Assembly (NCBI GenBank): GCA_044227505.1
Contig: JBGAWP010000005.1
Coordinates: 22,947-86,946, forward strand
DNA from: Chitinophagales bacterium
GTDB taxonomy: Bacteria; Bacteroidota; Bacteroidia; Chitinophagales; BACL12
Direction of reading: 5' to 3'
DNA length: 64,000 bases
Positions 1 through 64,000 of the stretch are shown here, piece by piece. The position numbers and the translations under genes are program-made. Under the pieces are notes generated by a model. The model did not search any database. It saw nothing but the letters and a program-made list of their open reading frames with translations, and had not been told where the DNA came from. How positions within the stretch are numbered: position 1 is the first letter of the stretch; each line of letters starts with the position of its first letter.

Positions 1-2005
1 CAATAAAATAGTATTCCATATCGAAAGCATTTATCGAGCCTGAAGTGGTATCAATTACCTGTAAATAAAATATAAGTTTTGAATTTGAATTAAATATTGC
101 GTCAGGAATTTCAGAGATCAGGAAGGAAGCTGATGTAGAATTAATTGTGTCAGAGGTAAGATTATTTGTCCATATGTACAATAATTCTCCCGGTGGAGTA
201 ATAGCAACACCTGATGTATCTAATAATTCAAAGAACAGATCTATGGTATCAGTATAACTTAGAAAACAATCCATAGGATCTTTTTTAATAAATACTGAGT
301 ACGTTTTTGTATTGAACATGGAACTATCGGGTAGCCATTGTTGTAAATATTCAACCACCGGGTTATAATCCTCGTTATTGATAAGATTGTTCCATTCGTT
401 GGGATCAATTTCTCTGTTGATACCAATTTCATATAATTCTTCTTCGAAATAACTATTAACAGAATCGCAGATAGTTAGGCCTCCGCCATTAGACTGATAT
501 TTGATGTAATGAAAACGATCATTTCGAACGGAGTATTGAGGAAAACAAGCTCCTTCAGAATTAGATTCTTTTTTCACGCCCGACAAAATAGGCCGTTCCC
601 AATGTTGAGCAGGCTCTTGTAAAAGAGAATACAATGTCTTTCCATCGAGATATTGTGTGCCATCGAGAAATGTTGGATATTCTGAACCGATAAGATCGCA
701 AATAGTTGGAAAAAGGTCAAGCAAACTTACCGTAGTGTTACACATTTGTTTATTCGGCTCTCTTAGATCTGAAATAATGAATGGGACACGAATATCAGTT
801 TCCCAAAGAGTGCGTTTACCCCAATGTTTTTTTTCTCCCAAACCATATCCGTTATCACCCACTAAAATTATCACTGTATTATTATATATTTCAGGATATG
901 ATTCTAAAGAGTCTAGTAATCTTCCTATTTGTGCATCCAAATATTTTATTCCCGCAAGATAAGCCATAACACAATTTGCCCTTTTCGACCAGGAAAGTAA
1001 ATCAAGTGTCAATGAATCATCGAACGCGGCATCAATAATGGGCATAGGTGAAAGGTCTTCAGCCCACTCATTAAAATTATTGTCAGCTCCTTTCACCATT
1101 CCCTGTCCCATACTATCTGTAGGTAAATTATAATAATCTGAGAATGGAATTTTGGGTTGTGGCGGCATAATTATGCCGTTTTGTGGATACGAATTTGCGG
1201 GAAAATGAAACGGGATATCAAATGGTTCCTCATAAAAATCGGCAATATATTCCGGTTTAAAATATTTTTCCGGAATGTATAATGGTTTATGCGGTTTTTT
1301 TATTCCCAGGGCAATAAAAAAGGGATTGCCACATGTAATTGTATTATCCAGTGCGAATTGTTGAATAAATTTTGTTGCGGTATCCACAGCAACATAATCC
1401 ATCATGTGTTTTTCCATGGTATCGTTAATTGCTGACCATTCATTATTAAAAACACCTTGTTCCACTAAGCCGGGTGCAATAGTTGGAGAATCGTTGTAAA
1501 CAAATATTTTATTCCATGACAATTCTTTTTCACATGGTTCGGCTGTTAAAGAATCGTATTCTTGGAAATTTTCATAACAATGAAATATTTTATTTAAGCC
1601 AAATGTAAAATATCCGAGGCTGTCTTTTAAATAACCGGGAATAGTAAAATACTCGTCATTGTTTCCGGCAGCAGTAAAATTTTGTGAAAAATTGTTGCAC
1701 TTGTATCCTGCTGCGCTGTAAATATTTGTATAACTCGGATCTTTTCCTGTGAGAAAACTCGTTCTGGAAGGACAACACAATGGTGCGGAACAGAATGCAT
1801 TTGTAAATAATGTCCCATTGTCTGAAATTCTACTAATATTCGGAGTTGTTGATTCCTGACTTCCTCCCATTCCTTCAATATAATCGTTGAGATCATCCAC
1901 AACGATTAAAATTATATTGGGTTTTGTGTCGGCCTGAGCAAATCCATTTAGTCTTGTCAACACAAAGAACAATAAAAGGCTGATATGTGATATGTGTTTC
2001 CCCAT
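1..2005 (-). CDS. Sulfatase, T9SS-array paralog 1 (3' end runs off the window edge)
   Basis: Not in the ORF track. Manual translation from ATG 2005 gives MGKHISHISLLLFFVLTRLNGFAQADTKPNIILIVVDDLNDY...CSAPLCCPSRTSFLTGK (CxPxR motif), then ALGIKKPHK and GDNGYGLGEKKHWGK; collinear with its neighbours. Confidence 0.9.
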   Translation of the reverse strand, partial: MGKHISHISLLLFFVLTRLNGFAQADTKPNIILIVVDDLNDYIEGMGGSQESTTPNISRISDNGTLFTNAFCSAPLCCPSRTSFLTGKDPSYTNIYSAAGYKCNNFSQNFTAAGNNDEYFTIPGYLKDSLGYFTFGLNKIFHCYENFQEYDSLTAEPCEKELSWNKIFVYNDSPTIAPGLVEQGVFNNEWSAINDTMEKHMMDYVAVDTATKFIQQFALDNTITCGNPFFIALGIKKPHKPLYIPEKYFKPEYIADFYEEPFDIPFHFPANSYPQNGIIMPPQPKIPFSDYYNLPTDSMGQGMVKGADNNFNEWAEDLSPMPIIDAAFDDSLTLDLLSWSKRANCVMAYLAGIKYLDAQIGRLLDSLESYPEIYNNTVIILVGDNGYGLGEKKHWGKRTLWETDIRVPFIISDLREPNKQMCNTTVSLLDLFPTICDLIGSEYPTFLDGTQYLDGKTLYSLLQEPAQHWERPILSGVKKESNSEGACFPQYSVRNDRFHYIKYQSNGGGLTICDSVNSYFEEELYEIGINREIDPNEWNNLINNEDYNPVVEYLQQWLPDSSMFNTKTYSVFIKKDPMDCFLSYTDTIDLFFELLDTSGVAITPPGELLYIWTNNLTSDTINSTSASFLISEIPDAIFNSNSKLIFYLQVIDTTSGSINAFDMEYYFI

Positions 2006-2012
2006 TTGGATC

Positions 2013-4532
2013 TCAGATAATGATGAATGGTTTTGATGAAGTAAAGGTAGGAGATTTTAGTGTGATAAAATATAACCCCTGCGGTAAATTAGACAGGTCG
2101 ATCGCATGAATCAGCAAACCGTTTTGATGCAGAATAAATTGATTTAAAAGTTTTCCCGCCACATCTGTAATTAAGATCTCTCCCTCTTGCACTAATTCTT
2201 TTGTGGCCACATTTATTAATCCATAGGAAGGATCAGGAAATATTAAAAGGTTTTCTTCTGCGGCATAGTTAAATGATACTATTTCAACTTCACGGCTCAA
2301 TTCTATGATACAAGTATCATAATTTCCAAATGAAACATAGCAGGTTATTGTAAAGATTCCATATTCGTTATAGATATGTTCACCGGGATATTGGCCATAA
2401 AAGTAATTACCATCTCCAAAATCCCACCATATAGAATCATATTCTCCTTCAACTGATACGTTGTAAACTGATACGGAATTAGATTGGTAAGTAGTATTTA
2501 CGTCAAAGGAAATTTCGGGCAATTCCTGATCAAATAAATATGCATAAATAAGATCAAATCCTACAATTACATGGGTATTTGTATCTAACATATGCACATA
2601 AAAAATTACTCTTTTTGAAGTATTAAAAACTTGAATATCATTGAACGCAAAATAAGTTTCTGTTGAAAATATAGTATCATCTGTGATATTATTGGTCCAA
2701 TAATAAAGATATTCTTCGGGTGGTGAAATTTTGAGACCCGCTGTATCATAAATTTCAAAAGAAAGAAAAATGGAATCCTCAAGAATAAGCTGGCAACTTG
2801 TTTGGTCGAAATGAGGATCAAGATTAAATGTTGTTTTAGTATATAATGGATGACCAGGAATCCATTGTGATAAATATTCAACAACTGGAATAAAATCAGG
2901 ATTGCCTATTAGATTATTCCATTCATTGGGATCGGTTTCACGAAAAGTTCCTATTTCATACAGTTCTTCTAATAAGACAGAATTTAATGAGTCACAAGTT
3001 AAGTTTCCCTGCACATTGTTAGAATGATATTGTATATAATGAAACCGTTCGTTGCGAACTGAATATTGTTCATTACAGGAAACTTGTTTCCCATCTTCTG
3101 CCATATAAGTTGTAAGCACAGGTGATTCGTAGTGTAATGTGCTGTCATTTAAAATAGAAACGAGGCTTTTACCTTCAAGATATTTGGAGCTATCCGGAAA
3201 AAGCGGATATGCATTTAATGTTAGATCGCATATGGTTGGAAAAAGATCCAGTAAACTTACATTAATTGTGCAGGTTTTTTGAATTGGATTTCGCATGTCA
3301 ATTATTATAAATGGAATTCGAATATCGGTTTCCCAAAGGGCATTTTTTTTCCAGTGTTTTTTTTCATCTAACGCGAATCCATGATCACTGGATATAATAA
3401 TCACCGAATTGTTTAAAAGTTCAGGGTGCGTATTAAGTGCATCCCAGAATCTTCCCAGTTGTTCATCAACAAATTTTACTGCAGCAAGATAGGCCATGGT
3501 TGCATTTGCCAATTTAGATTTCATGAGTACGTTGGCTGATTGTTCAGTGTCTAAAGTATCGCTGATGGAAAGTATTAAACTGATACTATCGGCCCAAGTT
3601 TCAAAATCATTATGCACTGCCACATTTGAAAGGCTTTTGCCAACAAAATTTAAGCTGTCGTAATCGGAATAGGGTATTACCGGTTGAGGAGGAAGCACAA
3701 CGCCATTATATGGAAAAGTTTCCTTCGGATCGTTATAAGGAATTTGATACGGAGTTTGAAAAAAATCGGAAATGTAAAAAGGTAGAAAATATTGTTCAGG
3801 AATAAATAATTCTAAATGTGGTTTGTGATAACCCAGTGCAAGAAAAAAAGGTTTATCGCAAAAATCGGAAGGATTAGTTGCATAATCGTTTAGAAATGTT
3901 GCAGCTTTATCTGTGATCGTAAAGTCCTGCATATCGGTTGTAAGAGAGTCGTCGATCTGCGCCCATTCGAATTTACCTACATCCTCATCCAAGGATTCAC
4001 CAACATTAATGATACCTCCATTATTTCCAGTATATATATCTTCATTCCATGATAGTGTTTTTGCGCAATTATCTAAAGTAATATCATCATAATCATTAAA
4101 ATTTTGGTCAGCATGAAAAATTTTGTTAAAGGTGATCGTATAATATCCGCCATTATCTTTTAAATATTCGGGTAAAGTAATTAAATATTTTTCCGGAGGG
4201 AAGTTAGATCTGAAATCGAATTCATTAAATTCTTCATTGTTATAAACACCAGTGTAGGTTGGATTTTTGCCTAATAACAAACTTGTTCTGGAAGGCGCAC
4301 ATACAGGGGCGGAACAATAAGCATTTAAAAAAGTGGTTCCAAGAGAGGAAATAGCATTTAAATTTGGAGTTTCAACTTGTGGGTGCCCCCCGAAAGGCTC
4401 AACCCAGTCGTTAAGATCATCAAACATAATAAAAATGATATTCGGTTTTTCTGCAGTTTGTGCAAAAGATATTTTAGGGAACAAAAAGGTTCCAAACAGC
4501 AAAAACAAAAATGGATCAAGTTGTTTTCTCAT
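2013..4532 (-). CDS. Sulfatase + PKD + T9SS type-A sorting domain (paralog 2)
   Basis: DDLND, CAPSR, KPH and SDHG motifs; WDFGDG PKD motif; C-terminal IFPDPS...GLYFI. Start moved from 4610 to ATG 4532, which gives a signal peptide ending FAQ. Confidence 0.9.
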   Translation of the reverse strand: MRKQLDPFLFLLFGTFLFPKISFAQTAEKPNIIFIMFDDLNDWVEPFGGHPQVETPNLNAISSLGTTFLNAYCSAPVCAPSRTSLLLGKNPTYTGVYNNEEFNEFDFRSNFPPEKYLITLPEYLKDNGGYYTITFNKIFHADQNFNDYDDITLDNCAKTLSWNEDIYTGNNGGIINVGESLDEDVGKFEWAQIDDSLTTDMQDFTITDKAATFLNDYATNPSDFCDKPFFLALGYHKPHLELFIPEQYFLPFYISDFFQTPYQIPYNDPKETFPYNGVVLPPQPVIPYSDYDSLNFVGKSLSNVAVHNDFETWADSISLILSISDTLDTEQSANVLMKSKLANATMAYLAAVKFVDEQLGRFWDALNTHPELLNNSVIIISSDHGFALDEKKHWKKNALWETDIRIPFIIIDMRNPIQKTCTINVSLLDLFPTICDLTLNAYPLFPDSSKYLEGKSLVSILNDSTLHYESPVLTTYMAEDGKQVSCNEQYSVRNERFHYIQYHSNNVQGNLTCDSLNSVLLEELYEIGTFRETDPNEWNNLIGNPDFIPVVEYLSQWIPGHPLYTKTTFNLDPHFDQTSCQLILEDSIFLSFEIYDTAGLKISPPEEYLYYWTNNITDDTIFSTETYFAFNDIQVFNTSKRVIFYVHMLDTNTHVIVGFDLIYAYLFDQELPEISFDVNTTYQSNSVSVYNVSVEGEYDSIWWDFGDGNYFYGQYPGEHIYNEYGIFTITCYVSFGNYDTCIIELSREVEIVSFNYAAEENLLIFPDPSYGLINVATKELVQEGEILITDVAGKLLNQFILHQNGLLIHAIDLSNLPQGLYFITLKSPTFTSSKPFIII

Positions 4533-5075
4533 TCCAAAAATGGGAAATTTAAAATATGCAAATTGTTGGTTTGAACAAATCAGTCCGCACGATACTTTAG
4601 TGTTTACCATTTAACCTGGAATCTGCAATAAATTAAATGAATTTTTCAAAAATTGCGTTTAACGCATTATTAAAGGTAAATTTACTTAAATTTAACAAAT
4701 GTGAAGTGTTTTTCGGGTGAAATCAATAAATAACTACATGAATTGCACACTTGAGTTAGTGAAGGGTTATTGGTGAACCTGGAAAAACTTGAAATAAAAG
4801 CACTTTATATTAAAAAATTTCTTAATGTAATACTTCAAAGGGCAAAACCTTAATTTCCTGTTTGTGATTATTTGCACAAATTATTGACCTACCGGGAACG
4901 GCCTCAAATCAATAGAAAAATTTAAATAATTGATCACTGAAGATTTAAATACAGTTTGGCAAAGACATTCATATCTTTACATGTAATTATGGAGCATAGG
5001 GAAAGAAAAAGAATAATAAAATGTACAGTGTGTTTTTCAAATTATTTATAACTAAAGATGATATATAAAATTTAT

Positions 5076-7598
5076 TTATCTTACAATTTCCAACAATTTA
5101 TTTCCGGTAAATTCACCTGAATTTACAACAATAATATAATTGCCCGGAATTAATTTCTGTGTATTGATCTGAATGGACATCTGAGGAGATAAATATTTTT
5201 GTTCAAACACCTCTTTTCCTAAAACATCAATTATTTTAACTGATAATTCGGTTGTCGGTTTGTCTAATACAATATTTAAAATATCATCAACAGGATTTGG
5301 GAATACACTAAAATTCAAAGCTACAATTCCTTTCCTGGTAATCGTGATATTTTTTGCCTTACTTTTCAGGCATCCATTTCCGTACTCAATAAAATTGGTA
5401 ATGGTATAGGGTCCGGGGGCAGTATAAAAATGAGTATCCGGAATAAATTCCTCAGAGGTAATGCCATCGCCGAAAGTCCAGTAGGTATTCGTGTAACTGC
5501 CAGTAATGCTGTATGAAACAATATCGGCGCTGTTAAATACATCATCGGTTACTATATTAAAAGATGATACGGGTTTATTTGCACCATTTATGAATATTTC
5601 ATGTGTATTAAAAGCCACAAGTTCTCCTGATAATAAATCGGTAACTTCAAGATAAAATCTGATCTTGTCATTTGCTGCAAACTCAGCAGGAAGAATTGTG
5701 GCGGTGTTAAAACTGTAGGTTTTTCCAATAAATACAGCTGCAGTTAAATTATTGGTCCATTTAAACTGATAATTTGATAAAGCCGCACCTGTTATTAAAA
5801 CGCCTTCATCATTATATAAATTGACTTGAAGTTTAAAGGAAGTGTGATCATTTAATAAGCAAGGAAGCGTTTTGGTTACAATTTTGGCGGAATAAACTTT
5901 CTGCAAATACAACAGGTTATCCGGTAAAAAAAGTCTCAGATAATTAAGTACAGGAGTATAATCTTCATCATTAATTAAATTGTTCCATTCATATGGATCA
6001 ACCTTTCTGTCAATACCAATTTCATATAATTCTTCCTCAAAATAACTGCTTGGTTCATCGCATATCAGTTCGCCTCCTCCATTGGATTGATAGCGAATGT
6101 AATGAAACCGTTCGTTGCGAACAGAATATTGGGGGAAACAATGTAATTCCTCCACATCCCGTTGTTTTTCCGAACTAAGCACCGGCCTTTCCCATATTGC
6201 CAAAGGATTATTAATTAAAGGAAGAAGGCTTTCTCCATCTAAATAATCAGAGCCGTCGATAAATTGCGGGTATTCAATTTCAACAAGATCGCAGATCGTT
6301 GGAAAAAGATCTAATAATCCTACGGTTCTGGTGCAAACTTTATTTACCGGTTCTCTGAAATCGGCAATGATGAGTGAAGTTCTTACATCGGTATCCCAAA
6401 GTGCATATTTTTCCCAATGTCTTTTTTGACCAAGTGAATACCCATTGTCTCCCATAAAAATAATAATGGAATTGTTTAATATCTCGGGATGAGCGCTAAG
6501 TGTTTCAAATAATCTTCCTACCTGTGCATCAACAAAATTTACTGCTGCCAGATAGGCCATAACTGCATTTGCTCTTTTACTCCAGGTCAAAATATCTATG
6601 CGTTCTTCTTCCGTAAGATCCGGATCAATAACAGGATAGGGAGAAAGGTCTTCCAAAACCCATTCTACAAAGGAAGTGTCTTTTGCTTCCACCATTTCAC
6701 GTCCTAATCCACCCAAAGGCAAACTATCAAGATCGGAAAAAGGAATTTCAGGTTGTGGAGGCATTATGACACCATTTGCCGGAAAAGCATTTGCAGGAAA
6801 ATTATAGGGAATATTAAACGGATCCGCACTAAAATCATCGATATAAGCGTCAAGAAAATATTTCTCAGGTAAAAATTGTGTTTTATGCGGTTTGTTTATT
6901 CCCAGAGCAAGAAAAAATGGTTTATTGCAGATAACACTTTCATCAATTGCTACCTGATTTATAAAAGAAATAGCGCTGTCAACCGCGATATAATCATCCA
7001 GATATGGCTCTAAGGTGTCGTTCAATTTACCAAAATTATAACCATCAACTCCTTCATCAATATCTGCAATAATGGGAGCAAGAAAATCTTCATCTTCATA
7101 ATAATAATATCTGTTCCACGCTTTAGTTTTTTCGCAGGCATCTTCCGTGTCTTCATCATATTCAACAAGGTTGACAGGGCAATGAAATATTTTATTTAAA
7201 CTATAGGTAAAATATCCTCCGGTGTTTTTTAAATAGCCCGGCAATGTATAATATTCCTCATTTCCTTTTGCAGGCGTAAAATTTGATTGAAAATCAAAAC
7301 ATTTCAATTTGTCGTTTGAATAAACCTGGGTATAGTGGAGGTCTTTGCCGGTTAAAAAGCTGGTGCGTGAAGGTCCACACAGAGGGCAGGAAACATAAGC
7401 ATTTGTGAATAGAATACCATTATTTGCAATTTCTGTGATATTTGGAGTTTCTATATCCGGATTGCTGTTCAGCAATTGGATGTAATTATTCAGGTCGTCA
7501 GAAACGATCAGAATGATATTTGGTTTTTCGGCGCCCACTTGTGCTTTTGCACTGAGAACAAATAGGAGCAATATCAGGTTACTGATTGTGCATTTCAT
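5076..7598 (-). CDS. Sulfatase + PKD + T9SS sorting domain (paralog 3)
   Basis: Signal peptide, CGPSR, KPH, GDNG, WTFGDG, VFPNP...PGNYII. Confidence 0.92.
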   Translation of the reverse strand: MKCTISNLILLLFVLSAKAQVGAEKPNIILIVSDDLNNYIQLLNSNPDIETPNITEIANNGILFTNAYVSCPLCGPSRTSFLTGKDLHYTQVYSNDKLKCFDFQSNFTPAKGNEEYYTLPGYLKNTGGYFTYSLNKIFHCPVNLVEYDEDTEDACEKTKAWNRYYYYEDEDFLAPIIADIDEGVDGYNFGKLNDTLEPYLDDYIAVDSAISFINQVAIDESVICNKPFFLALGINKPHKTQFLPEKYFLDAYIDDFSADPFNIPYNFPANAFPANGVIMPPQPEIPFSDLDSLPLGGLGREMVEAKDTSFVEWVLEDLSPYPVIDPDLTEEERIDILTWSKRANAVMAYLAAVNFVDAQVGRLFETLSAHPEILNNSIIIFMGDNGYSLGQKRHWEKYALWDTDVRTSLIIADFREPVNKVCTRTVGLLDLFPTICDLVEIEYPQFIDGSDYLDGESLLPLINNPLAIWERPVLSSEKQRDVEELHCFPQYSVRNERFHYIRYQSNGGGELICDEPSSYFEEELYEIGIDRKVDPYEWNNLINDEDYTPVLNYLRLFLPDNLLYLQKVYSAKIVTKTLPCLLNDHTSFKLQVNLYNDEGVLITGAALSNYQFKWTNNLTAAVFIGKTYSFNTATILPAEFAANDKIRFYLEVTDLLSGELVAFNTHEIFINGANKPVSSFNIVTDDVFNSADIVSYSITGSYTNTYWTFGDGITSEEFIPDTHFYTAPGPYTITNFIEYGNGCLKSKAKNITITRKGIVALNFSVFPNPVDDILNIVLDKPTTELSVKIIDVLGKEVFEQKYLSPQMSIQINTQKLIPGNYIIVVNSGEFTGNKLLEIVR

Positions 7599-7626
7599 AA
7601 CTCGGATTTAATATGTTCATTTGTTT

Positions 7627-10149
7627 TTAATTCACAATTTCGAACGTTTTATTTCCTGAATATTTGCCTGCATTAATTTTTACAATATAAGTTCCAGAAG
7701 ACAAATTCGATGTATTTATCCGGATAACATCGTCGTATTCTGAAAATGATCTGGTTATTACTTCTTCGCCTAATATATTTACGATCTGTAAAGTTCCTTC
7801 CATAAAATTTTCATCTAATTCAATGGTGACTACTTCTGATGCGGGATTGGGGTAAAGGGAAAAATTCATATTGATTTCTCCTTCCCGCGTAATAGTAATA
7901 TTTTTCGCCTTGCTTTTCAGACATCCATTTCCATACTCAATATAATTTCTGATTGTATAAGGACCCGGAGCTGCATAAAAATGTGTGTCAGGTATATATT
8001 CCTCCGAAGTAGTTCCATCACCGAAGGTCCAGTAGGTATTTGTATAGCTTCCAATAATATTATAGGACACAATATCTGCGCTATTTAAAACAGGATCGGT
8101 AACAACACTGAATGTGGATGATGGCGTGTTTGCACTATTAATAGAAATTGTTTTTGTATTAAATGCCACCATCTGTCCTGAAGTAAGATCTGTTACCTCC
8201 AGATAAAAAATTATTTTATTGTTTGCGGCAAAAACCGCGGCAGGAATTGTTGCTGTATTAAAATTATAATTTCTTCCGTAAAAAATTGCTGCAGTTAAAT
8301 TATTGGTCCATTTAAATTGATAGTTGGATAGGGCGCCCCCGGTTATTGCAACGCCCATATCGGAATATAAAAAGGAAGAAATTTTTACAGTTGTGCTATT
8401 ATTTAAAAAACAAGGTAAAGTTTTTGTGGAAGTTTGTACCGTAAATGCTTTTTGTAAATACATGGAACCACCAGGCATAAATTCTTCCAGATAATCGATA
8501 ACCGGTGCATAATTCGGATCTGCCGCCAAATTATTCCATTCATTTGGATCGGTTTCCCGGTCAACGCCAATTTCATATAGTTCTTCTTCGTAATATACAC
8601 CACCCAAATCACAAACGTTTATTGCAAGATCGCCGTTGTTGTTTTTTTGATATCGTATGTAATGGTATTTTTCATTGCGTACTGAATAATGCGGGAAGCA
8701 ACCTCCTATACCCGTTGTTCTTTTTGTGGTGGATAAGGAAGGATTTTCGATAAATAAATTTGGGTTGTCGAGCAAAGGAACTATACTATGTCCATCGAGG
8801 TAATCACTTCCGTCTGCAAAAGTGGGATACGCAACATCAGCGAGGTCGCATATGGTGGGAAAAAGATCTAAAAGAGATACATTTCTTGTGCTTACCTGAT
8901 TTCCTGGTCTTGATGGATCTACAATAATAAATGGAACACGCAGATCTGTTTCCCATAACGACCACTTTGTCCAGTGTCTCTTTTCCCCCAATGAATAACC
9001 ATTATCACCAACCAAAACGATGATCGTATTTTCCAGTAATTCGGGAAAGGCATTAAGTGTATCGAGTACTTTCCCTATCATCGCATCGATATATTGCACT
9101 GCAGCAACGTAAGTAGCGTCTTCATTACAAGCAGCGGTTTGTTTTAATATTTCTATTCTCTCCTCATCCGTTAAGCCGGGGTCAATTTCGGGTAAAAAAG
9201 GAAGATCGTTTGTAAAATCAATGAGCTCCTGATATCCTTCACCAAAATCAGCTAATTTTTGTCCTACTCCAAGATCGGGAAGCTGATAATAATCATTATA
9301 TATAGGTTCGGGTTGTGGTGGCATTACGTGGCCATTATAAGGAAATGCGTTTGCCGGAGAATTATACGGAGCAACAAAAGGTTCCTCGTAAACGTCATGC
9401 AAATAATAAGGCTGATAATATTTTTGAGGAATATATCTATCGGAATGAGGCCTATTATATCCTAAGGCTAAAAAGAAGGGTCTGTCGCAGGTATTATAAG
9501 ATCCATCAGCATATTGACTAATAAATCGCATAGCGCTATCGGTTAGGATATAATCCTGCAATAAGGGTTCAAGCGAATCGGGGATCATTCCCCAGTTAAA
9601 ATTCGGAGCAAATGAATAATCATCCAAAAGATCCATTAAATCAAGTGTTTCATCGAAGTGTTTCATTTTATTCCATGACAAACCTTTTTCACAAAAATCA
9701 GGTGTGGTTTTATCGTAATCGTTGGATGCGGCATTGTGGAATATTTTTTCTAAGGCGAACGTATAATAACCGCCGGAGTCTTTTAATATTTCAGGTAATG
9801 TAAAAACTTCTGCATTCCCCTCCGCAGCTGTAAAATTGGTTCGAAATTTACCCAAATAGTCTTCATTATTGAATACTTTGGTATAGGCAACATCCTTGCC
9901 CGATAGGAAACTTGTTCTGGAAGGTGCACAACCGGGTGAATTTACATAGCCGTTTAAAAAGGTAGTCCCGTTAGCGGCAATTGCATTAATATTCGGAGTC
10001 TCCACCTGAGGATGGCCGCTGTAACTTTCAATATAATCGTTGAGATCGTCCACCACAATAAAAATAAAATTGGGTTTAACGGGAACAACTTGTGCTGAAA
10101 GTTGAACAAGGGAAACAATAAAAAAAAGGAGTGAAATTCGAATTTTCAT
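7627..10149 (-). CDS. Sulfatase + PKD + T9SS sorting domain (paralog 4)
   Basis: CAPSR, RPH, GDNG, WTFGDG, LYPNPA...SGTYIV. ATG 10149 preferred over TTG 10170. Confidence 0.92.
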   Translation of the reverse strand: MKIRISLLFFIVSLVQLSAQVVPVKPNFIFIVVDDLNDYIESYSGHPQVETPNINAIAANGTTFLNGYVNSPGCAPSRTSFLSGKDVAYTKVFNNEDYLGKFRTNFTAAEGNAEVFTLPEILKDSGGYYTFALEKIFHNAASNDYDKTTPDFCEKGLSWNKMKHFDETLDLMDLLDDYSFAPNFNWGMIPDSLEPLLQDYILTDSAMRFISQYADGSYNTCDRPFFLALGYNRPHSDRYIPQKYYQPYYLHDVYEEPFVAPYNSPANAFPYNGHVMPPQPEPIYNDYYQLPDLGVGQKLADFGEGYQELIDFTNDLPFLPEIDPGLTDEERIEILKQTAACNEDATYVAAVQYIDAMIGKVLDTLNAFPELLENTIIVLVGDNGYSLGEKRHWTKWSLWETDLRVPFIIVDPSRPGNQVSTRNVSLLDLFPTICDLADVAYPTFADGSDYLDGHSIVPLLDNPNLFIENPSLSTTKRTTGIGGCFPHYSVRNEKYHYIRYQKNNNGDLAINVCDLGGVYYEEELYEIGVDRETDPNEWNNLAADPNYAPVIDYLEEFMPGGSMYLQKAFTVQTSTKTLPCFLNNSTTVKISSFLYSDMGVAITGGALSNYQFKWTNNLTAAIFYGRNYNFNTATIPAAVFAANNKIIFYLEVTDLTSGQMVAFNTKTISINSANTPSSTFSVVTDPVLNSADIVSYNIIGSYTNTYWTFGDGTTSEEYIPDTHFYAAPGPYTIRNYIEYGNGCLKSKAKNITITREGEINMNFSLYPNPASEVVTIELDENFMEGTLQIVNILGEEVITRSFSEYDDVIRINTSNLSSGTYIVKINAGKYSGNKTFEIVN

Positions 10150-10181
10150 TTGGCTTTTATTAAACTTCAAAAGTGATAGGG

Positions 10182-12689
10182 TTAAATAATTTCAATTATT
10201 TTACTTGCAGAAGTTGTTGCTGTATTCACTTTCAGGATATAACTTCCTGCAGGTATTTTTTCAATGTCCAAATATATCATTTTTTCTGAAGGATAGGTAT
10301 CTGAACTGAAAATTGTTTGACCTAACATGTTAATTATTTGAATTTGAGCCTGGTTTTCCTTATTCTGTAAGACTATCGTTAATCTTTCAGATGCAGGATT
10401 TGGATATATCTCCAAGCCGGGAATAACCTGAGATTGTTTTAAAATTTCAATGGTCTGGTCCACATGCATTTCGCAGCCATTTCCGTATTCGATATAGTTT
10501 TTGATAGTATATATGCTTGGAATGGGAAAAAAATGTGTGGCGGGCCAATAATCCTCCGAACTTGTGCCATCGCCAAATTCCCAGTAGCTATTTGTATACG
10601 TTCCAAGAATTGTATAGTCAATAATATCAACACTGGTTTGGAGGTAGTTTGAATGGAGTCCAAAGTCAACCGTTGGAGTATTCAGGTTATTTATATATAT
10701 AATTTTGTTATTGAAACCCATTATTGAACCTGTTGCTGTTTCGGTTACTTCCAGATTAAATACAATTTCGCTTTGAAGGTCAAAAAGTGTGGGTAAAATT
10801 GTTGCCATATCAAAATTAAGTACCTTGCCAAAATAGGCATCATCGTTATAACTATTAGTCCATTTAAAAGTATAAGGATCGAGTTCTGCTCCTGCCATTA
10901 AAAGGCCCTGTTCATTATAAATGATGGGAGTTAATTTTAAATTTCCATTATTCGGTAAATAACAGGGCAGGGTTTGATTGTGAATTTTAATTGTAAAGGC
11001 AGATTGCAAATATTTAGAACTATCGGGAAGCCATTGTTGTAAGTAATGAATAACTGATTTGTAATCTTCATTATTTATCAAATTGTTCCATTCATTGGGA
11101 TCTCCTTCGCGATTTTTCCCTATTTTATAAAGTTCCTCTTCCACTGTGGAAAGTTCATAATTACAATCAGCACCATCGTCTTCATTATTAGACCTGTGTC
11201 TGATATAGTGAAACTTATTATTGCGTACAGAATATTGAGGAAAACAAGATGACTCTTCACCGCTTTCCCGTTTGTAGGTGCTGAGTACCGGTTTTTCAAT
11301 ATTGAGTTCCGGTTGTGATAAAAGGGGAGATAGCGAATTGCCGTCCAAATAATTTTCTCCATCAGGAAAAACCGGTTCGTTAATTTGAGCGAGATCGCAG
11401 ATGGTTGGAAACAGATCGAGTAAACTTATAGTACTGCTGCAAAACTGCGATGACATATTTCTATTATCTGTAATTATTACAGGAACACGCAGATCCGTTT
11501 CCCATAAAGCTCTCTTAGCCCAATGTTTTTTTTCACCCAATGAATAACCATGATCACTACTGATTATTATTACGGTATTATAATAAAGAGCAGGATTTTC
11601 TTTTAATTTTTCTAAAATTCTCCCAACCTGTGCATCAATAAACTGGATGGATGCAATATAGGCCATCACAGCATTTGCGCGTTTTGATTCCGTAAGTATT
11701 AATATTTTTTCTTCCTCCGAAAGTGCTTCTTCCATTAACGGTAAAGGATCAATGGATTCACAATTACTTATAAAGGCGTTGTGGATATAGGTGGTTGCTG
11801 AACTTTGTCCCAATGGTCCTAAATTATCATAATCGTTCCATACAATTTTTGGTTGGGGAGGCATTACAATTCCATTATAAGGAAATGCATTATAGGGATT
11901 GTTGTAAGGTTTGTTAAATGGCTCTTCGTAAATATTATCCTGATAAAATTCCGGATAATAATTTTCTGTAACGTACATCGGTAAATGCGGAAGATGATAT
12001 CCTAATGAAAGAAATAATGGGCGGTTGCAAAACAGATCCGGATGAGCAATATAATCATCAATTGTTTGAATTACACTATCTGTTGCAATGTAATCTTCCA
12101 AGGAGCTTTCAAAACTGCTATCCAGCTTCGCCCATTTAAATTGATCTATGTCTTCATCACTTTCTTCGGCAGCCGCATTTATTCCGGCACCCTGTTCGAC
12201 AGTGATGAATTTATTCCAGGATTTTGTTTTGGAGCATACATCGGGGGTTTCTGTATCAAATTCGTTTGAAGATGCATCGCAATGAAAAATTTTATCAAAT
12301 CCCGCAGTAAAATATCCGGCACTGTCTTTCAAATATTGAGGTAAGGTAATAATATAATTTCCCGGTATGAAACTTGCGCGATAATCAGCACAATTAATAT
12401 CCTGATTATTTATTAGGCCGGTGTATGAGGCATCTTTACCGGTAAAAATACTCGCGCGGGAAGCAGCACATACAGGTGAAGTGGCAAATGCATTCAAAAA
12501 CACAGTGCCGCTATCTGCAATACTTTTTATGTTAGGCGTTTTTACCTGAGGATGTCCATCATAGGGTTCAATGTAATCGTTGAGATCGTCAATGATGATA
12601 TAAATAATATTGGGTTTCGCGAGCTCAACCTGAGCTTGTAAATTTATCACCGCTCCAAGCAATAATAAAAATAAAAATGTGTTTTTCAT
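10182..12689 (-). CDS. Sulfatase + PKD + T9SS sorting domain (paralog 5, CxAxR variant)
   Basis: CAASR instead of CxPxR; SDHG; WEFGDG; IYPNPA...AGSYIL. Confidence 0.9.
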   Translation of the reverse strand: MKNTFLFLLLLGAVINLQAQVELAKPNIIYIIIDDLNDYIEPYDGHPQVKTPNIKSIADSGTVFLNAFATSPVCAASRASIFTGKDASYTGLINNQDINCADYRASFIPGNYIITLPQYLKDSAGYFTAGFDKIFHCDASSNEFDTETPDVCSKTKSWNKFITVEQGAGINAAAEESDEDIDQFKWAKLDSSFESSLEDYIATDSVIQTIDDYIAHPDLFCNRPLFLSLGYHLPHLPMYVTENYYPEFYQDNIYEEPFNKPYNNPYNAFPYNGIVMPPQPKIVWNDYDNLGPLGQSSATTYIHNAFISNCESIDPLPLMEEALSEEEKILILTESKRANAVMAYIASIQFIDAQVGRILEKLKENPALYYNTVIIISSDHGYSLGEKKHWAKRALWETDLRVPVIITDNRNMSSQFCSSTISLLDLFPTICDLAQINEPVFPDGENYLDGNSLSPLLSQPELNIEKPVLSTYKRESGEESSCFPQYSVRNNKFHYIRHRSNNEDDGADCNYELSTVEEELYKIGKNREGDPNEWNNLINNEDYKSVIHYLQQWLPDSSKYLQSAFTIKIHNQTLPCYLPNNGNLKLTPIIYNEQGLLMAGAELDPYTFKWTNSYNDDAYFGKVLNFDMATILPTLFDLQSEIVFNLEVTETATGSIMGFNNKIIYINNLNTPTVDFGLHSNYLQTSVDIIDYTILGTYTNSYWEFGDGTSSEDYWPATHFFPIPSIYTIKNYIEYGNGCEMHVDQTIEILKQSQVIPGLEIYPNPASERLTIVLQNKENQAQIQIINMLGQTIFSSDTYPSEKMIYLDIEKIPAGSYILKVNTATTSASKIIEII

Positions 12690-13033
12690 GCTGTGTGTGT
12701 TTGAACATTTATATTTTAAATTATTTAAATAAGGAATAAATTAAATTATTTTTTGTGATTCAAATTGAACCTAAATTAACTATAGCGATGCGTGTAACTT
12801 TAGATCATCTGACACAGGGCAAATAGAAAAAATAGAGTCAATTTTGGGTAATAGAACATGGTATTGGATAAACTAAAATTACTATTATCCCTATCACATA
12901 CAAGCAGAAACATGCGAATTGACCCATTTTAATTGTGAAATACCTCTTTGAGTTAGTAAAGGGAGTTCATAACCCAATTTTATGGTTAGAATTTGGGTAT
13001 TTTCTCGGCAGAACTACCGAAAGCAGAAGTTTG

Positions 13034-13074
13034 ATTTAATGAAATCAGCCGGTATTTGGCTGATTTCATTAAAT
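13034..13074 (-). terminator. Hairpin terminator after sulfatase paralog 6
   Basis: 17-bp perfect stem ATTTAATGAAATCAGCC/GGCTGATTTCATTAAAT with a 7-nt loop, just past the stop at 13081. Confidence 0.7.
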
Positions 13075-13080
13075 ATAAAA

Positions 13081-15609
13081 TTATCTTACGATTTCGAATT
13101 TGGCGTTGGTGAATACATTTTCTGAACGTATTTCAAGAATATAAGAACCAGCGGGAATAGTTTGAATATTAAGTTGTATCAATTTATTTCTGGAACTTTT
13201 TGTTTCGCTATAAACTACCTGGCCAAGGATGTTTAAAATTTGTATCTGCGCATCCTCAAGTTCATTCTGTAAGGTAATATTTAATTGGGTATTTGCAGGA
13301 TTTGGGTATAAAGCACATGTATACTCCGACACGCCTTCCCGCAATAAATTGGCTGTGCGGTGATAATTTTTTAAACAGCCATTACCATATTGAATATAAT
13401 TTGTAACCGTATAAATTCCGGGTGCTGTGTAATAATGTGTATCAGGTAAATATTCTTCTGAGGTATTTCCATCTCCAAAATCCCAATACGTATTTGTATA
13501 ACTGCCTGTTAAGGAATAGGTATTAATTGAGGTTGTTAATCCGGGAACGTCGTTGGTGAGCGTAAACCCGCCAAAAGGAGTATTTGCGGTATTAATAAAA
13601 TATGTTTTTGTATTAAATGCAACAAGATCGCCTGTAGCTGTTTCTGTTACTTCAAGATAAAATAAAATTCTGTCTTTACTTGAATAAACTGCCGGCGAAA
13701 CTGTAAGCATATTAAAGTTATAATTTTTACCAAAATATTCTGCACCGGTTAAATTATTTGTCCATTTAAAGGTATAACCGGCACCGGTTAATAATTCTCC
13801 TTCCGGGTTATAAAGTGTAGCCTGTAATTTTATTTTGCTGTTATTTTTTAAGAAGCAAGGTACAGTGCCGGCATTGGCTATATTTACAATAAAGGCTTTT
13901 TGCATATATAAAGCACTGTCAGGTAGAAACTGATGCATGTAATTAACTACAGGTGCATATGCGGGATCATTTATTAAATTATTCCATTCGTAAGGATCTG
14001 TTTCGCGATCAACACCCATGTCGTATAATTCTTCCTCCATAAAACTTGCTGTTTCATCACATGTTAAAAGGGGAGGATTATTATTGGTCTGATATTTAAT
14101 ATATTTAAATCTATTATTTCGGATGCTATACTGCGGAAAACAGGAAGCTTCGTTTACCATTCCTACAGGATTTTTAGTTTTAACTGTAGACAGTGATGGT
14201 TTTTCCCACATTAATTCAGGGTTGTTCATTAACGGCAAAAAACTGTGTCCGTCAAGATATCTTCCGCCTGCAGCAAATGTTGGTTCGGGAATATCGAGCA
14301 GGTCTAAAAGAGTTGGAAAAATATCTAAAGTACTTACACTTTTACCACATGTTTGTGCCACGGGATTACGCATGTCTGCAAATACCAGTGGTACTCTTAC
14401 GTCAGGTTCCCACATGGAAAATTTACCCCAATGTCTTTTTGTTCCAAGGGAAAAGCCATGGTCCGATGTTAAAATAATTATGCAGTTATTGTAAATTTCC
14501 GGATGTGATTGAAGTGCGGTTAAAAATCTTCCCAATTCATAATCCAAAAAATTAATACCTGCTATATATGCTAAAATTGCATTTGCTCTTTCGGTTTCAT
14601 TAATTATTTCAATTCTTTCTGCATCACTTATTCCGGCTTCAATTTCGGGAAGTGTAATTAAACTCTCTCCGTATTCATCAAAAAGTTCTGCTTCATTATC
14701 AGAGGCAAATAATTGTCCCATATATCCGAGTGAATCGTAATCAGCCCATTTTGGAACTGGTTGTGGTGGCATCAGGAGTCCGTTATAAGGAAAAGCATTA
14801 TAGGGTTCGTTATACGGTTTATTAAATGGTTCTGCGTAAATATCCTCTACATAATCCTCGTTGAAAAAACTTTCCGGAACGTAAAAATTCGCATGTGGTT
14901 TTTTAATTCCCAATCCAAGAAAAAATGGATTTCCACAGGTAACATCCGTGCCGAATGCAGCAAAGTCATCAATAAATTCAATTGCAGCATCCACACTTAC
15001 ATCATCTTCCATATAATCAATAAGTGTGTCGTCGAGACGCGCCCATTTTAATGTAAATATTCCTTCATTTACTGCGTCGCCAATCGGGTTGATAATATCA
15101 TCTTCTACATACACAAAAGCATTGTTCCAGGAAAGTTCTCTTAAACATGGATTCGGTGTTTCGTCGTCAAAATCGGAAAATGCTTCATAACAATGAAATA
15201 CTTTTCCGATAGTATAGGTATAATAATCAGCGTTGTCTTTTAAATATCCCGGCAAGGTATATACTTCCCCATTTCCATCGGCAACCTGAAAATTTTTTCT
15301 GAAATTGTAACAGGCATAACTTGTATTATCATAAACCTGAGTATATAAAACGTCTTTACCTGTAACAAGCGACGTTCTTGCCGGCGCACATTTTGGGGAA
15401 GCACAATTTGCATTTGTAAAAACAGTTCCATTTTGTACCAGGGTATTTAAATTAGGAGTAGAGGCCTGCGGAAAGTATTCAAAACCTTCCATCATGGTAT
15501 TCATATCATCCATGGTGATAAGAATGATGTATGGTTGTGCAGGGGTTTGTGCAAATGTCAGCGGGATTAATCCGGTTAACAACAAATAAAAAGTTAATTT
15601 TTTAAGCAT
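13081..15609 (-). CDS. Sulfatase + PKD + T9SS sorting domain (paralog 6)
   Basis: DDMN, CAPAR, KKPH, SDHG, WDFGDG, LYPNPA...AGSYIL. Confidence 0.92.
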   Translation of the reverse strand: MLKKLTFYLLLTGLIPLTFAQTPAQPYIILITMDDMNTMMEGFEYFPQASTPNLNTLVQNGTVFTNANCASPKCAPARTSLVTGKDVLYTQVYDNTSYACYNFRKNFQVADGNGEVYTLPGYLKDNADYYTYTIGKVFHCYEAFSDFDDETPNPCLRELSWNNAFVYVEDDIINPIGDAVNEGIFTLKWARLDDTLIDYMEDDVSVDAAIEFIDDFAAFGTDVTCGNPFFLGLGIKKPHANFYVPESFFNEDYVEDIYAEPFNKPYNEPYNAFPYNGLLMPPQPVPKWADYDSLGYMGQLFASDNEAELFDEYGESLITLPEIEAGISDAERIEIINETERANAILAYIAGINFLDYELGRFLTALQSHPEIYNNCIIILTSDHGFSLGTKRHWGKFSMWEPDVRVPLVFADMRNPVAQTCGKSVSTLDIFPTLLDLLDIPEPTFAAGGRYLDGHSFLPLMNNPELMWEKPSLSTVKTKNPVGMVNEASCFPQYSIRNNRFKYIKYQTNNNPPLLTCDETASFMEEELYDMGVDRETDPYEWNNLINDPAYAPVVNYMHQFLPDSALYMQKAFIVNIANAGTVPCFLKNNSKIKLQATLYNPEGELLTGAGYTFKWTNNLTGAEYFGKNYNFNMLTVSPAVYSSKDRILFYLEVTETATGDLVAFNTKTYFINTANTPFGGFTLTNDVPGLTTSINTYSLTGSYTNTYWDFGDGNTSEEYLPDTHYYTAPGIYTVTNYIQYGNGCLKNYHRTANLLREGVSEYTCALYPNPANTQLNITLQNELEDAQIQILNILGQVVYSETKSSRNKLIQLNIQTIPAGSYILEIRSENVFTNAKFEIVR

Positions 15610-15687
15610 TTGTGTGGTATTTCATCGCGAATATAGTAACTCCTGTATACTTTTACAATCTTAAATCAAGTTTAAAATTTTTATAAA

Positions 15688-16455
15688 ATGAAGATCATAA
15701 CCTATAATCTGAATGGCATTCGCGCTGCAATGAACCGGGGGTGGCTCGACTGGGTGCGGGAACATGCATTTGATATCATTTGTGTACAAGAATTAAAAGC
15801 AGAACCCGGACAGTTGGACGTTACACTTTTTGATCAACTGGGTTATCACCATTACTGGCATCCGGCAACAAAAAAAGGATACAGCGGTGTCGCCATTTTT
15901 TCAAAAATAAAACCGGACAATGTTGTGATAGGTTGTGGAAATAAGGATTATGATTTTGAAGGCAGGGTTATTCGTGCCGATTACGGAGATAAAAGTGTTT
16001 ACTCCATTTATTTTCCTTCCGGCACTACAGGTGATGTTCGGCAGGGAGTTAAATATCAATTCCTCGATTATATTTCCACGCATTTACAGGAGGTGCAGAA
16101 AAATAGAAAAAAATTAATTGTTTGTGGTGATTATAATATTGCACATACTCCTTTAGACATTCACGATCCAAAGGGAAATAAAAACAGCTCCGGATTTTTA
16201 CCCGAAGAACGCGCATGGATGGATACTTTTTATGGTTCGGGGTATATTGACAGCCTTCGTTTTTTTAATAAGGATCCACACCAATATACTTGGTGGAGTT
16301 ACAGAGCAAATGCAAGGGCAAATAATAAAGGATGGAGGATAGATTATATTGCTGTCACCGAAAATTTGGCGAAGGACCTTGTTGGTGCAAAGATCTATCC
16401 CGATGCCATGCACAGCGACCATTGTCCGCAGTTGTTGGAGATGAATTGGGAATGA
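15688..16455 (+). CDS. xth: Exodeoxyribonuclease III
   Basis: YNLNGIRA, QELK, GYSGVA, GDYNIAH, GWRIDY and SDHCP motifs. Confidence 0.95.
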   Translation: MKIITYNLNGIRAAMNRGWLDWVREHAFDIICVQELKAEPGQLDVTLFDQLGYHHYWHPATKKGYSGVAIFSKIKPDNVVIGCGNKDYDFEGRVIRADYGDKSVYSIYFPSGTTGDVRQGVKYQFLDYISTHLQEVQKNRKKLIVCGDYNIAHTPLDIHDPKGNKNSSGFLPEERAWMDTFYGSGYIDSLRFFNKDPHQYTWWSYRANARANNKGWRIDYIAVTENLAKDLVGAKIYPDAMHSDHCPQLLEMNWE

Positions 16456-16487
16456 AAGAATGAAGGAGTGAAGGAATGAAAAAATGA
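16451..16487 (+). repeat. Degenerate 8-mer tandem (AATGAAGG) starting within the xth stop codon
   Basis: aatgaaag aatgaagg agtgaagg aatgaaaa aatgag. Confidence 0.6.
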
Positions 16488-16495
16488 GCGCCGTC

Positions 16496-16527
16496 GACCT
16501 CACAGGTTTGGGAAACCTGTGCAGGTC
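16496..16527. repeat. REP-like palindrome, copy 1
   Basis: GACCTCACAGGTTT-GGG-AAACCTGTG(C)AGGTC; near-identical copy at 42946-42976. Confidence 0.85.
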
Positions 16528-16557
16528 TGAAATAAAATGAAAGAATAAATTTCTAAA

Positions 16558-17043
16558 TTATTTTTGCGGTTGAACACCAAATTTCTCCAGCTTCACCCCA
16601 ATACTTAAAATAAAAGGAAGCGGATTCATGCGCATATCCTGTTCAAGGGTTATGGTGTATTTTCCTTTTTGAGGAAGTAAAAAATTACTTTGAACAAGCA
16701 CCGAATTAAAACAAATACCGTCAACACAATCACCTGTCCATTCGCCGTTTGATTCAGATAAAATTACACTTACTTTATTTTTCTGAACGGTACTATCAGG
16801 AAAAACAGTGGTCATATTTAACCATAGATTATTATAGGGATATTCGTCAGTATGCCGAACATTGATATATAAGTTGTACGAAATATTTGTATCGAGAACA
16901 GAAACTTCAAAATTTTCTTGTTCTCCATAAAACCATCCTTCTTTTTCAAGCGAAATATTTTTATCGAAAACACGTGATTGCTCGCAAGCGGAAAATAATA
17001 TTGCGACAAACAATAAACAATATAGCTGGAAAAGTTTTTTCAA
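16558..17043 (-). CDS. gldH: Gliding motility lipoprotein GldH
   Basis: Lipobox FSAC; NVRHTDEYPYNNLWL, GEWTG and EQDMR motifs; typical position next to PSP1 and holB. Confidence 0.88.
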   Translation of the reverse strand: MKKLFQLYCLLFVAILFSACEQSRVFDKNISLEKEGWFYGEQENFEVSVLDTNISYNLYINVRHTDEYPYNNLWLNMTTVFPDSTVQKNKVSVILSESNGEWTGDCVDGICFNSVLVQSNFLLPQKGKYTITLEQDMRMNPLPFILSIGVKLEKFGVQPQK

Positions 17044-17049
17044 AACAAA

Positions 17050-18426
17050 TTATTTTTTATCGTCGGGATTATTATTTCTGTTATTCGGATTGTTTCTATT
17101 ATCTCTGTTTGGATTATTCCTATTATTGCGATTGGGGTTGTTCCTGTTGTCGCGATTAGGGTTATTTCTGTTATCGCGGTTTGGATTTACCTTGTCTTCC
17201 GGTCTTTTATTTCTGTTTGGATTATTATCCTGCTGATTTTGTTGCCGTGGATTTTGTTGTTTTTGATTTGGATTTCTTTGATTTGGATTGCGTTGATTCG
17301 GGTTTCTTTGGTTTGGATTTTTATTTTTCTTACCGGCCTTTTCTATTGTTTTTAAACTCACATGTTCTATTACATTAATATAATCCACTTCCTTTTTAGC
17401 AGGTTCCGCTTCTACTTTTAATCCTTCCAGATGTTCAGGTTTTTTCCCCTCCACATTCATGGCGCGAATTTCTTTTACTTTGTCGATGGTTAATGCATAT
17501 TGTTTACTGGCATCACTGTATTCATATACCATTAATTTTTTAAAGATATCTGTTTTAACTAATCGAGCATCTCCATTTTCCGTCTTTAAAAAATCGGCGT
17601 CTTTCGGAAACTCATGTAAAGCATCCATGTAGGTATCCAATTCATAATTCAAACAGCATTTTAATCTGCCGCATTGACCGGATAATTTAGATTGGTTGAT
17701 ACTGAGATTCTGATATCGGGCAGCATTTGTTCCTACCGATTTAAAATCTGTAAGCCAAGTTGAGCAACATAATTCACGTCCGCAAGAGCCCAATCCTCCA
17801 ATTTTTCCTGCTTCCTGCCGGGCTCCTATTTGCCGCATTTCCACTTTAACACGGAACTCCTTGGCGTATAATTTTATCAATTCCCTGAAATCAACACGAT
17901 CGTCGGCGATATAATAAAATGTGGCCTTTCTTTTATCCCCTTGATATTCCACCTCTCCGATCTTCATATCCAGATTGAGTTCACGGGCAAATTTTCTGGC
18001 TTTTAACATTGTTGCGCCCTCCATTGCCCGGCCTTCCATCATTTTTTGAACGTCCGTTTCAGTCGCTTTGCGCAAAATGGGTAAAAACTGACTTTCAGGA
18101 TTTACCTTGCGCTTTTTCATCTGCAATTTCACTAATTCACCGGAAAGTGAGATGCGGCCAACATCAAATCCGCTATCTGTCTCTACGCAAACCATGTCGC
18201 CGGTCATCACATCTATTTTATTTTTATTGGCGTAAAAGCCTTTGCGTATTCCATTCTTGAAGCTTATTTCGTGCACATTGCACTCTTGTCCCACCGGAAC
18301 AGGGAGAAAACGCAACCAATCGTAAGTATTTAATTTATTACATCCTCCGGTGGCACAATGCCCGTTACTCTTGCATCCCGTAGGGGTTCCGGTATTGGAA
18401 CCAACTGAACATCCTGCACAACTCAT
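17050..18426 (-). CDS. PSP1-domain (RicT/YaaT-like) Cys-rich protein with N/R/P repeat tail
   Basis: N-terminal Cys cluster; RVDFRELIK; CGRELCC and CGRLKCCLNYE motifs. Confidence 0.9.
   Translation of the reverse strand: MSCAGCSVGSNTGTPTGCKSNGHCATGGCNKLNTYDWLRFLPVPVGQECNVHEISFKNGIRKGFYANKNKIDVMTGDMVCVETDSGFDVGRISLSGELVKLQMKKRKVNPESQFLPILRKATETDVQKMMEGRAMEGATMLKARKFARELNLDMKIGEVEYQGDKRKATFYYIADDRVDFRELIKLYAKEFRVKVEMRQIGARQEAGKIGGLGSCGRELCCSTWLTDFKSVGTNAARYQNLSINQSKLSGQCGRLKCCLNYELDTYMDALHEFPKDADFLKTENGDARLVKTDIFKKLMVYEYSDASKQYALTIDKVKEIRAMNVEGKKPEHLEGLKVEAEPAKKEVDYINVIEHVSLKTIEKAGKKNKNPNQRNPNQRNPNQRNPNQKQQNPRQQNQQDNNPNRNKRPEDKVNPNRDNRNNPNRDNRNNPNRNNRNNPNRDNRNNPNNRNNNPDDKK
17062..17320 (-). 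repeat. In-frame coding repeats: NPNQR about x4 (15 bp) and NPNRDNRN about x5 (24 bp)
   Basis: Visible in the translation; synonymous positions differ between units. Confidence 0.85.
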
Positions 18427-18438
18427 TTCTTATATATT

Positions 18439-19590
18439 TTAAATGGACCATTTTTCAAAAAATGGCTCACGGTAATTGTAATTTGGTTGAAACTGTTTTA
18501 AAAGGGATATAGAAACGTATGTAATCAATATTTTCGCATTTACGTTTCTTTCTACAAAGTAAATACTTTTATCAAACAGTTCGAGAATTCGGGTAATTTT
18601 TTCTACACCCAGAAGTTTGCCCAGACCGGCAGCCGTTTTTAATTCGGCATCGGTAAGCTTGGAAATGCTTGCTGCACCTGCTTCAATAAGCAATATCTCC
18701 CTAAAGAAGTGTAGGCAATATTGAAAGAAATTTTTCTGATTTTCCCTCCCCTGTTTTACGAATTTGTCGTTCCAGGCATATAATCCCTTCACATTCTGGC
18801 GATAACACACTTCCATCCACTCCCTGATTAGAATGCCTTCTCCATCTTCCTGCATCTCCACCAATTGTGCTGCTTCATTAAAGTCGCCATCACTCAAAGC
18901 CGCTATCTTTTTAGCTTGTGGCATTTGGATATTGAATTTTTCCATCAGCGTATTGATAATTTCCTCATCAGTAAGGCGATTGAATTTTACGATCTGTAAT
19001 CGCGACATGATAGTATTGAGCACTCTTTCCTGATCATTGGCAACCAGAATAAAAACGGTATTATCAGGTGGTTCTTCAATTATTTTTAATAAGCGGTTTC
19101 CTTCCTTTTCCAGAAATTCAGGCAACCAAAGTATTAAAACTTTATAGGATGCCTCGAAATTTTTCATACTTAATCTGCGAAGAATATCGGAACATTCTTT
19201 GGAGGTGATATTTCCCTGTTTATTTTCTGCTGCTATGGATGTTATCCATTGATTGTAATTTGCATAGGGAGTTTTTTGCAAAAACTCTCTCCATTCGGGC
19301 ATATAATCGGCACACAATTCTTTTTTGTCGGTTTTAACAAAGGGAAATGTATAATGTATATCGGGGTGAATAAATTTTTGTGATTTAATGCAACTCGGGC
19401 ATTTTCCACAGGAATCTTCTGTGGTTCTATTTTCGCAATTAATGTATTGTGCGTAAGCTAATGCCATAACAAGATTTCCACATCCTTCAGGACCTAAAAA
19501 TAATTGCGCGTGACTCACACGGTTTTCCTCAACCGCTTTAATGAGTTGCTTTTTGATCCTGGTATGGCCTGTTACATCTTTAAAAAACAT
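18439..19590 (-). CDS. holB: DNA polymerase III delta-prime subunit
   Basis: HAQLFLGPEGCG, Zn-cluster cysteines, HPDIH, LLKIIEEPP, TIMSRLQ. Confidence 0.9.
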   Translation of the reverse strand: MFFKDVTGHTRIKKQLIKAVEENRVSHAQLFLGPEGCGNLVMALAYAQYINCENRTTEDSCGKCPSCIKSQKFIHPDIHYTFPFVKTDKKELCADYMPEWREFLQKTPYANYNQWITSIAAENKQGNITSKECSDILRRLSMKNFEASYKVLILWLPEFLEKEGNRLLKIIEEPPDNTVFILVANDQERVLNTIMSRLQIVKFNRLTDEEIINTLMEKFNIQMPQAKKIAALSDGDFNEAAQLVEMQEDGEGILIREWMEVCYRQNVKGLYAWNDKFVKQGRENQKNFFQYCLHFFREILLIEAGAASISKLTDAELKTAAGLGKLLGVEKITRILELFDKSIYFVERNVNAKILITYVSISLLKQFQPNYNYREPFFEKWSI

Positions 19591-19844
19591 GAATTTGTTT
19601 TGGGGATAAAGTTAAGAGAAATGGAGGATTTTTTTTGCCGCAAAGGCTCGAACACCGCAAAGTTGCGCAAATACAAAGGTGAAAAATACTAAGAGGTTAA
19701 TCCATCTAAAAACCATAATTACCTAATACACTATTTTATTTATGCTCAGGTTAAATTCAATTTCTTCAGTAATATCTAATTTAAAAATCTAGGAAAAACT
19801 TCTATGAATCCTTCCATTTTTAGAATTAAACAATTAATAAATCA

Positions 19845-20333
19845 TCAATTCAAATTCAATAGCTCCAATAATTCCTCATTGATCGGGTCCATGGAAGGTG
19901 GAAATACGGCAATTAGTTTTCCATCTTCATTAAGCAGAAATTTTTGAAAATTCCAGGTGATGGATTTATTAAGATCGCCGTCAAGTTCCTGCTCATTTAA
20001 CCATTTGAAAACAGGATTAATTGCATCGCCTATCACTTCACTTTTTGCAGCAAGCGGGAAAGTAACGCCATATCGATAAGAACAAAAATTTCGGATCTCT
20101 TTATTTGTTCCAGGCTCCTGCTCCCCAAAATTATTCGAGGGAAAGCCCACTACAACAAGATTATTTTTATAATTAGTGAACAACTCCTGCAACTGACGAT
20201 ATTGAGTGGTAAATTCACAATCGCTCGCAGTGTTCACAACAAGCACTTTTTTTCCCTTAAACGCAGCAAAATCAATTACTCCTCCATCAATGGAGGGCAC
20301 TTTTAGGTGATGTATCGTGTTTTCTTTAACCAT
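19845..20333 (-). CDS. Glutathione peroxidase family (Cys-type) peroxidase
   Basis: VNTASDC, GFPSNNFGEQEP, WNFQKFL. Confidence 0.93.
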   Translation of the reverse strand: MVKENTIHHLKVPSIDGGVIDFAAFKGKKVLVVNTASDCEFTTQYRQLQELFTNYKNNLVVVGFPSNNFGEQEPGTNKEIRNFCSYRYGVTFPLAAKSEVIGDAINPVFKWLNEQELDGDLNKSITWNFQKFLLNEDGKLIAVFPPSMDPINEELLELLNLN

Positions 20334-20469
20334 TTGCCGAATGACGGTAAAATTAAACCAAAAATGTTATTTGGAAACAATCTAAGTAGTGGAAAAACAT
20401 AAAATAGCAAACATTTTTGATTTTTTAACAAACTTTGCAGTGGATTGTTTGTTGTAATTAGATAATAAT

Positions 20470-20877
20470 ATGAGAACTACTGTATGCAGAAGAGCTACTT
20501 TTAATGCCGCGCACAGGCTTTTTAATCCAGCGTGGGATGAGGAAACCAATGATCACATTTTTGGTTTGTGTAATAATCCGAATTATCACGGACATAATTA
20601 TACACTCATCGTAAAAATAACCGGCGACATAAATCCGGAGACAGGTTATGTAATAGATCTTAAAAGGGTAAAACACCTGATCGATCAATTAGTTATCGAG
20701 CCCTTCGATCACAATAATTTAAATCTGGATGTTCCTGATTTTAAATATTTAAACCCAACTGCAGAAAATATTGCAAAGGTGATCTGGGAAAAATTCCGCA
20801 AACATTTGGATGATTCCTATGATATTAAAATTCAACTGTACGAAACGGAAAATAATTTTGTGGAGTATCCGGCTTGA
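20470..20877 (+). CDS. queD: 6-carboxytetrahydropterin / 6-pyruvoyltetrahydropterin synthase
   Basis: FNAAHRL, CNNPNYHGHNY, PTAENIA, ETENN. Confidence 0.85.
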   Translation: MRTTVCRRATFNAAHRLFNPAWDEETNDHIFGLCNNPNYHGHNYTLIVKITGDINPETGYVIDLKRVKHLIDQLVIEPFDHNNLNLDVPDFKYLNPTAENIAKVIWEKFRKHLDDSYDIKIQLYETENNFVEYPA

Positions 20878-20879
20878 TC

Positions 20880-21278
20880 TTAAATTATTTTCAGCTTATT
20901 TTCATCTCCCATTTTAAACAACATCAATCCAGCAATATTTTTTCCTCTCATTTTCATTTCCTCTGCTTTTTCACCGCTGTATAAACGGTCAATTGTTTCG
21001 GTAAATAATTTCAACCAACGGTCAAAATGTATTGCGGTTAATTTTATTTGTTCATTTAATTTAAAATGTGGTGACATTGCATTTCTTGTATACACGGTTG
21101 TGCCCAGCACTGTTGCTTCCCAAAAATCATACATAATGGGTAAATGTTCTTCCCAATTTACCTTAGCGATATCGTTAAAAATAAATCCAATAACATCATC
21201 AGCCTTCACTTTTTCATAAAAGCCATCAATTATAATTTTTATATCTTCTCTGTTGAGAATTTCGTTTTTAGATTCCAT
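20880..21278 (-). CDS. Group III truncated hemoglobin
   Basis: FYEKV..D..IG.IF, WEEHLPIM.DFW, HFDRWL.LF.ET.D. Confidence 0.9.
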   Translation of the reverse strand: MESKNEILNREDIKIIIDGFYEKVKADDVIGFIFNDIAKVNWEEHLPIMYDFWEATVLGTTVYTRNAMSPHFKLNEQIKLTAIHFDRWLKLFTETIDRLYSGEKAEEMKMRGKNIAGLMLFKMGDENKLKII

Positions 21279-21280
21279 TT

Positions 21281-21685
21281 TTATGTGCTGAGAATTAATT
21301 CGGTATTTATTTTTATTGATTTTGTTAATATTTTATGCACGGGACATTTATCGGCTACTAAAATTAATCTATTCTTCATTTCTTCTGTTAGCGGTTTGCT
21401 AAACCGGAGCATTCTGTGAAAAATTGTTTCTGATTCCTGATTTTCTAACTCCACATTTACATTTATATCACCCACGTCCCATTTTTTTTGATCAGAATAC
21501 ATTCTTAATGTAATAGAGGTACATGCAGCCAAACTCATGCTTAATAATTCCCTCGGTGAGGGGCCCGTATCAGAGCCTCCTTTATGTTCCGGTTCATCGG
21601 CTAATATTTCTGATCTGCCGTTGGTAAGTATAGTTTTATAAGGAGTTGAACCTAAACTTGCTGTTACCTGTATTTTATCTTCCAT
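21281..21685 (-). CDS. OsmC family protein
   Basis: ADEP...GG.DTGPSP.ELL, ACTSITLRMY, KCPVHK. Confidence 0.92.
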   Translation of the reverse strand: MEDKIQVTASLGSTPYKTILTNGRSEILADEPEHKGGSDTGPSPRELLSMSLAACTSITLRMYSDQKKWDVGDINVNVELENQESETIFHRMLRFSKPLTEEMKNRLILVADKCPVHKILTKSIKINTELILST

Positions 21686-21821
21686 TTTACTGTTTTTGGT
21701 AATTCGATGCTAAAGGTATACACGGGAAGGGTTTTTGTTATAAAAGGTTGGTTAACAATGTTTATCCTTACATTAACCTTAATTAACTTTGCACACCAAA
21801 TTTAATCGGGGTGTGCATTGT

Positions 21822-21829
21822 TAACTTTG
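21822..21829 (+). promoter_or_regulatory. Bacteroidota -7 promoter element for the moxR-bat operon
   Basis: TAACTTTG matches TAnnTTTG, 38 nt before the ATG; a second copy lies at 21784-21791. Confidence 0.55.
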
Positions 21830-21867
21830 CAACCCTGTGATTTTTTAATTGACTAAACTTATATTAC

Positions 21868-22869
21868 ATGGAAACTTTGGCATCTGCTGAAATTAAAGAA
21901 CTTAACGACCGAATACACGAAGAAAGCGCATTTATCGATCTTTTGCGTCTGGAAACATCCAAAGTAATTATTGGTCAAAAATACATGATAGACAGACTTT
22001 TACTGGGTCTGCTTTCGCAAGGTCATATTCTATTAGAGGGAGTTCCTGGATTAGCTAAAACGTTGGCTATCAAGACATTAGCAAATGCAATCAACGCAAA
22101 ATTTTCCAGAATTCAATTCACTCCCGACCTTTTACCGGCCGATCTGGTAGGTACGCTCATTTACAATCAAAAAGACAATGTTTTCAGTGTAAAGAAGGGG
22201 CCAATTTTTGCCAATTTTATTTTGGCCGATGAGATAAACAGAGCACCTGCAAAAGTGCAAAGTGCATTATTGGAATCCATGCAGGAAAAGCAGGTTACTA
22301 TTGGTGATAAAACGTATAAATTGGAAGAGCCTTTTTTGGTACTGGCAACTCAAAATCCAATTGAACAGGAGGGAACATACCCGTTGCCTGAGGCGCAAGT
22401 GGACAGATTTATGATGAAAGTGGTGATAAATTACCCCACAAAAGAAGATGAAAAACTTATCATCAGGCAAAATGTGACCGGGGCAGAAATAAAAATAAAA
22501 CAAGTTATTTCACCTGAGCAAATACTTTCAGCAAGAAATCTTGTTAAGGATGTTTATATGGATGAAAAAATTGAGAATTATATTCTCGATATCGTTTTTG
22601 CAACAAGAAAACCGGAGGATTTTAAACTAAACAAAATAAAACATCTCATTACGTACGGAGGTTCTCCGCGTGCTTCTATTAATCTTGCATTGGCGAGTAA
22701 GGCTTATGCATTTATTAAAAGAAGAGGTTACGTAATTCCAGAAGATGTGCGCGCAATATGTCATGATGTGCTTCGCCATCGAATTGGATTAACTTATGAA
22801 GCAGAGGCGGAAAATATTACTTCGGAAGAAATTATTTCCGAGATTTTGAATGTGGTGGAGGTGCCATGA
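21868..22869 (+). CDS. MoxR family AAA+ ATPase (Bat-associated)
   Basis: GVPGLAKT, RIQFTPDLLPAD, DEINRAP, EQEGTYPLPEAQVDRF. Confidence 0.95.
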   Translation: METLASAEIKELNDRIHEESAFIDLLRLETSKVIIGQKYMIDRLLLGLLSQGHILLEGVPGLAKTLAIKTLANAINAKFSRIQFTPDLLPADLVGTLIYNQKDNVFSVKKGPIFANFILADEINRAPAKVQSALLESMQEKQVTIGDKTYKLEEPFLVLATQNPIEQEGTYPLPEAQVDRFMMKVVINYPTKEDEKLIIRQNVTGAEIKIKQVISPEQILSARNLVKDVYMDEKIENYILDIVFATRKPEDFKLNKIKHLITYGGSPRASINLALASKAYAFIKRRGYVIPEDVRAICHDVLRHRIGLTYEAEAENITSEEIISEILNVVEVP

Positions 22870-22998
22870 GAAAGGTTGAAGGGGTTGAAAACGTTTAATA
22901 CGGAGAAACTGAGGTTATCGCTTATAGGAGGGTCTCAGCAGAGTTGACAGCCAGCGCAACCAATTAATAAATTACCAAACTAAAAAATTACCAAATTG
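22870..22998. repeat. Repeat-armed spacer: G-rich 9-mers on the left, C/A-rich 8-mers on the right
   Basis: gaaaggttgaaggggttgaaaacgtt ... ccaattaa taaattac caaactaa aaaattac caaattg. Confidence 0.45.
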
Positions 22999-23871
22999 GA
23001 TAAGGCAGCGTTGTTAAAAAAAGTCAGGTCCATTGAAATAAAAACCAAGGGTATTTCCCAGAATATCTTTTCGGGAGAATATCATTCTGCATTTAAAGGA
23101 AGGGGGATGAGTTTTAGCGAAGTGAGGGAATATACTTTTGGCGATGATGTGCGCAATATTGAGTGGAATGTTACTGCACGAATGAGTCATCCCTATATAA
23201 AAGTATTTGAAGAAGAGAGAGAGTTGACCGTGATGTTAATTATTGATGTAAGTCAATCGTCGTATTTCGGAACTCAAATTCAAATGAAAAATGCATTAAT
23301 TACCGAAATTGCAGCAGTATTATCATTTTCAGCAATTAATAATAATGATAAAGTTGGGGTGATATTATTTTCCGATCGCATCGAAAAATTTATTCCTCCC
23401 AAAAAAGGCAAGTCGCATATTTTGAGAATTATAAGTGATTTATTGGAGGTTGCCCCGGAGGGGACAAAAACAAATATTTCCCTGGCGATGGAATACTTTA
23501 ATAATGTGGTGAAAAAAAGAAGTATAGCATTTGTTTTTAGTGATTTTATCGACAAAGACTATGAAAAACCTTTGCGGATCGCTGCACGTAAGCACGACCT
23601 AATTGGGGTGCACATTCATGATAAAAGAGAAGAAGAATTACCTGATGTTGGTATAGTACGCATGTTTGATGCTGAAAAAAATGAAGTGATGTGGGTTGAT
23701 ACTTCCAATGAGAGAACCAGAAATCAGTACAAAAAGAATTTTATTGAAAATGTATCACAATTCAAGACAACATTTTCGAAAAGTGGTGCGGATACAATTA
23801 GTATCAATAGTGAAAAACCCTATATCAACGAATTACATAAATTTTTCAGGAAAAGAATAATGATGCGATAA
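22996..23871 (+). CDS. DUF58 (vWA-like) protein
   Basis: GEYHSAFKGRGMSFSEVREY.FGDDVR; FEEERELTV..IDVSQS. TTG start. Confidence 0.92.
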   Translation: MDKAALLKKVRSIEIKTKGISQNIFSGEYHSAFKGRGMSFSEVREYTFGDDVRNIEWNVTARMSHPYIKVFEEERELTVMLIIDVSQSSYFGTQIQMKNALITEIAAVLSFSAINNNDKVGVILFSDRIEKFIPPKKGKSHILRIISDLLEVAPEGTKTNISLAMEYFNNVVKKRSIAFVFSDFIDKDYEKPLRIAARKHDLIGVHIHDKREEELPDVGIVRMFDAEKNEVMWVDTSNERTRNQYKKNFIENVSQFKTTFSKSGADTISINSEKPYINELHKFFRKRIMMR

Positions 23872-23877
23872 CGAACC

Positions 23878-24807
23878 ATGAGGAAAGGAATAGTACTTAT
23901 ATTACTTTTATTAATTATAACAACACTAATAAATGCTCAGGTTAGTGTATCTGTAAAAACCGATAAGGGCCAATATCTTATCGGCGATTATATTCGTGTT
24001 CAATTGAATGTTACTTCCGATTCAACATATACGCTGGACTGGCCAAACGAAAACAACATAACAACCTATGATCTTATCACAAGCAACCCTATTGATACCA
24101 CACGCATTAATAATACGTATAATTTAAGACAGGAATTGGTTTTCAGCATCTACGATTCCGGGACCTATTATCTTCCACAAATTAAAATAGCCTACAAAAA
24201 ATTACGCGATACCGCAATGTATTTTGCGTTTTCAGATTCTGTTTTGTTTACCGTACAAACAGTGCCCGTGGATACCACAGCAACTATAAAACCCATTAAA
24301 GAAGTAATTCAGGTAAAGGTTGTAAATTATACATGGATTTATATTGTTGGTGGATTAATATTATTGGCTGGAATTGCTTTAGTGATTTATTTTGTTTTCT
24401 TTAAAAGCAAAATTCAAATAATTATTAAAGAAAAAGTTCCCACTGTTTCCTATTATGAAAAAACAATTCAACTACTGAAAGAATTGGATTTAAAAAAATT
24501 GTGGCAAAAGGATGACCTTAAGGAATATTATTCTGAATTAACGGAAATTGTTCGTGCTTATTTGGAAAAACGTTTCGGTATTAAGGCATTGGAGAGTACT
24601 TCAGATGAAATACTTGCACAATTAAATAATGTTGATGTATCTGCGCAGCAAATAGAACATATTCGTTTTATACTCGAATTGGCTGATCTTGCAAAATTTG
24701 CTAAGTCGCGACCACTTCAAAATGAAAATATATCGGCAATGCAAAATGCATTTTCATTTGTGGAATCAACAAAGCCGGTAGAACCAAAACCTGATACAAA
24801 ACAATGA
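23878..24807 (+). CDS. Bat-operon single-pass membrane protein (BatD-like N-terminus)
   Basis: Signal peptide, one TM segment, KEYYSELTEIVR.YLE.RF...ALESTSDE and ADLAKFAK. Confidence 0.75.
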   Translation: MRKGIVLILLLLIITTLINAQVSVSVKTDKGQYLIGDYIRVQLNVTSDSTYTLDWPNENNITTYDLITSNPIDTTRINNTYNLRQELVFSIYDSGTYYLPQIKIAYKKLRDTAMYFAFSDSVLFTVQTVPVDTTATIKPIKEVIQVKVVNYTWIYIVGGLILLAGIALVIYFVFFKSKIQIIIKEKVPTVSYYEKTIQLLKELDLKKLWQKDDLKEYYSELTEIVRAYLEKRFGIKALESTSDEILAQLNNVDVSAQQIEHIRFILELADLAKFAKSRPLQNENISAMQNAFSFVESTKPVEPKPDTKQ

Positions 24808-25820
24808 TGGATCTTATAAAAGATATTAGATTTGAAGACCCATGGTTCTTTTTGCTGCTTTTGCTGCTGCCGTTATATTTCTATTATAATAAAAATCGGG
24901 GGCGCAGCAAATATGTGGAGTTTAAGATCTCCTCATTGGAGGGGTTTAAAAATAAAAATAGTACCCCATTAAAAATTAAATGGCTGCCGCTGTTGTTTAT
25001 TTTGAGGATATTAAGTTTCATTGTGATCGTAATTGCGCTTGCACGTCCGCAAACCGGTTTCAGCAATAAAAGAATTTCTTCTGAAGGAATTGATATGATG
25101 TTGTCGCTTGATGTTTCAACAAGTATGTACGCAATAGATTTCAGGCCAAACAGGATGGAAGCGGCCAAAGTTGCAGCAAAGGAATTTATTGATAGTCGCC
25201 CGGGTGATAGGATCGGATTGGTAGTATTTGCAGGTGAAACATTTACACAATGCCCCGCAACTCTGGATCATGAATTATTAAAAACCCAGGTGGATAATGC
25301 CGATAATTGGTATTTACAAGATGGCACTGCAATTGGTGATGGATTATTTATGTCAGTTAACAGGTTGGCTGATACCACTAATTTAAGTACCAAGGTGATC
25401 ATACTCTTAACGGATGGTGTAAGGATGGGTGGAAAATTTTCACCGATAGATGCCGCAAATGCAGCTAAACAATTAAATATTCGGGTTTATACAATAGGCG
25501 TGGGAAGCGATACGAATTTGCCCATTCCGGTTGTTGATAAAAATGGGAGAAGAGTGTTTGACCTTGATCCTCGTATTTCATTTGATGAGTCAACTTTAAA
25601 GGAAATAGCAGATATTACCGGAGGAACCTATTTTAAAGCGACCTCGAAGGAAAAATTAACAGAAATTTACCGGGAAATTGATACAATTGAGAAACAAAAA
25701 ATAGATGTTGATATTACCAGAAGATATGACGAGCAATTTCATTTGTTTGTTTTAGCGGGGTTTATTTTATTATTAATTGAATTAATTTTAAGACATACAA
25801 TTTTCAGATCAGTAACGTAA
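24804..25820 (+). CDS. batA: BatA vWA-domain protein
   Basis: ALARPQ, DVSTSM (MIDAS), GTAIGDGL, ILLTDG. Confidence 0.9.
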   Translation: MMDLIKDIRFEDPWFFLLLLLLPLYFYYNKNRGRSKYVEFKISSLEGFKNKNSTPLKIKWLPLLFILRILSFIVIVIALARPQTGFSNKRISSEGIDMMLSLDVSTSMYAIDFRPNRMEAAKVAAKEFIDSRPGDRIGLVVFAGETFTQCPATLDHELLKTQVDNADNWYLQDGTAIGDGLFMSVNRLADTTNLSTKVIILLTDGVRMGGKFSPIDAANAAKQLNIRVYTIGVGSDTNLPIPVVDKNGRRVFDLDPRISFDESTLKEIADITGGTYFKATSKEKLTEIYREIDTIEKQKIDVDITRRYDEQFHLFVLAGFILLLIELILRHTIFRSVT

Positions 25821-26873
25821 ATGCAATTCGAAAATAGTACATATTTATATTTGTTGTTAATACTGCCTTTTGTGGTAGTATTATTTTATTTTTATGTTCT
25901 ATGGCGAGTAAAAGCTATAAAAAAACTGGGTGATGAACATTTGATCAACCGGTTGATGCAACAGAACTCGCTTAAAAGAAAGTGGATAAAGATCTCCTTA
26001 TTAATGGTAGCGCTTGCATGTTTTGTTATTGGACTTGCAAATTTGCGAATGGGTTCCAAAAAACAAAAAATTACCGGAGAAAGCGCTGAAGTGATCATTT
26101 GTTTTGATGTTTCAAATAGTATGCTGGCAACTGACGTAAAACCCGACAGGCTAGAACAGGCAAAACTAACAACGAGTCAATTGATCGAAAAATTAGCATC
26201 CAATAAAATCGGGTTGATCGTTTTTGCAGGTCAGAGTTATGTGCAAATGCCGCTTACCAGAGATTCGAGAGCGGCGCTTATGTATTTAAATACGATTAAC
26301 ACCGGTATGGTTTCGTCGCAAGGTACTGAAATAGGAAAAGCAATTGAGACCGCTTTAGTGGAATTTGAAACGGGAGGGGAAGAAAATTCAAAAAAAGGAA
26401 AAGCAATCATTATTATCACAGATGGAGAAAGTCATGATGAAAACGCCGTGGAAATGGCTAAAGAAGCTGCGGATAAAAATATTAAAATAATTACCCTCGG
26501 CGTTGGCACTAAAAACGGAGGGCCTATTCCTATAAAAAAGGGAAATAAATCGGAAGGATTTAAAAAAGATAAAGAAGGAAATATAGTGCTCACAAAACTA
26601 AATGAACAAATAATGCAGGAATTGGCCGCAGAGTCCGGTGGATTGTATATGAATGTTAGTGAAGGGCGAAAAGTGGTGCAAAAGGTATATGAAGAAATTG
26701 ATGCATTGGATAAGACCAAAGATGATTCGTATGAGTTTTCTGAATACGCAAATCACTTTCAGATCTTTTTGGGAATCGGCTTATTGTTCATGACCCTCGA
26801 ATTCTTCTTATCGGATAAAAAACCAAAATGGCTTGAAAAAATAAATTTATTTGACGCTGTAAAAAACACTTGA
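25821..26873 (+). CDS. batB: BatB vWA-domain protein
   Basis: DVSNSMLATDVKPDRL, QGTEIGKAI, ITDGESHD. Confidence 0.9.
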   Translation: MQFENSTYLYLLLILPFVVVLFYFYVLWRVKAIKKLGDEHLINRLMQQNSLKRKWIKISLLMVALACFVIGLANLRMGSKKQKITGESAEVIICFDVSNSMLATDVKPDRLEQAKLTTSQLIEKLASNKIGLIVFAGQSYVQMPLTRDSRAALMYLNTINTGMVSSQGTEIGKAIETALVEFETGGEENSKKGKAIIIITDGESHDENAVEMAKEAADKNIKIITLGVGTKNGGPIPIKKGNKSEGFKKDKEGNIVLTKLNEQIMQELAAESGGLYMNVSEGRKVVQKVYEEIDALDKTKDDSYEFSEYANHFQIFLGIGLLFMTLEFFLSDKKPKWLEKINLFDAVKNT

Positions 26874-26874
26874 T

Positions 26875-27570
26875 ATGAAATATAGTGTAGTTATATTCTT
26901 ATTGTTGACAACCTCATTATTGATGGCACAAAAGGAAAATGTGGCCATTGACGAGGGGAATAAAAAATACACCGAACAGGATTTCCCGGGTGCTCAAAAA
27001 AGTTACAACGAAGCATTAAAGGTTAATCCTGAATCAGACGCAGGTAATTTTAATTTGGGAAATTCCCTTTTTCAGCAAAAGGATTATGAAGGGGCACTGA
27101 ATCAATTTAGAATAGCTGCAGAAAACACAAATGATCCTGAAGTGAGATCTCAGGCATATCACAATATGGGGAACGCGCTGCTGGAACAAAAAAAATACGA
27201 AGAAAGTATTAATGCATACAAGCAGGCGTTGCGCAACAACCCTGATGATGTGGATACAAAATATAATCTTGCTTATGCTCAAAAAATGATCCAGCAACAG
27301 CAGCAACAACAAAAAAAGAATCAAGACGATAAAAAAGAGGATCAGAAAAAAGAAGATCAGAAAAAGGAGGATCAGCAGGATCAAAACAAAGAGCAACAAC
27401 CGCAAAAAGATAAACAGCAGGAACAAAAACAATCTCAGCCTAAACAATATACAAAGGAAGAGTTGGAACGTATTATGCAGGCATTGAATCAGGATGATAA
27501 AAATGTTCAGGAAAAAGTAAATAAACAGAAAGTTCAGTCTGCCGGAGCGGAAGCAGAAAAAGATTGGTAA
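26875..27570 (+). CDS. batC: BatC TPR protein with Q/K/D-rich tail
   Basis: TPR repeats, KKEDQ x3, C-terminal EKDW. Confidence 0.88.
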   Translation: MKYSVVIFLLLTTSLLMAQKENVAIDEGNKKYTEQDFPGAQKSYNEALKVNPESDAGNFNLGNSLFQQKDYEGALNQFRIAAENTNDPEVRSQAYHNMGNALLEQKKYEESINAYKQALRNNPDDVDTKYNLAYAQKMIQQQQQQQKKNQDDKKEDQKKEDQKKEDQQDQNKEQQPQKDKQQEQKQSQPKQYTKEELERIMQALNQDDKNVQEKVNKQKVQSAGAEAEKDW

Positions 27571-27572
27571 TT

Positions 27573-29414
27573 ATGAAAAAGATACTTACAACCGGAATAA
27601 TGATGTTTTTTATTGTGCAGCTTTTTGCGCAACAGGCGTCATTAACTGCAAGCGTGAGTAAATCGAAGGTTGCATTAAGTGAGAGATTTCAATTGACACT
27701 CACTGTAAACAACGGAGGAACGCTAAAAGATTTTCGCCCACCTGCAATGGCTGATTTTATTGTTATGGGAGGCCCTAATCAATCATCAAGCACAATGATC
27801 GTGAATGGAAAGGTTACATCCTCAGTTTCTTATTCATATGTTTTGCAACCAAAAAATATCGGAAAATTTACTATCGGAGCTGCCTATGTAAAAAGTAATG
27901 ATAAAACACTTTCCTCTCAACCTATTGCAATAGAAGTTGTAGATAAACCCACTTCCACACAAAATAATACTGTTGATCAAACAACAAAACAAAATGAAAC
28001 AAACACGGATATTAATAAATACATACAAGATAATGTTTTAATAAAAACCGAAGTAAGCGATCAGGAGATCTACAAGGGAGAGGATGTTACCGTTACCTTA
28101 AAATTTTGCGTGAAAAAAAATTCTTCCATTTATGGTTATAGAATTATGCAGGCCGTTAAGGTGCCAAAATATGATGGATTTTATGCCACGGAAATTGAAT
28201 TAAGTGAACAGCAAGCGCAAACGGAAACAATAAATGGTGAAGTATATGAGGTAAGTACCTTTAAAAAAACAATACTTACTGCACAAAAGGCAGGAAAGCT
28301 GGAAGTGGATCCAATTACATTGGATGGTTTATTTGGGGTTCAGGTAAAAAAACAAAAATCCAAATCAGGTGACCCGATGCAGGATTATTTAGATGATTTT
28401 TTCTCCAATCCTTTCAGCTCAGGAAATAAAGAGGTGCGTGCATCGGTTTCCTCCTCTGCAGTAAAAATTAATGTGTTGGAACTGCCTGCAAATGCCCCTG
28501 CAGATTTTAATGGGGCAGTAGGTAAATTCAGCATGAAAACAGAACTGAATGCAATATCCACAAAAACCGACGAACCTCTTACTTACAGAGTTATTATTAC
28601 CGGAAATGGAAATCTGGAATTATTTAATGCACCGGTATTAAATCTTCCTCCGGGTTGGGAAACATATGATCCAAAAACATCTTCCAACAGCAACTCAAAA
28701 ACCTACGAATATTTATTAATACCCAGATCACCCGGCGAATTTACAATCCCTGCATACACATGGTCATTTTTCAATCCTGAAAAGAAAAAGTATGAAACAA
28801 TCTCCTCAGAAACCTATAAAGTAATTGTTGAAGCCGGACCAGGTTACAATCCTTCAGCAGGAAATTATGCTGCTAATAAGGAAGATGTGGAAATGCTCGC
28901 GAATGATATTCGGTATATTAAAAAAACCGGTCCGAATTATGTAAATTCAGCAAACCGTTTTTATGGAACAGCAGCGTTTTATACCTTACTCGGGTTGCCA
29001 TTTTTTGCTGGGATCGGAATATTTGTATTAACCGCCAAAAGAAAGAAAATATTGAGTGATCATGTTGCACTTAAATATTCAAAGGCAAATACCACGGCAA
29101 AAAAACGATTGGTAAAAGCAAAAGAATTTGTAGCAACCAATAATGCAAAAGCATTTTACGACGAAATTATTAAAACTTTATGGGGGTATTTGGCCGATAA
29201 GCTCAATATTAAACACAGTGATCTTTCAAAAGAAAATATACGGGAAGTTTTGGTGCGTCGGCAGGTTTCAGAAAACACATGCGACAATACCTTACAACTT
29301 TTAAATACCTGTGAAGTTTCTTTGTTTGCGCCGCAATTGAGTTCTGCAACTTTAGAACATGTTTACAAAGACGCAATGGATATTATTACTAAATTAGAAA
29401 CGGAAATAAAATGA
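27573..29414 (+). CDS. batD: BatD protein
   Basis: GPNQSSS...NG, FNGAVGKF, LWGYLADKL. ATG 27573. Confidence 0.88.
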   Translation: MKKILTTGIMMFFIVQLFAQQASLTASVSKSKVALSERFQLTLTVNNGGTLKDFRPPAMADFIVMGGPNQSSSTMIVNGKVTSSVSYSYVLQPKNIGKFTIGAAYVKSNDKTLSSQPIAIEVVDKPTSTQNNTVDQTTKQNETNTDINKYIQDNVLIKTEVSDQEIYKGEDVTVTLKFCVKKNSSIYGYRIMQAVKVPKYDGFYATEIELSEQQAQTETINGEVYEVSTFKKTILTAQKAGKLEVDPITLDGLFGVQVKKQKSKSGDPMQDYLDDFFSNPFSSGNKEVRASVSSSAVKINVLELPANAPADFNGAVGKFSMKTELNAISTKTDEPLTYRVIITGNGNLELFNAPVLNLPPGWETYDPKTSSNSNSKTYEYLLIPRSPGEFTIPAYTWSFFNPEKKKYETISSETYKVIVEAGPGYNPSAGNYAANKEDVEMLANDIRYIKKTGPNYVNSANRFYGTAAFYTLLGLPFFAGIGIFVLTAKRKKILSDHVALKYSKANTTAKKRLVKAKEFVATNNAKAFYDEIIKTLWGYLADKLNIKHSDLSKENIREVLVRRQVSENTCDNTLQLLNTCEVSLFAPQLSSATLEHVYKDAMDIITKLETEIK

Positions 29415-30199
29415 TAAAACAATTTATTTCAATATTTTTCTTTATTGTTTTGGCTTATCCATTATTTGGACAGAAAGATAGCACTGATACCAATATTGAT
29501 ACTACCACTTTTGTGTATGGTAATGTTATGTATGAAAAAGGAGAATATACAAAATCCATACAGATATACGAAACTTTATTATCCCAAAACGGACCCAGTG
29601 CAACATTGTATTACAATCTTGGGAATTGTTATTATAAAATAAATAAACTCGGGTTATCCGTTTTAAATTATGAACGTGCATTGATGTATGATGGTCGTAA
29701 TGAAGATATCAAATACAATCTGGAACTTGCAAATTTGAGGATAAGGGATAAAATAGAACCAATAAACGAAACACTTATTACAATATGGTCGCGCGATTTT
29801 ATTAAAATTTTCTCTGTTCACAGTTGGGCATTTTTTTGTATATTATTTTTGTGGATAGCACTGGCAGGATTTGTTATTTACCGATATTCCAAAAAAAGAA
29901 ATTTTCAACAATATGGTTTTTGGGGATTTGCGGTTTCACTTTTATTTTTTGTAATAACTTTTATTTCTGCGGTTGGCAGGAACAACTACGATAATAATTA
30001 TCAGTTTGCCATTGTTATGGCGCCAAGTTCCATCGTTAAAAGTGAACCTAACGAAAGCAGCACAAATATGTTTTTAATTCATGAAGGATTAAAAGTGCAG
30101 TTATTGGAATCTGATAATAATTGGACAGAAATTAAAATGCCTGATGGCAATGTTGGATGGTTGAAAAATGAGGATATTGTCAGGGTGAGTGGTGAGTAG
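29411..30199 (+). CDS. batE: BatE TPR/SH3 protein
   Basis: YYNLGNCYYK, YERAL, IHEGLKV...WTEIKMPDGNVGW. Confidence 0.88.
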   Translation: MIKQFISIFFFIVLAYPLFGQKDSTDTNIDTTTFVYGNVMYEKGEYTKSIQIYETLLSQNGPSATLYYNLGNCYYKINKLGLSVLNYERALMYDGRNEDIKYNLELANLRIRDKIEPINETLITIWSRDFIKIFSVHSWAFFCILFLWIALAGFVIYRYSKKRNFQQYGFWGFAVSLLFFVITFISAVGRNNYDNNYQFAIVMAPSSIVKSEPNESSTNMFLIHEGLKVQLLESDNNWTEIKMPDGNVGWLKNEDIVRVSGE

Positions 30200-30417
30200 G
30201 GAGTGGTGAGTATGATCCTTGTAAACCGGAATTTCTCCTCCTGACCAATGAAAATTTTTCGTGAATCGTCAATCGTGAATCGTGAGTCCGGAATATCGTA
30301 AGCCGGAAGTTTTTACTCCTGACTAATGACTCCTGACAAATGAGTGAGTGGTGAGTAGGGAGTAGTGAGAGTGCCCCTCGAATGCCGGAAGTTTTTTCTC
30401 CTGACTAATGACTCCTC
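30184..30417 (-). repeat. Three degenerate copies of the 81-bp modular repeat (inverted relative to 52983-53229)
   Basis: ggtgagtggtgagtagggagtggtgag...gtaagccgga...ctcctgactaatgactcctgaca matches the reverse complement of the 81-bp unit. Confidence 0.88.
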
Positions 30418-30426
30418 CCAAAACAC

Positions 30427-30489
30427 ATCAGTGCAATCCGCGAAATCCCTAAAATCCGCGATCCAAAAGTACATCCGCGATCAAAAGTG
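30427..30489. repeat. AATCCGCGA-type 9-mer tandem with a short duplication covering the neighbouring stop codon
   Basis: aatccgcga aatccctaa aatccgcga tccaaaagt ac atccgcgatcaaaagt. Confidence 0.6.
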
Positions 30490-31098
30490 GAAGAAATTAT
30501 ACGCCACCATAAAACTAAAAAATCCCGTCAGATATCCGAGATACACTTCGCGTTCGGTGTGGGCCTTTAATACTAAACGTGCTGCGCCAATACATCCTGC
30601 ACATAAAATAGTGATGATAAAAATTCCGAGAGAGTTATAATGTGCATATGGAAGTAAAATCATTATGGTTGCTATCATTCCTCCGGCTCCACTTGCATGC
30701 ATGCTTACTTTAAGCACTAGGATATTGATCATGAAATTTAAAAAAACAGCAATGGTGGATGCTAATAATATAAAAGTAATCTGAGGATAGAATTCCTCTT
30801 TAAAAAATACATAGAAGGCCCAGATATAAAAAAAACCCGCCGTTATATAGGGGATAATTCTTTCTTGTCGTTCATATACGTTCACCGATTTAATAAATTT
30901 TAAAGCGGCTAATAATGAAATGGTAAATGCAGGAAATATAAAAGTGAGTAATGCTACACGCAATAGCATAAGTTTATTCATATCTTGATCCGGATAATTA
31001 AATGGATTAGAATAAATAGCGTATATAGATCCATATAACGGTAACAACAGCGGAACGAAGAGTATGGAAAAAAAATGACCGAAGATCTTTTTTATCAT
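30481..31098 (-). CDS. PAP2-like polytopic membrane protein
   Basis: About 6 TM segments; KVSMH and RLVLKAHT.REVY.G motifs; overlaps the rpoN stop. Confidence 0.65.
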   Translation of the reverse strand: MIKKIFGHFFSILFVPLLLPLYGSIYAIYSNPFNYPDQDMNKLMLLRVALLTFIFPAFTISLLAALKFIKSVNVYERQERIIPYITAGFFYIWAFYVFFKEEFYPQITFILLASTIAVFLNFMINILVLKVSMHASGAGGMIATIMILLPYAHYNSLGIFIITILCAGCIGAARLVLKAHTEREVYLGYLTGFFSFMVAYNFFHF

Positions 31099-32579
31099 AA
31101 TTCCTTTCTTAACCTCGCCACGGGAATATCCAATTGTTCTCTGTATTTTGCCACTGTTCTTCTTGCAATATTATATCCGCGTTTTCGCAGGTCTTCCATT
31201 AACTCCTGATCGCTCAAAGGAATTTTTTTATTTTCTGATTCAATTAAACCGGAAAGTATTTTCTTCACCTCGCGGGTGGAAACCTCCTCCCCAGAATCGG
31301 TTGATAGAGATTCACTGAAAAAGAATTTTAAAGAGTAAGTACCAAATTCCGTTTGAACATATTTACTGTTCGCCACTCGACTTACTGTGGAAATGTCAAG
31401 GTTTGTTTTTTCTGCGATGTCTTTTAAGATCATCGGGTTCATTTGAGTTTCATCACCCGTTAAAAAGAAATCGTATTGGTGCAACATTATTTCATACATT
31501 GTACTCCACAAAGTATGTTGACGTTGTTTTATTGCGTCAATAAACCATTTGGCTGCATCAATTTTTTGTTTGATGAATAATATGGCTTCCTTTTGTTTTT
31601 TGTCTTTTAGTGCACTTTTTTTATAATCGACAACCATTTCTTTAAAGTCGCGACTCACATGCAGTTCCGGAGCATTGCGGGAATTTAATTTTAATTCCAG
31701 TTCACCATTGTTATTTATAATAGTAAAATCGGGAATAATATATTGAAAAGCAGCTCCGCCATCTTCTTTTGCACTTCCACCCGGTTTGGGATTTAATTTA
31801 ATGATCTCGTTTACAGCAGGTTTTAATTCTTCCTCTTCAACCTTTAAATGTTTAGCTAATTTTTCGTAATGTTTTTTTGTGAATTCCTCAAAATAATTCT
31901 CCACGATATTGATCGCGGTTTTTACACTCTTGGTATGTAATTTTCTTTCAAGTTGTAATAATAAACACTCACGCAGATCTCTTGCGCCAACTCCCGGCGG
32001 ATCAAATCCCTGGATCATATCTAATATTTCTATGATCTCTTCTTCATCTGTCACCACATTTTGTGAAAATGCAAGATCATCCACAATTGCTGAAATTTCT
32101 CTTCTTAAATATCCATCATCATCAATACTACCTAAAATTTGTTGTGCAATTTTTTCACGGCGTTCATCCATATCGCACATGCCTAATTGTTTGCTCAGAT
32201 TTTCGTGGAAGGTATCGTTTATTGCGTATGGAACGGTTTTGTTGTCATCCTCATCATCACCATAACTATCATCACGGGTTTTGTAGTCGGCGGTTTCATC
32301 ATCATTGATATAATCGTCCAGATCAAGTTCATCGTTTGTGGAATCATCGTTTTCATCCCCGGCCTCCTCCTTGCCTCCTTCTTCTTCACGAAACATTTCT
32401 TCTGTGCTGGTAAGCTCTTCCTCCTCATTATCTCCTTCCTCTAAGGCAGGATTGGACTCCAACTCTTCCTTGATCCGCTGCTCCAATTGGTCGGTAGGAA
32501 CCTGCAACAATTTCATTAACTGAATTTGTTGCGGCGATAATTTTTGTAATAATTTCTGACTTAGTCTTTGGTGTAACAT
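31095..32579 (-). CDS. rpoN: RNA polymerase sigma-54 factor
   Basis: QKLSPQQIQLMKLLQ, DISTVSRV and RpoN box ARRTVAKYRE. Confidence 0.97.
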   Translation of the reverse strand: MLHQRLSQKLLQKLSPQQIQLMKLLQVPTDQLEQRIKEELESNPALEEGDNEEEELTSTEEMFREEEGGKEEAGDENDDSTNDELDLDDYINDDETADYKTRDDSYGDDEDDNKTVPYAINDTFHENLSKQLGMCDMDERREKIAQQILGSIDDDGYLRREISAIVDDLAFSQNVVTDEEEIIEILDMIQGFDPPGVGARDLRECLLLQLERKLHTKSVKTAINIVENYFEEFTKKHYEKLAKHLKVEEEELKPAVNEIIKLNPKPGGSAKEDGGAAFQYIIPDFTIINNNGELELKLNSRNAPELHVSRDFKEMVVDYKKSALKDKKQKEAILFIKQKIDAAKWFIDAIKQRQHTLWSTMYEIMLHQYDFFLTGDETQMNPMILKDIAEKTNLDISTVSRVANSKYVQTEFGTYSLKFFFSESLSTDSGEEVSTREVKKILSGLIESENKKIPLSDQELMEDLRKRGYNIARRTVAKYREQLDIPVARLRKEL

Positions 32580-32712
32580 TGTTTATTAATTCTAACCCGC
32601 CCCAAATTTACCCCGAAATTATTTCTGTTTATGCTGTTTTTCCTATTGTATGAATAGAAAAAATTGATTATTGAATAATTTCAGCACCTGGCTGCATCAT
32701 TAAAATTCATTG

Positions 32713-32720
32713 TAATTTTG
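32713..32720 (+). promoter_or_regulatory. -7 promoter element of asnS
   Basis: TAATTTTG(CA), 20 nt before the ATG. Confidence 0.6.
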
Positions 32721-32740
32721 CACCCATTAATTTAAATTAT

Positions 32741-34276
32741 ATGCGTATAGAAAAATTTCAATACATACGGGAACTACATCAATTTGAAGGAAAAGAGGTA
32801 AGCCTGAAGGGTTGGGTGAGCAATAAACGCGAAAGCAAAGGGCTGGTATTTATTATTTTGCGCGATGGTAGCGGATTTGCTCAGTGCGTGGTTGATGCCA
32901 ATAAAGTAAATACAGAAGTATTTGAAAATGCTAAAAAATTAACACTGGAAAGCTCTCTTTCTCTTACTGGCTCAGTAGTAAAAGATGAACGCCAGGTTGG
33001 AGGGTATGAAGTTCAGGTTTCCGGTTTGGAGATAATTCAGATAGCAGAGGAATATCCCATTGCTAAAAAAGAACATGGCATTGAATTTTTAATTGATAAT
33101 CGCCACTTATGGCTCCGCAGCAAAAAACAATGGGCCATGATGCGTTTGCGCAATAGGGTCATTTTTGCAATCCATAATTTCTTTCAGCAAAATGATTTTT
33201 TACAAATGGATGCTCCCATTTTTACAGGAAATGCCTGCGAAGGAACATCTACCCTGTTTGAAACCGATTTTTACGGAAGACCGGCCTATCTGAGTCAGAG
33301 TGGACAGTTATACGGGGAATCGCTTGCATTTGCGCATGGTAAAATTTACACTTTCGGACCAACATTTCGCGCCGAAAAAAGTAAAACACGACGCCATCTC
33401 TCCGAATTTTGGATGATAGAACCCGAAATGGCGTTTTATGATCTTGATATGGATATGGATCTGATCGAACAGTTTTTAAAATCGGTGGTTGCCGATGTTT
33501 TAGAAAATTGCAAAGAAGAACTTGAAATTTTGGAGCGGAATATCACATTTTTATCCAACGCCGTATCCTTACAATTCCCAAGAATTCATTACGATGATGC
33601 AGTAAAAATTATACGCGGAGAAAAGGATGTGGATGGGAAAAACAGCATTAAAACATTGGAAAATGATCTGCTTGATTTGAAAGAAAAGATCACCACCTTA
33701 GAAAATGAAATTACGGAACGCGAAAATAAGATCAACAGTGGCGCATTAAAACAAGGGGAGATCAACTTCAATAAAAATAAGATCGACACCTTAAAAAATG
33801 AGATAAAAGATCTGCAGGAAAAGGCAGATAATATTCCTCAATGGCTGCTTTCTGCAAAAAATTTCGAACATGGAAACGATTTTGGGGGAAGTGATGAAAC
33901 AGTATTAACACGTTTATTTTCCTGTCCGGTAATGGTCTATAACTGGCCGGCCGCCATTAAAGCATTTTATATGAAACGCGATCCAAAGGATCCGAGATAT
34001 GTAAAAGGGGTGGATGTTCTGGCACCTGAAGGATATGGTGAAATTGTTGGTGGTGCGGAGCGGGAAGATGATCACGACCTGTTATTGGAACGTATCAAAC
34101 ACGAACAATTACCGGTGGAAGCATTCCAATGGTATCTCGATTTGCGCAAATATGGCTCCGTTCCCCATGCAGGTTTTGGACTCGGACTGGAACGCATGGT
34201 GATGTGGATCAGCGGCAGTCAGCACATCAGGGAATCTATTCCGTTTCCAAGGTTTTATGGAAGATTGGAGCCTTGA
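32741..34276 (+). CDS. asnS: Asparagine--tRNA ligase with coiled-coil insertion
   Basis: OB fold (LRDGSG), RHLWLRS, SQSGQLY, FRAEKSKTRRHLSEFW, PHAGFGLGLER. Confidence 0.95.
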   Translation: MRIEKFQYIRELHQFEGKEVSLKGWVSNKRESKGLVFIILRDGSGFAQCVVDANKVNTEVFENAKKLTLESSLSLTGSVVKDERQVGGYEVQVSGLEIIQIAEEYPIAKKEHGIEFLIDNRHLWLRSKKQWAMMRLRNRVIFAIHNFFQQNDFLQMDAPIFTGNACEGTSTLFETDFYGRPAYLSQSGQLYGESLAFAHGKIYTFGPTFRAEKSKTRRHLSEFWMIEPEMAFYDLDMDMDLIEQFLKSVVADVLENCKEELEILERNITFLSNAVSLQFPRIHYDDAVKIIRGEKDVDGKNSIKTLENDLLDLKEKITTLENEITERENKINSGALKQGEINFNKNKIDTLKNEIKDLQEKADNIPQWLLSAKNFEHGNDFGGSDETVLTRLFSCPVMVYNWPAAIKAFYMKRDPKDPRYVKGVDVLAPEGYGEIVGGAEREDDHDLLLERIKHEQLPVEAFQWYLDLRKYGSVPHAGFGLGLERMVMWISGSQHIRESIPFPRFYGRLEP

Positions 34277-34280
34277 AAAA

Positions 34281-34675
34281 GGGGAGTGGTGAGTGGGGAG
34301 TGGTGAGAATGTAAGTCCACCACTGCCGATTGATTTATCCTCCGAAATGAAACTTTCAGGTGAATGAGTAATGAGTGATGAGTAATGAGTGTGGCAGTCG
34401 ACTACCGAATATTTTATGCTCCGTGTTGAAATTTTTAGGTAGAAATCAAATTTACATCCATAATCGAAGTAAACTCATTACTCATTACTCATTCAATTGT
34501 TAAGAGTCAATAGTCAGGAAAATAAACATTCAGATTACAAGGATTAAGCTCACCACTCACTATTCACCACTCACCATTACTCAGGATTCATTAGTTAGGA
34601 GAAAAAATATCCGCCCACGAGAATCATACTCATTACTCATAACTCATTACTCATTCTCATCACTCATTTCTCATT
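34281..34675. repeat. Composite heptamer-arm repeat cluster with nested inverted arms
   Basis: GAGTGGT arm 34284-34307; GAGTAAT arm 34363-34390; CTCATTA arms 34473-34493 and 34629-34656; CTCACCA arm 34549-34576; two degenerate 81-bp units at about 34496-34660. Confidence 0.85.
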
Positions 34676-34694
34676 TTTCATTAATTTTACCATC

Positions 34695-35642
34695 ATGAAC
34701 TCCATACCTACCGTAAACCTTGCAGATTTCACATCAGGAGATAAGGCGAGGAAACTGAAATTCGTTGCAGAACTTGGTAAAGCCTATCAGGAAGTTGGCT
34801 TTGTGGCAGTTCAAAATCATGGCATTGACCAAAAATTGGTAGACGATTTTTATAAATCGGTGGAAGATTTTTTTGCTCTCCCGGAAAATATCAAAAGAAA
34901 ATATGAAGTTCCTGGATTAGCCGGACAACGCGGTTATACTTCTTTCGGAAAAGAACACGCGAAACACAGTCAGGCCGCAGATCTCAAAGAATTCTGGCAA
35001 ATTGGCCAAACAGTGATCGACGGTGAAGTGGTTTCAGATAATTATCCTGAAAATGTGAAGGTTATGGAGTTACCAGAATTTAACGATCTTGGATATAGAT
35101 TATATAGAAGTTTTGAAAATTCAGGTCGTTTTTTATTGCAATCTCTCGCTTTGTTTTTAGGACTGGATGAATTTTATTTTGATGAAAAGATCCACAATGG
35201 AAATTCTATTTTACGAGCCATCTATTATCCACCTATTACACAAGAACCCGCTTCTGCGATACGTGCTGAACAACATGAAGATATTAACCTCATTACTTTA
35301 TTAGTTGGTGCAAGTGCCGATGGGTTAGAAGTGATGGACACAGCTGGTAATTGGGTTGCCGTAAAAACAGCTCCCACTGAAATTGTAGTTAATGTGGGCG
35401 ACATGTTGCAACGCCTTACCAATAATGAATTAAAATCAACAACACACCGGGTAGTGAACCCACCACGGGAAAGATGGCACACACCGCGTTTCTCCATACC
35501 TTTCTTTTTACACCCAAAATCTGAAATGGATCTAACCTGTTTACCCTCCTGTATTACCACACAAAACCCGATCAATTATGAGTCAATCACCGCCGGCGAA
35601 TATTTAAATGAAAGACTTAGGGAGATTGGTCTGAAAAAGTAA
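34695..35642 (+). CDS. Isopenicillin N synthase-family 2OG-Fe(II) oxygenase
   Basis: HEDINLITLL, NVGDML, HRVVN, RFSIPFF (HxD...H, RxS). Confidence 0.92.
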   Translation: MNSIPTVNLADFTSGDKARKLKFVAELGKAYQEVGFVAVQNHGIDQKLVDDFYKSVEDFFALPENIKRKYEVPGLAGQRGYTSFGKEHAKHSQAADLKEFWQIGQTVIDGEVVSDNYPENVKVMELPEFNDLGYRLYRSFENSGRFLLQSLALFLGLDEFYFDEKIHNGNSILRAIYYPPITQEPASAIRAEQHEDINLITLLVGASADGLEVMDTAGNWVAVKTAPTEIVVNVGDMLQRLTNNELKSTTHRVVNPPRERWHTPRFSIPFFLHPKSEMDLTCLPSCITTQNPINYESITAGEYLNERLREIGLKK

Positions 35643-35801
35643 AGTTTTATATTAATGCAAGGTTGTAATGCATTTAATTTTTGATGAATTTTTAAAGCTT
35701 GTCACAAATAAATTGATTAAGCAATAATTCATACAATTGTTATGATTATTTTTGGGGCTTTAACAATAAAATATCCATTGTAGAACATTAAAATCGTAAT
35801 T

Positions 35802-36584
35802 ATGAAAAATCGTATACTCTTTTTAGTCTTAACCTTTGCAGCACTTGGTGCCTTTGGTCAGACAGGTTTTCACGCCGGATTAAATGCCGGATTCAACAGC
35901 GTTTGGATCGTGAATCAGAATATTTATGGATATAAGGAATTAGATTATATCAGAAACTTCGGTGTAGTTCCCGGTGTGGCGCTTGGATATAATTTTACGG
36001 ATAATATGGGTGTTCAATTGGAATTGAATTACGCTCCTCTCGGTCAGGATTATTCAGATGTTTCGAGTTCCTTCAGTCTTGCAGATGATGGCCAGGGAAA
36101 AAGGATCAAGGTGGAAACATTCCGTTACGTTGATCTGAATTATTTATCTATTCCGATCTTATTCAGGTATCAATCAACACGTGCAAAAAAATCGATCATT
36201 TCATACCACTTGATGGTAGGACCAACCATTGGGTTATTATTATCTGCCGATCAAAAATTTGAAGCCGATGTTTATGATGATGGGAATATTGTTACACTTG
36301 ACAATAGTATAATATTGGATACAGTAGTAGCTGAATTTGCTAAAACAGATGCAATTGAACCTATGGAAGATTATTTTTCTAAATTGGATTTCGGCTTTTC
36401 TGCTGACGCTGGGGTTGATATTTACCTCAACGATAATTTGTTTGTTACACCGGCAATTAAAGTGTATTATGGTTTAACGGATATTAATTCAAAACCTACC
36501 AGAGAGGTAACGGGATATGCCGCTTCACATAATTTTTTCGGAGGGATATATGTAGGAATACATTATTTATTTAAAGCTGATTAA
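35802..36584 (+). CDS. Outer membrane beta-barrel (PorT-like) protein
   Basis: Signal peptide, alternating beta strands, LNYLSIPIL motif, aromatic C-terminal strand. Confidence 0.75.
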   Translation: MKNRILFLVLTFAALGAFGQTGFHAGLNAGFNSVWIVNQNIYGYKELDYIRNFGVVPGVALGYNFTDNMGVQLELNYAPLGQDYSDVSSSFSLADDGQGKRIKVETFRYVDLNYLSIPILFRYQSTRAKKSIISYHLMVGPTIGLLLSADQKFEADVYDDGNIVTLDNSIILDTVVAEFAKTDAIEPMEDYFSKLDFGFSADAGVDIYLNDNLFVTPAIKVYYGLTDINSKPTREVTGYAASHNFFGGIYVGIHYLFKAD

Positions 36585-36607
36585 TTTCTGAGTAAGATAA
36601 ATTTTTT

Positions 36608-36638
36608 AACCCTTTCGTGTAATGCGGAAGGGTTTTTT
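36608..36638 (+). terminator. Intrinsic terminator
   Basis: AACCCTTTCGT-gtaat-GCGGAAGGGTT followed by a T-run. Confidence 0.75.
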
Positions 36639-36699
36639 AATTTCGGATGGCGACGAATAAAAAATTGTATTTCATTTTTAACCCACAAAACACAAAAGA

Positions 36700-36783
36700 G
36701 TTGCCACGAATACACGAATAAAAATATTTATCACATAATAATAAACTCTCCCGATGGCTGTTCTTTCGTGCATTCGTGGCAAC
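36700..36783. repeat. 19-bp inverted repeat built from CACGAAT units
   Basis: GTTGCCACGAATACACGAA ... TTCGTGCATTCGTGGCAAC; one mismatch, 46-nt spacer. Confidence 0.75.
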
Positions 36784-37045
36784 AATTAAAACCCACAATA
36801 TATAAAATAATTAGTCATGAATACACAAACTAAAACAAAGGTGTATAACAAATATTAACCTGTTGACTTTTCATTTGGGGCAACAAATATTACAGCGACA
36901 CCACAATCGGCAAAAACGTATTGGATTAAAAGGTAAAACCTCGAAGAATGCAATTAATACCTCTCTTCGGGAAATAATTTAACTATTGAAAATTAATGTA
37001 ATTAGGTAATGCAAAGCTGCTCTGTTTTTAGGAGGCTATTCAACG

Positions 37046-37087
37046 AAAAAACCCTGAAGCGAGCAAATGAGCTCTATTCAGGGTTTT
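37046..37087 (-). terminator. Intrinsic terminator of the lysyl-oxidase-like gene
   Basis: AAAACCCTGAA...TTCAGGGTTTT stem; T-run on the minus strand. Confidence 0.65.
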
Positions 37088-37116
37088 ATTAATTAATATT
37101 TTGATCTGCTTCTGGA

Positions 37117-39186
37117 CTATTCTACAATAATATTTTTACTCACTGCATTTCCTTCTGAAACAACTTTTACCAGATAAACGCCTGATGCATTTCCGGAAAT
37201 ATTAACCGGAACATTTATTTCACCGTTTGCATTGGAAATTGTTTTATTAAAGATCTGCTGACCCGTAACATTTGTAACAGTTATAATTAATTCTTCAACC
37301 GGCGTTGTATTTAATTCGATATTAAATTCTGTATTTGCCGGATTTGGATATATATTAAATGAATTTAAAGAAGATATATCTCCAATAGCCGAACAAACTT
37401 TAACTTCTACATCAACAGATGCTCTGTCGCTTTGGCAAGAAAATATTCCTGTGCCTGTAACATGCCAGTCGTAGAAATAATAAAAACGACTTTCGTCATA
37501 ACTGCTGTTTGTTATGCTGATCAAACCATCAATATTATATGGATAATCTGTTCCTGCAGTACTGCGTTTTAAAAATGGAGAAATTTCTCCGAATGTATCA
37601 TCGTTAACAGCATCATTAGTTCCTAAACGATATCCTGATCCTGCCGGAACATCAAAATTAAGATCAATTATTGTTGTTCCTGTTGGGATATCAATTAATA
37701 AAGATTCCAACACAACATCAGCTGCATTTCTTAATTCAATTTGACGCTCACCCGGATAATCGGTATATACCTTCACAGAAGATAAAGTAATATCCTCGTA
37801 GGTATCAAATATTTCATATCCATTATAAGGAGAACCAGTGCTATAATTTGAACCTTCGTGATCCACCTGACCAACATGTGCATCTATATAGGTAATTGTT
37901 TCATCTATATTTTCTGCGTAAAAGGTTGTATTTTCAAAAAGATCAACAGTGGTCAGGGTTGTTCCTGTTCCTAATAATGTTCCGCCAATTGCAGCATCAT
38001 ACCAATTTACAATTCCATCTGCTGTTGCGGTTATCATTGCAGGTGTTCCTGCACAAACAGCCTCTACTGCAGCAATTGTAGGAGGAGTAGTTTCAATAAA
38101 TTCAATTGTAATAGTATCCGTAATTAAATCTCCGCATTCGCGTTCAACAAAACAATAATATTCACCTGATTCTGTAACGGTAATTGTATTTGTTGTTTCC
38201 CCATTCGACCAGGTATATCCTGTGCCGATAGGTGCAGTACTTAATTCAATGGATTCGCTTGCACAAATTGTTAATGTTCCGGGAGTTATCATAGTTCCAC
38301 CAGAATAGGTAACTGGTAATGAAGTAACATCTTCCGGTTGATCAGTTAAAGTAAATGGCACAGCGCTCACATTATTATTATCACTTTCTTCTAAATAATT
38401 TCCGTTCGGATCAATTTCAACAACGATATAATAATCGCCATTACAAACTCCGGCAGGAACATCAATGGTCATACCATCAAGGTAATAATCGTAAATATCT
38501 AAGTAACCAACTGAAATTCCCTGATTTGTGATCGCACAATTGTAATTGCCACCACCTAAACCATAATTTTCAATATCGTTTGTAATAACAGTTCCATCAT
38601 CTTCGCGACAATGCCCATAATTACCCGGTGAAGCACAATTGGCAAGATCCATTAAACAGAATCCCATTTTTGTTCCATAACCAAGTATTGGCCATTCGGT
38701 TGGATCATCAACCCCGTCAACCGGTTTGCGCAAAGTATATACACCCCAATTATCAGTGTGAAAGTGACCGTGGTCAGGGTGATAAGTCATGGAACCTGCG
38801 TTTTTATCCCAATAGGTCATTTCGGTTCCGTTTTTATGGTAAATTCTCTGGTCAATTATTTGGTGAGGAGCTGACCCATCCGGACAGGTTTCCAAACCGG
38901 TAGCATCAAAAATAGTATCACCTCCACAAACATAATAGTCGGTTGCAACAACACGCAATGGCCCGTGACCAATATTCGGAGTTCCAACGGAAAGCAGAAT
39001 TTCACCCGGATTTTCGATCAGGGAGCCCGCCTCCATCAAAAGGTCGTCGCTGGAAGTAATGTCCGGAAGCAGGTCGCAATCGGAACTACCGTCTAAACAA
39101 TCGCAATCAGTGGCATTAGTAGTGGTACATTGGCTTTGTACAACGAAAGGCGCTGCAGCCAACATCAGAAGTAAGATTTTTTTCAT
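37117..39186 (-). CDS. Secreted lysyl oxidase-like protein with Ig-like domains and T9SS sorting domain
   Basis: HPDHGHFH, KMGFCLMD, QGISVGYLDIY, EIDPNG...ESDNNN; IYPNPA...SGVYLV. Confidence 0.85.
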   Translation of the reverse strand: MKKILLLMLAAAPFVVQSQCTTTNATDCDCLDGSSDCDLLPDITSSDDLLMEAGSLIENPGEILLSVGTPNIGHGPLRVVATDYYVCGGDTIFDATGLETCPDGSAPHQIIDQRIYHKNGTEMTYWDKNAGSMTYHPDHGHFHTDNWGVYTLRKPVDGVDDPTEWPILGYGTKMGFCLMDLANCASPGNYGHCREDDGTVITNDIENYGLGGGNYNCAITNQGISVGYLDIYDYYLDGMTIDVPAGVCNGDYYIVVEIDPNGNYLEESDNNNVSAVPFTLTDQPEDVTSLPVTYSGGTMITPGTLTICASESIELSTAPIGTGYTWSNGETTNTITVTESGEYYCFVERECGDLITDTITIEFIETTPPTIAAVEAVCAGTPAMITATADGIVNWYDAAIGGTLLGTGTTLTTVDLFENTTFYAENIDETITYIDAHVGQVDHEGSNYSTGSPYNGYEIFDTYEDITLSSVKVYTDYPGERQIELRNAADVVLESLLIDIPTGTTIIDLNFDVPAGSGYRLGTNDAVNDDTFGEISPFLKRSTAGTDYPYNIDGLISITNSSYDESRFYYFYDWHVTGTGIFSCQSDRASVDVEVKVCSAIGDISSLNSFNIYPNPANTEFNIELNTTPVEELIITVTNVTGQQIFNKTISNANGEINVPVNISGNASGVYLVKVVSEGNAVSKNIIVE

Positions 39187-39267
39187 ATTAATTTTTTTGA
39201 GATTTGAGTCGTGTCCGTATCAAATGGTGTCGAAAGGTAAAGATATTTTTTTGGATAATCAAAATAA

Positions 39268-39606
39268 GGAGAGAGGAGAGAGGAGAAAGGAGAGAGGAGT
39301 TTAAATTTCTTCGAAATTTTAGCAGGTTCTACTTTTTGTTTTCCTGATACCTGATACTTGATACCTGATACCCAAAATGGAGTTTAAATTACTTGCGAAA
39401 TTTTCTGGGTGTAACGTTAGTGAGACCTTCGCTGAGAGCGAAAGCTTCACTAGCTTCGCATTAATGCATTTCCCACCATTTGTTTTCCTTATACTTGATA
39501 CCTGATACCCGATACACCTGTGTTTTCCCGTATATCGCGTCCTATGTCCGCTTTCCCATGTCCTATATCAATCCTATGTCCTATGTCCTACTTCCTAAGT
39601 CCTATT
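39268..39606. repeat. Heptamer-arm cluster: GGAGAGA, CCTGATA (two tracts), CCTATGT
   Basis: Tracts at 39268-39299, 39343-39373, 39488-39515 and 39539-39606; duplicated core ggagtttaaatt..cgaaatttt at about 39296 and 39379. Confidence 0.85.
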
Positions 39607-40624
39607 TGATTTCCCAGATCTCCGATCCTCTCAATAATTTATCCAGATCAGGAACACCTTTACCTAACGCTGCATTTAATTGATCAGTCATCATATCTTC
39701 ATAGGTAGGACGAGCGCTATTTGCATAAAAAATTCCGAAGGGTCGAGGAAGATGTCCTACGTTTGCAGGGTTATCAAAAATGCGCGCTAATATTTGTGCT
39801 TTATAAATATCTGTTTCGTCGTGGATCCAAAGATCATCTTTAGAAAAACCGGAAGTAAGATCAACGGATATTGGAGTAAATCCATCTAATTTAATTCCCT
39901 TATTATCTCCTTCGCCATAAACCAATGGTTGACCGTGACGAACGAAAATATCATTTTCTTTTTTTGTTGCTTTTTCTGTAAATGCTTCAAAAGCACCATC
40001 ATTAAAAATATTACAGTTCTGATATATTTCTAAGAAAGAAGTTCCTTTATGTGCATTAGCGCGCATTAATGCTTCCTGCAAATGTGCGGGATCTCTGTCC
40101 ATGCTTCTTGCAACAAAAGTTGCATCGGCACCCAATGCCAAAGCTGCAGGATTAAATGGATGATCAATACTTCCAACAGGAGTTGATTTAGCAACTTTTC
40201 CAACCGGTGATGTAGGAGAATATTGTCCTTTTGTTAAACCATAAATTTCGTTGTTGAATAATAAAATATTCACATTAAAATTTCTGCGCAATAAATGTAT
40301 CATGTGATTTCCGCCGATAGATAAACCATCACCATCACCTGTAACAATCCAAACACTTAATTCGGGACGAGCAGCTTTTAATCCGGAGGCAACTGCTGTT
40401 GCGCGACCGTGAATACTGTGCATTCCGAAGGTATTGGTATAATACGGAAACCGCGATGAACAGCCGATTCCAGATACCACTACAATATTTTCTCTCGCAA
40501 TACCCAAGCCAGGTAATACCGTATGCACTTGTTTCAAAATAGAATAATCCCCACAACCCGGGCACCACCGTACTTCCTGGTCAGTTTGAAAATCTTTCGC
40601 TGTTAATTGAATCGTTTCACTCAT
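39602..40624 (-). CDS. korB: 2-oxoacid:ferredoxin oxidoreductase beta subunit
   Basis: WCPGCGD, SGIGCSSR, GDGDGLSIGGNH, NNEIYGLTKGQYSPT. Confidence 0.93.
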   Translation of the reverse strand: MSETIQLTAKDFQTDQEVRWCPGCGDYSILKQVHTVLPGLGIARENIVVVSGIGCSSRFPYYTNTFGMHSIHGRATAVASGLKAARPELSVWIVTGDGDGLSIGGNHMIHLLRRNFNVNILLFNNEIYGLTKGQYSPTSPVGKVAKSTPVGSIDHPFNPAALALGADATFVARSMDRDPAHLQEALMRANAHKGTSFLEIYQNCNIFNDGAFEAFTEKATKKENDIFVRHGQPLVYGEGDNKGIKLDGFTPISVDLTSGFSKDDLWIHDETDIYKAQILARIFDNPANVGHLPRPFGIFYANSARPTYEDMMTDQLNAALGKGVPDLDKLLRGSEIWEIK

Positions 40625-40627
40625 GAT

Positions 40628-40756
40628 ATTTATTAATTTGATAGTCTGGTAATTTGATAATTTATTTTCTGCCGCAAAATCAACTTTATGGTGTTTCGTT
40701 AATGCGGCTGTTCATCGGTAAATTGGTACATCTTTTGGCTGTTCCATTGGTACATT
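40628..40756. repeat. Repeat-armed spacer between korA and korB
   Basis: TTAATTTGATAGTCTGGTAA (40633-40652; exact inverse at 42911-42930) and CGGCTGTTCATCGGTA...GTACAT units (40705-40756). Confidence 0.8.
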
Positions 40757-42594
40757 TATTCAGCATATTCTTTAAGAATAACTTCAATCAATTCCGTACT
40801 CGTGATCGGAGTTCCTTTAATTTTATTATATGCAATTGCAGGAATCATAAATTTATCTCTGATCACTTTTACTAATTGTCCGTTATTAATTTCAGGAATA
40901 ATTACTTTGTCGTAATTAAATAAGATCTCTCCTAAATTTTTTGGGAAAGGTTTTATATAACGCAAATGTGCATGTGCAATTCCTGTATAACCATCTGCCA
41001 ATAAATGATTAACCGCACTTTGAATAGAACCATATGTTGATCCCCATCCCAACACTAAAATTTTACCTTTTTCAGGACCGCTTTCAATTTTTTGGAGAGG
41101 AATATAATCGGCGATGCGTTCTACTTTTTCTTCACGCAATTTTACCATGAATTCATGGTTTTCAGGGTCGTAAGAAATATTTCCTGTTTCTGCTTCTTTT
41201 TCTAATCCACCTATGCGATGTTCCAAACCTTTTGTTCCTGGAATTGCCCAGGGACGGGATAATTTTTCATCGCGTTTGTATGGTAAATAAGTAGAACCAT
41301 CTTCAATAGGTTTTGCAAATTCCACTTTAATTTCCGGAAGATCTTCCGCTTTCGGAAATTTCCATGGTTCTGCTCCGTTTGCGATGTAACCATCACTTAA
41401 GAACATAACCGGTGTCATGTGTTGCAATGCAATTCTGCAGGCTTCGAAAGCTGTTTCAAATGCATCACTTGCAGTTGCAGCAGCTATTACCGGCATAGGA
41501 CACTCGCCGTTTCTTCCGTAAAGTGCTTGTAAAAGATCCGCTTGTTCTGTTTTTGTCGGCATACCGGTGGAAGGACCAGCTCTTTGAATATTTACTACAA
41601 CCAACGGCATTTCCAACATCACCGCAAGACCCATAGCTTCGCCTTTTAAGGCAACACCAGGACCTGATGTGGTGGTTAAAGCTAAATGTCCGCCAAAGGC
41701 AGCGCCAATTGCGGAACATATTGCTGCAATTTCATCCTCAGCTTGAAAAGTTCTGATTCCGAAATTCTTATATTTTGCTAAAAAATGTAATATATCTGAC
41801 GCCGGAGTAATTGGATAAGAACCTAAAAACAAAGGCAATCCCGATTTTTGTGAAGCTGCGATAAAACCCATGGAAGCCGCGTCGTTTCCAATGATGGAGC
41901 GATAGGTTCCGGGATCCAATTTTGCTGCTTCTACTTTATAACGGGAAGAAAATACTTCCGTGGTATCGGCATAATTATATCCAGCCTTTAACGCTCTTAA
42001 GTTAGCCTCAAGAATATCGGGTTTTTTAGAAAACTTAGCCGTTAAAAAACGTTCGGTCGAATCTGTAGATCTGCTATACATGTAATATAGGAATCCCAAA
42101 ACGAACATATTCTTACAGCGGTCTTTTTCTTTTACACCCATGGTGATATCGGCAAGAGCTTCGCGGGTAAGTTTTGTAACGTCAATTTTTATCACCTCAA
42201 ATCCTTCCAAAGTGCCATCTTCCAAAGGATTGGTGGCAGCATTAGCGAGACGCATGTTTTTAGCGTCAAAACCATCGGTATTTACAATTACAATAGCGCC
42301 TTTTTTAATCGCGGTAAGGTTCACTTTTAGTGCAGCAACGTTCATAGCCACCAAAACATCACACAAATCGCCGGGAGTATAGATCTTACGGCTGCTGAAA
42401 TGTAACTGAAATCCCGAAACACCCGGTAATGTACCTATAGGTGCACGAATTTCGGCTGGGAAGTCAGGAAAAGTTGCCAGATCGGAACCCAAAAGGGCTG
42501 TATTTGTAGTAAATTGTCCGCCTGTAAGTTGCATACCGTCACCACTATCGCCGGCAAATTTGATCACTACGTCTTCAAGAACTTGAATTTCCAT
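40756..42594 (-). CDS. korA: 2-oxoacid:acceptor oxidoreductase alpha subunit
   Basis: AGDSGDGMQL, FPAEIRAP, YPITPAS, QAEDEIA, TSGPG. Start set at ATG 42594 because the longer ORF reads through the promoter. Confidence 0.93.
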   Translation of the reverse strand: MEIQVLEDVVIKFAGDSGDGMQLTGGQFTTNTALLGSDLATFPDFPAEIRAPIGTLPGVSGFQLHFSSRKIYTPGDLCDVLVAMNVAALKVNLTAIKKGAIVIVNTDGFDAKNMRLANAATNPLEDGTLEGFEVIKIDVTKLTREALADITMGVKEKDRCKNMFVLGFLYYMYSRSTDSTERFLTAKFSKKPDILEANLRALKAGYNYADTTEVFSSRYKVEAAKLDPGTYRSIIGNDAASMGFIAASQKSGLPLFLGSYPITPASDILHFLAKYKNFGIRTFQAEDEIAAICSAIGAAFGGHLALTTTSGPGVALKGEAMGLAVMLEMPLVVVNIQRAGPSTGMPTKTEQADLLQALYGRNGECPMPVIAAATASDAFETAFEACRIALQHMTPVMFLSDGYIANGAEPWKFPKAEDLPEIKVEFAKPIEDGSTYLPYKRDEKLSRPWAIPGTKGLEHRIGGLEKEAETGNISYDPENHEFMVKLREEKVERIADYIPLQKIESGPEKGKILVLGWGSTYGSIQSAVNHLLADGYTGIAHAHLRYIKPFPKNLGEILFNYDKVIIPEINNGQLVKVIRDKFMIPAIAYNKIKGTPITSTELIEVILKEYAE

Positions 42595-42616
42595 AATTAT
42601 TGAGAGAAAATTTGTG

Positions 42617-42624
42617 CAAAGGTA
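42617..42624 (-). promoter_or_regulatory. -7 promoter element of korA
   Basis: TACCTTTG(CA) on the minus strand. Confidence 0.6.
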
Positions 42625-42631
42625 GGGAAAA

Positions 42632-42935
42632 TGTACCAATGTACCGATGAAAAATGATGTACCGATGAACAGCCGGAATTTCGAAAAACCGGGAGATTAT
42701 AGAAACCATGGGAAGGAGGAGATGATTAGCAAATTAGCGCAATGCTGCGCATTGGGGATTAGCCAATTAGCAAATGGGGAATTCTGCTGAGTTTAAAGCT
42801 TTGTGGTCAGACCGGAGCGATTTGTTTTCCGGATGTTTTGATGAGAATCACCATAATAGGGGTTTACTTAAAATTGTGAAGTCAGCTTGGGTGGAGAATC
42901 AATTATCCACTTACCAGACTATCAAATTAACAAAT
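42632..42935. repeat. Repeat cluster: ATGTACCG arm, ATTAGCAA arm, TTACCAGACTATCAAATT arm
   Basis: Arms at 42632-42676, 42725-42778 and 42911-42935; inverse matches at 40633-40756 and 50793-51010. Confidence 0.8.
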
Positions 42936-42945
42936 GCTTCTCGAT

Positions 42946-42976
42946 GACCTCACAGGTTTGGGAAACCTGTGAGGTC
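42946..42976. repeat. REP-like palindrome, copy 2
   Basis: Perfect 14-bp stem GACCTCACAGGTTT-GGG-AAACCTGTGAGGTC. Confidence 0.85.
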
Positions 42977-43094
42977 TGAGACGGGAAAAGTAAAAACTTA
43001 CAATGGAAGAATTTCTAGTTTAAAAATGGATAGTTTGCTTCAGTTTATTGCGAATTGATGACTAATAAAACAATCAGCTAAGTATCTTTATTGG

Positions 43095-44086
43095 ATGAGA
43101 ATTCCTATTTTCTTTTTATTTTTTATGATTTGTAATTTGGTAAAAAGCCAAACGGAGATAGACTTTTTTAATGAATTTCTATTGGGAGGGGAGGCAAAAA
43201 AATATACTAAAAATATTTCTACAAGTAAAATTGCTAGATTGTGCAAAATAACAGTTAATTACCAAGCTGATAAAGCCGACACTTTGAATGTTGAGATTGT
43301 AGAATTTTATAAAAATGGGATACAAAAAAATTACACTAATTACTATAAAAATGAAATTATGCGAAGTAGTTTCAAATACCGTGGAAGAAGGTTTATAAGC
43401 GGTAGTTATTATGATTGGATAATTGAAGAAGGCGATACCATGGTGAATAGGTCAATACAAATGTTTCAATACAAAAAAACCAAAAAGTTGAAATTTCTAC
43501 AAGGGGAGATTATTGGAACGATGAATACCAAGAGACTGATTCAACAATTTATAATTATAAAAAGAAAAATTTAATTTCAGAAAAAAGATATAGTGAAGAT
43601 ACCATGGTTGAAACCGTTGAATATTTTAACAATCGAAACGGAAAATTGGATTCAGTATTTAGCAAATATTTTCCTAATTCGAGCAACTTATATGTAGATA
43701 CAGCGTTATCAAAAACAATTTATTATTACGACAATCAGTTGCGCTTAATAAAAACAATCAACACAAAAGCAGAAAGTGCATTAAACTATGATACAGATTA
43801 CATTTTTAAAATGGAGTATCAATATAATGATTATGATCAGATTGAGCAAATAAATAAAATTCAACTTTCTAATCAACAAGAATGGAATAGAATAACCAAA
43901 ATTCAATATCTAGAAAATAATCAGGTCGAAGTTTGGCGCGAGAAAGCCGGTATAAATGGTGAGAATACAAAAGCAGTATATTTTTTTTCAGATAATTTGC
44001 TTTTATTAAAAGTTAGGAATTATAACTTTAAAAATGAATTATGGCAATTAACCACTGAGGAAACTTATGAATTTGTTTATTATTAA
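43095..44086 (+). pseudogene. Secreted hypothetical protein (about 330 aa, YD-like hairpins) split by a -1 frameshift
   Basis: ORFs 43095-43574 and 43604-44086 overlap through a -1 frame that is open from 43451; an A7 run at 43473-43479 would join them if it were A8. Confidence 0.7.
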
Positions 44087-44307
44087 TTTCTTTAACGTTT
44101 TTTGCTCTGGAAAAGCTAAATTAAATAGACTTATTGAGGGTAATCATCACCATACTCAATGATTAGTTCAACCTTCAGCTAAGTTTTCAAAAAAAGATTT
44201 TTGTGTACAAAATCAAATCGGCATCCATTGCATAACTCCATTATCTTCTGTAAATTTACACATCATCACCCCCCAAAATTTATTTTTTTACTTAAAAAAT
44301 TAAAACC

Positions 44308-46020
44308 ATGAAAACAAATTTTCAAATGCTGATGCCAATAATAATTGGCATTTTGTTACTCCAAGGCACCGCAATTGCACAAGTAGTTTCCACCCCCAAA
44401 AAGGCATACCCCGGAATGGAACAGGAGCAAATCGGCGATCCATATAAGCCGAATGCTTATAACAATCAAAAAACTTCTCCTGCTTATCGATATTCGGGTT
44501 ACAGCCACGGGAAAACTACAATTACATCAATCGTAACTGTTCAGGTTAATGTTGACAGCAGCGGCATGAATATAATTGACGACGCAGCCAACGAACCCAA
44601 TATTGCTTACGACCAGTTCAAACCTGAATCCATCGTAATAGGCTGGCGACAATTTGATAATGTTGAAAGTAACTTTCGTCAGGCCGGATGGAGCTATACT
44701 TCCGATGGCGGCAGTACATGGACATTTCCCGGCTCCATTAACCCGGGCGTTTTTCGCTCAGATCCGGTGCTTGATTTCGATTTGCAGGGAAATTTTTATT
44801 ATAACAGTTTATCTGTTACACCTGATTTGGTTTGTAGGGTTTATGAGAGTAATGATGGTGCAGTTTCGTGGAATAGCGGAACGCATGCAGGTGGCGGCGA
44901 CAAACAATGGATGGCAGTTGATCGCACGGGAGGAGTTGGAACTAATAATATTTATGCATTTTGGTCGCAGTTCAGCAGTTCGTGCTTACCGGGTAATTTC
45001 ATCCGTTCAACAGATTTAAATGATAGCTATGAAGATTGCACTGTGGTTGACGATGACCCGTATTACGGTACCATGGCAATAAATAATTCGGGTGATCTAT
45101 ATATAGTTGGTGGCGGCGATAATAGCCAACATGTGAAAGTATACAAATCGGAAACAGCTAAAATACCGGGCGCAACCGTTACCTGGAACCCTTCCGTAGA
45201 TGTTTTTATGGACGGCGATATCAGCGGATGGGGCTCCATAAATCCTGAAGGCCTTTCCGGTCAGGCAAATATAGATGTGGATCGTTCCGGTGGACCGGGA
45301 GAAGGAAATGTTTATGTGCTTGCGAGTGTTTGGAGATCGGACATTGGAGATGAGGCTGATGTAATGTTTAGCAGAAGCACAGATGGCGGTGCAACATGGA
45401 GTGACCCAATGCGCATAAACGATGATGAAGGCACTTCAAACATACAATGGTTTGGCACCATGTCGGTGGCTCCGAATGGCCGAATCGATGCGATCTGGCT
45501 CGACACACGCGATGCTCCGGCCGGCACTGATCATTCAGCTTTATATTATTCGTATTCAAATGATCAGGGAATAACCTGGACAGTAAATGAGAAATTATCC
45601 GATACTTTCGACCCGCATGTTGGTTATCCCAATCAAAATAAAATGGGTGATTATTTCGATATGATCTCCGACGAAACTGGTGCTCACCTTGCCTGGACCA
45701 ATACACTCAATGGTGAGGAGGATGTTTATTACAGTCATATTATCCCGGAAGCTCCGCTTACTGATATAAATGAAAATTTCGGTCCATTTGCCTCGCTAAT
45801 TATTTCGCCAAATCCGGCGCATAACAATTGTCAAATAAGCGGCCTAAAAAACTATACAACAATAAAACTTCTGAATATTCAGGGACAATACCTTTGGACC
45901 TTGCAAACCAATGAATCTGCAGTAAGTATTGACATTTCGAAAATACCGGCAGGCATTTATTGGTTGCAATTCAGTGATGTATTTGGCAATAAGATGGTGA
46001 AAAGATTGATTAAAAATTAA
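44308..46020 (+). CDS. BNR/Asp-box beta-propeller (sialidase-like) protein with T9SS sorting domain
   Basis: SDGGSTW, SNDGAVSW, STDGGATW and SNDQGITW Asp-boxes; GDYFDM; ISPNPA...AGIYWL. Confidence 0.8.
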   Translation: MKTNFQMLMPIIIGILLLQGTAIAQVVSTPKKAYPGMEQEQIGDPYKPNAYNNQKTSPAYRYSGYSHGKTTITSIVTVQVNVDSSGMNIIDDAANEPNIAYDQFKPESIVIGWRQFDNVESNFRQAGWSYTSDGGSTWTFPGSINPGVFRSDPVLDFDLQGNFYYNSLSVTPDLVCRVYESNDGAVSWNSGTHAGGGDKQWMAVDRTGGVGTNNIYAFWSQFSSSCLPGNFIRSTDLNDSYEDCTVVDDDPYYGTMAINNSGDLYIVGGGDNSQHVKVYKSETAKIPGATVTWNPSVDVFMDGDISGWGSINPEGLSGQANIDVDRSGGPGEGNVYVLASVWRSDIGDEADVMFSRSTDGGATWSDPMRINDDEGTSNIQWFGTMSVAPNGRIDAIWLDTRDAPAGTDHSALYYSYSNDQGITWTVNEKLSDTFDPHVGYPNQNKMGDYFDMISDETGAHLAWTNTLNGEEDVYYSHIIPEAPLTDINENFGPFASLIISPNPAHNNCQISGLKNYTTIKLLNIQGQYLWTLQTNESAVSIDISKIPAGIYWLQFSDVFGNKMVKRLIKN

Positions 46021-46082
46021 TTACTGAATTTTATCTTCAAAAAAATCAATAATAATATAGCCATAGTTAAGTTAGATGCTTA

Positions 46083-46119
46083 ACAGGAGTATAACCTTAA
46101 GTTCTGGGTATACTCCTGT
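46083..46119. terminator. Hairpin after the BNR gene
   Basis: ACAGGAGTATA...TATACTCCTGT inverted repeat. Confidence 0.55.
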
Positions 46120-46434
46120 ATTTATAGTTTATTTATTGCAACTTGATATTTAGATATGAATGTATCTTTTTCAACAACATTTCTAATTTGAATTGCAATT
46201 ACAAACATTGTAACATTTTTCACTTATCTGGTGTTTTAGAAGTTTATTATACCAGAACTTTGTTTTTATTAGTAAGCATAAATTATTTATTCGAAAATCG
46301 AAAACCTTTAATTTCGAAGGGTTTAGGTATCTTAAATTAAACTTTCAATAAAAAATATTAGTTTTGAAAAATCAAAAGCTTTGAATTGTGGTGGCACAAT
46401 TGCTTATTTGAAATCTTGTATATAATTAATATTT

Positions 46435-49400
46435 ATGCTGTATAAATCTACTTTACTCAACATTCTGTTTTTAGTAATTAGTTTTCAAATGAGTTATGCC
46501 CAAATTGTAATTAATGAAGCTTGCAATAAAAATTATATTGGTGGAATAGATGAAGACGGTGAAAATGAGGACTGGATAGAAATTTATAATGCAGGAGTTT
46601 CTCCTGTTGACCTTACAGATCACGCTTTAAGCGACAAACTTTCAGAACCTGCTCAGTGGCCCTTATCAGGATTGGTTATTGCTCCCGGCGAATTCAAACG
46701 AATTTTTTGCAGTGAAAAGGATCGTTATGAAACTGCACCCTTTTTAAATGCTGTTACTGATCTTGATTATTCTCCGATTGTGGGTTGGAACACGCATAAT
46801 TTTACTTCTGTTTTTGAATGGGATGGTGTAAGTAATTTGGTTATTAATATTTGTTCCTACCTAAATACAGGATACACCGAAAACGCAATTTTTTTTCAAA
46901 CTGCTACGCCATATGTATCAACTACTGCAACGTTTAATGATGGGAGTGATGCTTCTTGCTCCGCGCCATTTGGTGCCACGTATTCACAAAGGCCAAACCT
47001 GATGATAAATAATGAGGTCTTAGATTATGGAACAATTCAAAATACCAATACAGATTACCCCGCTCCTTATGGAAATTGGTATTGGAGTGCTCGTCACCAA
47101 ATACTTATACATGCAAGCGAATTGATAGATGCAGGAATTGTTGCCGGACCAATAAATTCAATTGGCTTTCAGGTAGTATCCACCAATACTATTGTTTATA
47201 CCTATATTGATGTATCCGTTAATGCAACAATGTTAAATGATTTAACAGGAAATTTAATTCCTTCAGGCGGATATTTAAATCACACAAATTTCAAAATTGA
47301 TTCGGAAGGGGAAACTGTTTATTTGTTTGACCCTGCAGGCACAAATATTAGTTCGTTAAATGTAGCATCACCGCAAGCAGATGTTTCGATAGGACTTACG
47401 CCAGATGCATCAGAAATTGTTTCCTGGATGTCGCCAAGCCCCGGCATGTCCAATAATGGCGCAACTTTATTTACAGATACATTGCAGGCACCAGTTTTGT
47501 CTGTTGCCTCCGGGATATTTAATAGTAGTTTTTACCTCAAAATAAATAACCCGAATCCTGAAGCTATTTTAACCAAAGTAGTGTATACTTTAGATGGAAG
47601 CGATCCAACATTTTTATCACCGGAATTTATTGAAGATTCCATGCTGATATCAGGCGCAACGGTAATAAGGGCTAAAATTTTTCCTCTTGTTGCAAACAAT
47701 TATTTACCCAGTGTTGATGCATATGGTACTTATTTATTTGATATTGATCACAGTACACCAATATTGTTTGTCACCACACAAAATTCAAATCTGTATGGAG
47801 AAAACGGAATTTTTGATAATTACAATTCCGATTGGATAAAAGCTGCGCATGTTACCTGGTTAACAAAAGAAAGTGATCACCCAATATTATTTCAAACCAG
47901 AACTGCAATGCGCATGGATGGAGGCGCAGGAGGGAGCAGGGCTTATCCGCAACATTCGTTTCGCCTAACATTTGATCACTCGGCACTGGGGGAGGAAACT
48001 ATACATGAAACTTTAATACCCAATATTCCTTTTCGTGATAAATACAGCGAGGTGTATTTAAGAAACGACAGCAACCAATGGTTGACCTTTCCTCAAAAAG
48101 ACGCTTGTCAGGTGAGCATGATGAGTAAGGGTACCAATAATTATTATTCTGCAATGGAACCTGTAACAGTGTATATCAATGGCGAATATTTTGGTTTATA
48201 CGAACTGCGTGAAAAATTTAATGCCGAGTTTTTTGATGAGCGAGAAAATATCAATGAAGATTCCGTTGAAATTTTATCGTTGAGTTACTTTTATAATTTA
48301 ATTCTTAGAGCACTTGAGGGAAATTCGGAAAATTTCTTTAACGACTATAATGCATTTAATGAAATTGATCCGGCACTTTCTGATTATATGACACTAGCTG
48401 ATCATTATTTTGATCTTGCCCATTACACCGATTATATTATTGGTGAATCGTGGATGGGAAATACTGATTGGCCGGGAAATAATATTAAAATATATCGTTC
48501 CGATAAAACAAATTATCGCTGGCGGTTTGCCTTGATAGATCTGGAGTTATCGATGAGACCAAATAGCTGGACTAATTGCTCTGACAATCATATTCGCTAC
48601 ATGCTGGATCAAAGCACGGAAAATCCATACATCAATATTTGGTTGCAAAGCATTCAAAATACAGCATACAAAAATTCTTTTATAAATCGTTATGCAGATC
48701 TCATGAACACCAGTTATTTAAAAGATACCTTATATGCTGAGGAACAAAAATTTTATGATAAAATGGTTGTGGAAATGCCAAATGAATATGCGCGATGGGG
48801 TGATCCATTTGATATAGATGGACAAATGGCAACCTTTGAACAAAATCACAACACGTTTCAACAACAATTAGGGTGCAGAAGTAATAAAGTGAGAGGTGAT
48901 CTGATTGAGGAATTTGAACTGATTAAAGAAGTAGAGGTAACCTTAAACATATTTCCGGATAGTGCAGGAGCAATCAAATTAAATACAATTCAACCAACCA
49001 TTTATCCATGGGAAGGAATATATTTTGACGGCGTACCTATTCAACTTACCGCCGTGGCAGATTCAGGATATACTTTTGAGTATTGGTTGCCAAATCAATT
49101 TATAACTGATACCTTGAATCCTGCATTTGAAACAAATGTTGATGTTGACGAAATTACCTTCACTGCAGTTTTTAAATTGATTCCATTACCACCGGTAGCA
49201 GATGGGGAAACAATTGACTTTACATTGTATCCATCACCAAGCTCAGGTGTTATCACTATTGAACACAATAATAGCACCTTAGCAGAAAATGCTACCTATA
49301 AAATTTATGATATACATGGAAGGGCAGTCACTAAAGGCAATGTTGATCAGTCGGGTAAGAAAACCACCATCGATATTTCGAAATTAAATAATGCTATGTA

Positions 49401-49461
49401 TATTATCAAAATAAGCAACGACGCTGAAGTTTTGGAAGTCATTTCATTTGTAAAAATATAA
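46435..49461 (+). CDS. CotH kinase-family protein with lamin-tail, Fn3-associated and T9SS domains
   Basis: IVINE...DWIEIYN; YTLDGSDP; VYINGEYFGLYELREK, NTDWPGNN, WRFALIDLE; LYPSPS...MYIIKI. Confidence 0.85.
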   Translation: MLYKSTLLNILFLVISFQMSYAQIVINEACNKNYIGGIDEDGENEDWIEIYNAGVSPVDLTDHALSDKLSEPAQWPLSGLVIAPGEFKRIFCSEKDRYETAPFLNAVTDLDYSPIVGWNTHNFTSVFEWDGVSNLVINICSYLNTGYTENAIFFQTATPYVSTTATFNDGSDASCSAPFGATYSQRPNLMINNEVLDYGTIQNTNTDYPAPYGNWYWSARHQILIHASELIDAGIVAGPINSIGFQVVSTNTIVYTYIDVSVNATMLNDLTGNLIPSGGYLNHTNFKIDSEGETVYLFDPAGTNISSLNVASPQADVSIGLTPDASEIVSWMSPSPGMSNNGATLFTDTLQAPVLSVASGIFNSSFYLKINNPNPEAILTKVVYTLDGSDPTFLSPEFIEDSMLISGATVIRAKIFPLVANNYLPSVDAYGTYLFDIDHSTPILFVTTQNSNLYGENGIFDNYNSDWIKAAHVTWLTKESDHPILFQTRTAMRMDGGAGGSRAYPQHSFRLTFDHSALGEETIHETLIPNIPFRDKYSEVYLRNDSNQWLTFPQKDACQVSMMSKGTNNYYSAMEPVTVYINGEYFGLYELREKFNAEFFDERENINEDSVEILSLSYFYNLILRALEGNSENFFNDYNAFNEIDPALSDYMTLADHYFDLAHYTDYIIGESWMGNTDWPGNNIKIYRSDKTNYRWRFALIDLELSMRPNSWTNCSDNHIRYMLDQSTENPYINIWLQSIQNTAYKNSFINRYADLMNTSYLKDTLYAEEQKFYDKMVVEMPNEYARWGDPFDIDGQMATFEQNHNTFQQQLGCRSNKVRGDLIEEFELIKEVEVTLNIFPDSAGAIKLNTIQPTIYPWEGIYFDGVPIQLTAVADSGYTFEYWLPNQFITDTLNPAFETNVDVDEITFTAVFKLIPLPPVADGETIDFTLYPSPSSGVITIEHNNSTLAENATYKIYDIHGRAVTKGNVDQSGKKTTIDISKLNNAMYIIKISNDAEVLEVISFVKI

Positions 49462-49555
49462 AACTACAATTTTACAAAAACCATTATTTTTGATGAATGT
49501 TGATCGAAGACAAGAAATTCTATGTCAATTGTAGTATAGGAACTTTCATGTTTCA

Positions 49556-50332
49556 ATGATATATAAATGTTACATACCATCGCCGGCGTTACAACCCTAT
49601 ATAGAAAAATATTGGCTGCTTTCCGGTTTTGTGTATGAAAAAGAAATTATAAAGCTTGTTCCTGATGATGGAGGTATAAACCTCTTGCTAAACTTGGGTG
49701 AAGATTTCAATTCAATAAAATTTAATAAGGAAATTAATCATGAACGTGTCTATATTGTTGGTACAATGACCCAAACGGATGAACAGGTTTTGCTTGGAAA
49801 AGTGTTATTGTTTGGTATAAAATTTAAACCGGGCGCATTTTCGCATTTCTATAAATTCGACTCCTTAAATGTTTATGCAAATCAGTTTCAGGAATTAAAT
49901 TTTAAATATTTTCCAGATATAAAAAAAATAATTCAAGATTTTATTCCATACATAGATCAGTTTTATTTGGATAAATTATCCCCGCCAAAGTATTCGCTCT
50001 TAAATATAATTTCAGACATTTCCGATTACAACGGAATTATTAAAACGGAGAAATTAGCAAAAACACATTTTACTACTGTTCGACATTTGGAACGACAATT
50101 TAATAATCAGATCGGAATCTCACCTAAAGAATTTATAAATCTCACACGTTTCAATAAGGTATTGTACCGTTTGCAATCCAACAATTCAAAAACACTCTCC
50201 GAAATTGCATGGGAGATGGGTTACTACGACCATGCACATCTTACCAATGATTTTAAACGATATACAGGAGATCCACCATCAGCATTTATTTTGTCGGATT
50301 TTTCCAAGTCTGTTTCCACAGACATCCGATAA
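49556..50332 (+). CDS. AraC family transcriptional regulator
   Basis: N-terminal PSPALQPYIEKYW; RHLERQF...IGISPK; GYYDHAHLTNDFKRYTG. Confidence 0.92.
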   Translation: MIYKCYIPSPALQPYIEKYWLLSGFVYEKEIIKLVPDDGGINLLLNLGEDFNSIKFNKEINHERVYIVGTMTQTDEQVLLGKVLLFGIKFKPGAFSHFYKFDSLNVYANQFQELNFKYFPDIKKIIQDFIPYIDQFYLDKLSPPKYSLLNIISDISDYNGIIKTEKLAKTHFTTVRHLERQFNNQIGISPKEFINLTRFNKVLYRLQSNNSKTLSEIAWEMGYYDHAHLTNDFKRYTGDPPSAFILSDFSKSVSTDIR

Positions 50333-50337
50333 ATTTG
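50292..50337 (+). promoter_or_regulatory. Putative AraC operator plus -7 promoter embedded in the AraC 3' end
   Basis: TGTCGGATTTTTCCAA (50292-50307) followed by TAAATTTG (50330-50337), which overlaps the stop codon. Confidence 0.5.
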
Positions 50338-50362
50338 CCTCGAAACAAAATCCAACTGTATC

Positions 50363-50776
50363 ATGAATTCAAAATCAATTATAGCTGCATTAATTGGAGC
50401 CGTAGCATTTTTTATTTTGGCCTGGCTTGTATTTGGAATACTGATGATCGATTTTTATTTGTCCAATGTATTACCTTACGAAGGACTAATAAAAGACCCA
50501 CCTGTAATTTGGGCGCTGTTTGTGCATGGTCTTAGTATTGCTACTTTGTTTGCTTTTCTGTTTTATAAAATGAATATTAAAACATTTGGAAAAGGGTTTC
50601 TGCTTGCAGTATGGGTTGGACTATTAGTGACCATTTATTTTTATGCATTCATGCACGCATCCTTAAATCTCTATACAATTAAACGCATGCTCGTTGAGCT
50701 TGTAGTGAGTCCACTTTTCTTGGGAATTGTTGGTGGAATTACCGCAAAAAGTTTTGGAATGTTAAACAAATCATGA
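50363..50776 (+). CDS. Small 4-TM membrane protein (DUF1761-like)
   Basis: Four hydrophobic segments; located downstream of AraC. Confidence 0.6.
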   Translation: MNSKSIIAALIGAVAFFILAWLVFGILMIDFYLSNVLPYEGLIKDPPVIWALFVHGLSIATLFAFLFYKMNIKTFGKGFLLAVWVGLLVTIYFYAFMHASLNLYTIKRMLVELVVSPLFLGIVGGITAKSFGMLNKS

Positions 50777-50792
50777 TTCTTTCAACAGAACT

Positions 50793-51010
50793 CCCATTTG
50801 CTAATTATACCATTTGTTAATTTGTCAGCCGCTCCCTACCTTGGTTTCTAAAATATTCAGGTGTTCCGTTAACCGGCTGTTTCATTATCAATTGTCAATT
50901 ATCAATTGTCAATTTTTTTCGGCTGTTCATTTGTACATCGGTACATTTATTTGGCTGTTCATTTGTACATCGGTACATTTATTTGGCTGTTCATCGGAAC
51001 ATTGGTACAT
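50793..51010. repeat. Repeat cluster: TTTGCTAA arm, ATTATCA/ATTGTCA heptamers, 32-bp GGCTGTTCAT..GTACAT tandem
   Basis: cccatttgctaatt (50793-50806); attatcaattgtcaattatcaattgtca; ggctgttcatttgtacatcggtacatttattt x2 plus a variant copy ending at the purF stop. Confidence 0.85.
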
Positions 51011-52909
51011 TCAATAAGCGCGTACATCTTTCTTCTCCACAAAATTCATAAACGCCTTATTCGCAACCTTATTTCCACCCGGAGTAGGGTAGTTTCCGGT
51101 AAAATACCAATCGCCTAAATTTTTTGGTACTGCAAGATGGAGATTGTCTACAGTTTGATAAATAACTGCAACCTCTGCTTTTATTGTTGGAGCTTTTACG
51201 ATCTCAGCAATTTTATTGGAAATTTGTTCTTCGGTAAATTGATCGTAGAGTTTTTTTACTGCGTTGTAGGTTTTTTCGTTGGGTAATTTATTTACTTTTT
51301 TACATTCTTCGTAAACTTCATTTACCATATGTTCTTTGCCGGCTTCTTTTAATAATTCCATCATTGCACGGAATGCTACAAAATCGCCCATTTTACTCAT
51401 GTCAATTCCGTAACAATCGGGATAACGAATTTGCGGTGCGGAAGAAACTATAATTATTTTTTTAGGATGTAATCTGTCTAAAATTGCAATGATACTTTGA
51501 CGCAATGTTGTTCCCCTTACAATAGAATCATCCAGCAAAACGATGGTGTCCTTGCTATCTGTAACCTGTCCATAAGTTACATCATATACATGGCTCACAA
51601 GATCAGTTCTGTCGTGATCGTTGGTGATAAATGTGCGAAGCTTTACATCTTTTAACGCGAGTTTTTCCACGCGCGGTCGCAGACTTAATATTTTCTGAAT
51701 GGCTTCAATATTTTTGTTGCCATTTAATTTATTTATTTCTTCTGCTTTGTGATGTGCAAGATGTTCTTCTATGCCTTTTATTAATCCGTAAAATGCAATT
51801 TCAGCGGTATTTGGGATGAATGAAAAAATTGTATTTTCAAAATCGTAATTAACAGCTTTTAAAACTTTATCTGTCAATACACGTCCAAGATTTTTTCTTT
51901 CCTCATAGATCTCTTTATCATTTCCTCTGGAGAAATAAATTCTTTCAAATGAACAGGAAAGTTTTTCAGCTTGTGGCCGGCACATTGCTTCACGAACTGT
52001 TCCTTTCTTTTTAATGATCAATGCATGTCCGGGAGTTAATTCCTTTACTGCATCAAAAGGAACATCAAAGGTTGTCATTATTGCAGGTCGTTCGCTGGCA
52101 GCAACCACCACTTCATCATCCTGATAATAATATAAAGGTCGAATACCATTTGGATCGCGCATTACAAATGCATCTCCGTGTCCAAACATGCCTGTCATTG
52201 CATATCCGCCTTCAAAATCTTTGGAAGAGCGGGCTAAAATTCTCTGTACATCCAGATCGCTCGCAATTAATTGCGTTAAAGTTTTGTTGTCGTGATACTC
52301 CTTTCTCTCATCAAATAAATTCTGCACTTCATCATCTAAAAAATGACCAATTTTTTCCATTACCGTAACGGTATCTACAAATTGTGTCGGATGCTGCCCT
52401 AATTCCAGTAATTGCTGAAACAATTCATCGTTATTTACCATATTAAAATTACCGGCGAGCACAAGATTTCTTGTCATCCAGTTATTTTCGCGAACAAATG
52501 GATGGCAACTATCGATATCATTTCTTCCATAAGTTCCGTAACGCAAATGTCCCATTAAAACCTCACCGGTAAAGGGCACATTTTTTTTCATCCATTCGGT
52601 ATTATTATAGAGTTCCGGATTTTTTTTCTGGATCTTCCGTGTTTTTTTAAAAATATCCTCGAAAATATCTTTAATGGCAGTTGGAGAAATACTTCTTCTT
52701 CTGTCCAAAAACTTATAACCCGGCGCCAGATCTATTTTAATTGTTGCAATACCTGCTCCATCCTGTCCACGATTATGCTCCTTTTCCATGAGGAGATACA
52801 ATTTATTTAAACCGTACAATGGAGTTCCATATTTTTTATGGTAGTAGGAGAGTGGCTTTAATAATCGAATGAGGGCAATGCCGCATTCATGCTTAATGTT
52901 ATCGCTCAC
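51011..52909 (-). CDS. purF: Amidophosphoribosyltransferase (Bacteroidota long form)
   Basis: HECGIA N-terminus, HNRGQDGAG, DDSIVRGTT, CYGIDM. GTG start. Confidence 0.93.
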   Translation of the reverse strand: MSDNIKHECGIALIRLLKPLSYYHKKYGTPLYGLNKLYLLMEKEHNRGQDGAGIATIKIDLAPGYKFLDRRRSISPTAIKDIFEDIFKKTRKIQKKNPELYNNTEWMKKNVPFTGEVLMGHLRYGTYGRNDIDSCHPFVRENNWMTRNLVLAGNFNMVNNDELFQQLLELGQHPTQFVDTVTVMEKIGHFLDDEVQNLFDERKEYHDNKTLTQLIASDLDVQRILARSSKDFEGGYAMTGMFGHGDAFVMRDPNGIRPLYYYQDDEVVVAASERPAIMTTFDVPFDAVKELTPGHALIIKKKGTVREAMCRPQAEKLSCSFERIYFSRGNDKEIYEERKNLGRVLTDKVLKAVNYDFENTIFSFIPNTAEIAFYGLIKGIEEHLAHHKAEEINKLNGNKNIEAIQKILSLRPRVEKLALKDVKLRTFITNDHDRTDLVSHVYDVTYGQVTDSKDTIVLLDDSIVRGTTLRQSIIAILDRLHPKKIIIVSSAPQIRYPDCYGIDMSKMGDFVAFRAMMELLKEAGKEHMVNEVYEECKKVNKLPNEKTYNAVKKLYDQFTEEQISNKIAEIVKAPTIKAEVAVIYQTVDNLHLAVPKNLGDWYFTGNYPTPGGNKVANKAFMNFVEKKDVRAY

Positions 52910-52932
52910 GAAATATTTTTATTTCTGAAGTG

Positions 52933-52940
52933 CAAAGTTA
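52933..52940 (-). promoter_or_regulatory. -7 promoter element of purF
   Basis: TAACTTTG(CA) on the minus strand. Confidence 0.6.
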
Positions 52941-52982
52941 CTTAATAAGTAGGAGAAACCTCAATTGAAGAATTATGGTTCA

Positions 52983-53229
52983 AATTGTCAGGAGTCATTG
53001 GTCAGGAGTAAGAAAATCCGGCTTGCGTGGAGCATTCTCACCACTCCCTATTCACCACTCACCAATTGTCAGGAGTCATTAGTCAGGAGGAAAAAAATCC
53101 AGCTTACATGGAGCATTCTCACCACTCCCTACTCACCACTCACCAATTGTCAGGAGTCATTAGTCAGGAGGAAAAAAATCCGGCTTACATGGAGCATTCT
53201 CACCACTCCCTACTCACCACTCACCAATT
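52983..53229 (+). repeat. Three tandem 81-bp modular repeats
   Basis: Units start at 52983, 53064 and 53145: AATT-GTCAGGA GTCATTA GTCAGGA-core-CTCACCA CTCCCTA CTCACCA CTCACC; the array ends at the MoxR stop. Confidence 0.95.
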
Positions 53230-54194
53230 CATAACATCCCCCTGATCAGCTCATCCACCCCAATTCCATCCGCTTCCGCTTTGTAGTTGCGAACGATACG
53301 ATGGCGGAGAACGGGAAGCGCTACGGCTTTTACATCTTCAATGTCGGGAGAATATTTCCCGTTAATTGCAGCATTACATTTTGCACCGAGAACAAGGTAT
53401 TGTGAAGCTCGTGGTCCGGCACCCCAGCTTAAATATTGTGTTGCTTTTGCATCCGCATTTTTTGTGTTAGGTCTTGTTTTAGATGCCAGCAAAACGGCAT
53501 AATTCAAAACATTATCTGCAATGGGAATTCTTCTGATAACATGCTGATAATACATGATCTCTTCTGCGCCGATAATTTTATTTAATGTTGTTTTTTTATC
53601 CGAAGTGGTAGATTTTACAACTTCTATTTCTGCATCAAAATCAGGATAATCGAGATTTATCTCGAACATAAATCGGTCGAGTTGCGCTTCAGGTAAGGGA
53701 TAAGTTCCTTCCTGTTCAATCGGGTTTTGAGTTGCCAGAACGAAAAATGGTAATTCCAGTTTATGTAAAGTTCCACCTATGGTTACATTTTTTTCCTGCA
53801 TTGCCTCTAATAAAGCAGCTTGTGTTTTAGGCGGAGTTCTGTTGATCTCATCTGCCAAAATAATATTTGCAAATACAGGTCCTTTTATAAATTTAAATGT
53901 TCTGTTCTCATCCAATATCTCATTTCCGGTAATATCGCTCGGCATAAGATCGGGAGTGAACTGGATGCGTTTGAAGGAAAGATGTAGAACATCTGCAATG
54001 GTTTTTATCAATAATGTTTTTGCCAATCCCGGAACTCCAACCAATAAACTGTGACCATCTGAAAAAATACTTAATAATACTTTTTGCACCACATCATCTT
54101 GACCTATTATTACTTTTCCAATTTCAGCCTTTAATGACTTGAAATCGGCAGCAAGTGAGTCAATAGCTTCCACATCGTTTTTAAATTCTTTCAT
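53229..54194 (-). CDS. MoxR family AAA+ ATPase (PPIase-operon associated)
   Basis: GVPGLAKT, RIQFTPDLMPSD, DEINRTPPKTQ. Confidence 0.95.
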   Translation of the reverse strand: MKEFKNDVEAIDSLAADFKSLKAEIGKVIIGQDDVVQKVLLSIFSDGHSLLVGVPGLAKTLLIKTIADVLHLSFKRIQFTPDLMPSDITGNEILDENRTFKFIKGPVFANIILADEINRTPPKTQAALLEAMQEKNVTIGGTLHKLELPFFVLATQNPIEQEGTYPLPEAQLDRFMFEINLDYPDFDAEIEVVKSTTSDKKTTLNKIIGAEEIMYYQHVIRRIPIADNVLNYAVLLASKTRPNTKNADAKATQYLSWGAGPRASQYLVLGAKCNAAINGKYSPDIEDVKAVALPVLRHRIVRNYKAEADGIGVDELIRGML

Positions 54195-54263
54195 ACTGGT
54201 ATTTTAAACAAAACAATATAATTTTCAGGACCTAAAAAAATAATTAACAGGTTATAACATTCA

Positions 54264-55592
54264 TTATTTTTCTGCAGTATCTATCAATTCATGTAATTCT
54301 TTACAATCGTTATAAGCCGGATCAATTTTGATATATTCCTTTTGTGCTTTTTCAGCTACCCACTCGCTCATTACTGCAATCTGTTTTCTTGATAATGTTG
54401 CATTTTGCAATTTTGCATAATCGTCTTTTAAATTAACTACATGCGGAGCTGTTTGTGCATCCAAACGAACTATGCGCAATGCCTTTTTGCTGTCGGCCGT
54501 TGTGTAAGGCAAAATTCCCGACAACTCTCCCGGCTTTAAATTTTCAATGGAATAGTAATCATCCGGTGCTAATTCTGAAATTTCAAAGGTTGACTCTCCT
54601 GATTGCTGATTAACCATAACGCCGCAGGTGCGATTTGTATTTTCATCGTTGGAATATTTTTTCACAGCTTCACAAAAAGTTATTTTGCCCGACATGATCT
54701 CTGCTCTGATACTATCTAATTTTTTATTAGCGGCAACAAAATTGAGATTTGTAACGGGAGGCTGAATTAATATATGGCGTAAACAGGCTTTTTCTCCTTG
54801 CCTGCTTTCCATTTTAATAATGTGATAACCAAATTGTGTTTCTACCACTTCTGAAATCTCTCCGGGTTTTAATTTAAATGCTGCTGCAGAAAATTCTGTA
54901 ACATATTTTTCGCGCGGTGCACATCCCAAGTCTCCGCAATTATCATCGGAAGCATAAAAACTCGCAAGGGTGCAAAAATCTTCCCCAGCCAATATTCGTT
55001 TTCTGATATCTTCTGCTTTATCTTTTGCAATTTGTTTTTGTTCTGCATTTGCTTTTGGAACAATTACGAGTTGCGAATATTCCACCTCGGCATTTATAAG
55101 CGGAAGTGAATCTTTTGGAATACTGTTATAAAATTCTTTTACTTCACTTGGAGAAACCGACATACTTCCGAATATAGATTCCTGCATACGTTGTATCAAT
55201 AATAAATTGCGCACATCATCTCTAAACTCTTCTTTTATTTCCTGTACCGACTTGCCATAAAATTCTTCCATTTTTTCCTGAGAGCCGAAAAGGTTTTCGA
55301 AATATCGGATACGGTTATCAATATTGTTTTCCACCTCATCCTCTGTAATTTCAATACTGTCTTTTGCAGCCTGGATTAACATCAGTTTTTGAGTGATCAG
55401 CTCCTGCATAATACGACAGCGATAATCATCTGCAACATCACCTTTTTGTAATTCCTCATAATAAAAGGATTCTATTTCACTCATTAAAATGATCTTGTCT
55501 CCAACTTGCCCCACTATTTTATCTATAAGAGGTTGAGCGAAACTACTTGAAACCCAAGTAAATGCAAGTAGTAAAAAAAATATTTTTTTCAT
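54264..55592 (-). CDS. SurA-like parvulin peptidylprolyl isomerase
   Basis: IDKIVGQVGD N-domain; EFSAAAFKLKPGEISEVVETQFGYHII. Confidence 0.85.
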   Translation of the reverse strand: MKKIFFLLLAFTWVSSSFAQPLIDKIVGQVGDKIILMSEIESFYYEELQKGDVADDYRCRIMQELITQKLMLIQAAKDSIEITEDEVENNIDNRIRYFENLFGSQEKMEEFYGKSVQEIKEEFRDDVRNLLLIQRMQESIFGSMSVSPSEVKEFYNSIPKDSLPLINAEVEYSQLVIVPKANAEQKQIAKDKAEDIRKRILAGEDFCTLASFYASDDNCGDLGCAPREKYVTEFSAAAFKLKPGEISEVVETQFGYHIIKMESRQGEKACLRHILIQPPVTNLNFVAANKKLDSIRAEIMSGKITFCEAVKKYSNDENTNRTCGVMVNQQSGESTFEISELAPDDYYSIENLKPGELSGILPYTTADSKKALRIVRLDAQTAPHVVNLKDDYAKLQNATLSRKQIAVMSEWVAEKAQKEYIKIDPAYNDCKELHELIDTAEK

Positions 55593-56449
55593 TCTGCTTT
55601 TTTTATAAATTCTGCGTTATTGCGTTTTATTCCTTCGAGGTAAATTTGTTGATAGGTATTATTTATCAACTCCATTTTCCTTTTATTGATAATGATATCT
55701 TTTATTCCTTCTTTATAATATTCGAAGGGAGCGGTATTCCCTGAAATATAATAATCTTCTACTTTTACAAAATATTTATCCTGTGCATCCGAATAATAAA
55801 CTGGTCCTTTTGTTCTGAACTTTCCATCCGCATACATATTATAGGGTAAAAGTTTAAACAGATCGTCTTCATTCAGCCATACATCAGAATTCAGGGAAAA
55901 CAGGTTGCAATTTGAAGCACAATAACGCTCAAGTTCATACCGATATTTTTCTATACCCCTGGAAAACCAAAATTGAATGGAATCAGCTGTTTTATTTGTT
56001 GCCGGGGTAACTGCATAAGCCAATTTATAGATATCGCCTTTGAGAATAAAGTCTTTGCTGTTTTGTTCGAAATAGATTTTAAGTGAGTCTTCTGCAACCA
56101 GGGTGTCGAGATTTTCAGCTAACCATTGTTTTTCGTATGCATAAATGATAAGCGATTCCTTGTATGCCTGTGCTTGTTTGTTGATCTCTCCAACGGTGGC
56201 CTGTAAATTATCTTCAGCAACTTTAAGGATAAGATTTTGACGTACCCAATTGTCGATATATTCGTTAATTATTCTTGCACTATCCTCTTTGCTTGTATTT
56301 TCATTTATCAAGCCCTGCACTTCGTTGACATAAAGATATTTATCGTACACTCTTGCCAGTGGTTCCCGGTCTTCTTCCACTGTATTTTTTTTACAACCGG
56401 GAACCACTGCGCATATTAAAAGTGCTATGAATATATTTTTAACAGGCAA
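55589..56449 (-). CDS. Lipoprotein, PPIase-operon SurA-N-like protein
   Basis: Lipobox VPGC; LARVYDKYLY; IIINKRK. Confidence 0.7.
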   Translation of the reverse strand: MPVKNIFIALLICAVVPGCKKNTVEEDREPLARVYDKYLYVNEVQGLINENTSKEDSARIINEYIDNWVRQNLILKVAEDNLQATVGEINKQAQAYKESLIIYAYEKQWLAENLDTLVAEDSLKIYFEQNSKDFILKGDIYKLAYAVTPATNKTADSIQFWFSRGIEKYRYELERYCASNCNLFSLNSDVWLNEDDLFKLLPYNMYADGKFRTKGPVYYSDAQDKYFVKVEDYYISGNTAPFEYYKEGIKDIIINKRKMELINNTYQQIYLEGIKRNNAEFIKKAE

Positions 56450-56450
56450 T

Positions 56451-58418
56451 TTATTTTACCATTGAATTAAATACTTTCTGATCGATATTTACTGGATATT
56501 TTTTGTGTAATTCTGCAATCCATTGTTTTTCTAATTCATCCTGGTAGGCAGAGATCACATAACCACGTGCTTCATCCAATGTTTTATTTGTTGGTGCAAC
56601 CACTTTGCGCAACACAACAAAAGTGATTGACCCATTTGCATTTAAAATATCTTCACCACTACCTGGTTTTTTGTTCAATTTGTCAACGTTTGTATCCTGA
56701 CCGGGTAAAAATAAGGCGCTTTTTATAGTAACTAATTCGGTGGAATCAGTATTGTATTGGGCCATGATATCTTTATCAGAGGTATTTTTGGAAGCCAATT
56801 TTCTTACCTCTTTTGCAATTTTTGGATCTGCACAGGTATATACACTTGCATCAACTCTTTCTTCCCACATGTATTCGCTTTTGTGTTGTTCGTAGTAATT
56901 TTTTAAACCTACGGAATCAGTTGATCCTTTTGACCATATTTTGCGTTCAAGCATTGCAAATAATGGCAATCCGTCGCGATATTCCTGCAATAATCTTTTA
57001 AAATCAATATTGCGTTCAGAAAGATCGTATTCAATAATAGTTTGCTCCATTGCAGTGGTATAAAGTTTATTGTATTTTTCCTCTATATTCTTATCTCGTG
57101 AACTGCGTTGATTAATATCGAGATAAGAAGCCATGTCTTGTTGTGTAAAAGATTTACTTCCAATGGTGAACATGGTCTTATTCATATTTGCTGCCCTGCT
57201 CATGCTCCAGTTATTTTTAATAAAACTGGAATCTAATAGAACCAACATTTCGTTTTTTGCGACCTGATTTTCTGTGAAAGCATATTTTGTTTTTGCTTTT
57301 TCCACAAACTCATTTCGCAGTGTTTTATATTCAGCTGATTTTTCAATTTTGCTTTTTAATTCTTCCTTCATTTCATCATAAGATCCGTTTGGTTTTTTTT
57401 CAAGGAGTTTAATTATGTGCCAACCGAATGCAGTTTGAACAACATTTGAAATATCACCTGGATTTTTCAGGGCAAAAGCAGCCTCTTGAAAAGGCATTAC
57501 CATTTTACCTGTTGTAAATGCTTCTAATTTTCCACCATTTGCAGAACTGGTTTTATCTTCTGAATATGTTTGTGCCATTTCTTCAAAATCTGCACCTGCT
57601 TTAATTACGGATAAAATACTGTCTGCTTTGGCTTTTGCTTTTGCTATATCTTCCGGTTTTGCATCTTTTCCCGTTTTTATCAGAATGTGTGCAACAGTTA
57701 CCGTACCCGATGCAGGGCGTTCTTTGGCAACTTTTATAATATGGTAACCAAATTTAGTTTTAACAACCGGTGAAAATGTGCCCGGTGCAAGTGAGAATGC
57801 GGTATTTTCAAAATTCATATCGGGGATCTGACCAGATGTTATCCAACCAACCAGTCCGGGGTCGTTAGGATTATTTTTATCAGCAGAAATTTCAGCTGCA
57901 ATTTTACCAAAATCTTCCCCTTTCATTAAACGATCGTGGGCTGCAGTCAACTTCGCAATTGCTGCGGTGCTATCTGCTCCTTTTTGTGCGGGATCCAAAG
58001 TTACCATGATATGGTAAACCAAACGCTCCGATTGCAAACGATTATACATACGAACTGCAGCGGGTTCCAATACTTCTTTATCAAAATTGGATTTGATCAG
58101 CTGATCACCATATTTTTGAAGTTCTTCTCTAACCTTTTCAGTAGTATCAATCTTTTCAGCTCTTGCTTCTGTTACTTTCAATTTAAAATTGATATACAGA
58201 TCGAGATATTCGTTTAAACTTTCTTTAGAAAAATCATTTTGTTTATCGGGGTTGTTCTTTTTGTAAACATAAAGGAACTCCTCTTTTGTTACCGGCTGGC
58301 CATTTACTGTAAAAAGCACTTCATTATTGGAACCGGTTTTTCCATTTTGGCCAAACGCCGATGTCGCAGACACCAACCCTATCAACAGGAACAGGGTTTT
58401 AAAAACTTTCATTTGCAT
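56451..58418 (-). CDS. Two-parvulin-domain peptidylprolyl isomerase
   Basis: EFLYVYKKN, two rotamase domains (FGYHIIK, FGWHIIK), EYRDGL.LF. Confidence 0.9.
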   Translation of the reverse strand: MQMKVFKTLFLLIGLVSATSAFGQNGKTGSNNEVLFTVNGQPVTKEEFLYVYKKNNPDKQNDFSKESLNEYLDLYINFKLKVTEARAEKIDTTEKVREELQKYGDQLIKSNFDKEVLEPAAVRMYNRLQSERLVYHIMVTLDPAQKGADSTAAIAKLTAAHDRLMKGEDFGKIAAEISADKNNPNDPGLVGWITSGQIPDMNFENTAFSLAPGTFSPVVKTKFGYHIIKVAKERPASGTVTVAHILIKTGKDAKPEDIAKAKAKADSILSVIKAGADFEEMAQTYSEDKTSSANGGKLEAFTTGKMVMPFQEAAFALKNPGDISNVVQTAFGWHIIKLLEKKPNGSYDEMKEELKSKIEKSAEYKTLRNEFVEKAKTKYAFTENQVAKNEMLVLLDSSFIKNNWSMSRAANMNKTMFTIGSKSFTQQDMASYLDINQRSSRDKNIEEKYNKLYTTAMEQTIIEYDLSERNIDFKRLLQEYRDGLPLFAMLERKIWSKGSTDSVGLKNYYEQHKSEYMWEERVDASVYTCADPKIAKEVRKLASKNTSDKDIMAQYNTDSTELVTIKSALFLPGQDTNVDKLNKKPGSGEDILNANGSITFVVLRKVVAPTNKTLDEARGYVISAYQDELEKQWIAELHKKYPVNIDQKVFNSMVK

Positions 58419-58463
58419 ATGTGGTAAGTTGATTTTTGTTTATCTGGTGAATTAAAAGGATTG

Positions 58464-58471
58464 CAAAGCTA
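58464..58471 (-). promoter_or_regulatory. -7 promoter element of the PPIase operon
   Basis: TAGCTTTG(CA) on the minus strand; a divergent TAATTTTG at 58600-58607 precedes slyD. Confidence 0.55.
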
Positions 58472-58629
58472 ATGATTATTGGGTTTTGAACAATAATAAG
58501 GGTTGATTTTATTGCATTTGGGTTTCAATTGGCAATTTTTCTTTCGTTAAAACCGCCACTCAACAGCAAAAATCATGCTTCAAATACTCAGATTATCATT
58601 AATTTTGAGGCTTTAACAAATTTTATTGT

Positions 58630-59136
58630 ATGTCAATTGCAAAAAACAAGGTAATATCGCTTACCTACGAACTGCGCGAAGATAACGCAGACGGCGACCT
58701 GATCGAAGTTGTGAACGCTGATCAGCCATTTGTATTTTTATTCGGTGCAGGCGGTTTATTACCGGAGTTTGAAACCAACCTGGAAGGTAAAACTGTTGGA
58801 AGCCTTTTTGAATTTCAGATCGCTTCGGCAAATGCTTATGGCGAATTTGACGATACTGCCTTGGAATACGTTCCTAAGGATATTTTTATGATTGATGGTC
58901 AGATTGCTGATGACCTTCTTCAAATTGATAAGGTGATAAACCTCCGCGATCAAGGCGGAAACCTGATACGTGCAAGAGTTGCAGAAGTTGGCGAAACGGA
59001 GGTTCTGCTTGACTTTAACCATCCTTTAGCCGGTGTTAATCTATGTTTCAAGGGAGAAATTTTGGAGATCAGAGATGCTTCTCCGGAAGAATTGGAACAT
59101 GGTCATGTTCACGGTCCGGGTGGACACCATCATTAA
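58630..59136 (+). CDS. slyD: FKBP-type PPIase SlyD
   Basis: DFNHPLAG; His-rich tail EELEHGHVHGPGGHHH. Confidence 0.9.
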   Translation: MSIAKNKVISLTYELREDNADGDLIEVVNADQPFVFLFGAGGLLPEFETNLEGKTVGSLFEFQIASANAYGEFDDTALEYVPKDIFMIDGQIADDLLQIDKVINLRDQGGNLIRARVAEVGETEVLLDFNHPLAGVNLCFKGEILEIRDASPEELEHGHVHGPGGHHH

Positions 59137-59150
59137 GATTCGAAGAATCG

Positions 59151-59263
59151 AAGGGTAGGGGTCTAAGGGTGAAAAAGGAAGGAAGGGTTGAGAAAGGTTA
59201 AAAAAGGAGGGTCTTTATGCCCCGAACCCAGAACCCCGAACCCAGAACTCAGAACCCCGAACA
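59151..59263. repeat. Repeat-armed spacer: G-rich left arm, CCCGAAC/CCAGAAC heptamer x6 right arm
   Basis: gaagggtaggggt...gggttgagaaaggtt ... cccgaac ccagaac cccgaac ccagaac tcagaac cccgaac. Confidence 0.8.
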
Positions 59264-59268
59264 TTGTT

Positions 59269-60060
59269 TTACAAACTCGCCGTCCTCCCCCCATCAACAG
59301 GCAAATTTATCCCATTGATATAACCGGCAGCAGGAGAGCACAAAAAGGCTACGGCATTAGCCACTTCATTTGCTTCGCCGAAACGTTTCATGGGAATTTC
59401 TTCAATCATTTTTTGCTCAACCTCTTCCGGGTTTGCATTGTTTTTGGAAGCATTATTTTGAATTATTGCATTTAATCTTTCTGTTTTTGTGGCTCCGGGG
59501 AGGACGTTATTTACTGTAATATTGTATTGACCCACCTCTCCTGCAAGGGTTTTGGCCCAGTTGGCAACTGCCGCCCTGATTGTATTTGACACGCCGAGAT
59601 TAGGAATGGGAGTTTTAACGGAAGTTGAAATAATATTGATGATACGGCCATACTCTGCCTGTTTCATGCCTGGAATAACCGCCATTGCAAGAATGTGATT
59701 GCAAATAAGGTGTGCGTTGAAAGTGTTTAGAAATTGTTCTTCCAGGGCATCAGAAATTTTTCCTGCAGCCGGACCTCCTGTATTATTGATAAGTATATGA
59801 ACGGGTTTTTGATATTCCTCTAAAAAGCGCAAAACGTTTGCTTTCAACTCTTCGGGTTTGGAGAAATCAGAAACAAGAAATTGATGTTTTTGATCCATAT
59901 TGTCAGGTAACTCGGCAAGAACCACTTTTAATTTTTCACTATCGCGGGCAATCAGAATAATTTCAGCCCCCAATCCGGCAAGTTCCATTGCACATGCTTT
60001 TCCAATTCCCTGTGTGCTTCCACATACGATCGCGGTTTTATTTTCCAAACTGATATTCAT
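59269..60060 (-). CDS. Atypical SDR family oxidoreductase
   Basis: CGSTQGIG, NNTGGP; SNTIR in place of YxxxK; C-terminal VDGG. Confidence 0.9.
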   Translation of the reverse strand: MNISLENKTAIVCGSTQGIGKACAMELAGLGAEIILIARDSEKLKVVLAELPDNMDQKHQFLVSDFSKPEELKANVLRFLEEYQKPVHILINNTGGPAAGKISDALEEQFLNTFNAHLICNHILAMAVIPGMKQAEYGRIINIISTSVKTPIPNLGVSNTIRAAVANWAKTLAGEVGQYNITVNNVLPGATKTERLNAIIQNNASKNNANPEEVEQKMIEEIPMKRFGEANEVANAVAFLCSPAAGYINGINLPVDGGRTASL

Positions 60061-60101
60061 AATTCTTTATAAATTTACTTCAAAATTAAACAATCAAAGT
60101 T

Positions 60102-60620
60102 ATGGCAGTAGCAGCACCTTTTAATTTAAAAAAATGGATAGACGAAAATCGTCACTTATTAAAACCACCGGTTGGAAATCAGCAGGTATATAAAGCGAAT
60201 GAAGATTTTATTGTGATGGTGGTTGGCGGACCAAATGCGCGTAAGGATTTTCATTTTGAGGATGGGGAGGAATTATTTTATCAGGTGGAAGGAGATATCA
60301 CGGTTTGTATCCAGGAAGATGGAAAGGCGAGAAATATTGAAATTAAAGAGGGCGACATGTTTTTATTGCCGCCAAATGTTCCGCATTCACCTCGTCGTCC
60401 GGCAAATACCGTTGGTTTAGTTATTGAAAGATATCGCACTGAAAAGGAATTTGATGCATGTATGTGGTTTTGTGAAAAATGTAATACTAAATTACATGAG
60501 GAACATTTTCCATTAAAAGACATCGTAAATCAATTGCCACAGATCTTAAATAAATTTTATTTGGATGTTGATCTGCGCACTTGTAAAAATTGTGGAGCGG
60601 TGATGGAACCGCCGGTGTGA
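60102..60620 (+). CDS. nbaC: 3-hydroxyanthranilate 3,4-dioxygenase
   Basis: LKPPVGN, VGGPNARKDFH, EELFYQ, PHSPRR, two CxxC rubredoxin-like motifs. Confidence 0.95.
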   Translation: MAVAAPFNLKKWIDENRHLLKPPVGNQQVYKANEDFIVMVVGGPNARKDFHFEDGEELFYQVEGDITVCIQEDGKARNIEIKEGDMFLLPPNVPHSPRRPANTVGLVIERYRTEKEFDACMWFCEKCNTKLHEEHFPLKDIVNQLPQILNKFYLDVDLRTCKNCGAVMEPPV

Positions 60621-60649
60621 AAATGTAACACATTGAAAACAAATAGTGT

Positions 60650-60701
60650 AAAAAAAGGGGAACCTGCCTGCTGACCGCGTCAGGCAGGTTCCTCTTTTTT
60701 T
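60650..60701. terminator. Bidirectional hairpin terminator containing a CCTGCCTG...CAGGCAGG palindrome
   Basis: AAAAAAAGGGGAACCTGCCTG...CAGGCAGGTTCCTCTTTTTTT between convergent genes. Confidence 0.8.
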
Positions 60702-60716
60702 ACCCCAGTTGATGAA

Positions 60717-61139
60717 TTATGTTACCTCTACCAACTTTTCTTTCTGCCGCATATCCAAAACAAACTCTTTACCAAAAGATAATTTTTTAAGTGTTGGTGA
60801 TCTTTCATCAATCATTCTCCAGAATGGTGTAATATTTTTTAATGCCTTGCCTTTTTCATATTCTTCATAGGCAGCTTCTGCAACTATGCGTAAAAATATT
60901 CCAGCTGTGATCGGGCACATATAATCGGCATGATATTCCGCTGCGAGATCTTTTCGCATCTGTTGTAAACTCCCTGTTTTACCTTTTGGAATATGTTTGA
61001 TATAGTTGGCCACTATCCCGGGTGTAGCAATTAACATGGATGCACCTGCAGGAACATCAGCAAAATCGCGTTCTGATATCACAATTTCGGGATCGCGTTT
61101 TACTTCGAATTTTTCCTGCCACGATTTCCGTTTGTACAT
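60717..61139 (-). CDS. MGMT/alkyltransferase-like small protein
   Basis: IPKGK...R..LA......CP.T.GIF; PFWRMI at the position of PCHRV. Confidence 0.6.
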   Translation of the reverse strand: MYKRKSWQEKFEVKRDPEIVISERDFADVPAGASMLIATPGIVANYIKHIPKGKTGSLQQMRKDLAAEYHADYMCPITAGIFLRIVAEAAYEEYEKGKALKNITPFWRMIDERSPTLKKLSFGKEFVLDMRQKEKLVEVT

Positions 61140-61252
61140 ATTATTTGTTTTTCTCTACAAAGTTATCCGACAAATTGATTTGTGTAAATGATATAAATCA
61201 CTCAATTTTAATCGAAATTTGCAAATCCCTCTTTGGGATTAAAATATAGAAC

Positions 61253-62266
61253 ATGTTAAAAATTGATATCCATACTCACATTATACCTGAACATTTGCCC
61301 AAGTGGAGTGAAAAGTTTTTTGATGCACGATATATACATCTTGATCATCATTGTCCGGGCTGCGCCAGAATGATGCAGGGGGACAAATTTTTCAGGGAGA
61401 TACAATCAAATTGCTGGGATGCTGATGTTAGGCTAAAAGATTGTGATGAACATGGAGTGCACGTACAGGTTTTAAGCGCAATACCGGTGATGTTTCATTA
61501 CTGGGAAAAAAATGCTGCTTATGCATTAGAAACTTCGCGTTTTCAAAATGATTTTATTGCAGAAGTTGTTTCTCGCAACCCTAAAAGATTTGTAGGATTG
61601 GGAACTGTGCCTCTGCAAGATCCGCAATTAAGTATCCAGGAAATGCAGCGCTGTATGCAGGAACTCGGAATGGCGGGAATAGAAATTGGCAGTCATGTAA
61701 ATGATTGGAATTTAAATGCCGAAGAATTATTTCCTTTTTTTGAAGCCGCCGAAAAATTAAATGCAGCCATATTTGTGCATCCCTGGGATATGATGGGAAA
61801 AGATAAAATGAATAAATATTGGCTGCCCTGGCTTGTTGGTATGCCGGCTGAATCGTCTCTGGCAATTTGTTCCATGATATTTGGAGGAGTGTTTGAAAAG
61901 TTGCCAAATTTAAAAGTTGCATTTGCACATGGAGGCGGAAGTTTCCCATCCACAATAGGAAGAATTGAGCACGGATTTAATGTTAGACCTGATCTTGTTG
62001 CTATTGATAACAAAATAAATCCTCGTAATTATCTCGATAAATTTTATCTCGACACCTTAGTACACGATCCTTTAATGCTTAATTATTTATTGGAATTATG
62101 CGGGCCCAACCAATTGGCGATGGGATCTGATTATCCATTTCCATTAGGAGAACATCATCCGGGCAAATTAATTGAAAGTATGCCTCTGGAAAATAATGTT
62201 AAAGAAAGATTATTAAATGGAACGGCCTTGGAATGGTTGGGGATGGAGAAAAGTAGATTTGTGTAA
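61253..62266 (+). CDS. 2-amino-3-carboxymuconate-6-semialdehyde decarboxylase (ACMSD)
   Basis: IDIHTH, FVHPWDM, WLVGMPAE, AHGGGSFP, GSDYPFPLGE; close to the HAAO gene. Confidence 0.92.
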   Translation: MLKIDIHTHIIPEHLPKWSEKFFDARYIHLDHHCPGCARMMQGDKFFREIQSNCWDADVRLKDCDEHGVHVQVLSAIPVMFHYWEKNAAYALETSRFQNDFIAEVVSRNPKRFVGLGTVPLQDPQLSIQEMQRCMQELGMAGIEIGSHVNDWNLNAEELFPFFEAAEKLNAAIFVHPWDMMGKDKMNKYWLPWLVGMPAESSLAICSMIFGGVFEKLPNLKVAFAHGGGSFPSTIGRIEHGFNVRPDLVAIDNKINPRNYLDKFYLDTLVHDPLMLNYLLELCGPNQLAMGSDYPFPLGEHHPGKLIESMPLENNVKERLLNGTALEWLGMEKSRFV

Positions 62267-62348
62267 GTATTTATTTTTTTAAGATATAAGAATGAGTAGG
62301 AAATAAATTGGTTTATTCTTCGTTTTAACTTATTCAACCATTACCCTC

Positions 62349-63479
62349 TTGAAGTTATTCTTTGCCATAACTATATTATTTTTTGGATATATAAGATCTG
62401 TTTTTACTCAATGTGAAGGTGTGTATTTTTATGATCTAGCACCCGATGAACTCTTCAATATTGATATCAGCATGATCAATAAAATTGACACTTCCGAATG
62501 TGAATATACTATTTCGGTAGACACTACCTATGATCACCGCTACCATGTAGTTAATGTTCCAGAACCCGAATTTTATGTCGAAACGATCAATATGGGCAAA
62601 ACAGGATACAACTACTTTGTTGTTAATGAAGAAACAAAACAAAGTTTTAAGATGGGACCAATGCGATATGATTTTGAAAATTACAGAACAGATCTAATTT
62701 CCACATCAGAATTTATTTTTAAGCAAAATGCGAAAACAACCTTTTTATTCTATTATAAAACGAATGAAATCAAATATTTTAAACTTCCGGTATTTGATAT
62801 TGTTGGATATGATGAGGAATATGTATTTCTATTGTTAAAAGAAAAATTTAAATTCGAAAAAAACTATTATTTTACCGGGAGTATTTTTCGATTTGATGGC
62901 GATGTATTGCAAGTTGTAGAAGCACAAACAGATGCCGATGTGTCTTCTAAAATGAAACACCTCATTTTTTTAAATTCTTTTTATAAAGTAGAAAATATTT
63001 TCTTGAATGAGGAGTATATTGATTGTAAAAAGGTTACAAATTTTACATCCAAAATATATTTCAATAATCATTTGGTTGATTCCACGACCTTTAAAAGTGA
63101 ATATTCACTTACTGAAAAGTGTGAATACAGCAACGACACCCTGTTTATGCGCAATAGGTTTGAAACCCGGGAATTTATAAAAGGGGAAAGTACTAAAAGA
63201 TCAAATATATCAGATACCTTAAAACAACAACCTGTTATACAAGAATTTGTTGTGCGATACATCAATTTACAAGTATTTTATACTTATTATAACAATTACT
63301 TAATTGCATTAATGCATCTTGATCCAAGGGATGAAAAAGGATTTATTCCCGGAACGAAAACGACTAATAATGGTATAGTTTTAAATGATAAATGCAGGCG
63401 CTACGACCTTGTTTTGTTATTCGATAAACGCGATCTTACATTTCTCGGATACCCTGAAATTGTATTTGGCAACTGGTAA
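62349..63479 (+). CDS. Secreted hypothetical protein
   Basis: 376-aa ORF with a signal-peptide-like N-terminus (TTG start); no recognised motif. Confidence 0.55.
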   Translation: MKLFFAITILFFGYIRSVFTQCEGVYFYDLAPDELFNIDISMINKIDTSECEYTISVDTTYDHRYHVVNVPEPEFYVETINMGKTGYNYFVVNEETKQSFKMGPMRYDFENYRTDLISTSEFIFKQNAKTTFLFYYKTNEIKYFKLPVFDIVGYDEEYVFLLLKEKFKFEKNYYFTGSIFRFDGDVLQVVEAQTDADVSSKMKHLIFLNSFYKVENIFLNEEYIDCKKVTNFTSKIYFNNHLVDSTTFKSEYSLTEKCEYSNDTLFMRNRFETREFIKGESTKRSNISDTLKQQPVIQEFVVRYINLQVFYTYYNNYLIALMHLDPRDEKGFIPGTKTTNNGIVLNDKCRRYDLVLLFDKRDLTFLGYPEIVFGNW

Positions 63480-63597
63480 ACAATCCAGAATTCTGTCTTC
63501 CTTAATTTAAATTTCAATAATTACGCTGGTTATTTAAGATGAAAATTTAGAATTGTTGAATATTTGCCCCATATTTGTTAAAAGTAAATAAAGGCAT

Positions 63598-64000
63598 ATG
63601 AAAACGAAAAATATTTTAACATTTACATTACTTATTATTTTAACAATTACATCTCAGGCACAAAATGCATTTTGGGCAAAGGGATTTGCAACGGGAACTT
63701 GCGATATGCTCGCAACGGATGCAATCGGAAATATTTATGCAGCTGCTGTTTTCAGCGATACAATAGAAATTGACGGTGTAGAAATCATCCCTGAAAATCC
63801 ATATAACAGTTGGTTGGGAAAATTTAATGCTGCTGGAGAACTTCAATGGATCGTTAATATCACCTCTACAAATATGGTGTATGTAAGAGATTTAATTGTA
63901 GATAATAATGGGAATATTGTAATAGCAGGTAGTAGTCTTGGAATGGTTGATTTCGGCCCCTTACTCATGGGTAATGAGTCTGATAATTTTGGCAGGGCAT
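63598..64000 (+). CDS. Secreted beta-propeller (SBBP-like) repeat protein, partial
   Basis: Manual translation: MKTKNILTFTLLIILTITSQAQNAFWAK...ATDAIGNIYAA...KFNAAGELQW...VDNNGNIVIAG; open to the window end. Confidence 0.75.
   Translation, partial: MKTKNILTFTLLIILTITSQAQNAFWAKGFATGTCDMLATDAIGNIYAAAVFSDTIEIDGVEIIPENPYNSWLGKFNAAGELQWIVNITSTNMVYVRDLIVDNNGNIVIAGSSLGMVDFGPLLMGNESDNFGRA

Follow-up and report, generated by a model that had tools for sequence, protein, structure and literature searches.

A tandem array of S1 sulfatase paralogs with T9SS sorting domains in an uncultured Chitinophagales family

Sulfatases are the gatekeepers of sulfated glycan breakdown, and to our knowledge nearly all characterized bacterial sulfatases are periplasmic enzymes encoded within PULs. 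The S1_7 enzymes characterized so far are either lysosomal or PUL-encoded. The export of formylglycine sulfatases by the T9SS has a precedent in print: PbSulf1-GH195, found in a marine Polaribacter, is an S1 sulfatase that has a T9SS domain and is reported to act extracellularly on a sulfated polysaccharide (PMC13063451); export alone is therefore not new, having already been published. According to that account, PbSulf1-GH195 is one multimodular enzyme of a mannan-degradation pathway, in which an S1_51 sulfatase is fused to GH195, whereas the locus described here encodes tandem stand-alone sulfatases; the passages of the account drawn on here make no mention of a PorP/SprF or FGE neighbour (PMC13063451). 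The locus can also be compared with the type B cargo-PorP/SprF pairs reported for Flavobacterium johnsoniae (SprB-SprF and others) and Porphyromonas gingivalis (PG1035-PorP), in which the cargo gene is followed by an accessory PorP/SprF gene, as is the case here (PMC12618676, PMC9143113). However, the cargo tails of our locus are of type A, whereas those of SprB-SprF-type cargo are of type B. No published description of the array was found in the literature searched.

Organization and distribution of the array

The window, that is, the whole stretch of 64,000 nucleotides of Chitinophagales DNA that was analyzed, contained six sulfatase ORFs on the minus strand, the leftmost of which was cut by the window edge. 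An earlier note on this DNA had described six co-oriented sulfatase paralogs and had proposed extension of the contig leftwards. All six ORFs matched PF00884 (E-values from 4e-31 to 1e-43) together with SGSH_C, but the count proved too low. The contig (C99) reached 22.9 kb further left of the window, where the cut ORF was completed as a gene of 840 aa and a seventh paralog was found beyond it, so that the array consisted of seven tandem paralogs on the minus strand. The genes are listed below, with coordinates of the window unless C99 is indicated.

16558-17043, minus strand: gldH (GldH_lipo, E 5e-34), upstream boundary, outside the system
15688-16455, plus strand: exonuclease III-like gene, xth (PF03372, E 2e-32), upstream boundary, outside the system
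13081..15609, minus strand: S1 sulfatase, 842 aa, first gene of the array (PF00884, E 6.9e-34; PF18962, 57.1 bits; TIGR04183, 40.4 bits)
10182..12689, minus strand: S2 sulfatase, 835 aa (PF00884, E 6.1e-36; PF18962, 53.5 bits; TIGR04183, 42.1 bits)
7627..10170, minus strand: S3 sulfatase (PF00884, E 9.8e-44; PF18962, 52.7 bits; TIGR04183, 37.8 bits)
5076..7598, minus strand: S4 sulfatase, 840 aa (PF00884, E 4.3e-31; PF18962, 46.6 bits; TIGR04183, 33 bits)
2013..4610, minus strand: S5 sulfatase (PF00884, E 2.3e-35; PF18962, 35.5 bits; TIGR04183, 27.6 bits)
2..2005, minus strand: S6 sulfatase, N-terminal 668 aa in the window (PF00884, E 1.3e-39)
C99:22429-24951, minus strand: S6 whole gene, 840 aa (PF00884 and PF18962; TIGR04183, 37.9 bits, last 99 residues)
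C99:19890-22427, minus strand: S7 sulfatase, 845 aa (PF00884, E 9e-41; PF18962, 38.9 bits; TIGR04183, 35.7 bits)
C99:18706-19734, minus strand: PorP/SprF gene, 342 aa (PF11751, 138.8 bits; TIGR03519, 170 bits)
C99:17701-18609, minus strand: lipoprotein-like ORF, 302 aa, after the PorP/SprF gene

The S5 ORF comprised 865 aa, and inspection of the alignment suggested Met27 (window 4532) as the likely start, which gives a protein of 839 aa with complete catalytic residues in the alignment. In the S3 ORF of 847 aa, Met8 (window 10149) was the likely start, resulting in 840 aa as in public gene calls. The paralogs were mutually 36-54% identical, and an eighth paralog with identical architecture (TIGR04183, 29.4 bits) was located on contig C51. 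Beyond gldH lay PSP1 and then holB, as judged from matches to PSP1 and DNA_pol3_delta2.

The position of the array, with xth/gldH on one side and an accessory PorP/SprF gene on the other, was conserved, and the xth/gldH neighbours also flanked the arrays of relatives. Within the uncultured Chitinophagales family to which the genome belongs, each of the 24 genomes sampled had 2-15 copies of the sulfatases, and none occurred in the 16 genomes sampled from other families of the order. In the phylogenetic tree the paralogs formed long-lived clades, and their orthologs could be traced across species and genera; the S1 protein, for example, showed 90% identity with its ortholog in another genome (G002). 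The array represents an expansion across the lineage and gives a new twist to a known type of enzyme; it is not a new kind of system.

Domain architecture, active site and nearest relatives

From the N- to the C-terminus, the proteins had a putative signal peptide and an S1 sulfatase domain, followed by an Ig-like and a PKD domain and, at the end, a T9SS sorting domain of type A. PF00884 scored 109-150 bits in all eight paralogs of the genome (cut-off 25), and the N-termini, judged by eye in the alignment, were hydrophobic and apparently of the Sec type, ending in A-Q. The earlier note had described the five complete proteins of the window as ending in a linker, a PKD domain and a T9SS sorting domain, and this was borne out. 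PF18962 and TIGR04183 matched the C-terminal tails of all five above their curated cut-offs (TIGR04183, 27.6-42.1 bits; cut-off 23). The PKD matches in Pfam were weak (17-30 bits; cut-off 27), but the fold was confirmed by an AlphaFold2 model of S3 with a pLDDT of 91.8. In this model the linker, residues 572-680, formed an Ig-like sandwich, and residues 681-763 formed a predicted PKD domain that superimposed on the PKD1 domain of PrtV with Z = 11.5 and an rmsd of 2.0 over 79 residues.

The active-site residues Asp-Asp, C-x-P/A-x-R, Lys...His, His, Asp-His/Asn and Lys were conserved, and the full catalytic set was retained in all 40 paralogs examined from nine genomes. The formylglycine motif was C-x-P-x-R in 35 of the 40, including CGPSR in S4 and CAPAR in S1. 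The remaining five had C-A-A-S-R, with alanine in place of proline; these comprised S2 and its orthologs from two other species as well as another pair of orthologs. This replacement may lower recognition of S2 and its orthologs by FGE. The motifs DDLND, KIFH, KPH, HWxKxxLWE and PYNxPxNAFPxNGxxMPPQP, listed from the window beforehand, were all seen in the alignment.

A Foldseek search with the S3 model gave S1_7 structures as the best matches (E about 2e-24 to 5e-24), with a target-normalized TM-score of 0.78 for 6hhm, and in the sequence search human iduronate-2-sulfatase and 6hhm were among the best matches, at only 20-21% identity. The fold and catalytic residues were alike in the S1_7 enzymes, namely human iduronate-2-sulfatase (5fql, 6ioz) and the Formosa agariphila ulvan sulfatase FA22070 (6hhm), whereas the array proteins differed from them by clade-specific loop extensions of about 45-50 residues and three added C-terminal domains. 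Choline sulfatases (S1_12) and the S1_46 enzyme BT1918 scored near the S1_7 enzymes, within one order of magnitude in E-value. The previously suggested likeness to iduronate-2-sulfatase-like S1_7 enzymes therefore stood as regards the nearest solved structures, but at about 20% identity, and with choline sulfatases and S1_46 scoring almost equally, it did not extend to a firm subfamily assignment.

The structural neighbours also included formylglycine phosphonate monoester hydrolases (4uph, 4upk, 2vqr and 2w8s), which, together with weak matches to Phosphodiest (PF01663), would fit promiscuous hydrolases of the alkaline phosphatase superfamily acting on extracellular phosphonate monoesters or phosphodiesters and not primarily on sulfates. 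This is very improbable, since S1_7, choline-sulfatase and S1_46 structures all ranked above those four and the Phosphodiest matches were short and far weaker than those to PF00884.

Outside the Chitinophagales clade, the nearest relatives of the catalytic domain were stand-alone sulfatases of 470-490 aa from Planctomycetota, Verrucomicrobiota, Cytophagales and others (loci L057-L100), with about 28-31% identity over residues 10-566. In the 13 loci examined, the ORFs (467-541 aa) could not accommodate Ig-like, PKD and T9SS domains, and of a 96-residue loop region they held only about half. The long Pro-rich insert that had been singled out as a shared feature of the array was present as a motif, but it represented only an elaboration of about 45-50 residues in this loop region, which already exists in distant relatives.

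Formylglycine formation and the PorP/SprF neighbour

The genome search for FGE and anSME that had been proposed along with the sulfatase assignment detected a single FGE, on contig C54 (PF03781, 277 bits; E 5.8e-76 to the solved FGE 6s07), and no anSME. The FGE had the Cys-x4-Cys pair and an N-terminus, ...LFNSC, with a lipoprotein signal, because of which it would be expected to act in the periplasm. Its ortholog was found in 16/16 same-genus genomes and in 1/8 genomes of other genera (E ≤ 1e-50), and a Pfam search detected FGE genes in two more of these eight, both of genus g5. In the g5 genome G020, an FGE gene whose product had a lipobox-like signal was located between the last sulfatase and PorP, in the order sulfatase-FGE-PorP with gaps of less than 60 bp, and in the g5 genome G024 an FGE gene directly followed the last sulfatase at the contig end. 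Since FGE also serves phosphonate monoester hydrolases, this co-location was neutral as to the phosphonate substrates considered above. Neither a classic FGE by Pfam nor an anSME above the cut-off was detected in genera g2 and g4 (four genomes), which nevertheless retained Cys-type paralogs.

Of the T9SS machinery, the genome encoded PorP-GldK-GldL-GldM-GldN on C69, GldJ on C110 and GldH in the window. The PorP/SprF gene near the array, located 155 bp after S7, was an accessory copy distinct from the core PorP on C69. Its ortholog was 78-97% identical within the genus and lay directly after the last sulfatase in 14/15 same-genus genomes, and it lay beside a sulfatase in 4/5 genomes of other genera. 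Across genera its mean column identity was 77%, a conservation far above that of the sulfatases. By analogy with SprF for SprB, this protein could be a dedicated carrier or anchor that holds type A sulfatases on the cell surface, as would also fit the position of FGE between sulfatase and PorP in G020 and the accessory PorP-like genes on C11 and C95, which directly follow type B cargo genes in the published cargo-shuttle layout (PMC12618676, PMC9143113). We consider this role rather doubtful. The eight PorP-proximal sulfatases examined all had type A tails (TIGR04183, 33-44 bits), without any match to the type B model TIGR04131 at E ≤ 1, whereas type A CTDs are all reported to use PorV (PMC12618676). 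Moreover, the unrelated xth was linked to the arrays as faithfully, which makes synteny alone a weak proof; in G017 a sulfatase lay on both sides of PorP, and in G018 no sulfatase was adjacent to the PorP match that scored best (49%).

The array PorP-like protein had conserved cysteines in its C-terminal tail. The C-tail cysteines of SprF are reported to bond to GldK, and their Cys-x-Cys spacing differs from that of the array protein (PMC12635249). Conceivably, a PorP/SprF protein recruited for type A enzymes, together with the periplasmic lipoprotein FGE, might form a self-contained module for maturation, export and tethering that displays sulfatases on the surface, possibly with coupling of the PorP-tail cysteines to the GldK track; we regard such a module as unlikely. 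If true, PorP/SprF serving type A cargo would go against the present rule of PorV for type A cargo and PorP/SprF-like proteins for type B cargo. The locus raises the questions of whether a PorP/SprF-type protein can serve type A T9SS cargo and whether a lipoprotein FGE forms formylglycine in the periplasm.

Genome context and proposed function

The three SusD_RagB matches of the genome were located on C85, C123 and C49; C99 had none. As the earlier note had stated, there was no match to SusC/D, glycoside hydrolase or FGE families among the other window ORFs scanned. A SusC/SusD pair to the left of the window, which that note regarded as contrary to its reading, did not appear among the flanking ORFs scanned (to the right of C99:10,887), and no SusD occurred on the contig. 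The location outside any PUL thus held for the contig but carries little weight; with so few SusD in the genome and a T9SS cargo repertoire of type A numbering at least 150 (TIGR04183 matches), it simply reflects the lifestyle of the organism. Such a PUL-poor and T9SS-rich genome suggested feeding by exoenzymes rather than by SusC/D capture.

From these sequence features, we consider it somewhat probable that the array encodes a battery of S1 sulfatases that depend on formylglycine, are matured by FGE, exported by T9SS and work outside the cell, likely on sulfated glycoconjugates of sludge or sewage. Export to the cell surface is the most likely fate. After Sec export, the active-site cysteine would be oxidized to formylglycine by the single FGE, and the folded sulfatase would cross the outer membrane via the T9SS, for which the gldKLMN core is present. 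The enzyme might then either leave the cell or stay on its surface, where the Ig-like and PKD domains would form a stalk, and the PorP/SprF protein may serve the sulfatases. The paralogs may split the work among different sulfate esters, a division of labour that fits their age (36-54% identity, with orthologs across species and genera). Removal of sulfate would open the glycoconjugates to other secreted hydrolases and transporters. Points counting against this proposal are the identity of about 20% to any characterized sulfatase, the alanine motif of S2 and the genomes of g2 and g4, in which no classic FGE was detected.

Near-identical DNA occurred in activated-sludge or bioreactor metagenomes of seven studies besides the possible source. 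PL8 and GH88 were absent from the genome, leaving classic glycosaminoglycan breakdown unsupported, and Hepar_II_III_C had a single match. The sludge habitat, the missing PL8 and GH88, and the best partial NCBIfam matches (arylsulfatase and choline-sulfatase models, about 120-155 bits, far under the cut-off) would also suit secreted sulfatases that target small sulfate esters of sewage (phenolic, steroid, bile-acid or alkyl) for sulfur or the carbon skeleton, the more so as two PAPS-reductase-family genes in the genome could allow assimilation of the freed sulfate. Sulfate is, however, seldom limiting in wastewater, and 7-15 diverged, stalked paralogs exceed what sulfur supply needs; the nearest structures are carbohydrate sulfatases, and the PKD/Ig-like stalks appear to resemble those of enzymes acting on surfaces or polymers. 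Small esters are therefore improbable as the main target. The most likely substrates would instead be sulfated glycoconjugates of the activated-sludge matrix or of sewage, and sludge EPS is reported to contain such compounds (PMC10483923).

An uncultured family common in activated sludge whose genomes each keep 2-15 probably exported copies but hardly any SusD suggests that desulfation in wastewater flocs may proceed by way of exoenzymes. The sulfatases offer a ready panel of diverged and probably soluble enzymes for substrate screening, and in the genome of the window the T9SS tail was present on all nine of the nine true sulfatases.

Composition of the array and anatomy of its proteins

On sequence evidence, the most plausible reading of the locus is a diversified set of formylglycine sulfatases, specific to the lineage and exported via type IX secretion (T9SS). 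The window covers C99:22947-86946 of the source genome (4.2 Mb, 143 contigs, estimated 97.8% complete). Its positions 2–15609 were filled by six ORFs, all on the minus strand, and a profile search gave a PF00884 sulfatase match (E 4e-31 to 1e-43) together with SGSH_C in each of them. When the contig (C99) was read leftwards, the ORF at the window edge was intact and coded for 840 aa, and a further paralog, S7 (C99:19890-22427, 845 aa), lay 1 bp from the preceding sulfatase. The array, for which the earlier note had claimed at least six tandem, co-oriented paralogs, therefore has seven members (S1 to S7), with intergenic gaps of 391, 11, 28, 465, 7, and 1 bp. The T9SS domain claimed for these proteins was found above cut-off in all five complete window paralogs as a type A sorting domain by both libraries (PF18962, 35–57 bits; TIGR04183, 28–42 bits), and the motifs cited were all seen in the alignment. 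Neither a sigma-70 promoter scan (83 versus 74.3 ± 9.5 in shuffled sequence; Bacteroidota promoters lie outside the coverage of this model) nor a terminator scan (13 versus 10.7 ± 2.6) differed from shuffled sequence or resolved operon boundaries. The array was flanked by the following genes.

Right of S1 (upstream), opposite strand: exonuclease III-like gene (xth)
Right of S1, beyond xth: gldH, PSP1, holB, further housekeeping genes, and a Bat/MoxR operon
Left of S7 (downstream), after 155 bp, same strand: PorP/SprF-family gene (TIGR03519, 170 bits)
Beyond the PorP/SprF gene: a 302-aa ORF, followed by an oppositely oriented nitroreductase gene

The 302-aa ORF was rejected as a part of the system; it occurred in 6 of 15 same-genus genomes and had no Pfam or NCBIfam match. 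A whole-genome PF00884 search returned 11 matches, seven of which were the array and the others as follows.

C51, beside tig-clpP-clpX: an eighth paralog with the array architecture
C67, L003:4133-6637, minus strand: a different sulfatase of 834 aa with a MopE metal-binding motif, Ig_7, and a type A C-terminal domain (CTD) tail
Remaining two matches: one LtaS-like transferase and one phosphoglycerate mutase

Sorted in this way, every true sulfatase of the genome therefore carried a T9SS tail. The C67 enzyme is a ninth sulfatase, unrelated to the arrayed family, and its type A CTD means that T9SS sulfatase export in this genome extends beyond that family.

The AlphaFold2 model of S3 (window 7627–10170, minus strand) had a mean pLDDT of 91.8 from an input alignment of 56 sequences, and the sulfatase fold comprised residues about 30–571. 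Its top Foldseek matches were human iduronate-2-sulfatase structures (6ioz and 5fql, E about 2e-24), and 6hhm, an ulvan sulfatase of S1_7, was also among the best, with a target-normalised TM-score of 0.78; SulfAtlas subfamily S1_7 is reported to include iduronate-2-sulfatase and endo-4S-kappa-carrageenan sulfatase (PMC5066984). The proposed likeness to S1_7 enzymes held in that S1_7 structures ranked first, but choline sulfatases, BT1918 (S1_46), and phosphonate monoester hydrolases came close behind, and identity to all these structural neighbours was 17–21%, with which a PDB sequence search agreed. Residues 572–768, modelled separately (pLDDT 93.4), formed two beta-sandwiches. The second (681–763) was a PKD domain matching PrtV PKD1 (Z 11.5, rmsd 2.0 over 79 residues), and the first (572–680) gave only generic Ig/macroglobulin-type matches with Z up to 9.4. 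A known carbohydrate-binding module between sulfatase and PKD was rejected, the matches being generic Ig, macroglobulin, and FN3 ones at Z 8–9.4, the background level for the tool.

The catalytic set Asp-Asp, C-x-P/A-x-R, Lys...His, His, Asp-His/Asn, and Lys was intact in 40 of 40 paralogs from nine genomes, five of which had the variant C-A-A-S-R. Full-length identity among the eight copies of the source genome was 36–54%; the C-terminal catalytic half was most conserved (mean 54%) and the sorting domain least (24%). Seven cysteines, including the formylglycine precursor, were invariant across the 56 aligned sequences, in agreement with the conserved cysteines described earlier. The Pro-rich insert (residues 257–352) is likewise real, but it is clade-specific only in part: of 13 distant stand-alone relatives, 12 had counterparts to 42–51 of its 96 residues, and what they lacked was chiefly PYNxPxNAFPYNG and another run of about 25 residues.

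Distribution and evolution of the family

With S3 as the query at E ≤ 1e-30, all 24 sampled genomes of the organism's own GTDB family contained 2–15 matches each, mostly in tandem, and none was found in 16 genomes of 16 other families of the order. Close homologs bore the public name "sulfatase-like hydrolase/transferase" and came from uncultured Chitinophagales/Bacteroidota MAGs, with a few labelled otherwise. The closest catalytic domains outside the clade (28–31% identity) belonged to Planctomycetota, Verrucomicrobiota, Cytophagales, and others. Eight relatives shared one chromosomal slot, bounded by holB-PSP1-gldH-xth on one flank and PorP-nitroreductase on the other, which held 1 to 8 sulfatase genes.

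In a quick maximum-likelihood tree of 40 full-length copies (truncated pieces left out, SH-aLRT support only, midpoint rooted), S7 clustered with its PorP-proximal counterparts in other species as well as with sulfatases from other genera, orthologs of S5 and S6 were present inside the genus, and S1–S4 fell in a 12-member clade with 99% support limited to three close species. The copies make up a birth-and-death family in which some members persist for long, as functional differences among them would lead one to expect. Two broken members, G002:C2:307854-310175 with an in-frame TAG and a copy at G023 locus L020:6695-9239 split into pieces of 688 and 192 aa, are consistent with ongoing gene death. 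In relatives (e.g. G013:C211, G006:C41, G018:C4, and G022:C42), the catalytic family was also seen as shorter copies of about 675–712 aa, some in tandem triplets of their own, and as longer copies (about 1060–1110 aa) in genus g3 of the same GTDB family.

Formylglycine maturation and the PorP/SprF neighbour

Five PF03781 matches were present in the source genome: GldK, GldJ, two small ones, and a 371-aa protein on contig C54 (C54:27784-28896, L005:5782-6897, minus strand, 277 bits). The last matched a solved bacterial formylglycine-generating enzyme (FGE) at E 5.8e-76 and contained the GGSFLC-x4-C motif; judged by these features, it is a true FGE and the sole one of the genome. By inspection, its N-terminus (...LFNSC) resembles a lipoprotein signal, and formylglycine formation would therefore follow export. 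An ortholog at E ≤ 1e-50 occurred in 16 of 16 same-genus genomes and in only one of eight genomes of other genera, to which a Pfam search of the same eight added FGE genes lying within the cluster in genus g5. In the relative G020, the order was holB-PSP1-gldH-sulfatase-xth(-)-sulfatase-FGE-PorP, and the FGE (E 5.6e-60 to human FGE) carried the Cys pair as well as a lipobox-like ...LLIASC. The contig end in G024 had a fragment of an FGE gene after the last sulfatase. Among the contextual evidence for formylglycine dependence and for a functional cluster, this co-location is the strongest. Because lipoprotein-like signals are found on both the C54 and the G020 enzymes, formylglycine formation is suggested to be periplasmic rather than cytoplasmic. 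The alternative sulfatase maturase (anSME) was rejected as the maturase: the source genome gave no match, and in five genomes of other genera no match passed the cut-off. Four genomes of genera g2 and g4 (G017, G019, G021, and G023) had 4–6 Cys-type sulfatase copies each; a Pfam search found no classic FGE in them, PF03781 matching only GldK and GldJ besides one protein of about 270 aa, which is a candidate maturase, and no anSME scored above cut-off.

In 14 of 15 same-genus genomes, the gene immediately after the last sulfatase was a PorP ortholog (78–97% identical); in the exception, G003, ortholog and array were on different contigs, with no adjoining sulfatase among the matches listed. In other genera, the PorP match adjoined a sulfatase in four of five genomes, being flanked by one on both sides in G017, next to a broken copy in G023, and separated from one by the FGE gene in G020; the best match in G018 (49%) was located elsewhere. 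The linkage calls for caution because the unrelated xth is as faithful to the arrays as PorP, and lies inside them in G017, G020, and G024. The array-linked gene is an accessory copy: the core PorP is in a PorP-GldK-GldL-GldM-GldN operon on C69, and a further PorP-like gene precedes gldJ on C110. Accessory PorP-like genes on C11 and C95 lay 24 and 75 bp downstream of matches to the type B CTD, a gene order like the published cargo-shuttle layout, in which type B cargo is followed by PorP/SprF-like genes (reported in PMC12618676 and PMC9143113). The last 99 residues of eight PorP-proximal sulfatases all matched the type A model (33.5–43.9 bits), and none matched the type B model at E ≤ 1. PorV is reported to recognise all type A CTDs (PMC12618676), and a cargo-specific role of the array's PorP-like protein would therefore be new. 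A complex prediction of PorP-like residues 20–342 (alignment n = 8) with S7 CTD residues 760–845 (n = 38) scored 0.00 in both uncontrolled runs, a result that is neutral on binding. That the PorP/SprF protein serves type A cargo enzymes seems to us rather improbable.

The PorP orthologs had invariant cysteines, one of them four residues from the C-terminus. A C-terminal Cys-Pro within the last 3–6 residues (tails IDCPRF, MPCPRY, IPCPKF, LKCPAYE, and LDCPSVL) was common to five PorP/SprF paralogs of the source genome, located as follows.

C99:18709-19734
C95:12898-13860
C55:88338-89354
C11:6685-7659
C110:32847-33749

SprF is reported to form a bond with GldK via cysteines of its C-tail (PMC12635249), of which the Cys-Pro may be a counterpart; cysteine spacing in the array-linked tails differs from that of SprF, so the parallel is only a lead.

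Full-text literature searching turned up no account of the array and none of T9SS sulfatase families from Chitinophagales or Saprospiraceae. T9SS and sulfatases are mentioned separately in PMC9296495 and PMC10792170, and there is one clear reported precedent of a T9SS-exported S1 sulfatase (PMC13063451). The original observation of a secreted sulfatase array was confirmed and extended to seven copies, family-wide occurrence, the PorP/SprF neighbour, and the FGE link. The pieces (S1 sulfatase, PKD, type A CTD, and FGE) are already known; what is new is how they are put together, with a conserved accessory PorP/SprF gene accompanying the tandem family and a lipoprotein FGE embedded in it in one genus.

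Genomic setting and candidate substrates

The earlier note had stressed that the array lies outside any polysaccharide utilisation locus (PUL). A family scan of the rest of the window, which held housekeeping genes and three further T9SS cargos, found no SusC/D or glycoside hydrolase family, and none of the three SusD_RagB matches of the genome was on C99. The genome also had at least 150 TIGR04183 matches (150 scored out of 398 candidates at first look) and 31 matches to the type B CTD. Three SusD against at least 150 TIGR04183 matches mark the organism as a specialist in T9SS exoenzymes and not a PUL user, so that the position outside a PUL stands but loses most of its surprise.

Apart from the study that may have yielded the assembly, seven studies had metagenome runs with near-identical DNA, from activated sludge, bioreactors, and related settings; no RNA run was among those listed. 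Sulfated glycoconjugates are reported in sludge EPS (PMC10483923). We tentatively favour sulfated glycoconjugates as the substrates, at somewhat less than even confidence, over small sulfate esters, which we consider unlikely. A glycosaminoglycan degrader was rejected: neither PL8 nor GH88 was found in the 97.8%-complete genome, which had one Hepar_II_III_C match, and classic glycosaminoglycan catabolism is therefore not supported. Two PAPS-reductase-family genes make sulfate assimilation by the organism possible.

The three further T9SS cargos and the Bat/MoxR operon of the window were as follows.

37117–39186, minus strand: 689-aa cargo with a lysyl-oxidase-like domain (PF01186, E 9e-7; an unusual catalytic domain in a secreted bacterial protein), Ig_7, and a type A sorting domain
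44308–46020: 570-aa cargo whose head has no recognisable domain
46435–49461, plus strand: 1008-aa cargo with lamin-tail, CHB_HEX_C-like, CotH kinase-like, and type A sorting domains
21868–30199, plus strand: complete Bat/MoxR-type operon of a MoxR AAA_3 ATPase, DUF58, an unassigned ORF, two BatA/vWA proteins, a TPR protein, BatD, and a TPR-SH3 protein

What the first reader, a model, noticed from the sequence alone, without database searches (positions are those of the whole stretch)
16451..59263. Dispersed family of polar, repeat-armed intergenic elements
Seen: about a dozen spacers (16451, 22870, 30184, 34281, 36700, 39268, 40628, 42632, 50793, 52983, 59151) are filled with short tandem arms of 7-9-nt units. 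The unit differs from site to site: GAGTGGT, GAGTAAT, TCGTGAA, GTCAGGA, GGAGAGA, CCTGATA, CCTATGT, CCCGAAC, ATTATCA, GTACATCG, ATTAGCAA, AATCCGCGA. In most spacers a purine/G-rich arm is on the left and a C-rich arm on the right, regardless of flanking gene orientation, so the arms face inward. No mobilising gene is in the window. Known: heptamer STRR repeats occur in cyanobacteria. My unverified recollection is that similar tracts flank four-helix-bundle and GxxExxY genes in Bacteroidota. Inference: these are non-autonomous relics or empty sites of an uncharacterised mobility or repeat-generating system. This is the best candidate here for an undescribed system.
Basis: partly seen in the sequence, partly recalled or inferred. 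Interest (0 to 1): 0.8.

Follow-up and report, generated by a model that had tools for sequence, protein, structure and literature searches.

The report
Heptamer-armed repeat elements between genes
The spacers between genes in this Bacteroidota genome are filled with small modular repeats bounded by inward-facing runs of 7-base units, and these look like gene-less copies of a selfish cassette that elsewhere carries a small four-helix-bundle gene of the kind found inside ribosomal RNA intervening sequences.

Summary
The window has 20 period-7 arrays of at least 2.8 copies, against 0.8 expected. The 4.2-Mb genome has about 1,300, and 82% of them lie in the 16% that is intergenic. Polarity holds genome-wide: G-rich arm left and C-rich arm right in 138 adjacent pairs, the reverse in 9.

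The arms are not free microsatellites. They bound modular elements (arm, short core, arm), for example an ~80-nt family with 244 copies. These elements sit mostly just after stop codons and are filled, empty or differently filled at orthologous spacers in sister species. Between strains they differ by whole 7-nt units.

The same arm types, inverted, enclose the genome's 11 four-helix-bundle genes (TIGR02436/PF05635, the S23p/Avd-like family) and its 3 GxxExxY genes. Inverted heptamer arms also flank related four-helix-bundle genes in 51 loci, mostly Chitinophagaceae, and on cyanobacterial plasmids.

The closest known relative is the 23S rRNA intervening sequence: an S23p ORF, a 28-bp terminal stem cut by RNase III, and tandem heptamers.

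My best reading is that the window holds gene-less, MITE-like members of this cassette family. The mobilising activity is unknown: no reverse transcriptase was found, and no transposase lies within the cassettes. I rate it a new variant of a known kind, interest about 0.7.

The parts
16450..16487 (+). G-rich 8-mer arm (GAATGAAA type, x4.8). It overlaps the last bases of ORF 15688-16455 and runs on past its stop. A separate palindromic hairpin follows at about 16497-16527.
30184..30420 (+). Three tandem ~80-nt modules. Each has a G-rich arm (GGTGAGT or TCGTGAA type), a ~28-nt core and a C-rich arm (TCCTGAC/TAATGAC). The stop codon of ORF 29411-30199 lies inside the first arm.
30430..30460 (+). 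C-rich 9-mer tract (AATCCGCGA type), read by eye. It resembles the arms around the GxxExxY gene on contig C106.
34281..34392 (+). Module with a GGGGAGT/GGTGAGT arm and a core, starting 5 nt after the stop of the class II tRNA synthetase gene (32741-34276).
   Evidence: z -3.1
34358..34497 (.). Element with complementary arms: AATGAGT x4, an 82-nt core, ACTCATT x3. It folds arm-to-arm. G002 and G003 have the same element.
   Evidence: z -6.5
34498..34683 (-). Two reversed ~80-nt modules that sit inside the ACTCATT arm; G002 has that arm uninterrupted. The arm differs by +14 nt or 7 nt between strains.
36700..36784 (.). 85-nt inverted repeat whose arms are 2 units of CACGAAT type.
   Evidence: z -8.0
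39267..39376 (+). Module AGGAGAG x4.7, a core with a small hairpin, CCTGATA x4.3. G002 has it; G003 lacks it.
39377..39515 (+). Second module of the same family. Its core holds a REP-like hairpin (about 39420-39455), and it ends in CCTGATA x4.1.
39539..39605 (-). GGACATA-type end module (reads GTCCTAT x10 on the + strand) abutting the stop of gene 39602-40624. Its unit is of the same type as the arms of the four-helix-bundle cassette on contig C7.
40634..40761 (.). TAATTTGA x3.8, then a composite 8-mer arm (GGTACAT with GGCTGTTCA). BLAST matches it to the left end of the C52 four-helix-bundle cassette.
42630..42665 (.). Inverted partner of the 40705-40761 arm. The two enclose the 2-oxoacid:ferredoxin oxidoreductase gene 40756-42639.
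42720..42776 (+). ATTAGCAA 8-mer arms, in direct orientation, on both sides of a small hairpin.
   Evidence: z +0.2
50884..51011 (.). ATTATCA/ATTGTCA x4.4 (matches an end of the C89 cassette), then a 32-nt unit x3.1 (matches an end of the C52 cassette).
52983..53229 (-). Three tandem 81-nt modules of the 244-copy family, in reverse orientation, abutting the stop of the MoxR-type ATPase gene 53229-54194.
59135..59262 (.). Purine-rich left end (matches an end of the C132 cassette), then CCCAGAA x6.1 as the C-rich right arm, between convergent genes.

Best explanation
The spacers hold gene-less, modular members of a family of selfish cassettes bounded by polar tandem-repeat arms. The arms are mostly 7-nt units, about 4 per arm. 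The G-rich strand runs 5' to 3' towards the centre from both sides.

Gene-bearing members of the family carry a small S23p/Avd-like four-helix-bundle gene, or in some cases a GxxExxY gene, between inverted arms of a single type. The window's elements carry only a short core, and often two different arm types.

Shown:
- Arms gain and lose whole units between strains.
- Whole modules are present, absent or replaced at gene ends between sister species.
- Arm types in the window match the ends of four-helix-bundle cassettes elsewhere in the genome.
- Where the arms are complementary, the predicted transcript closes into a long terminal stem.

Inferred:
- Such stems are cut by RNase III, as in 23S rRNA intervening sequences.
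- The small elements derive from, or depend on, the gene-bearing cassettes in the way MITEs depend on their master elements.
- The pentameric four-helix-bundle protein is the prime candidate for the factor that recognises the arms.

The activity that actually moves the elements is unknown.
For: Architecture:
- The ~80-nt arm-core-arm family has 244 copies by iterated nhmmer.
- Polarity is 138:9 genome-wide and holds in all three spacer types.
- Period-7 arrays peak at 3.5-4.5 units (478 of 1261), whereas periods 6, 8 and 9 decline monotonically.
- Units within an arm co-vary, with the highest mutual information between columns 7 apart.

Dynamics:
- The spacer after gene 32741-34276 is 418 nt here. 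It is about 340 nt in G003, about 215 in G002 and 45 in G008 (empty). In G010 it is about 150 nt with no arrays by eye, and in G005 about 190 nt with other 8-mer arms.
- The 39186-39602 elements are shared with G002 and absent in G003.
- One spacer carries different armed elements in G000 and G002.
- Contigs from independent metagenome studies differ by +14 nt and by 7 nt inside arms.

Link to genes:
- 6 of 11 TIGR02436 genes have period-7 arrays on both sides, against 80 of 3206 ORFs (Fisher p 8e-8).
- 10 of 11 four-helix-bundle genes share 9 or more inverted 9-mers across their flanks (9 of 11 share 10 or more), and 3 of 3 GxxExxY genes share 10 or more. Only 0.6% of 3046 other ORFs reach 10.
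- Each cassette has its own arm type.
- The cassette ends match 1-62 other loci each, including 7 places in the window.
- The C7 cassette has an empty site in G008. G014 has a four-helix-bundle gene of 73% identity at the same site with different arms.

Generality:
- In 51 loci from other species, mostly Chitinophagaceae, arrays run at 1.21 per kb within 600 nt of the gene against 0.23 per kb further out.
- In those loci 28 of 30 left arrays are G-rich and 38 of 40 right arrays are C-rich.
- 30 of those loci fall into 14 genomic contexts.
- On 10 cyanobacterial plasmids, 6 genes have arrays on both sides and 9 have one on at least one side.
- Heptamer density tracks four-helix-bundle gene count across 10 related genomes (Spearman 0.89; the genomes are not independent).

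Stem:
- In 8 of 8 cassettes folded whole, the minimum-energy structure pairs the left arm with the right arm, 18-81 pairs.
- Two window elements fold arm to arm, z -6.5 and -8.0.

Precedent: the Coxiella 23S IVS has an S23p ORF, a 28-bp terminal stem cut by RNase III, and tandem heptamers whose number varies between strains (PMC4990558, passages).
Against: - No enzyme is identified. There is no RVT_1 hit in the 97.8%-complete genome, no transposase lies inside the cassettes inspected, and I could not make out a target-site duplication.
- Only 26 of 138 inward pairs have matching arms, so the stem/RNase III idea cannot apply to most small elements.
- The 244-copy family has no consensus fold. 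Its window copies fold no better than shuffles, z +0.2 to -1.5.
- Several abundant arm families have no cognate four-helix-bundle cassette in this draft assembly: AGGAGAG/GGAGAAA 91 arrays, AATGAGT 84, AGGTATC 41, GGGCAGT 29.
- G017 has 7 four-helix-bundle genes but only 5 arrays per 100 kb. G034 has none of the genes and the same density.
- 13 of 30 Chitinophagaceae loci share one genomic context. That speaks for long vertical retention, and perhaps a host function, rather than frequent movement.
- On the plasmids, one gene has direct rather than inverted arms and one has no array beside it, only a marginal one 143 nt upstream.
- Shared arms between related cassettes are expected from common descent alone and do not show protein recognition.
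- No expression data exist.
Confidence: 0.6

Rival explanations
1. There is no dedicated machinery. The arms are slippage-prone tracts that act as portable homology. Modules spread and reshuffle by ectopic recombination, gene conversion or template switching between like arrays. The small genes are simply frequent passengers or neighbours.
For: - Arm types assort combinatorially: 112 of 138 pairs are mixed.
- The two extra modules in the window lie inside a pre-existing ACTCATT arm and end in the same unit.
- Unit-number changes occur between strains.
- Units within an arm are homogenised.
- No transposase or reverse transcriptase was found.
Against: - It does not explain the 138:9 polarity.
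- It does not explain the preferred arm length of about 4 units.
- It does not explain why the same small gene family sits between inverted arms in two phyla.
- It does not explain how elements first appear at spacers that are empty in relatives.
Confidence: 0.2
2. The elements are host-selected cis-acting RNA or DNA signals, such as RNase III processing sites, 3'-end stabilisers, terminators or binding arrays for an RNA-binding protein. They would then be maintained for gene regulation rather than as selfish DNA.
For: - Arrays prefer gene 3' ends: 34% of convergent spacers are filled against 9.5% of divergent ones, and 47% of outermost arrays lie within 20 nt of a stop codon.
- Arms are kept at one orthologous site in 13 species.
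- A translational role was proposed for TAACTGA repeats in PMC4679880 (abstract and passages).
Against: - Orthologous spacers are empty or hold unrelated elements in sister species.
- Neighbouring genes are functionally unrelated.
- Most modules have no significant fold.
- A 3'-end bias is also what selection against promoter disruption gives for selfish repeats.
Confidence: 0.13
3. The elements are REP/REPIN-like repeats mobilised in trans by the genome's Y1 (RAYT/IS200-like) transposases.
For: - 4-5 PF01797 genes are present.
- A REP-like hairpin that flanks one of them also lies in the core of the window element at about 39420-39455.
- Many cores are short hairpins.
Against: - The Y1 genes are flanked by their own hairpin repeats and have no period-7/8 array within 800 nt.
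- The arms, not the cores, are the conserved part of the 244-copy family.
- Heptamer arms enclose four-helix-bundle genes in genomes and plasmids with no RAYT beside them.
Confidence: 0.05
4. The tracts are ordinary slippage microsatellites with no higher-order structure.
For: Whole-unit length polymorphism between strains.
Against: - Polarity is 138:9.
- The arrays form multi-part modules dispersed in hundreds of copies.
- Arm length has a mode at about 4 units.
- Whole modules are gained or lost between species.
- The window has 20 arrays against 0.8 expected.
Confidence: 0.02

Closest known systems
23S rRNA intervening sequences (IVS) carrying an S23p ORF (Coxiella, Leptospira and others)
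   Same: - A small four-helix-bundle ORF of the PF05635/TIGR02436 family between terminal inverted repeats.
- The Coxiella stem is 28 bp, equal to 4 x 7. The arms here peak at about 4 units.
- Tandem heptamers whose number differs between strains.
- Regarded as a selfish element of unknown mobility (PMC4990558, passages read).
- Whole-cassette folds here close in the same way.
   Different: - Here the cassettes sit in ordinary intergenic spacers and inside operons, not in rRNA.
- The arms are built almost wholly of tandem units and come in a dozen types.
- Hundreds of gene-less modules accompany them.
- RNase III cleavage is untested here.
Cyanobacterial STRR heptamers and TAACTGA-type heptamer repeats (Beggiatoaceae, Cyanobacteria, five Bacteroidetes)
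   Same: - Intergenic tandem heptamers of many sequence types, sporadic across phyla, with orthologous spacers lacking them in close relatives (PMC4679880, abstract and passages).
- The STRR name and its three Calothrix units are recalled. PMC4692102 cites the Calothrix report.
   Different: In the passages I read, those reports treat the arrays as free direct repeats. They do not describe arm-core-arm modules, inward polarity or a link to four-helix-bundle genes.
Convergent GGGAATC heptamer pairs in Xanthomonas
   Same: - G-rich heptamer arrays occur as close convergent pairs on opposite strands, 70-75 pairs per genome.
- They are commoner between convergent than divergent genes (PMC4692102, passages).
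- The solved S23p structure 2GSC comes from Xanthomonas and matches the proteins here (E 9e-30).
   Different: - There is one unit type there, and it was read as G-quadruplex or cruciform DNA.
- The authors state the repeats are generally not associated with mobile elements.
- No gene link is made there, and I did not examine Xanthomonas DNA.
MITEs, REPINs and BIMEs (small non-autonomous or mosaic intergenic repeats)
   Same: - High copy number, an intergenic location with 3'-end bias, and presence/absence between relatives.
- Ends are shared with longer gene-bearing elements.
- The elements nest and form mosaics.
   Different: - The gene in the longer element is not a known transposase.
- No target-site duplication was seen.
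- The ends are tandem short units of many types that mix freely.
- The genome's RAYT-type genes go with other repeats.
Avd, the accessory protein of diversity-generating retroelements
   Same: It belongs to the same four-helix-bundle pentamer superfamily: PF05635 resembles Avd (PMC10053308, passages). That Avd binds nucleic acid together with its reverse transcriptase is recalled, not read.
   Different: There is no reverse transcriptase in this genome, and I looked for no template/variable repeat pairs. The genes here stand alone between repeat arms.

Membership tests
IVS-type S23p cassette | Encloses a PF05635/TIGR02436 four-helix-bundle ORF | tested here: not met
   None of the 11 TIGR02436 matches lies on contig C99, which holds the window. 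The window elements are gene-less. The feature is met by 11 cassettes elsewhere in the genome.
IVS-type S23p cassette | Complementary termini that close a long stem | tested here: inconclusive
   Met by 2 window elements (z -6.5 and -8.0) and not by the 80-nt modules. Genome-wide, 26 of 138 pairs have matching arms. Met by 8 of 8 gene-bearing cassettes folded.
IVS-type S23p cassette | Excision from the transcript by RNase III | not testable with these tools
   No RNA run holds the locus.
IVS-type S23p cassette | Inserted in a 23S rRNA helix | tested here: not met
   All window elements lie between protein-coding ORFs, and the window has no Rfam match.
STRR-type heptamer repeats | Tandem 7-nt units, several unit types, hundreds of intergenic copies | tested here: met
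   1261 period-7 rows, 167 canonical units, 82% of merged arrays intergenic.
STRR-type heptamer repeats | Cyanobacterial host (as originally defined; recalled) | tested here: not met
   T9SS sorting domains mark the host as Bacteroidota. The nearest relatives of its four-helix-bundle genes are Chitinophagaceae.
MITE | Shares its ends with a longer gene-bearing element in the same genome | tested here: met
   The ends of the 11 cassettes match 1-62 other loci each, including 7 places in the window.
MITE | The longer element encodes a transposase | tested here: not met
   The enclosed genes are four-helix-bundle or GxxExxY proteins. Neither has a known catalytic function.
MITE | Target-site duplication | tested here: inconclusive
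   Filled and empty sites were compared by eye at two loci. No duplication was evident, but the genomes compared are 13-25% diverged.
MITE | Presence/absence polymorphism at orthologous sites | tested here: met
REP/RAYT (REPIN) | The repeats flank, and match those beside, a Y1 transposase gene | tested here: not met
   Five PF01797 loci have hairpin repeats beside them but no period-7/8 array within 800 nt.
Plain slippage microsatellite | No higher-order organisation beyond the tract | tested here: not met
   Polarity is 138:9, the arrays form modules, and arm length peaks at about 4 units.

The most novel reading that the evidence does not exclude
The tandem heptamer arrays long known from cyanobacteria (STRR), and those seen in Xanthomonas, Beggiatoaceae and Bacteroidota, are the footprints of one widespread class of selfish element. 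Its master copies encode the S23p/Avd-like pentameric four-helix-bundle protein. On this reading each protein variant recognises its own arm, about one 7-nt unit per subunit and 4-5 units per ring, rather as TRAP reads its triplet repeats. It thereby directs the maintenance, processing or spread of both its own cassette and the gene-less modules that carry the same arms. Ribosomal intervening sequences would then be just the best-known landing site.
Probability: 0.3. Interest if true: 0.85.

Novelty: new variant of a known kind. Interest (0 to 1): 0.7.

Why it matters
Two old puzzles would become one testable question.

Tandem heptamer repeats have been catalogued in bacteria for decades without a known origin or role. 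PMC4692102 states that no detailed literature on heptameric repeats existed, and PMC4679880 finds no transfer mechanism evident. The S23p/four-helix-bundle family, with a solved structure and thousands of genes, has no known function outside diversity-generating retroelements.

If the arms and the gene belong to one element, the function of S23p can be sought in arm binding. The heptamer tracts could also be annotated as mobile DNA rather than as candidate regulatory sites.

Practically, these elements break short-read assemblies: contigs of relatives end in them. They also create strain-level length markers.

Tried and rejected
- Telomerase-like or reverse-transcriptase addition of units. The inward G-rich polarity suggested it, but PF00078 has no hit in the genome. 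Dropped as unsupported.
- Polarity as a by-product of stop codons facing incoming ribosomes. Rejected, because polarity is 20:1 in divergent spacers too and some G-rich units, such as AGGAGAG, carry no stop.
- A conserved RNA fold for the 244-copy family. RNAalifold gave no structure on either strand for 100 full-length copies out of 244.
- Rfam: no family at gathering score in the window.
- Expression: no RNA holder was listed for window 29400-35700. Only DNA contigs could be laid.
- Inner-flank conservation as a second polarity test. It is clear for the AGGAGAG, AGGTATC, ACATAGG and AATTGAG families but absent for GGTGAGT and AATGAGT.
- Other small ORFs between inverted repeats. Six were tested and none has a Pfam hit. 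The one compared with the four-helix-bundle profile did not match it, and two pairs compared with each other were unrelated. One has a Y1-transposase-like C-terminal motif by my reading only.
- The first related-loci query was too diverse. I repeated it with three closer sequences, so only one subfamily of the gene was sampled outside the family.
- Elhai et al. 2008 on small dispersed repeats could not be read. Anything said of it would be recall, so I do not use it.
- One literature search was badly specified and returned taxon papers only.
- Print status. Searches found no paper linking heptamer arms to four-helix-bundle genes. The library lacks most subscription journals, and supplements were closed. 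The supplementary tables of PMC4679880 and PMC4692102 list repeat neighbours and could bear on this.

Full report
**What is there**

The window is G000:C99:22947-86946. The draft genome is 4.21 Mb in 143 contigs, 36% G+C and 97.8% complete. T9SS sorting domains on several window proteins place it in Bacteroidota.

Sites 22870 and 36700 are weak.

- The window has 20 period-7 arrays of at least 2.8 copies. Forty block-wise first-order shuffles gave a mean of 0.8 and a maximum of 4.
- Genome-wide, period 7 gives 1261 TRF rows, against 210, 389 and 438 for periods 6, 8 and 9.
- Merged, there are 1312 heptamer arrays covering 45.7 kb. Of these, 1081 lie mainly outside my ORF set, which covers 84% of the genome.
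- The ORF set is a crude greedy caller (ATG-started ORFs of at least 90 aa), so the gene-relative figures are approximate.

**The arrays are arms of modules**

The 81-nt unit repeated three times at 52983-53229 recurs at 30184-30420 and, reversed, at 34498-34683. Iterated nhmmer from one unit converges on 244 copies.

In their alignment the two arms are the conserved part. One is about four GGTGAGT-like units and the other is TCCTGAC/TAATGAC. The ~28-nt core is variable.

- Of the 244 copies, 100 are full-length and distinct. RNAalifold finds no common structure in them on either strand.
- The strongest column covariation is between positions 7 apart within an arm, which means the units of an arm are kept alike.
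- Other families have other arms and their own inner motifs, many with a short hairpin.
- Inner flanks are much more alike than outer flanks for the AGGAGAG, AGGTATC, ACATAGG and AATTGAG families. They are not for GGTGAGT or AATGAGT.

**Polarity**

I took non-overlapping period-7/8 arrays of at least 2.8 copies (1165) and called an array G or C when its G-C skew was at least 0.1.

- Adjacent arrays 15-400 nt apart are G-then-C 138 times and C-then-G 9 times. There are also 76 GG, 82 CC and 205 pairs with a weakly skewed member.
- Pairs closer than 15 nt are 2 against 23, which is what abutting modules give.
- The bias holds in tandem (56:1), convergent (43:4) and divergent (20:1) spacers. It is therefore a property of the elements, not of neighbouring gene ends.
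- This polarity is unchanged by reverse complementation, so independence from gene orientation carries no information in itself.
- Arm types mix. Only 26 of the 138 pairs have the same unit on both sides.
- Arm length has a mode at 3.5-4.5 units (478 of 1261 rows) and 26-31 nt (437 of 1261). Periods 6, 8 and 9 simply decline from the detection limit.

**Where they sit and how they change**

- Arrays fill 34% of convergent spacers, 13.5% of tandem spacers and 9.5% of divergent spacers.
- 47% of the outermost arrays next to a gene end lie within 20 nt of the stop codon.

Sixteen genomes of the same genus are held. Comparisons with them show the following.

- The spacer between the tRNA synthetase gene (32741-34276) and the oxygenase gene (34695-35642) is 418 nt here. 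It is about 340 nt in G003 and about 215 nt in G002, both with related modules.
- That spacer is 45 nt and empty in G008. In G010 it is about 150 nt with no heptamer array seen by eye, and in G005 about 190 nt with unrelated 8-mer arms.
- Relative to G002, this genome has two extra reversed modules inside an ACTCATT arm.
- The 39186-39602 elements are shared with G002 at about 89% identity and are replaced by other sequence in G003.
- Contigs from four DNA metagenome runs of four studies all carry the elements. One differs by a 14-nt insertion (two units) at 34486, and two others have 7-nt gaps.

So arms change by whole units between strains, and whole modules change between species.

**The gene link**

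The genome has 11 TIGR02436 four-helix-bundle genes and 3 GxxExxY genes. None is in the window.

- Six of the 11 have period-7 arrays within 400 nt on both sides, against 80 of 3206 ORFs (Fisher p 8e-8).
- Two more have period-8 arms. One has hexamer arms, one has composite 8-mer arms, and one has non-tandem inverted repeats.
- By an objective count of 9-mers shared in inverted orientation between the 350-nt flanks, 10 of 11 score 9 or more and 9 of 11 score 10 or more. All 3 GxxExxY genes score 10 or more. Only 0.6% of 3046 other ORFs reach 10.
- Each cassette has its own arm type, the same on both sides and inverted.
- BLAST of the cassette ends finds 1-62 other loci each. In the window the hits are 30259, 30315, 34549, 40705, 50885, 50912 and 59142.
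- The larger ORFs that also score high are ordinary genes that happen to lie between like arms. Examples are EF-G, a CotH protein, and the window's oxidoreductase at 40756-42639.

**Filled and empty cassette sites**

- On contig C7 the cassette lies between convergent genes. In G008 the stop codons of those genes abut. G002 has the same cassette (87% identity).
- G014 has, at that same site, a four-helix-bundle gene of 73% identity with quite different arms, TATCAGG...CCTGATA instead of GGGACAC...GTGTCCC.
- The C91 cassette splits two genes that are roughly 10-30 nt apart, judged from hit coordinates, in G013, G009, G015, G005 and G010. In G002 the same spacer holds a different small armed element.

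**Beyond this genus**

- A search with three closely related four-helix-bundle proteins returned 51 loci, nearly all Chitinophagaceae/Chitinophagales MAGs.
- Arrays are 5.3 times denser within 600 nt of the gene than further out, 1.21 against 0.23 per kb.
- Of 41 loci with both flanks present, 16 have arrays on both sides, 23 on the left and 28 on the right.
- 28 of 30 left arrays are G-rich and 38 of 40 right arrays are C-rich.
- Thirty loci with full flanks fall into 14 genomic contexts. One context is shared by 13 species, where arms of about four units abut the neighbouring genes.
- A tblastn of the C7 protein against plasmids hit 28 records, 24 of them cyanobacterial.
- Of 10 plasmid loci fetched, 6 have arrays on both sides within 200 nt. 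Five of these are G-left/C-right and one is direct. Nine of the 10 have an array on at least one side.
- Density on these plasmids is 4.0 arrays per kb near the gene against 0.31 per kb far from it.
- Several of these genes sit inside operons, for example between cas6 and cas4 in two genera and between ribonucleotide reductase subunits.
- Within the family of the window's genome, four-helix-bundle counts run from 0 to 12. Heptamer density in 60-100-kb samples tracks them (Spearman 0.89, n = 10 related and therefore non-independent genomes). G017 is an exception.

**What the gene is**

- The proteins match TIGR02436 (78-128 bits) and the pentameric structures 2GSC (Xanthomonas XCC0516, E 9e-30) and 2RLD.
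- PF05635 is described as Avd-like in PMC10053308 (passages).
- The genome has no RVT_1 match, so this is not a diversity-generating retroelement.
- It has 4-5 Y1-transposase genes. These are flanked by their own hairpin repeats and no heptamer arrays. One of those hairpins also sits in the core of the window element near 39420-39455.

**How it may work**

Folding eight whole cassettes as RNA pairs the left arm with the right arm in every case, 18-81 pairs, enclosing the ORF. The eight were three from this genome, two Chitinophagaceae and three cyanobacterial.

This is the published architecture of the Coxiella 23S rRNA intervening sequence. That element has an S23p ORF, a 28-bp terminal stem cut by RNase III, and tandem heptamers whose number differs between strains. 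It has an old, untested proposal that the ORF serves its mobility (PMC4990558, passages).

In the window, two elements close in the same way: 34358-34497 with z -6.5, and 36700-36784 with z -8.0. The 80-nt modules and the 39262, 42716 and 59135 elements fold no better than shuffles. The stem model therefore covers the gene-bearing cassettes and a minority of small elements. It does not cover the mixed-arm majority.

I read the small elements as non-autonomous members or recombinant end-pairs of the cassette family. The preferred length of about four units and the pentameric protein suggest arm recognition by the protein. That is inference only, because shared arms among related cassettes are also what common descent gives.

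**What is known already**

- Intergenic heptamer repeats in Cyanobacteria, Beggiatoaceae and five Bacteroidetes, with relatives lacking them at the same spacers, are described in PMC4679880 (abstract and passages).
- Convergent G-rich heptamer pairs in Xanthomonas are described in PMC4692102 (passages). Its authors say the repeats are generally not associated with mobile elements.
- Neither paper, in what I read, links the repeats to four-helix-bundle genes, and my searches found no paper that does. The library is incomplete, supplements were closed, and family descriptions in curated databases were not visible to me.

**Verdict**

I rate it a new variant of a known kind, with confidence 0.6 in the cassette-family reading, and interest 0.7. 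The interest comes from tying two unexplained and widespread features together in a way that ordinary binding, processing and mobility assays can test.

Noticed in passing
window 16497-16527 and 42946-42977: A near-perfect ~30-nt palindromic hairpin occurs twice in the window, each time just beside an armed element. It is a separate REP-like repeat family.
   Followed up: partly
window 39420-39455; G000 contig C104 around 3711-4301: A REP-like hairpin in the core of a window element is the same repeat that flanks, in several copies, a weak Y1-transposase-like ORF on C104. Hairpin repeats therefore nest inside armed elements.
   Followed up: partly
window 2-15609, minus strand: Six tandem ORFs of about 670-865 aa; the first runs off the window's start. 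The one I scanned is a sulfatase with a PKD domain and a T9SS sorting tail. The others were not scanned.
   Followed up: no
window 17070-17320, inside ORF 17050-18426 (PSP1 domain protein): Coding-region tandem repeats of 15, 24 and 30 nt at the C-terminal end of the protein, unrelated to the heptamer arms.
   Followed up: no
L141 (Pseudanabaena plasmid) and L143 (Anabaena sp. 90 plasmid): A four-helix-bundle gene with repeat arms sits between cas6 and cas4 of a CRISPR-Cas locus in two cyanobacterial genera. In L139 one sits between the two ribonucleotide reductase subunit genes.
   Followed up: no
G000 contigs C75:18026-18334, C62:16947-17426, C44:49705-50238, C7:6111-6590, C63:2108-2410: Small ORFs of 100-177 aa between strong inverted repeats, with no Pfam match. 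They may be further cargo families or chance ORFs across repeats.
   Followed up: partly
G002:C3:549010-550260 (L025): In the sister genome, the left end of the C7-type cassette (arm plus about 200 nt of the region downstream of the gene) is triplicated in tandem.
   Followed up: no
window 30199: The stop codon of the TPR/SH3 protein gene 29411-30199 lies inside the first heptamer arm, so the element supplies the gene's end.
   Followed up: no
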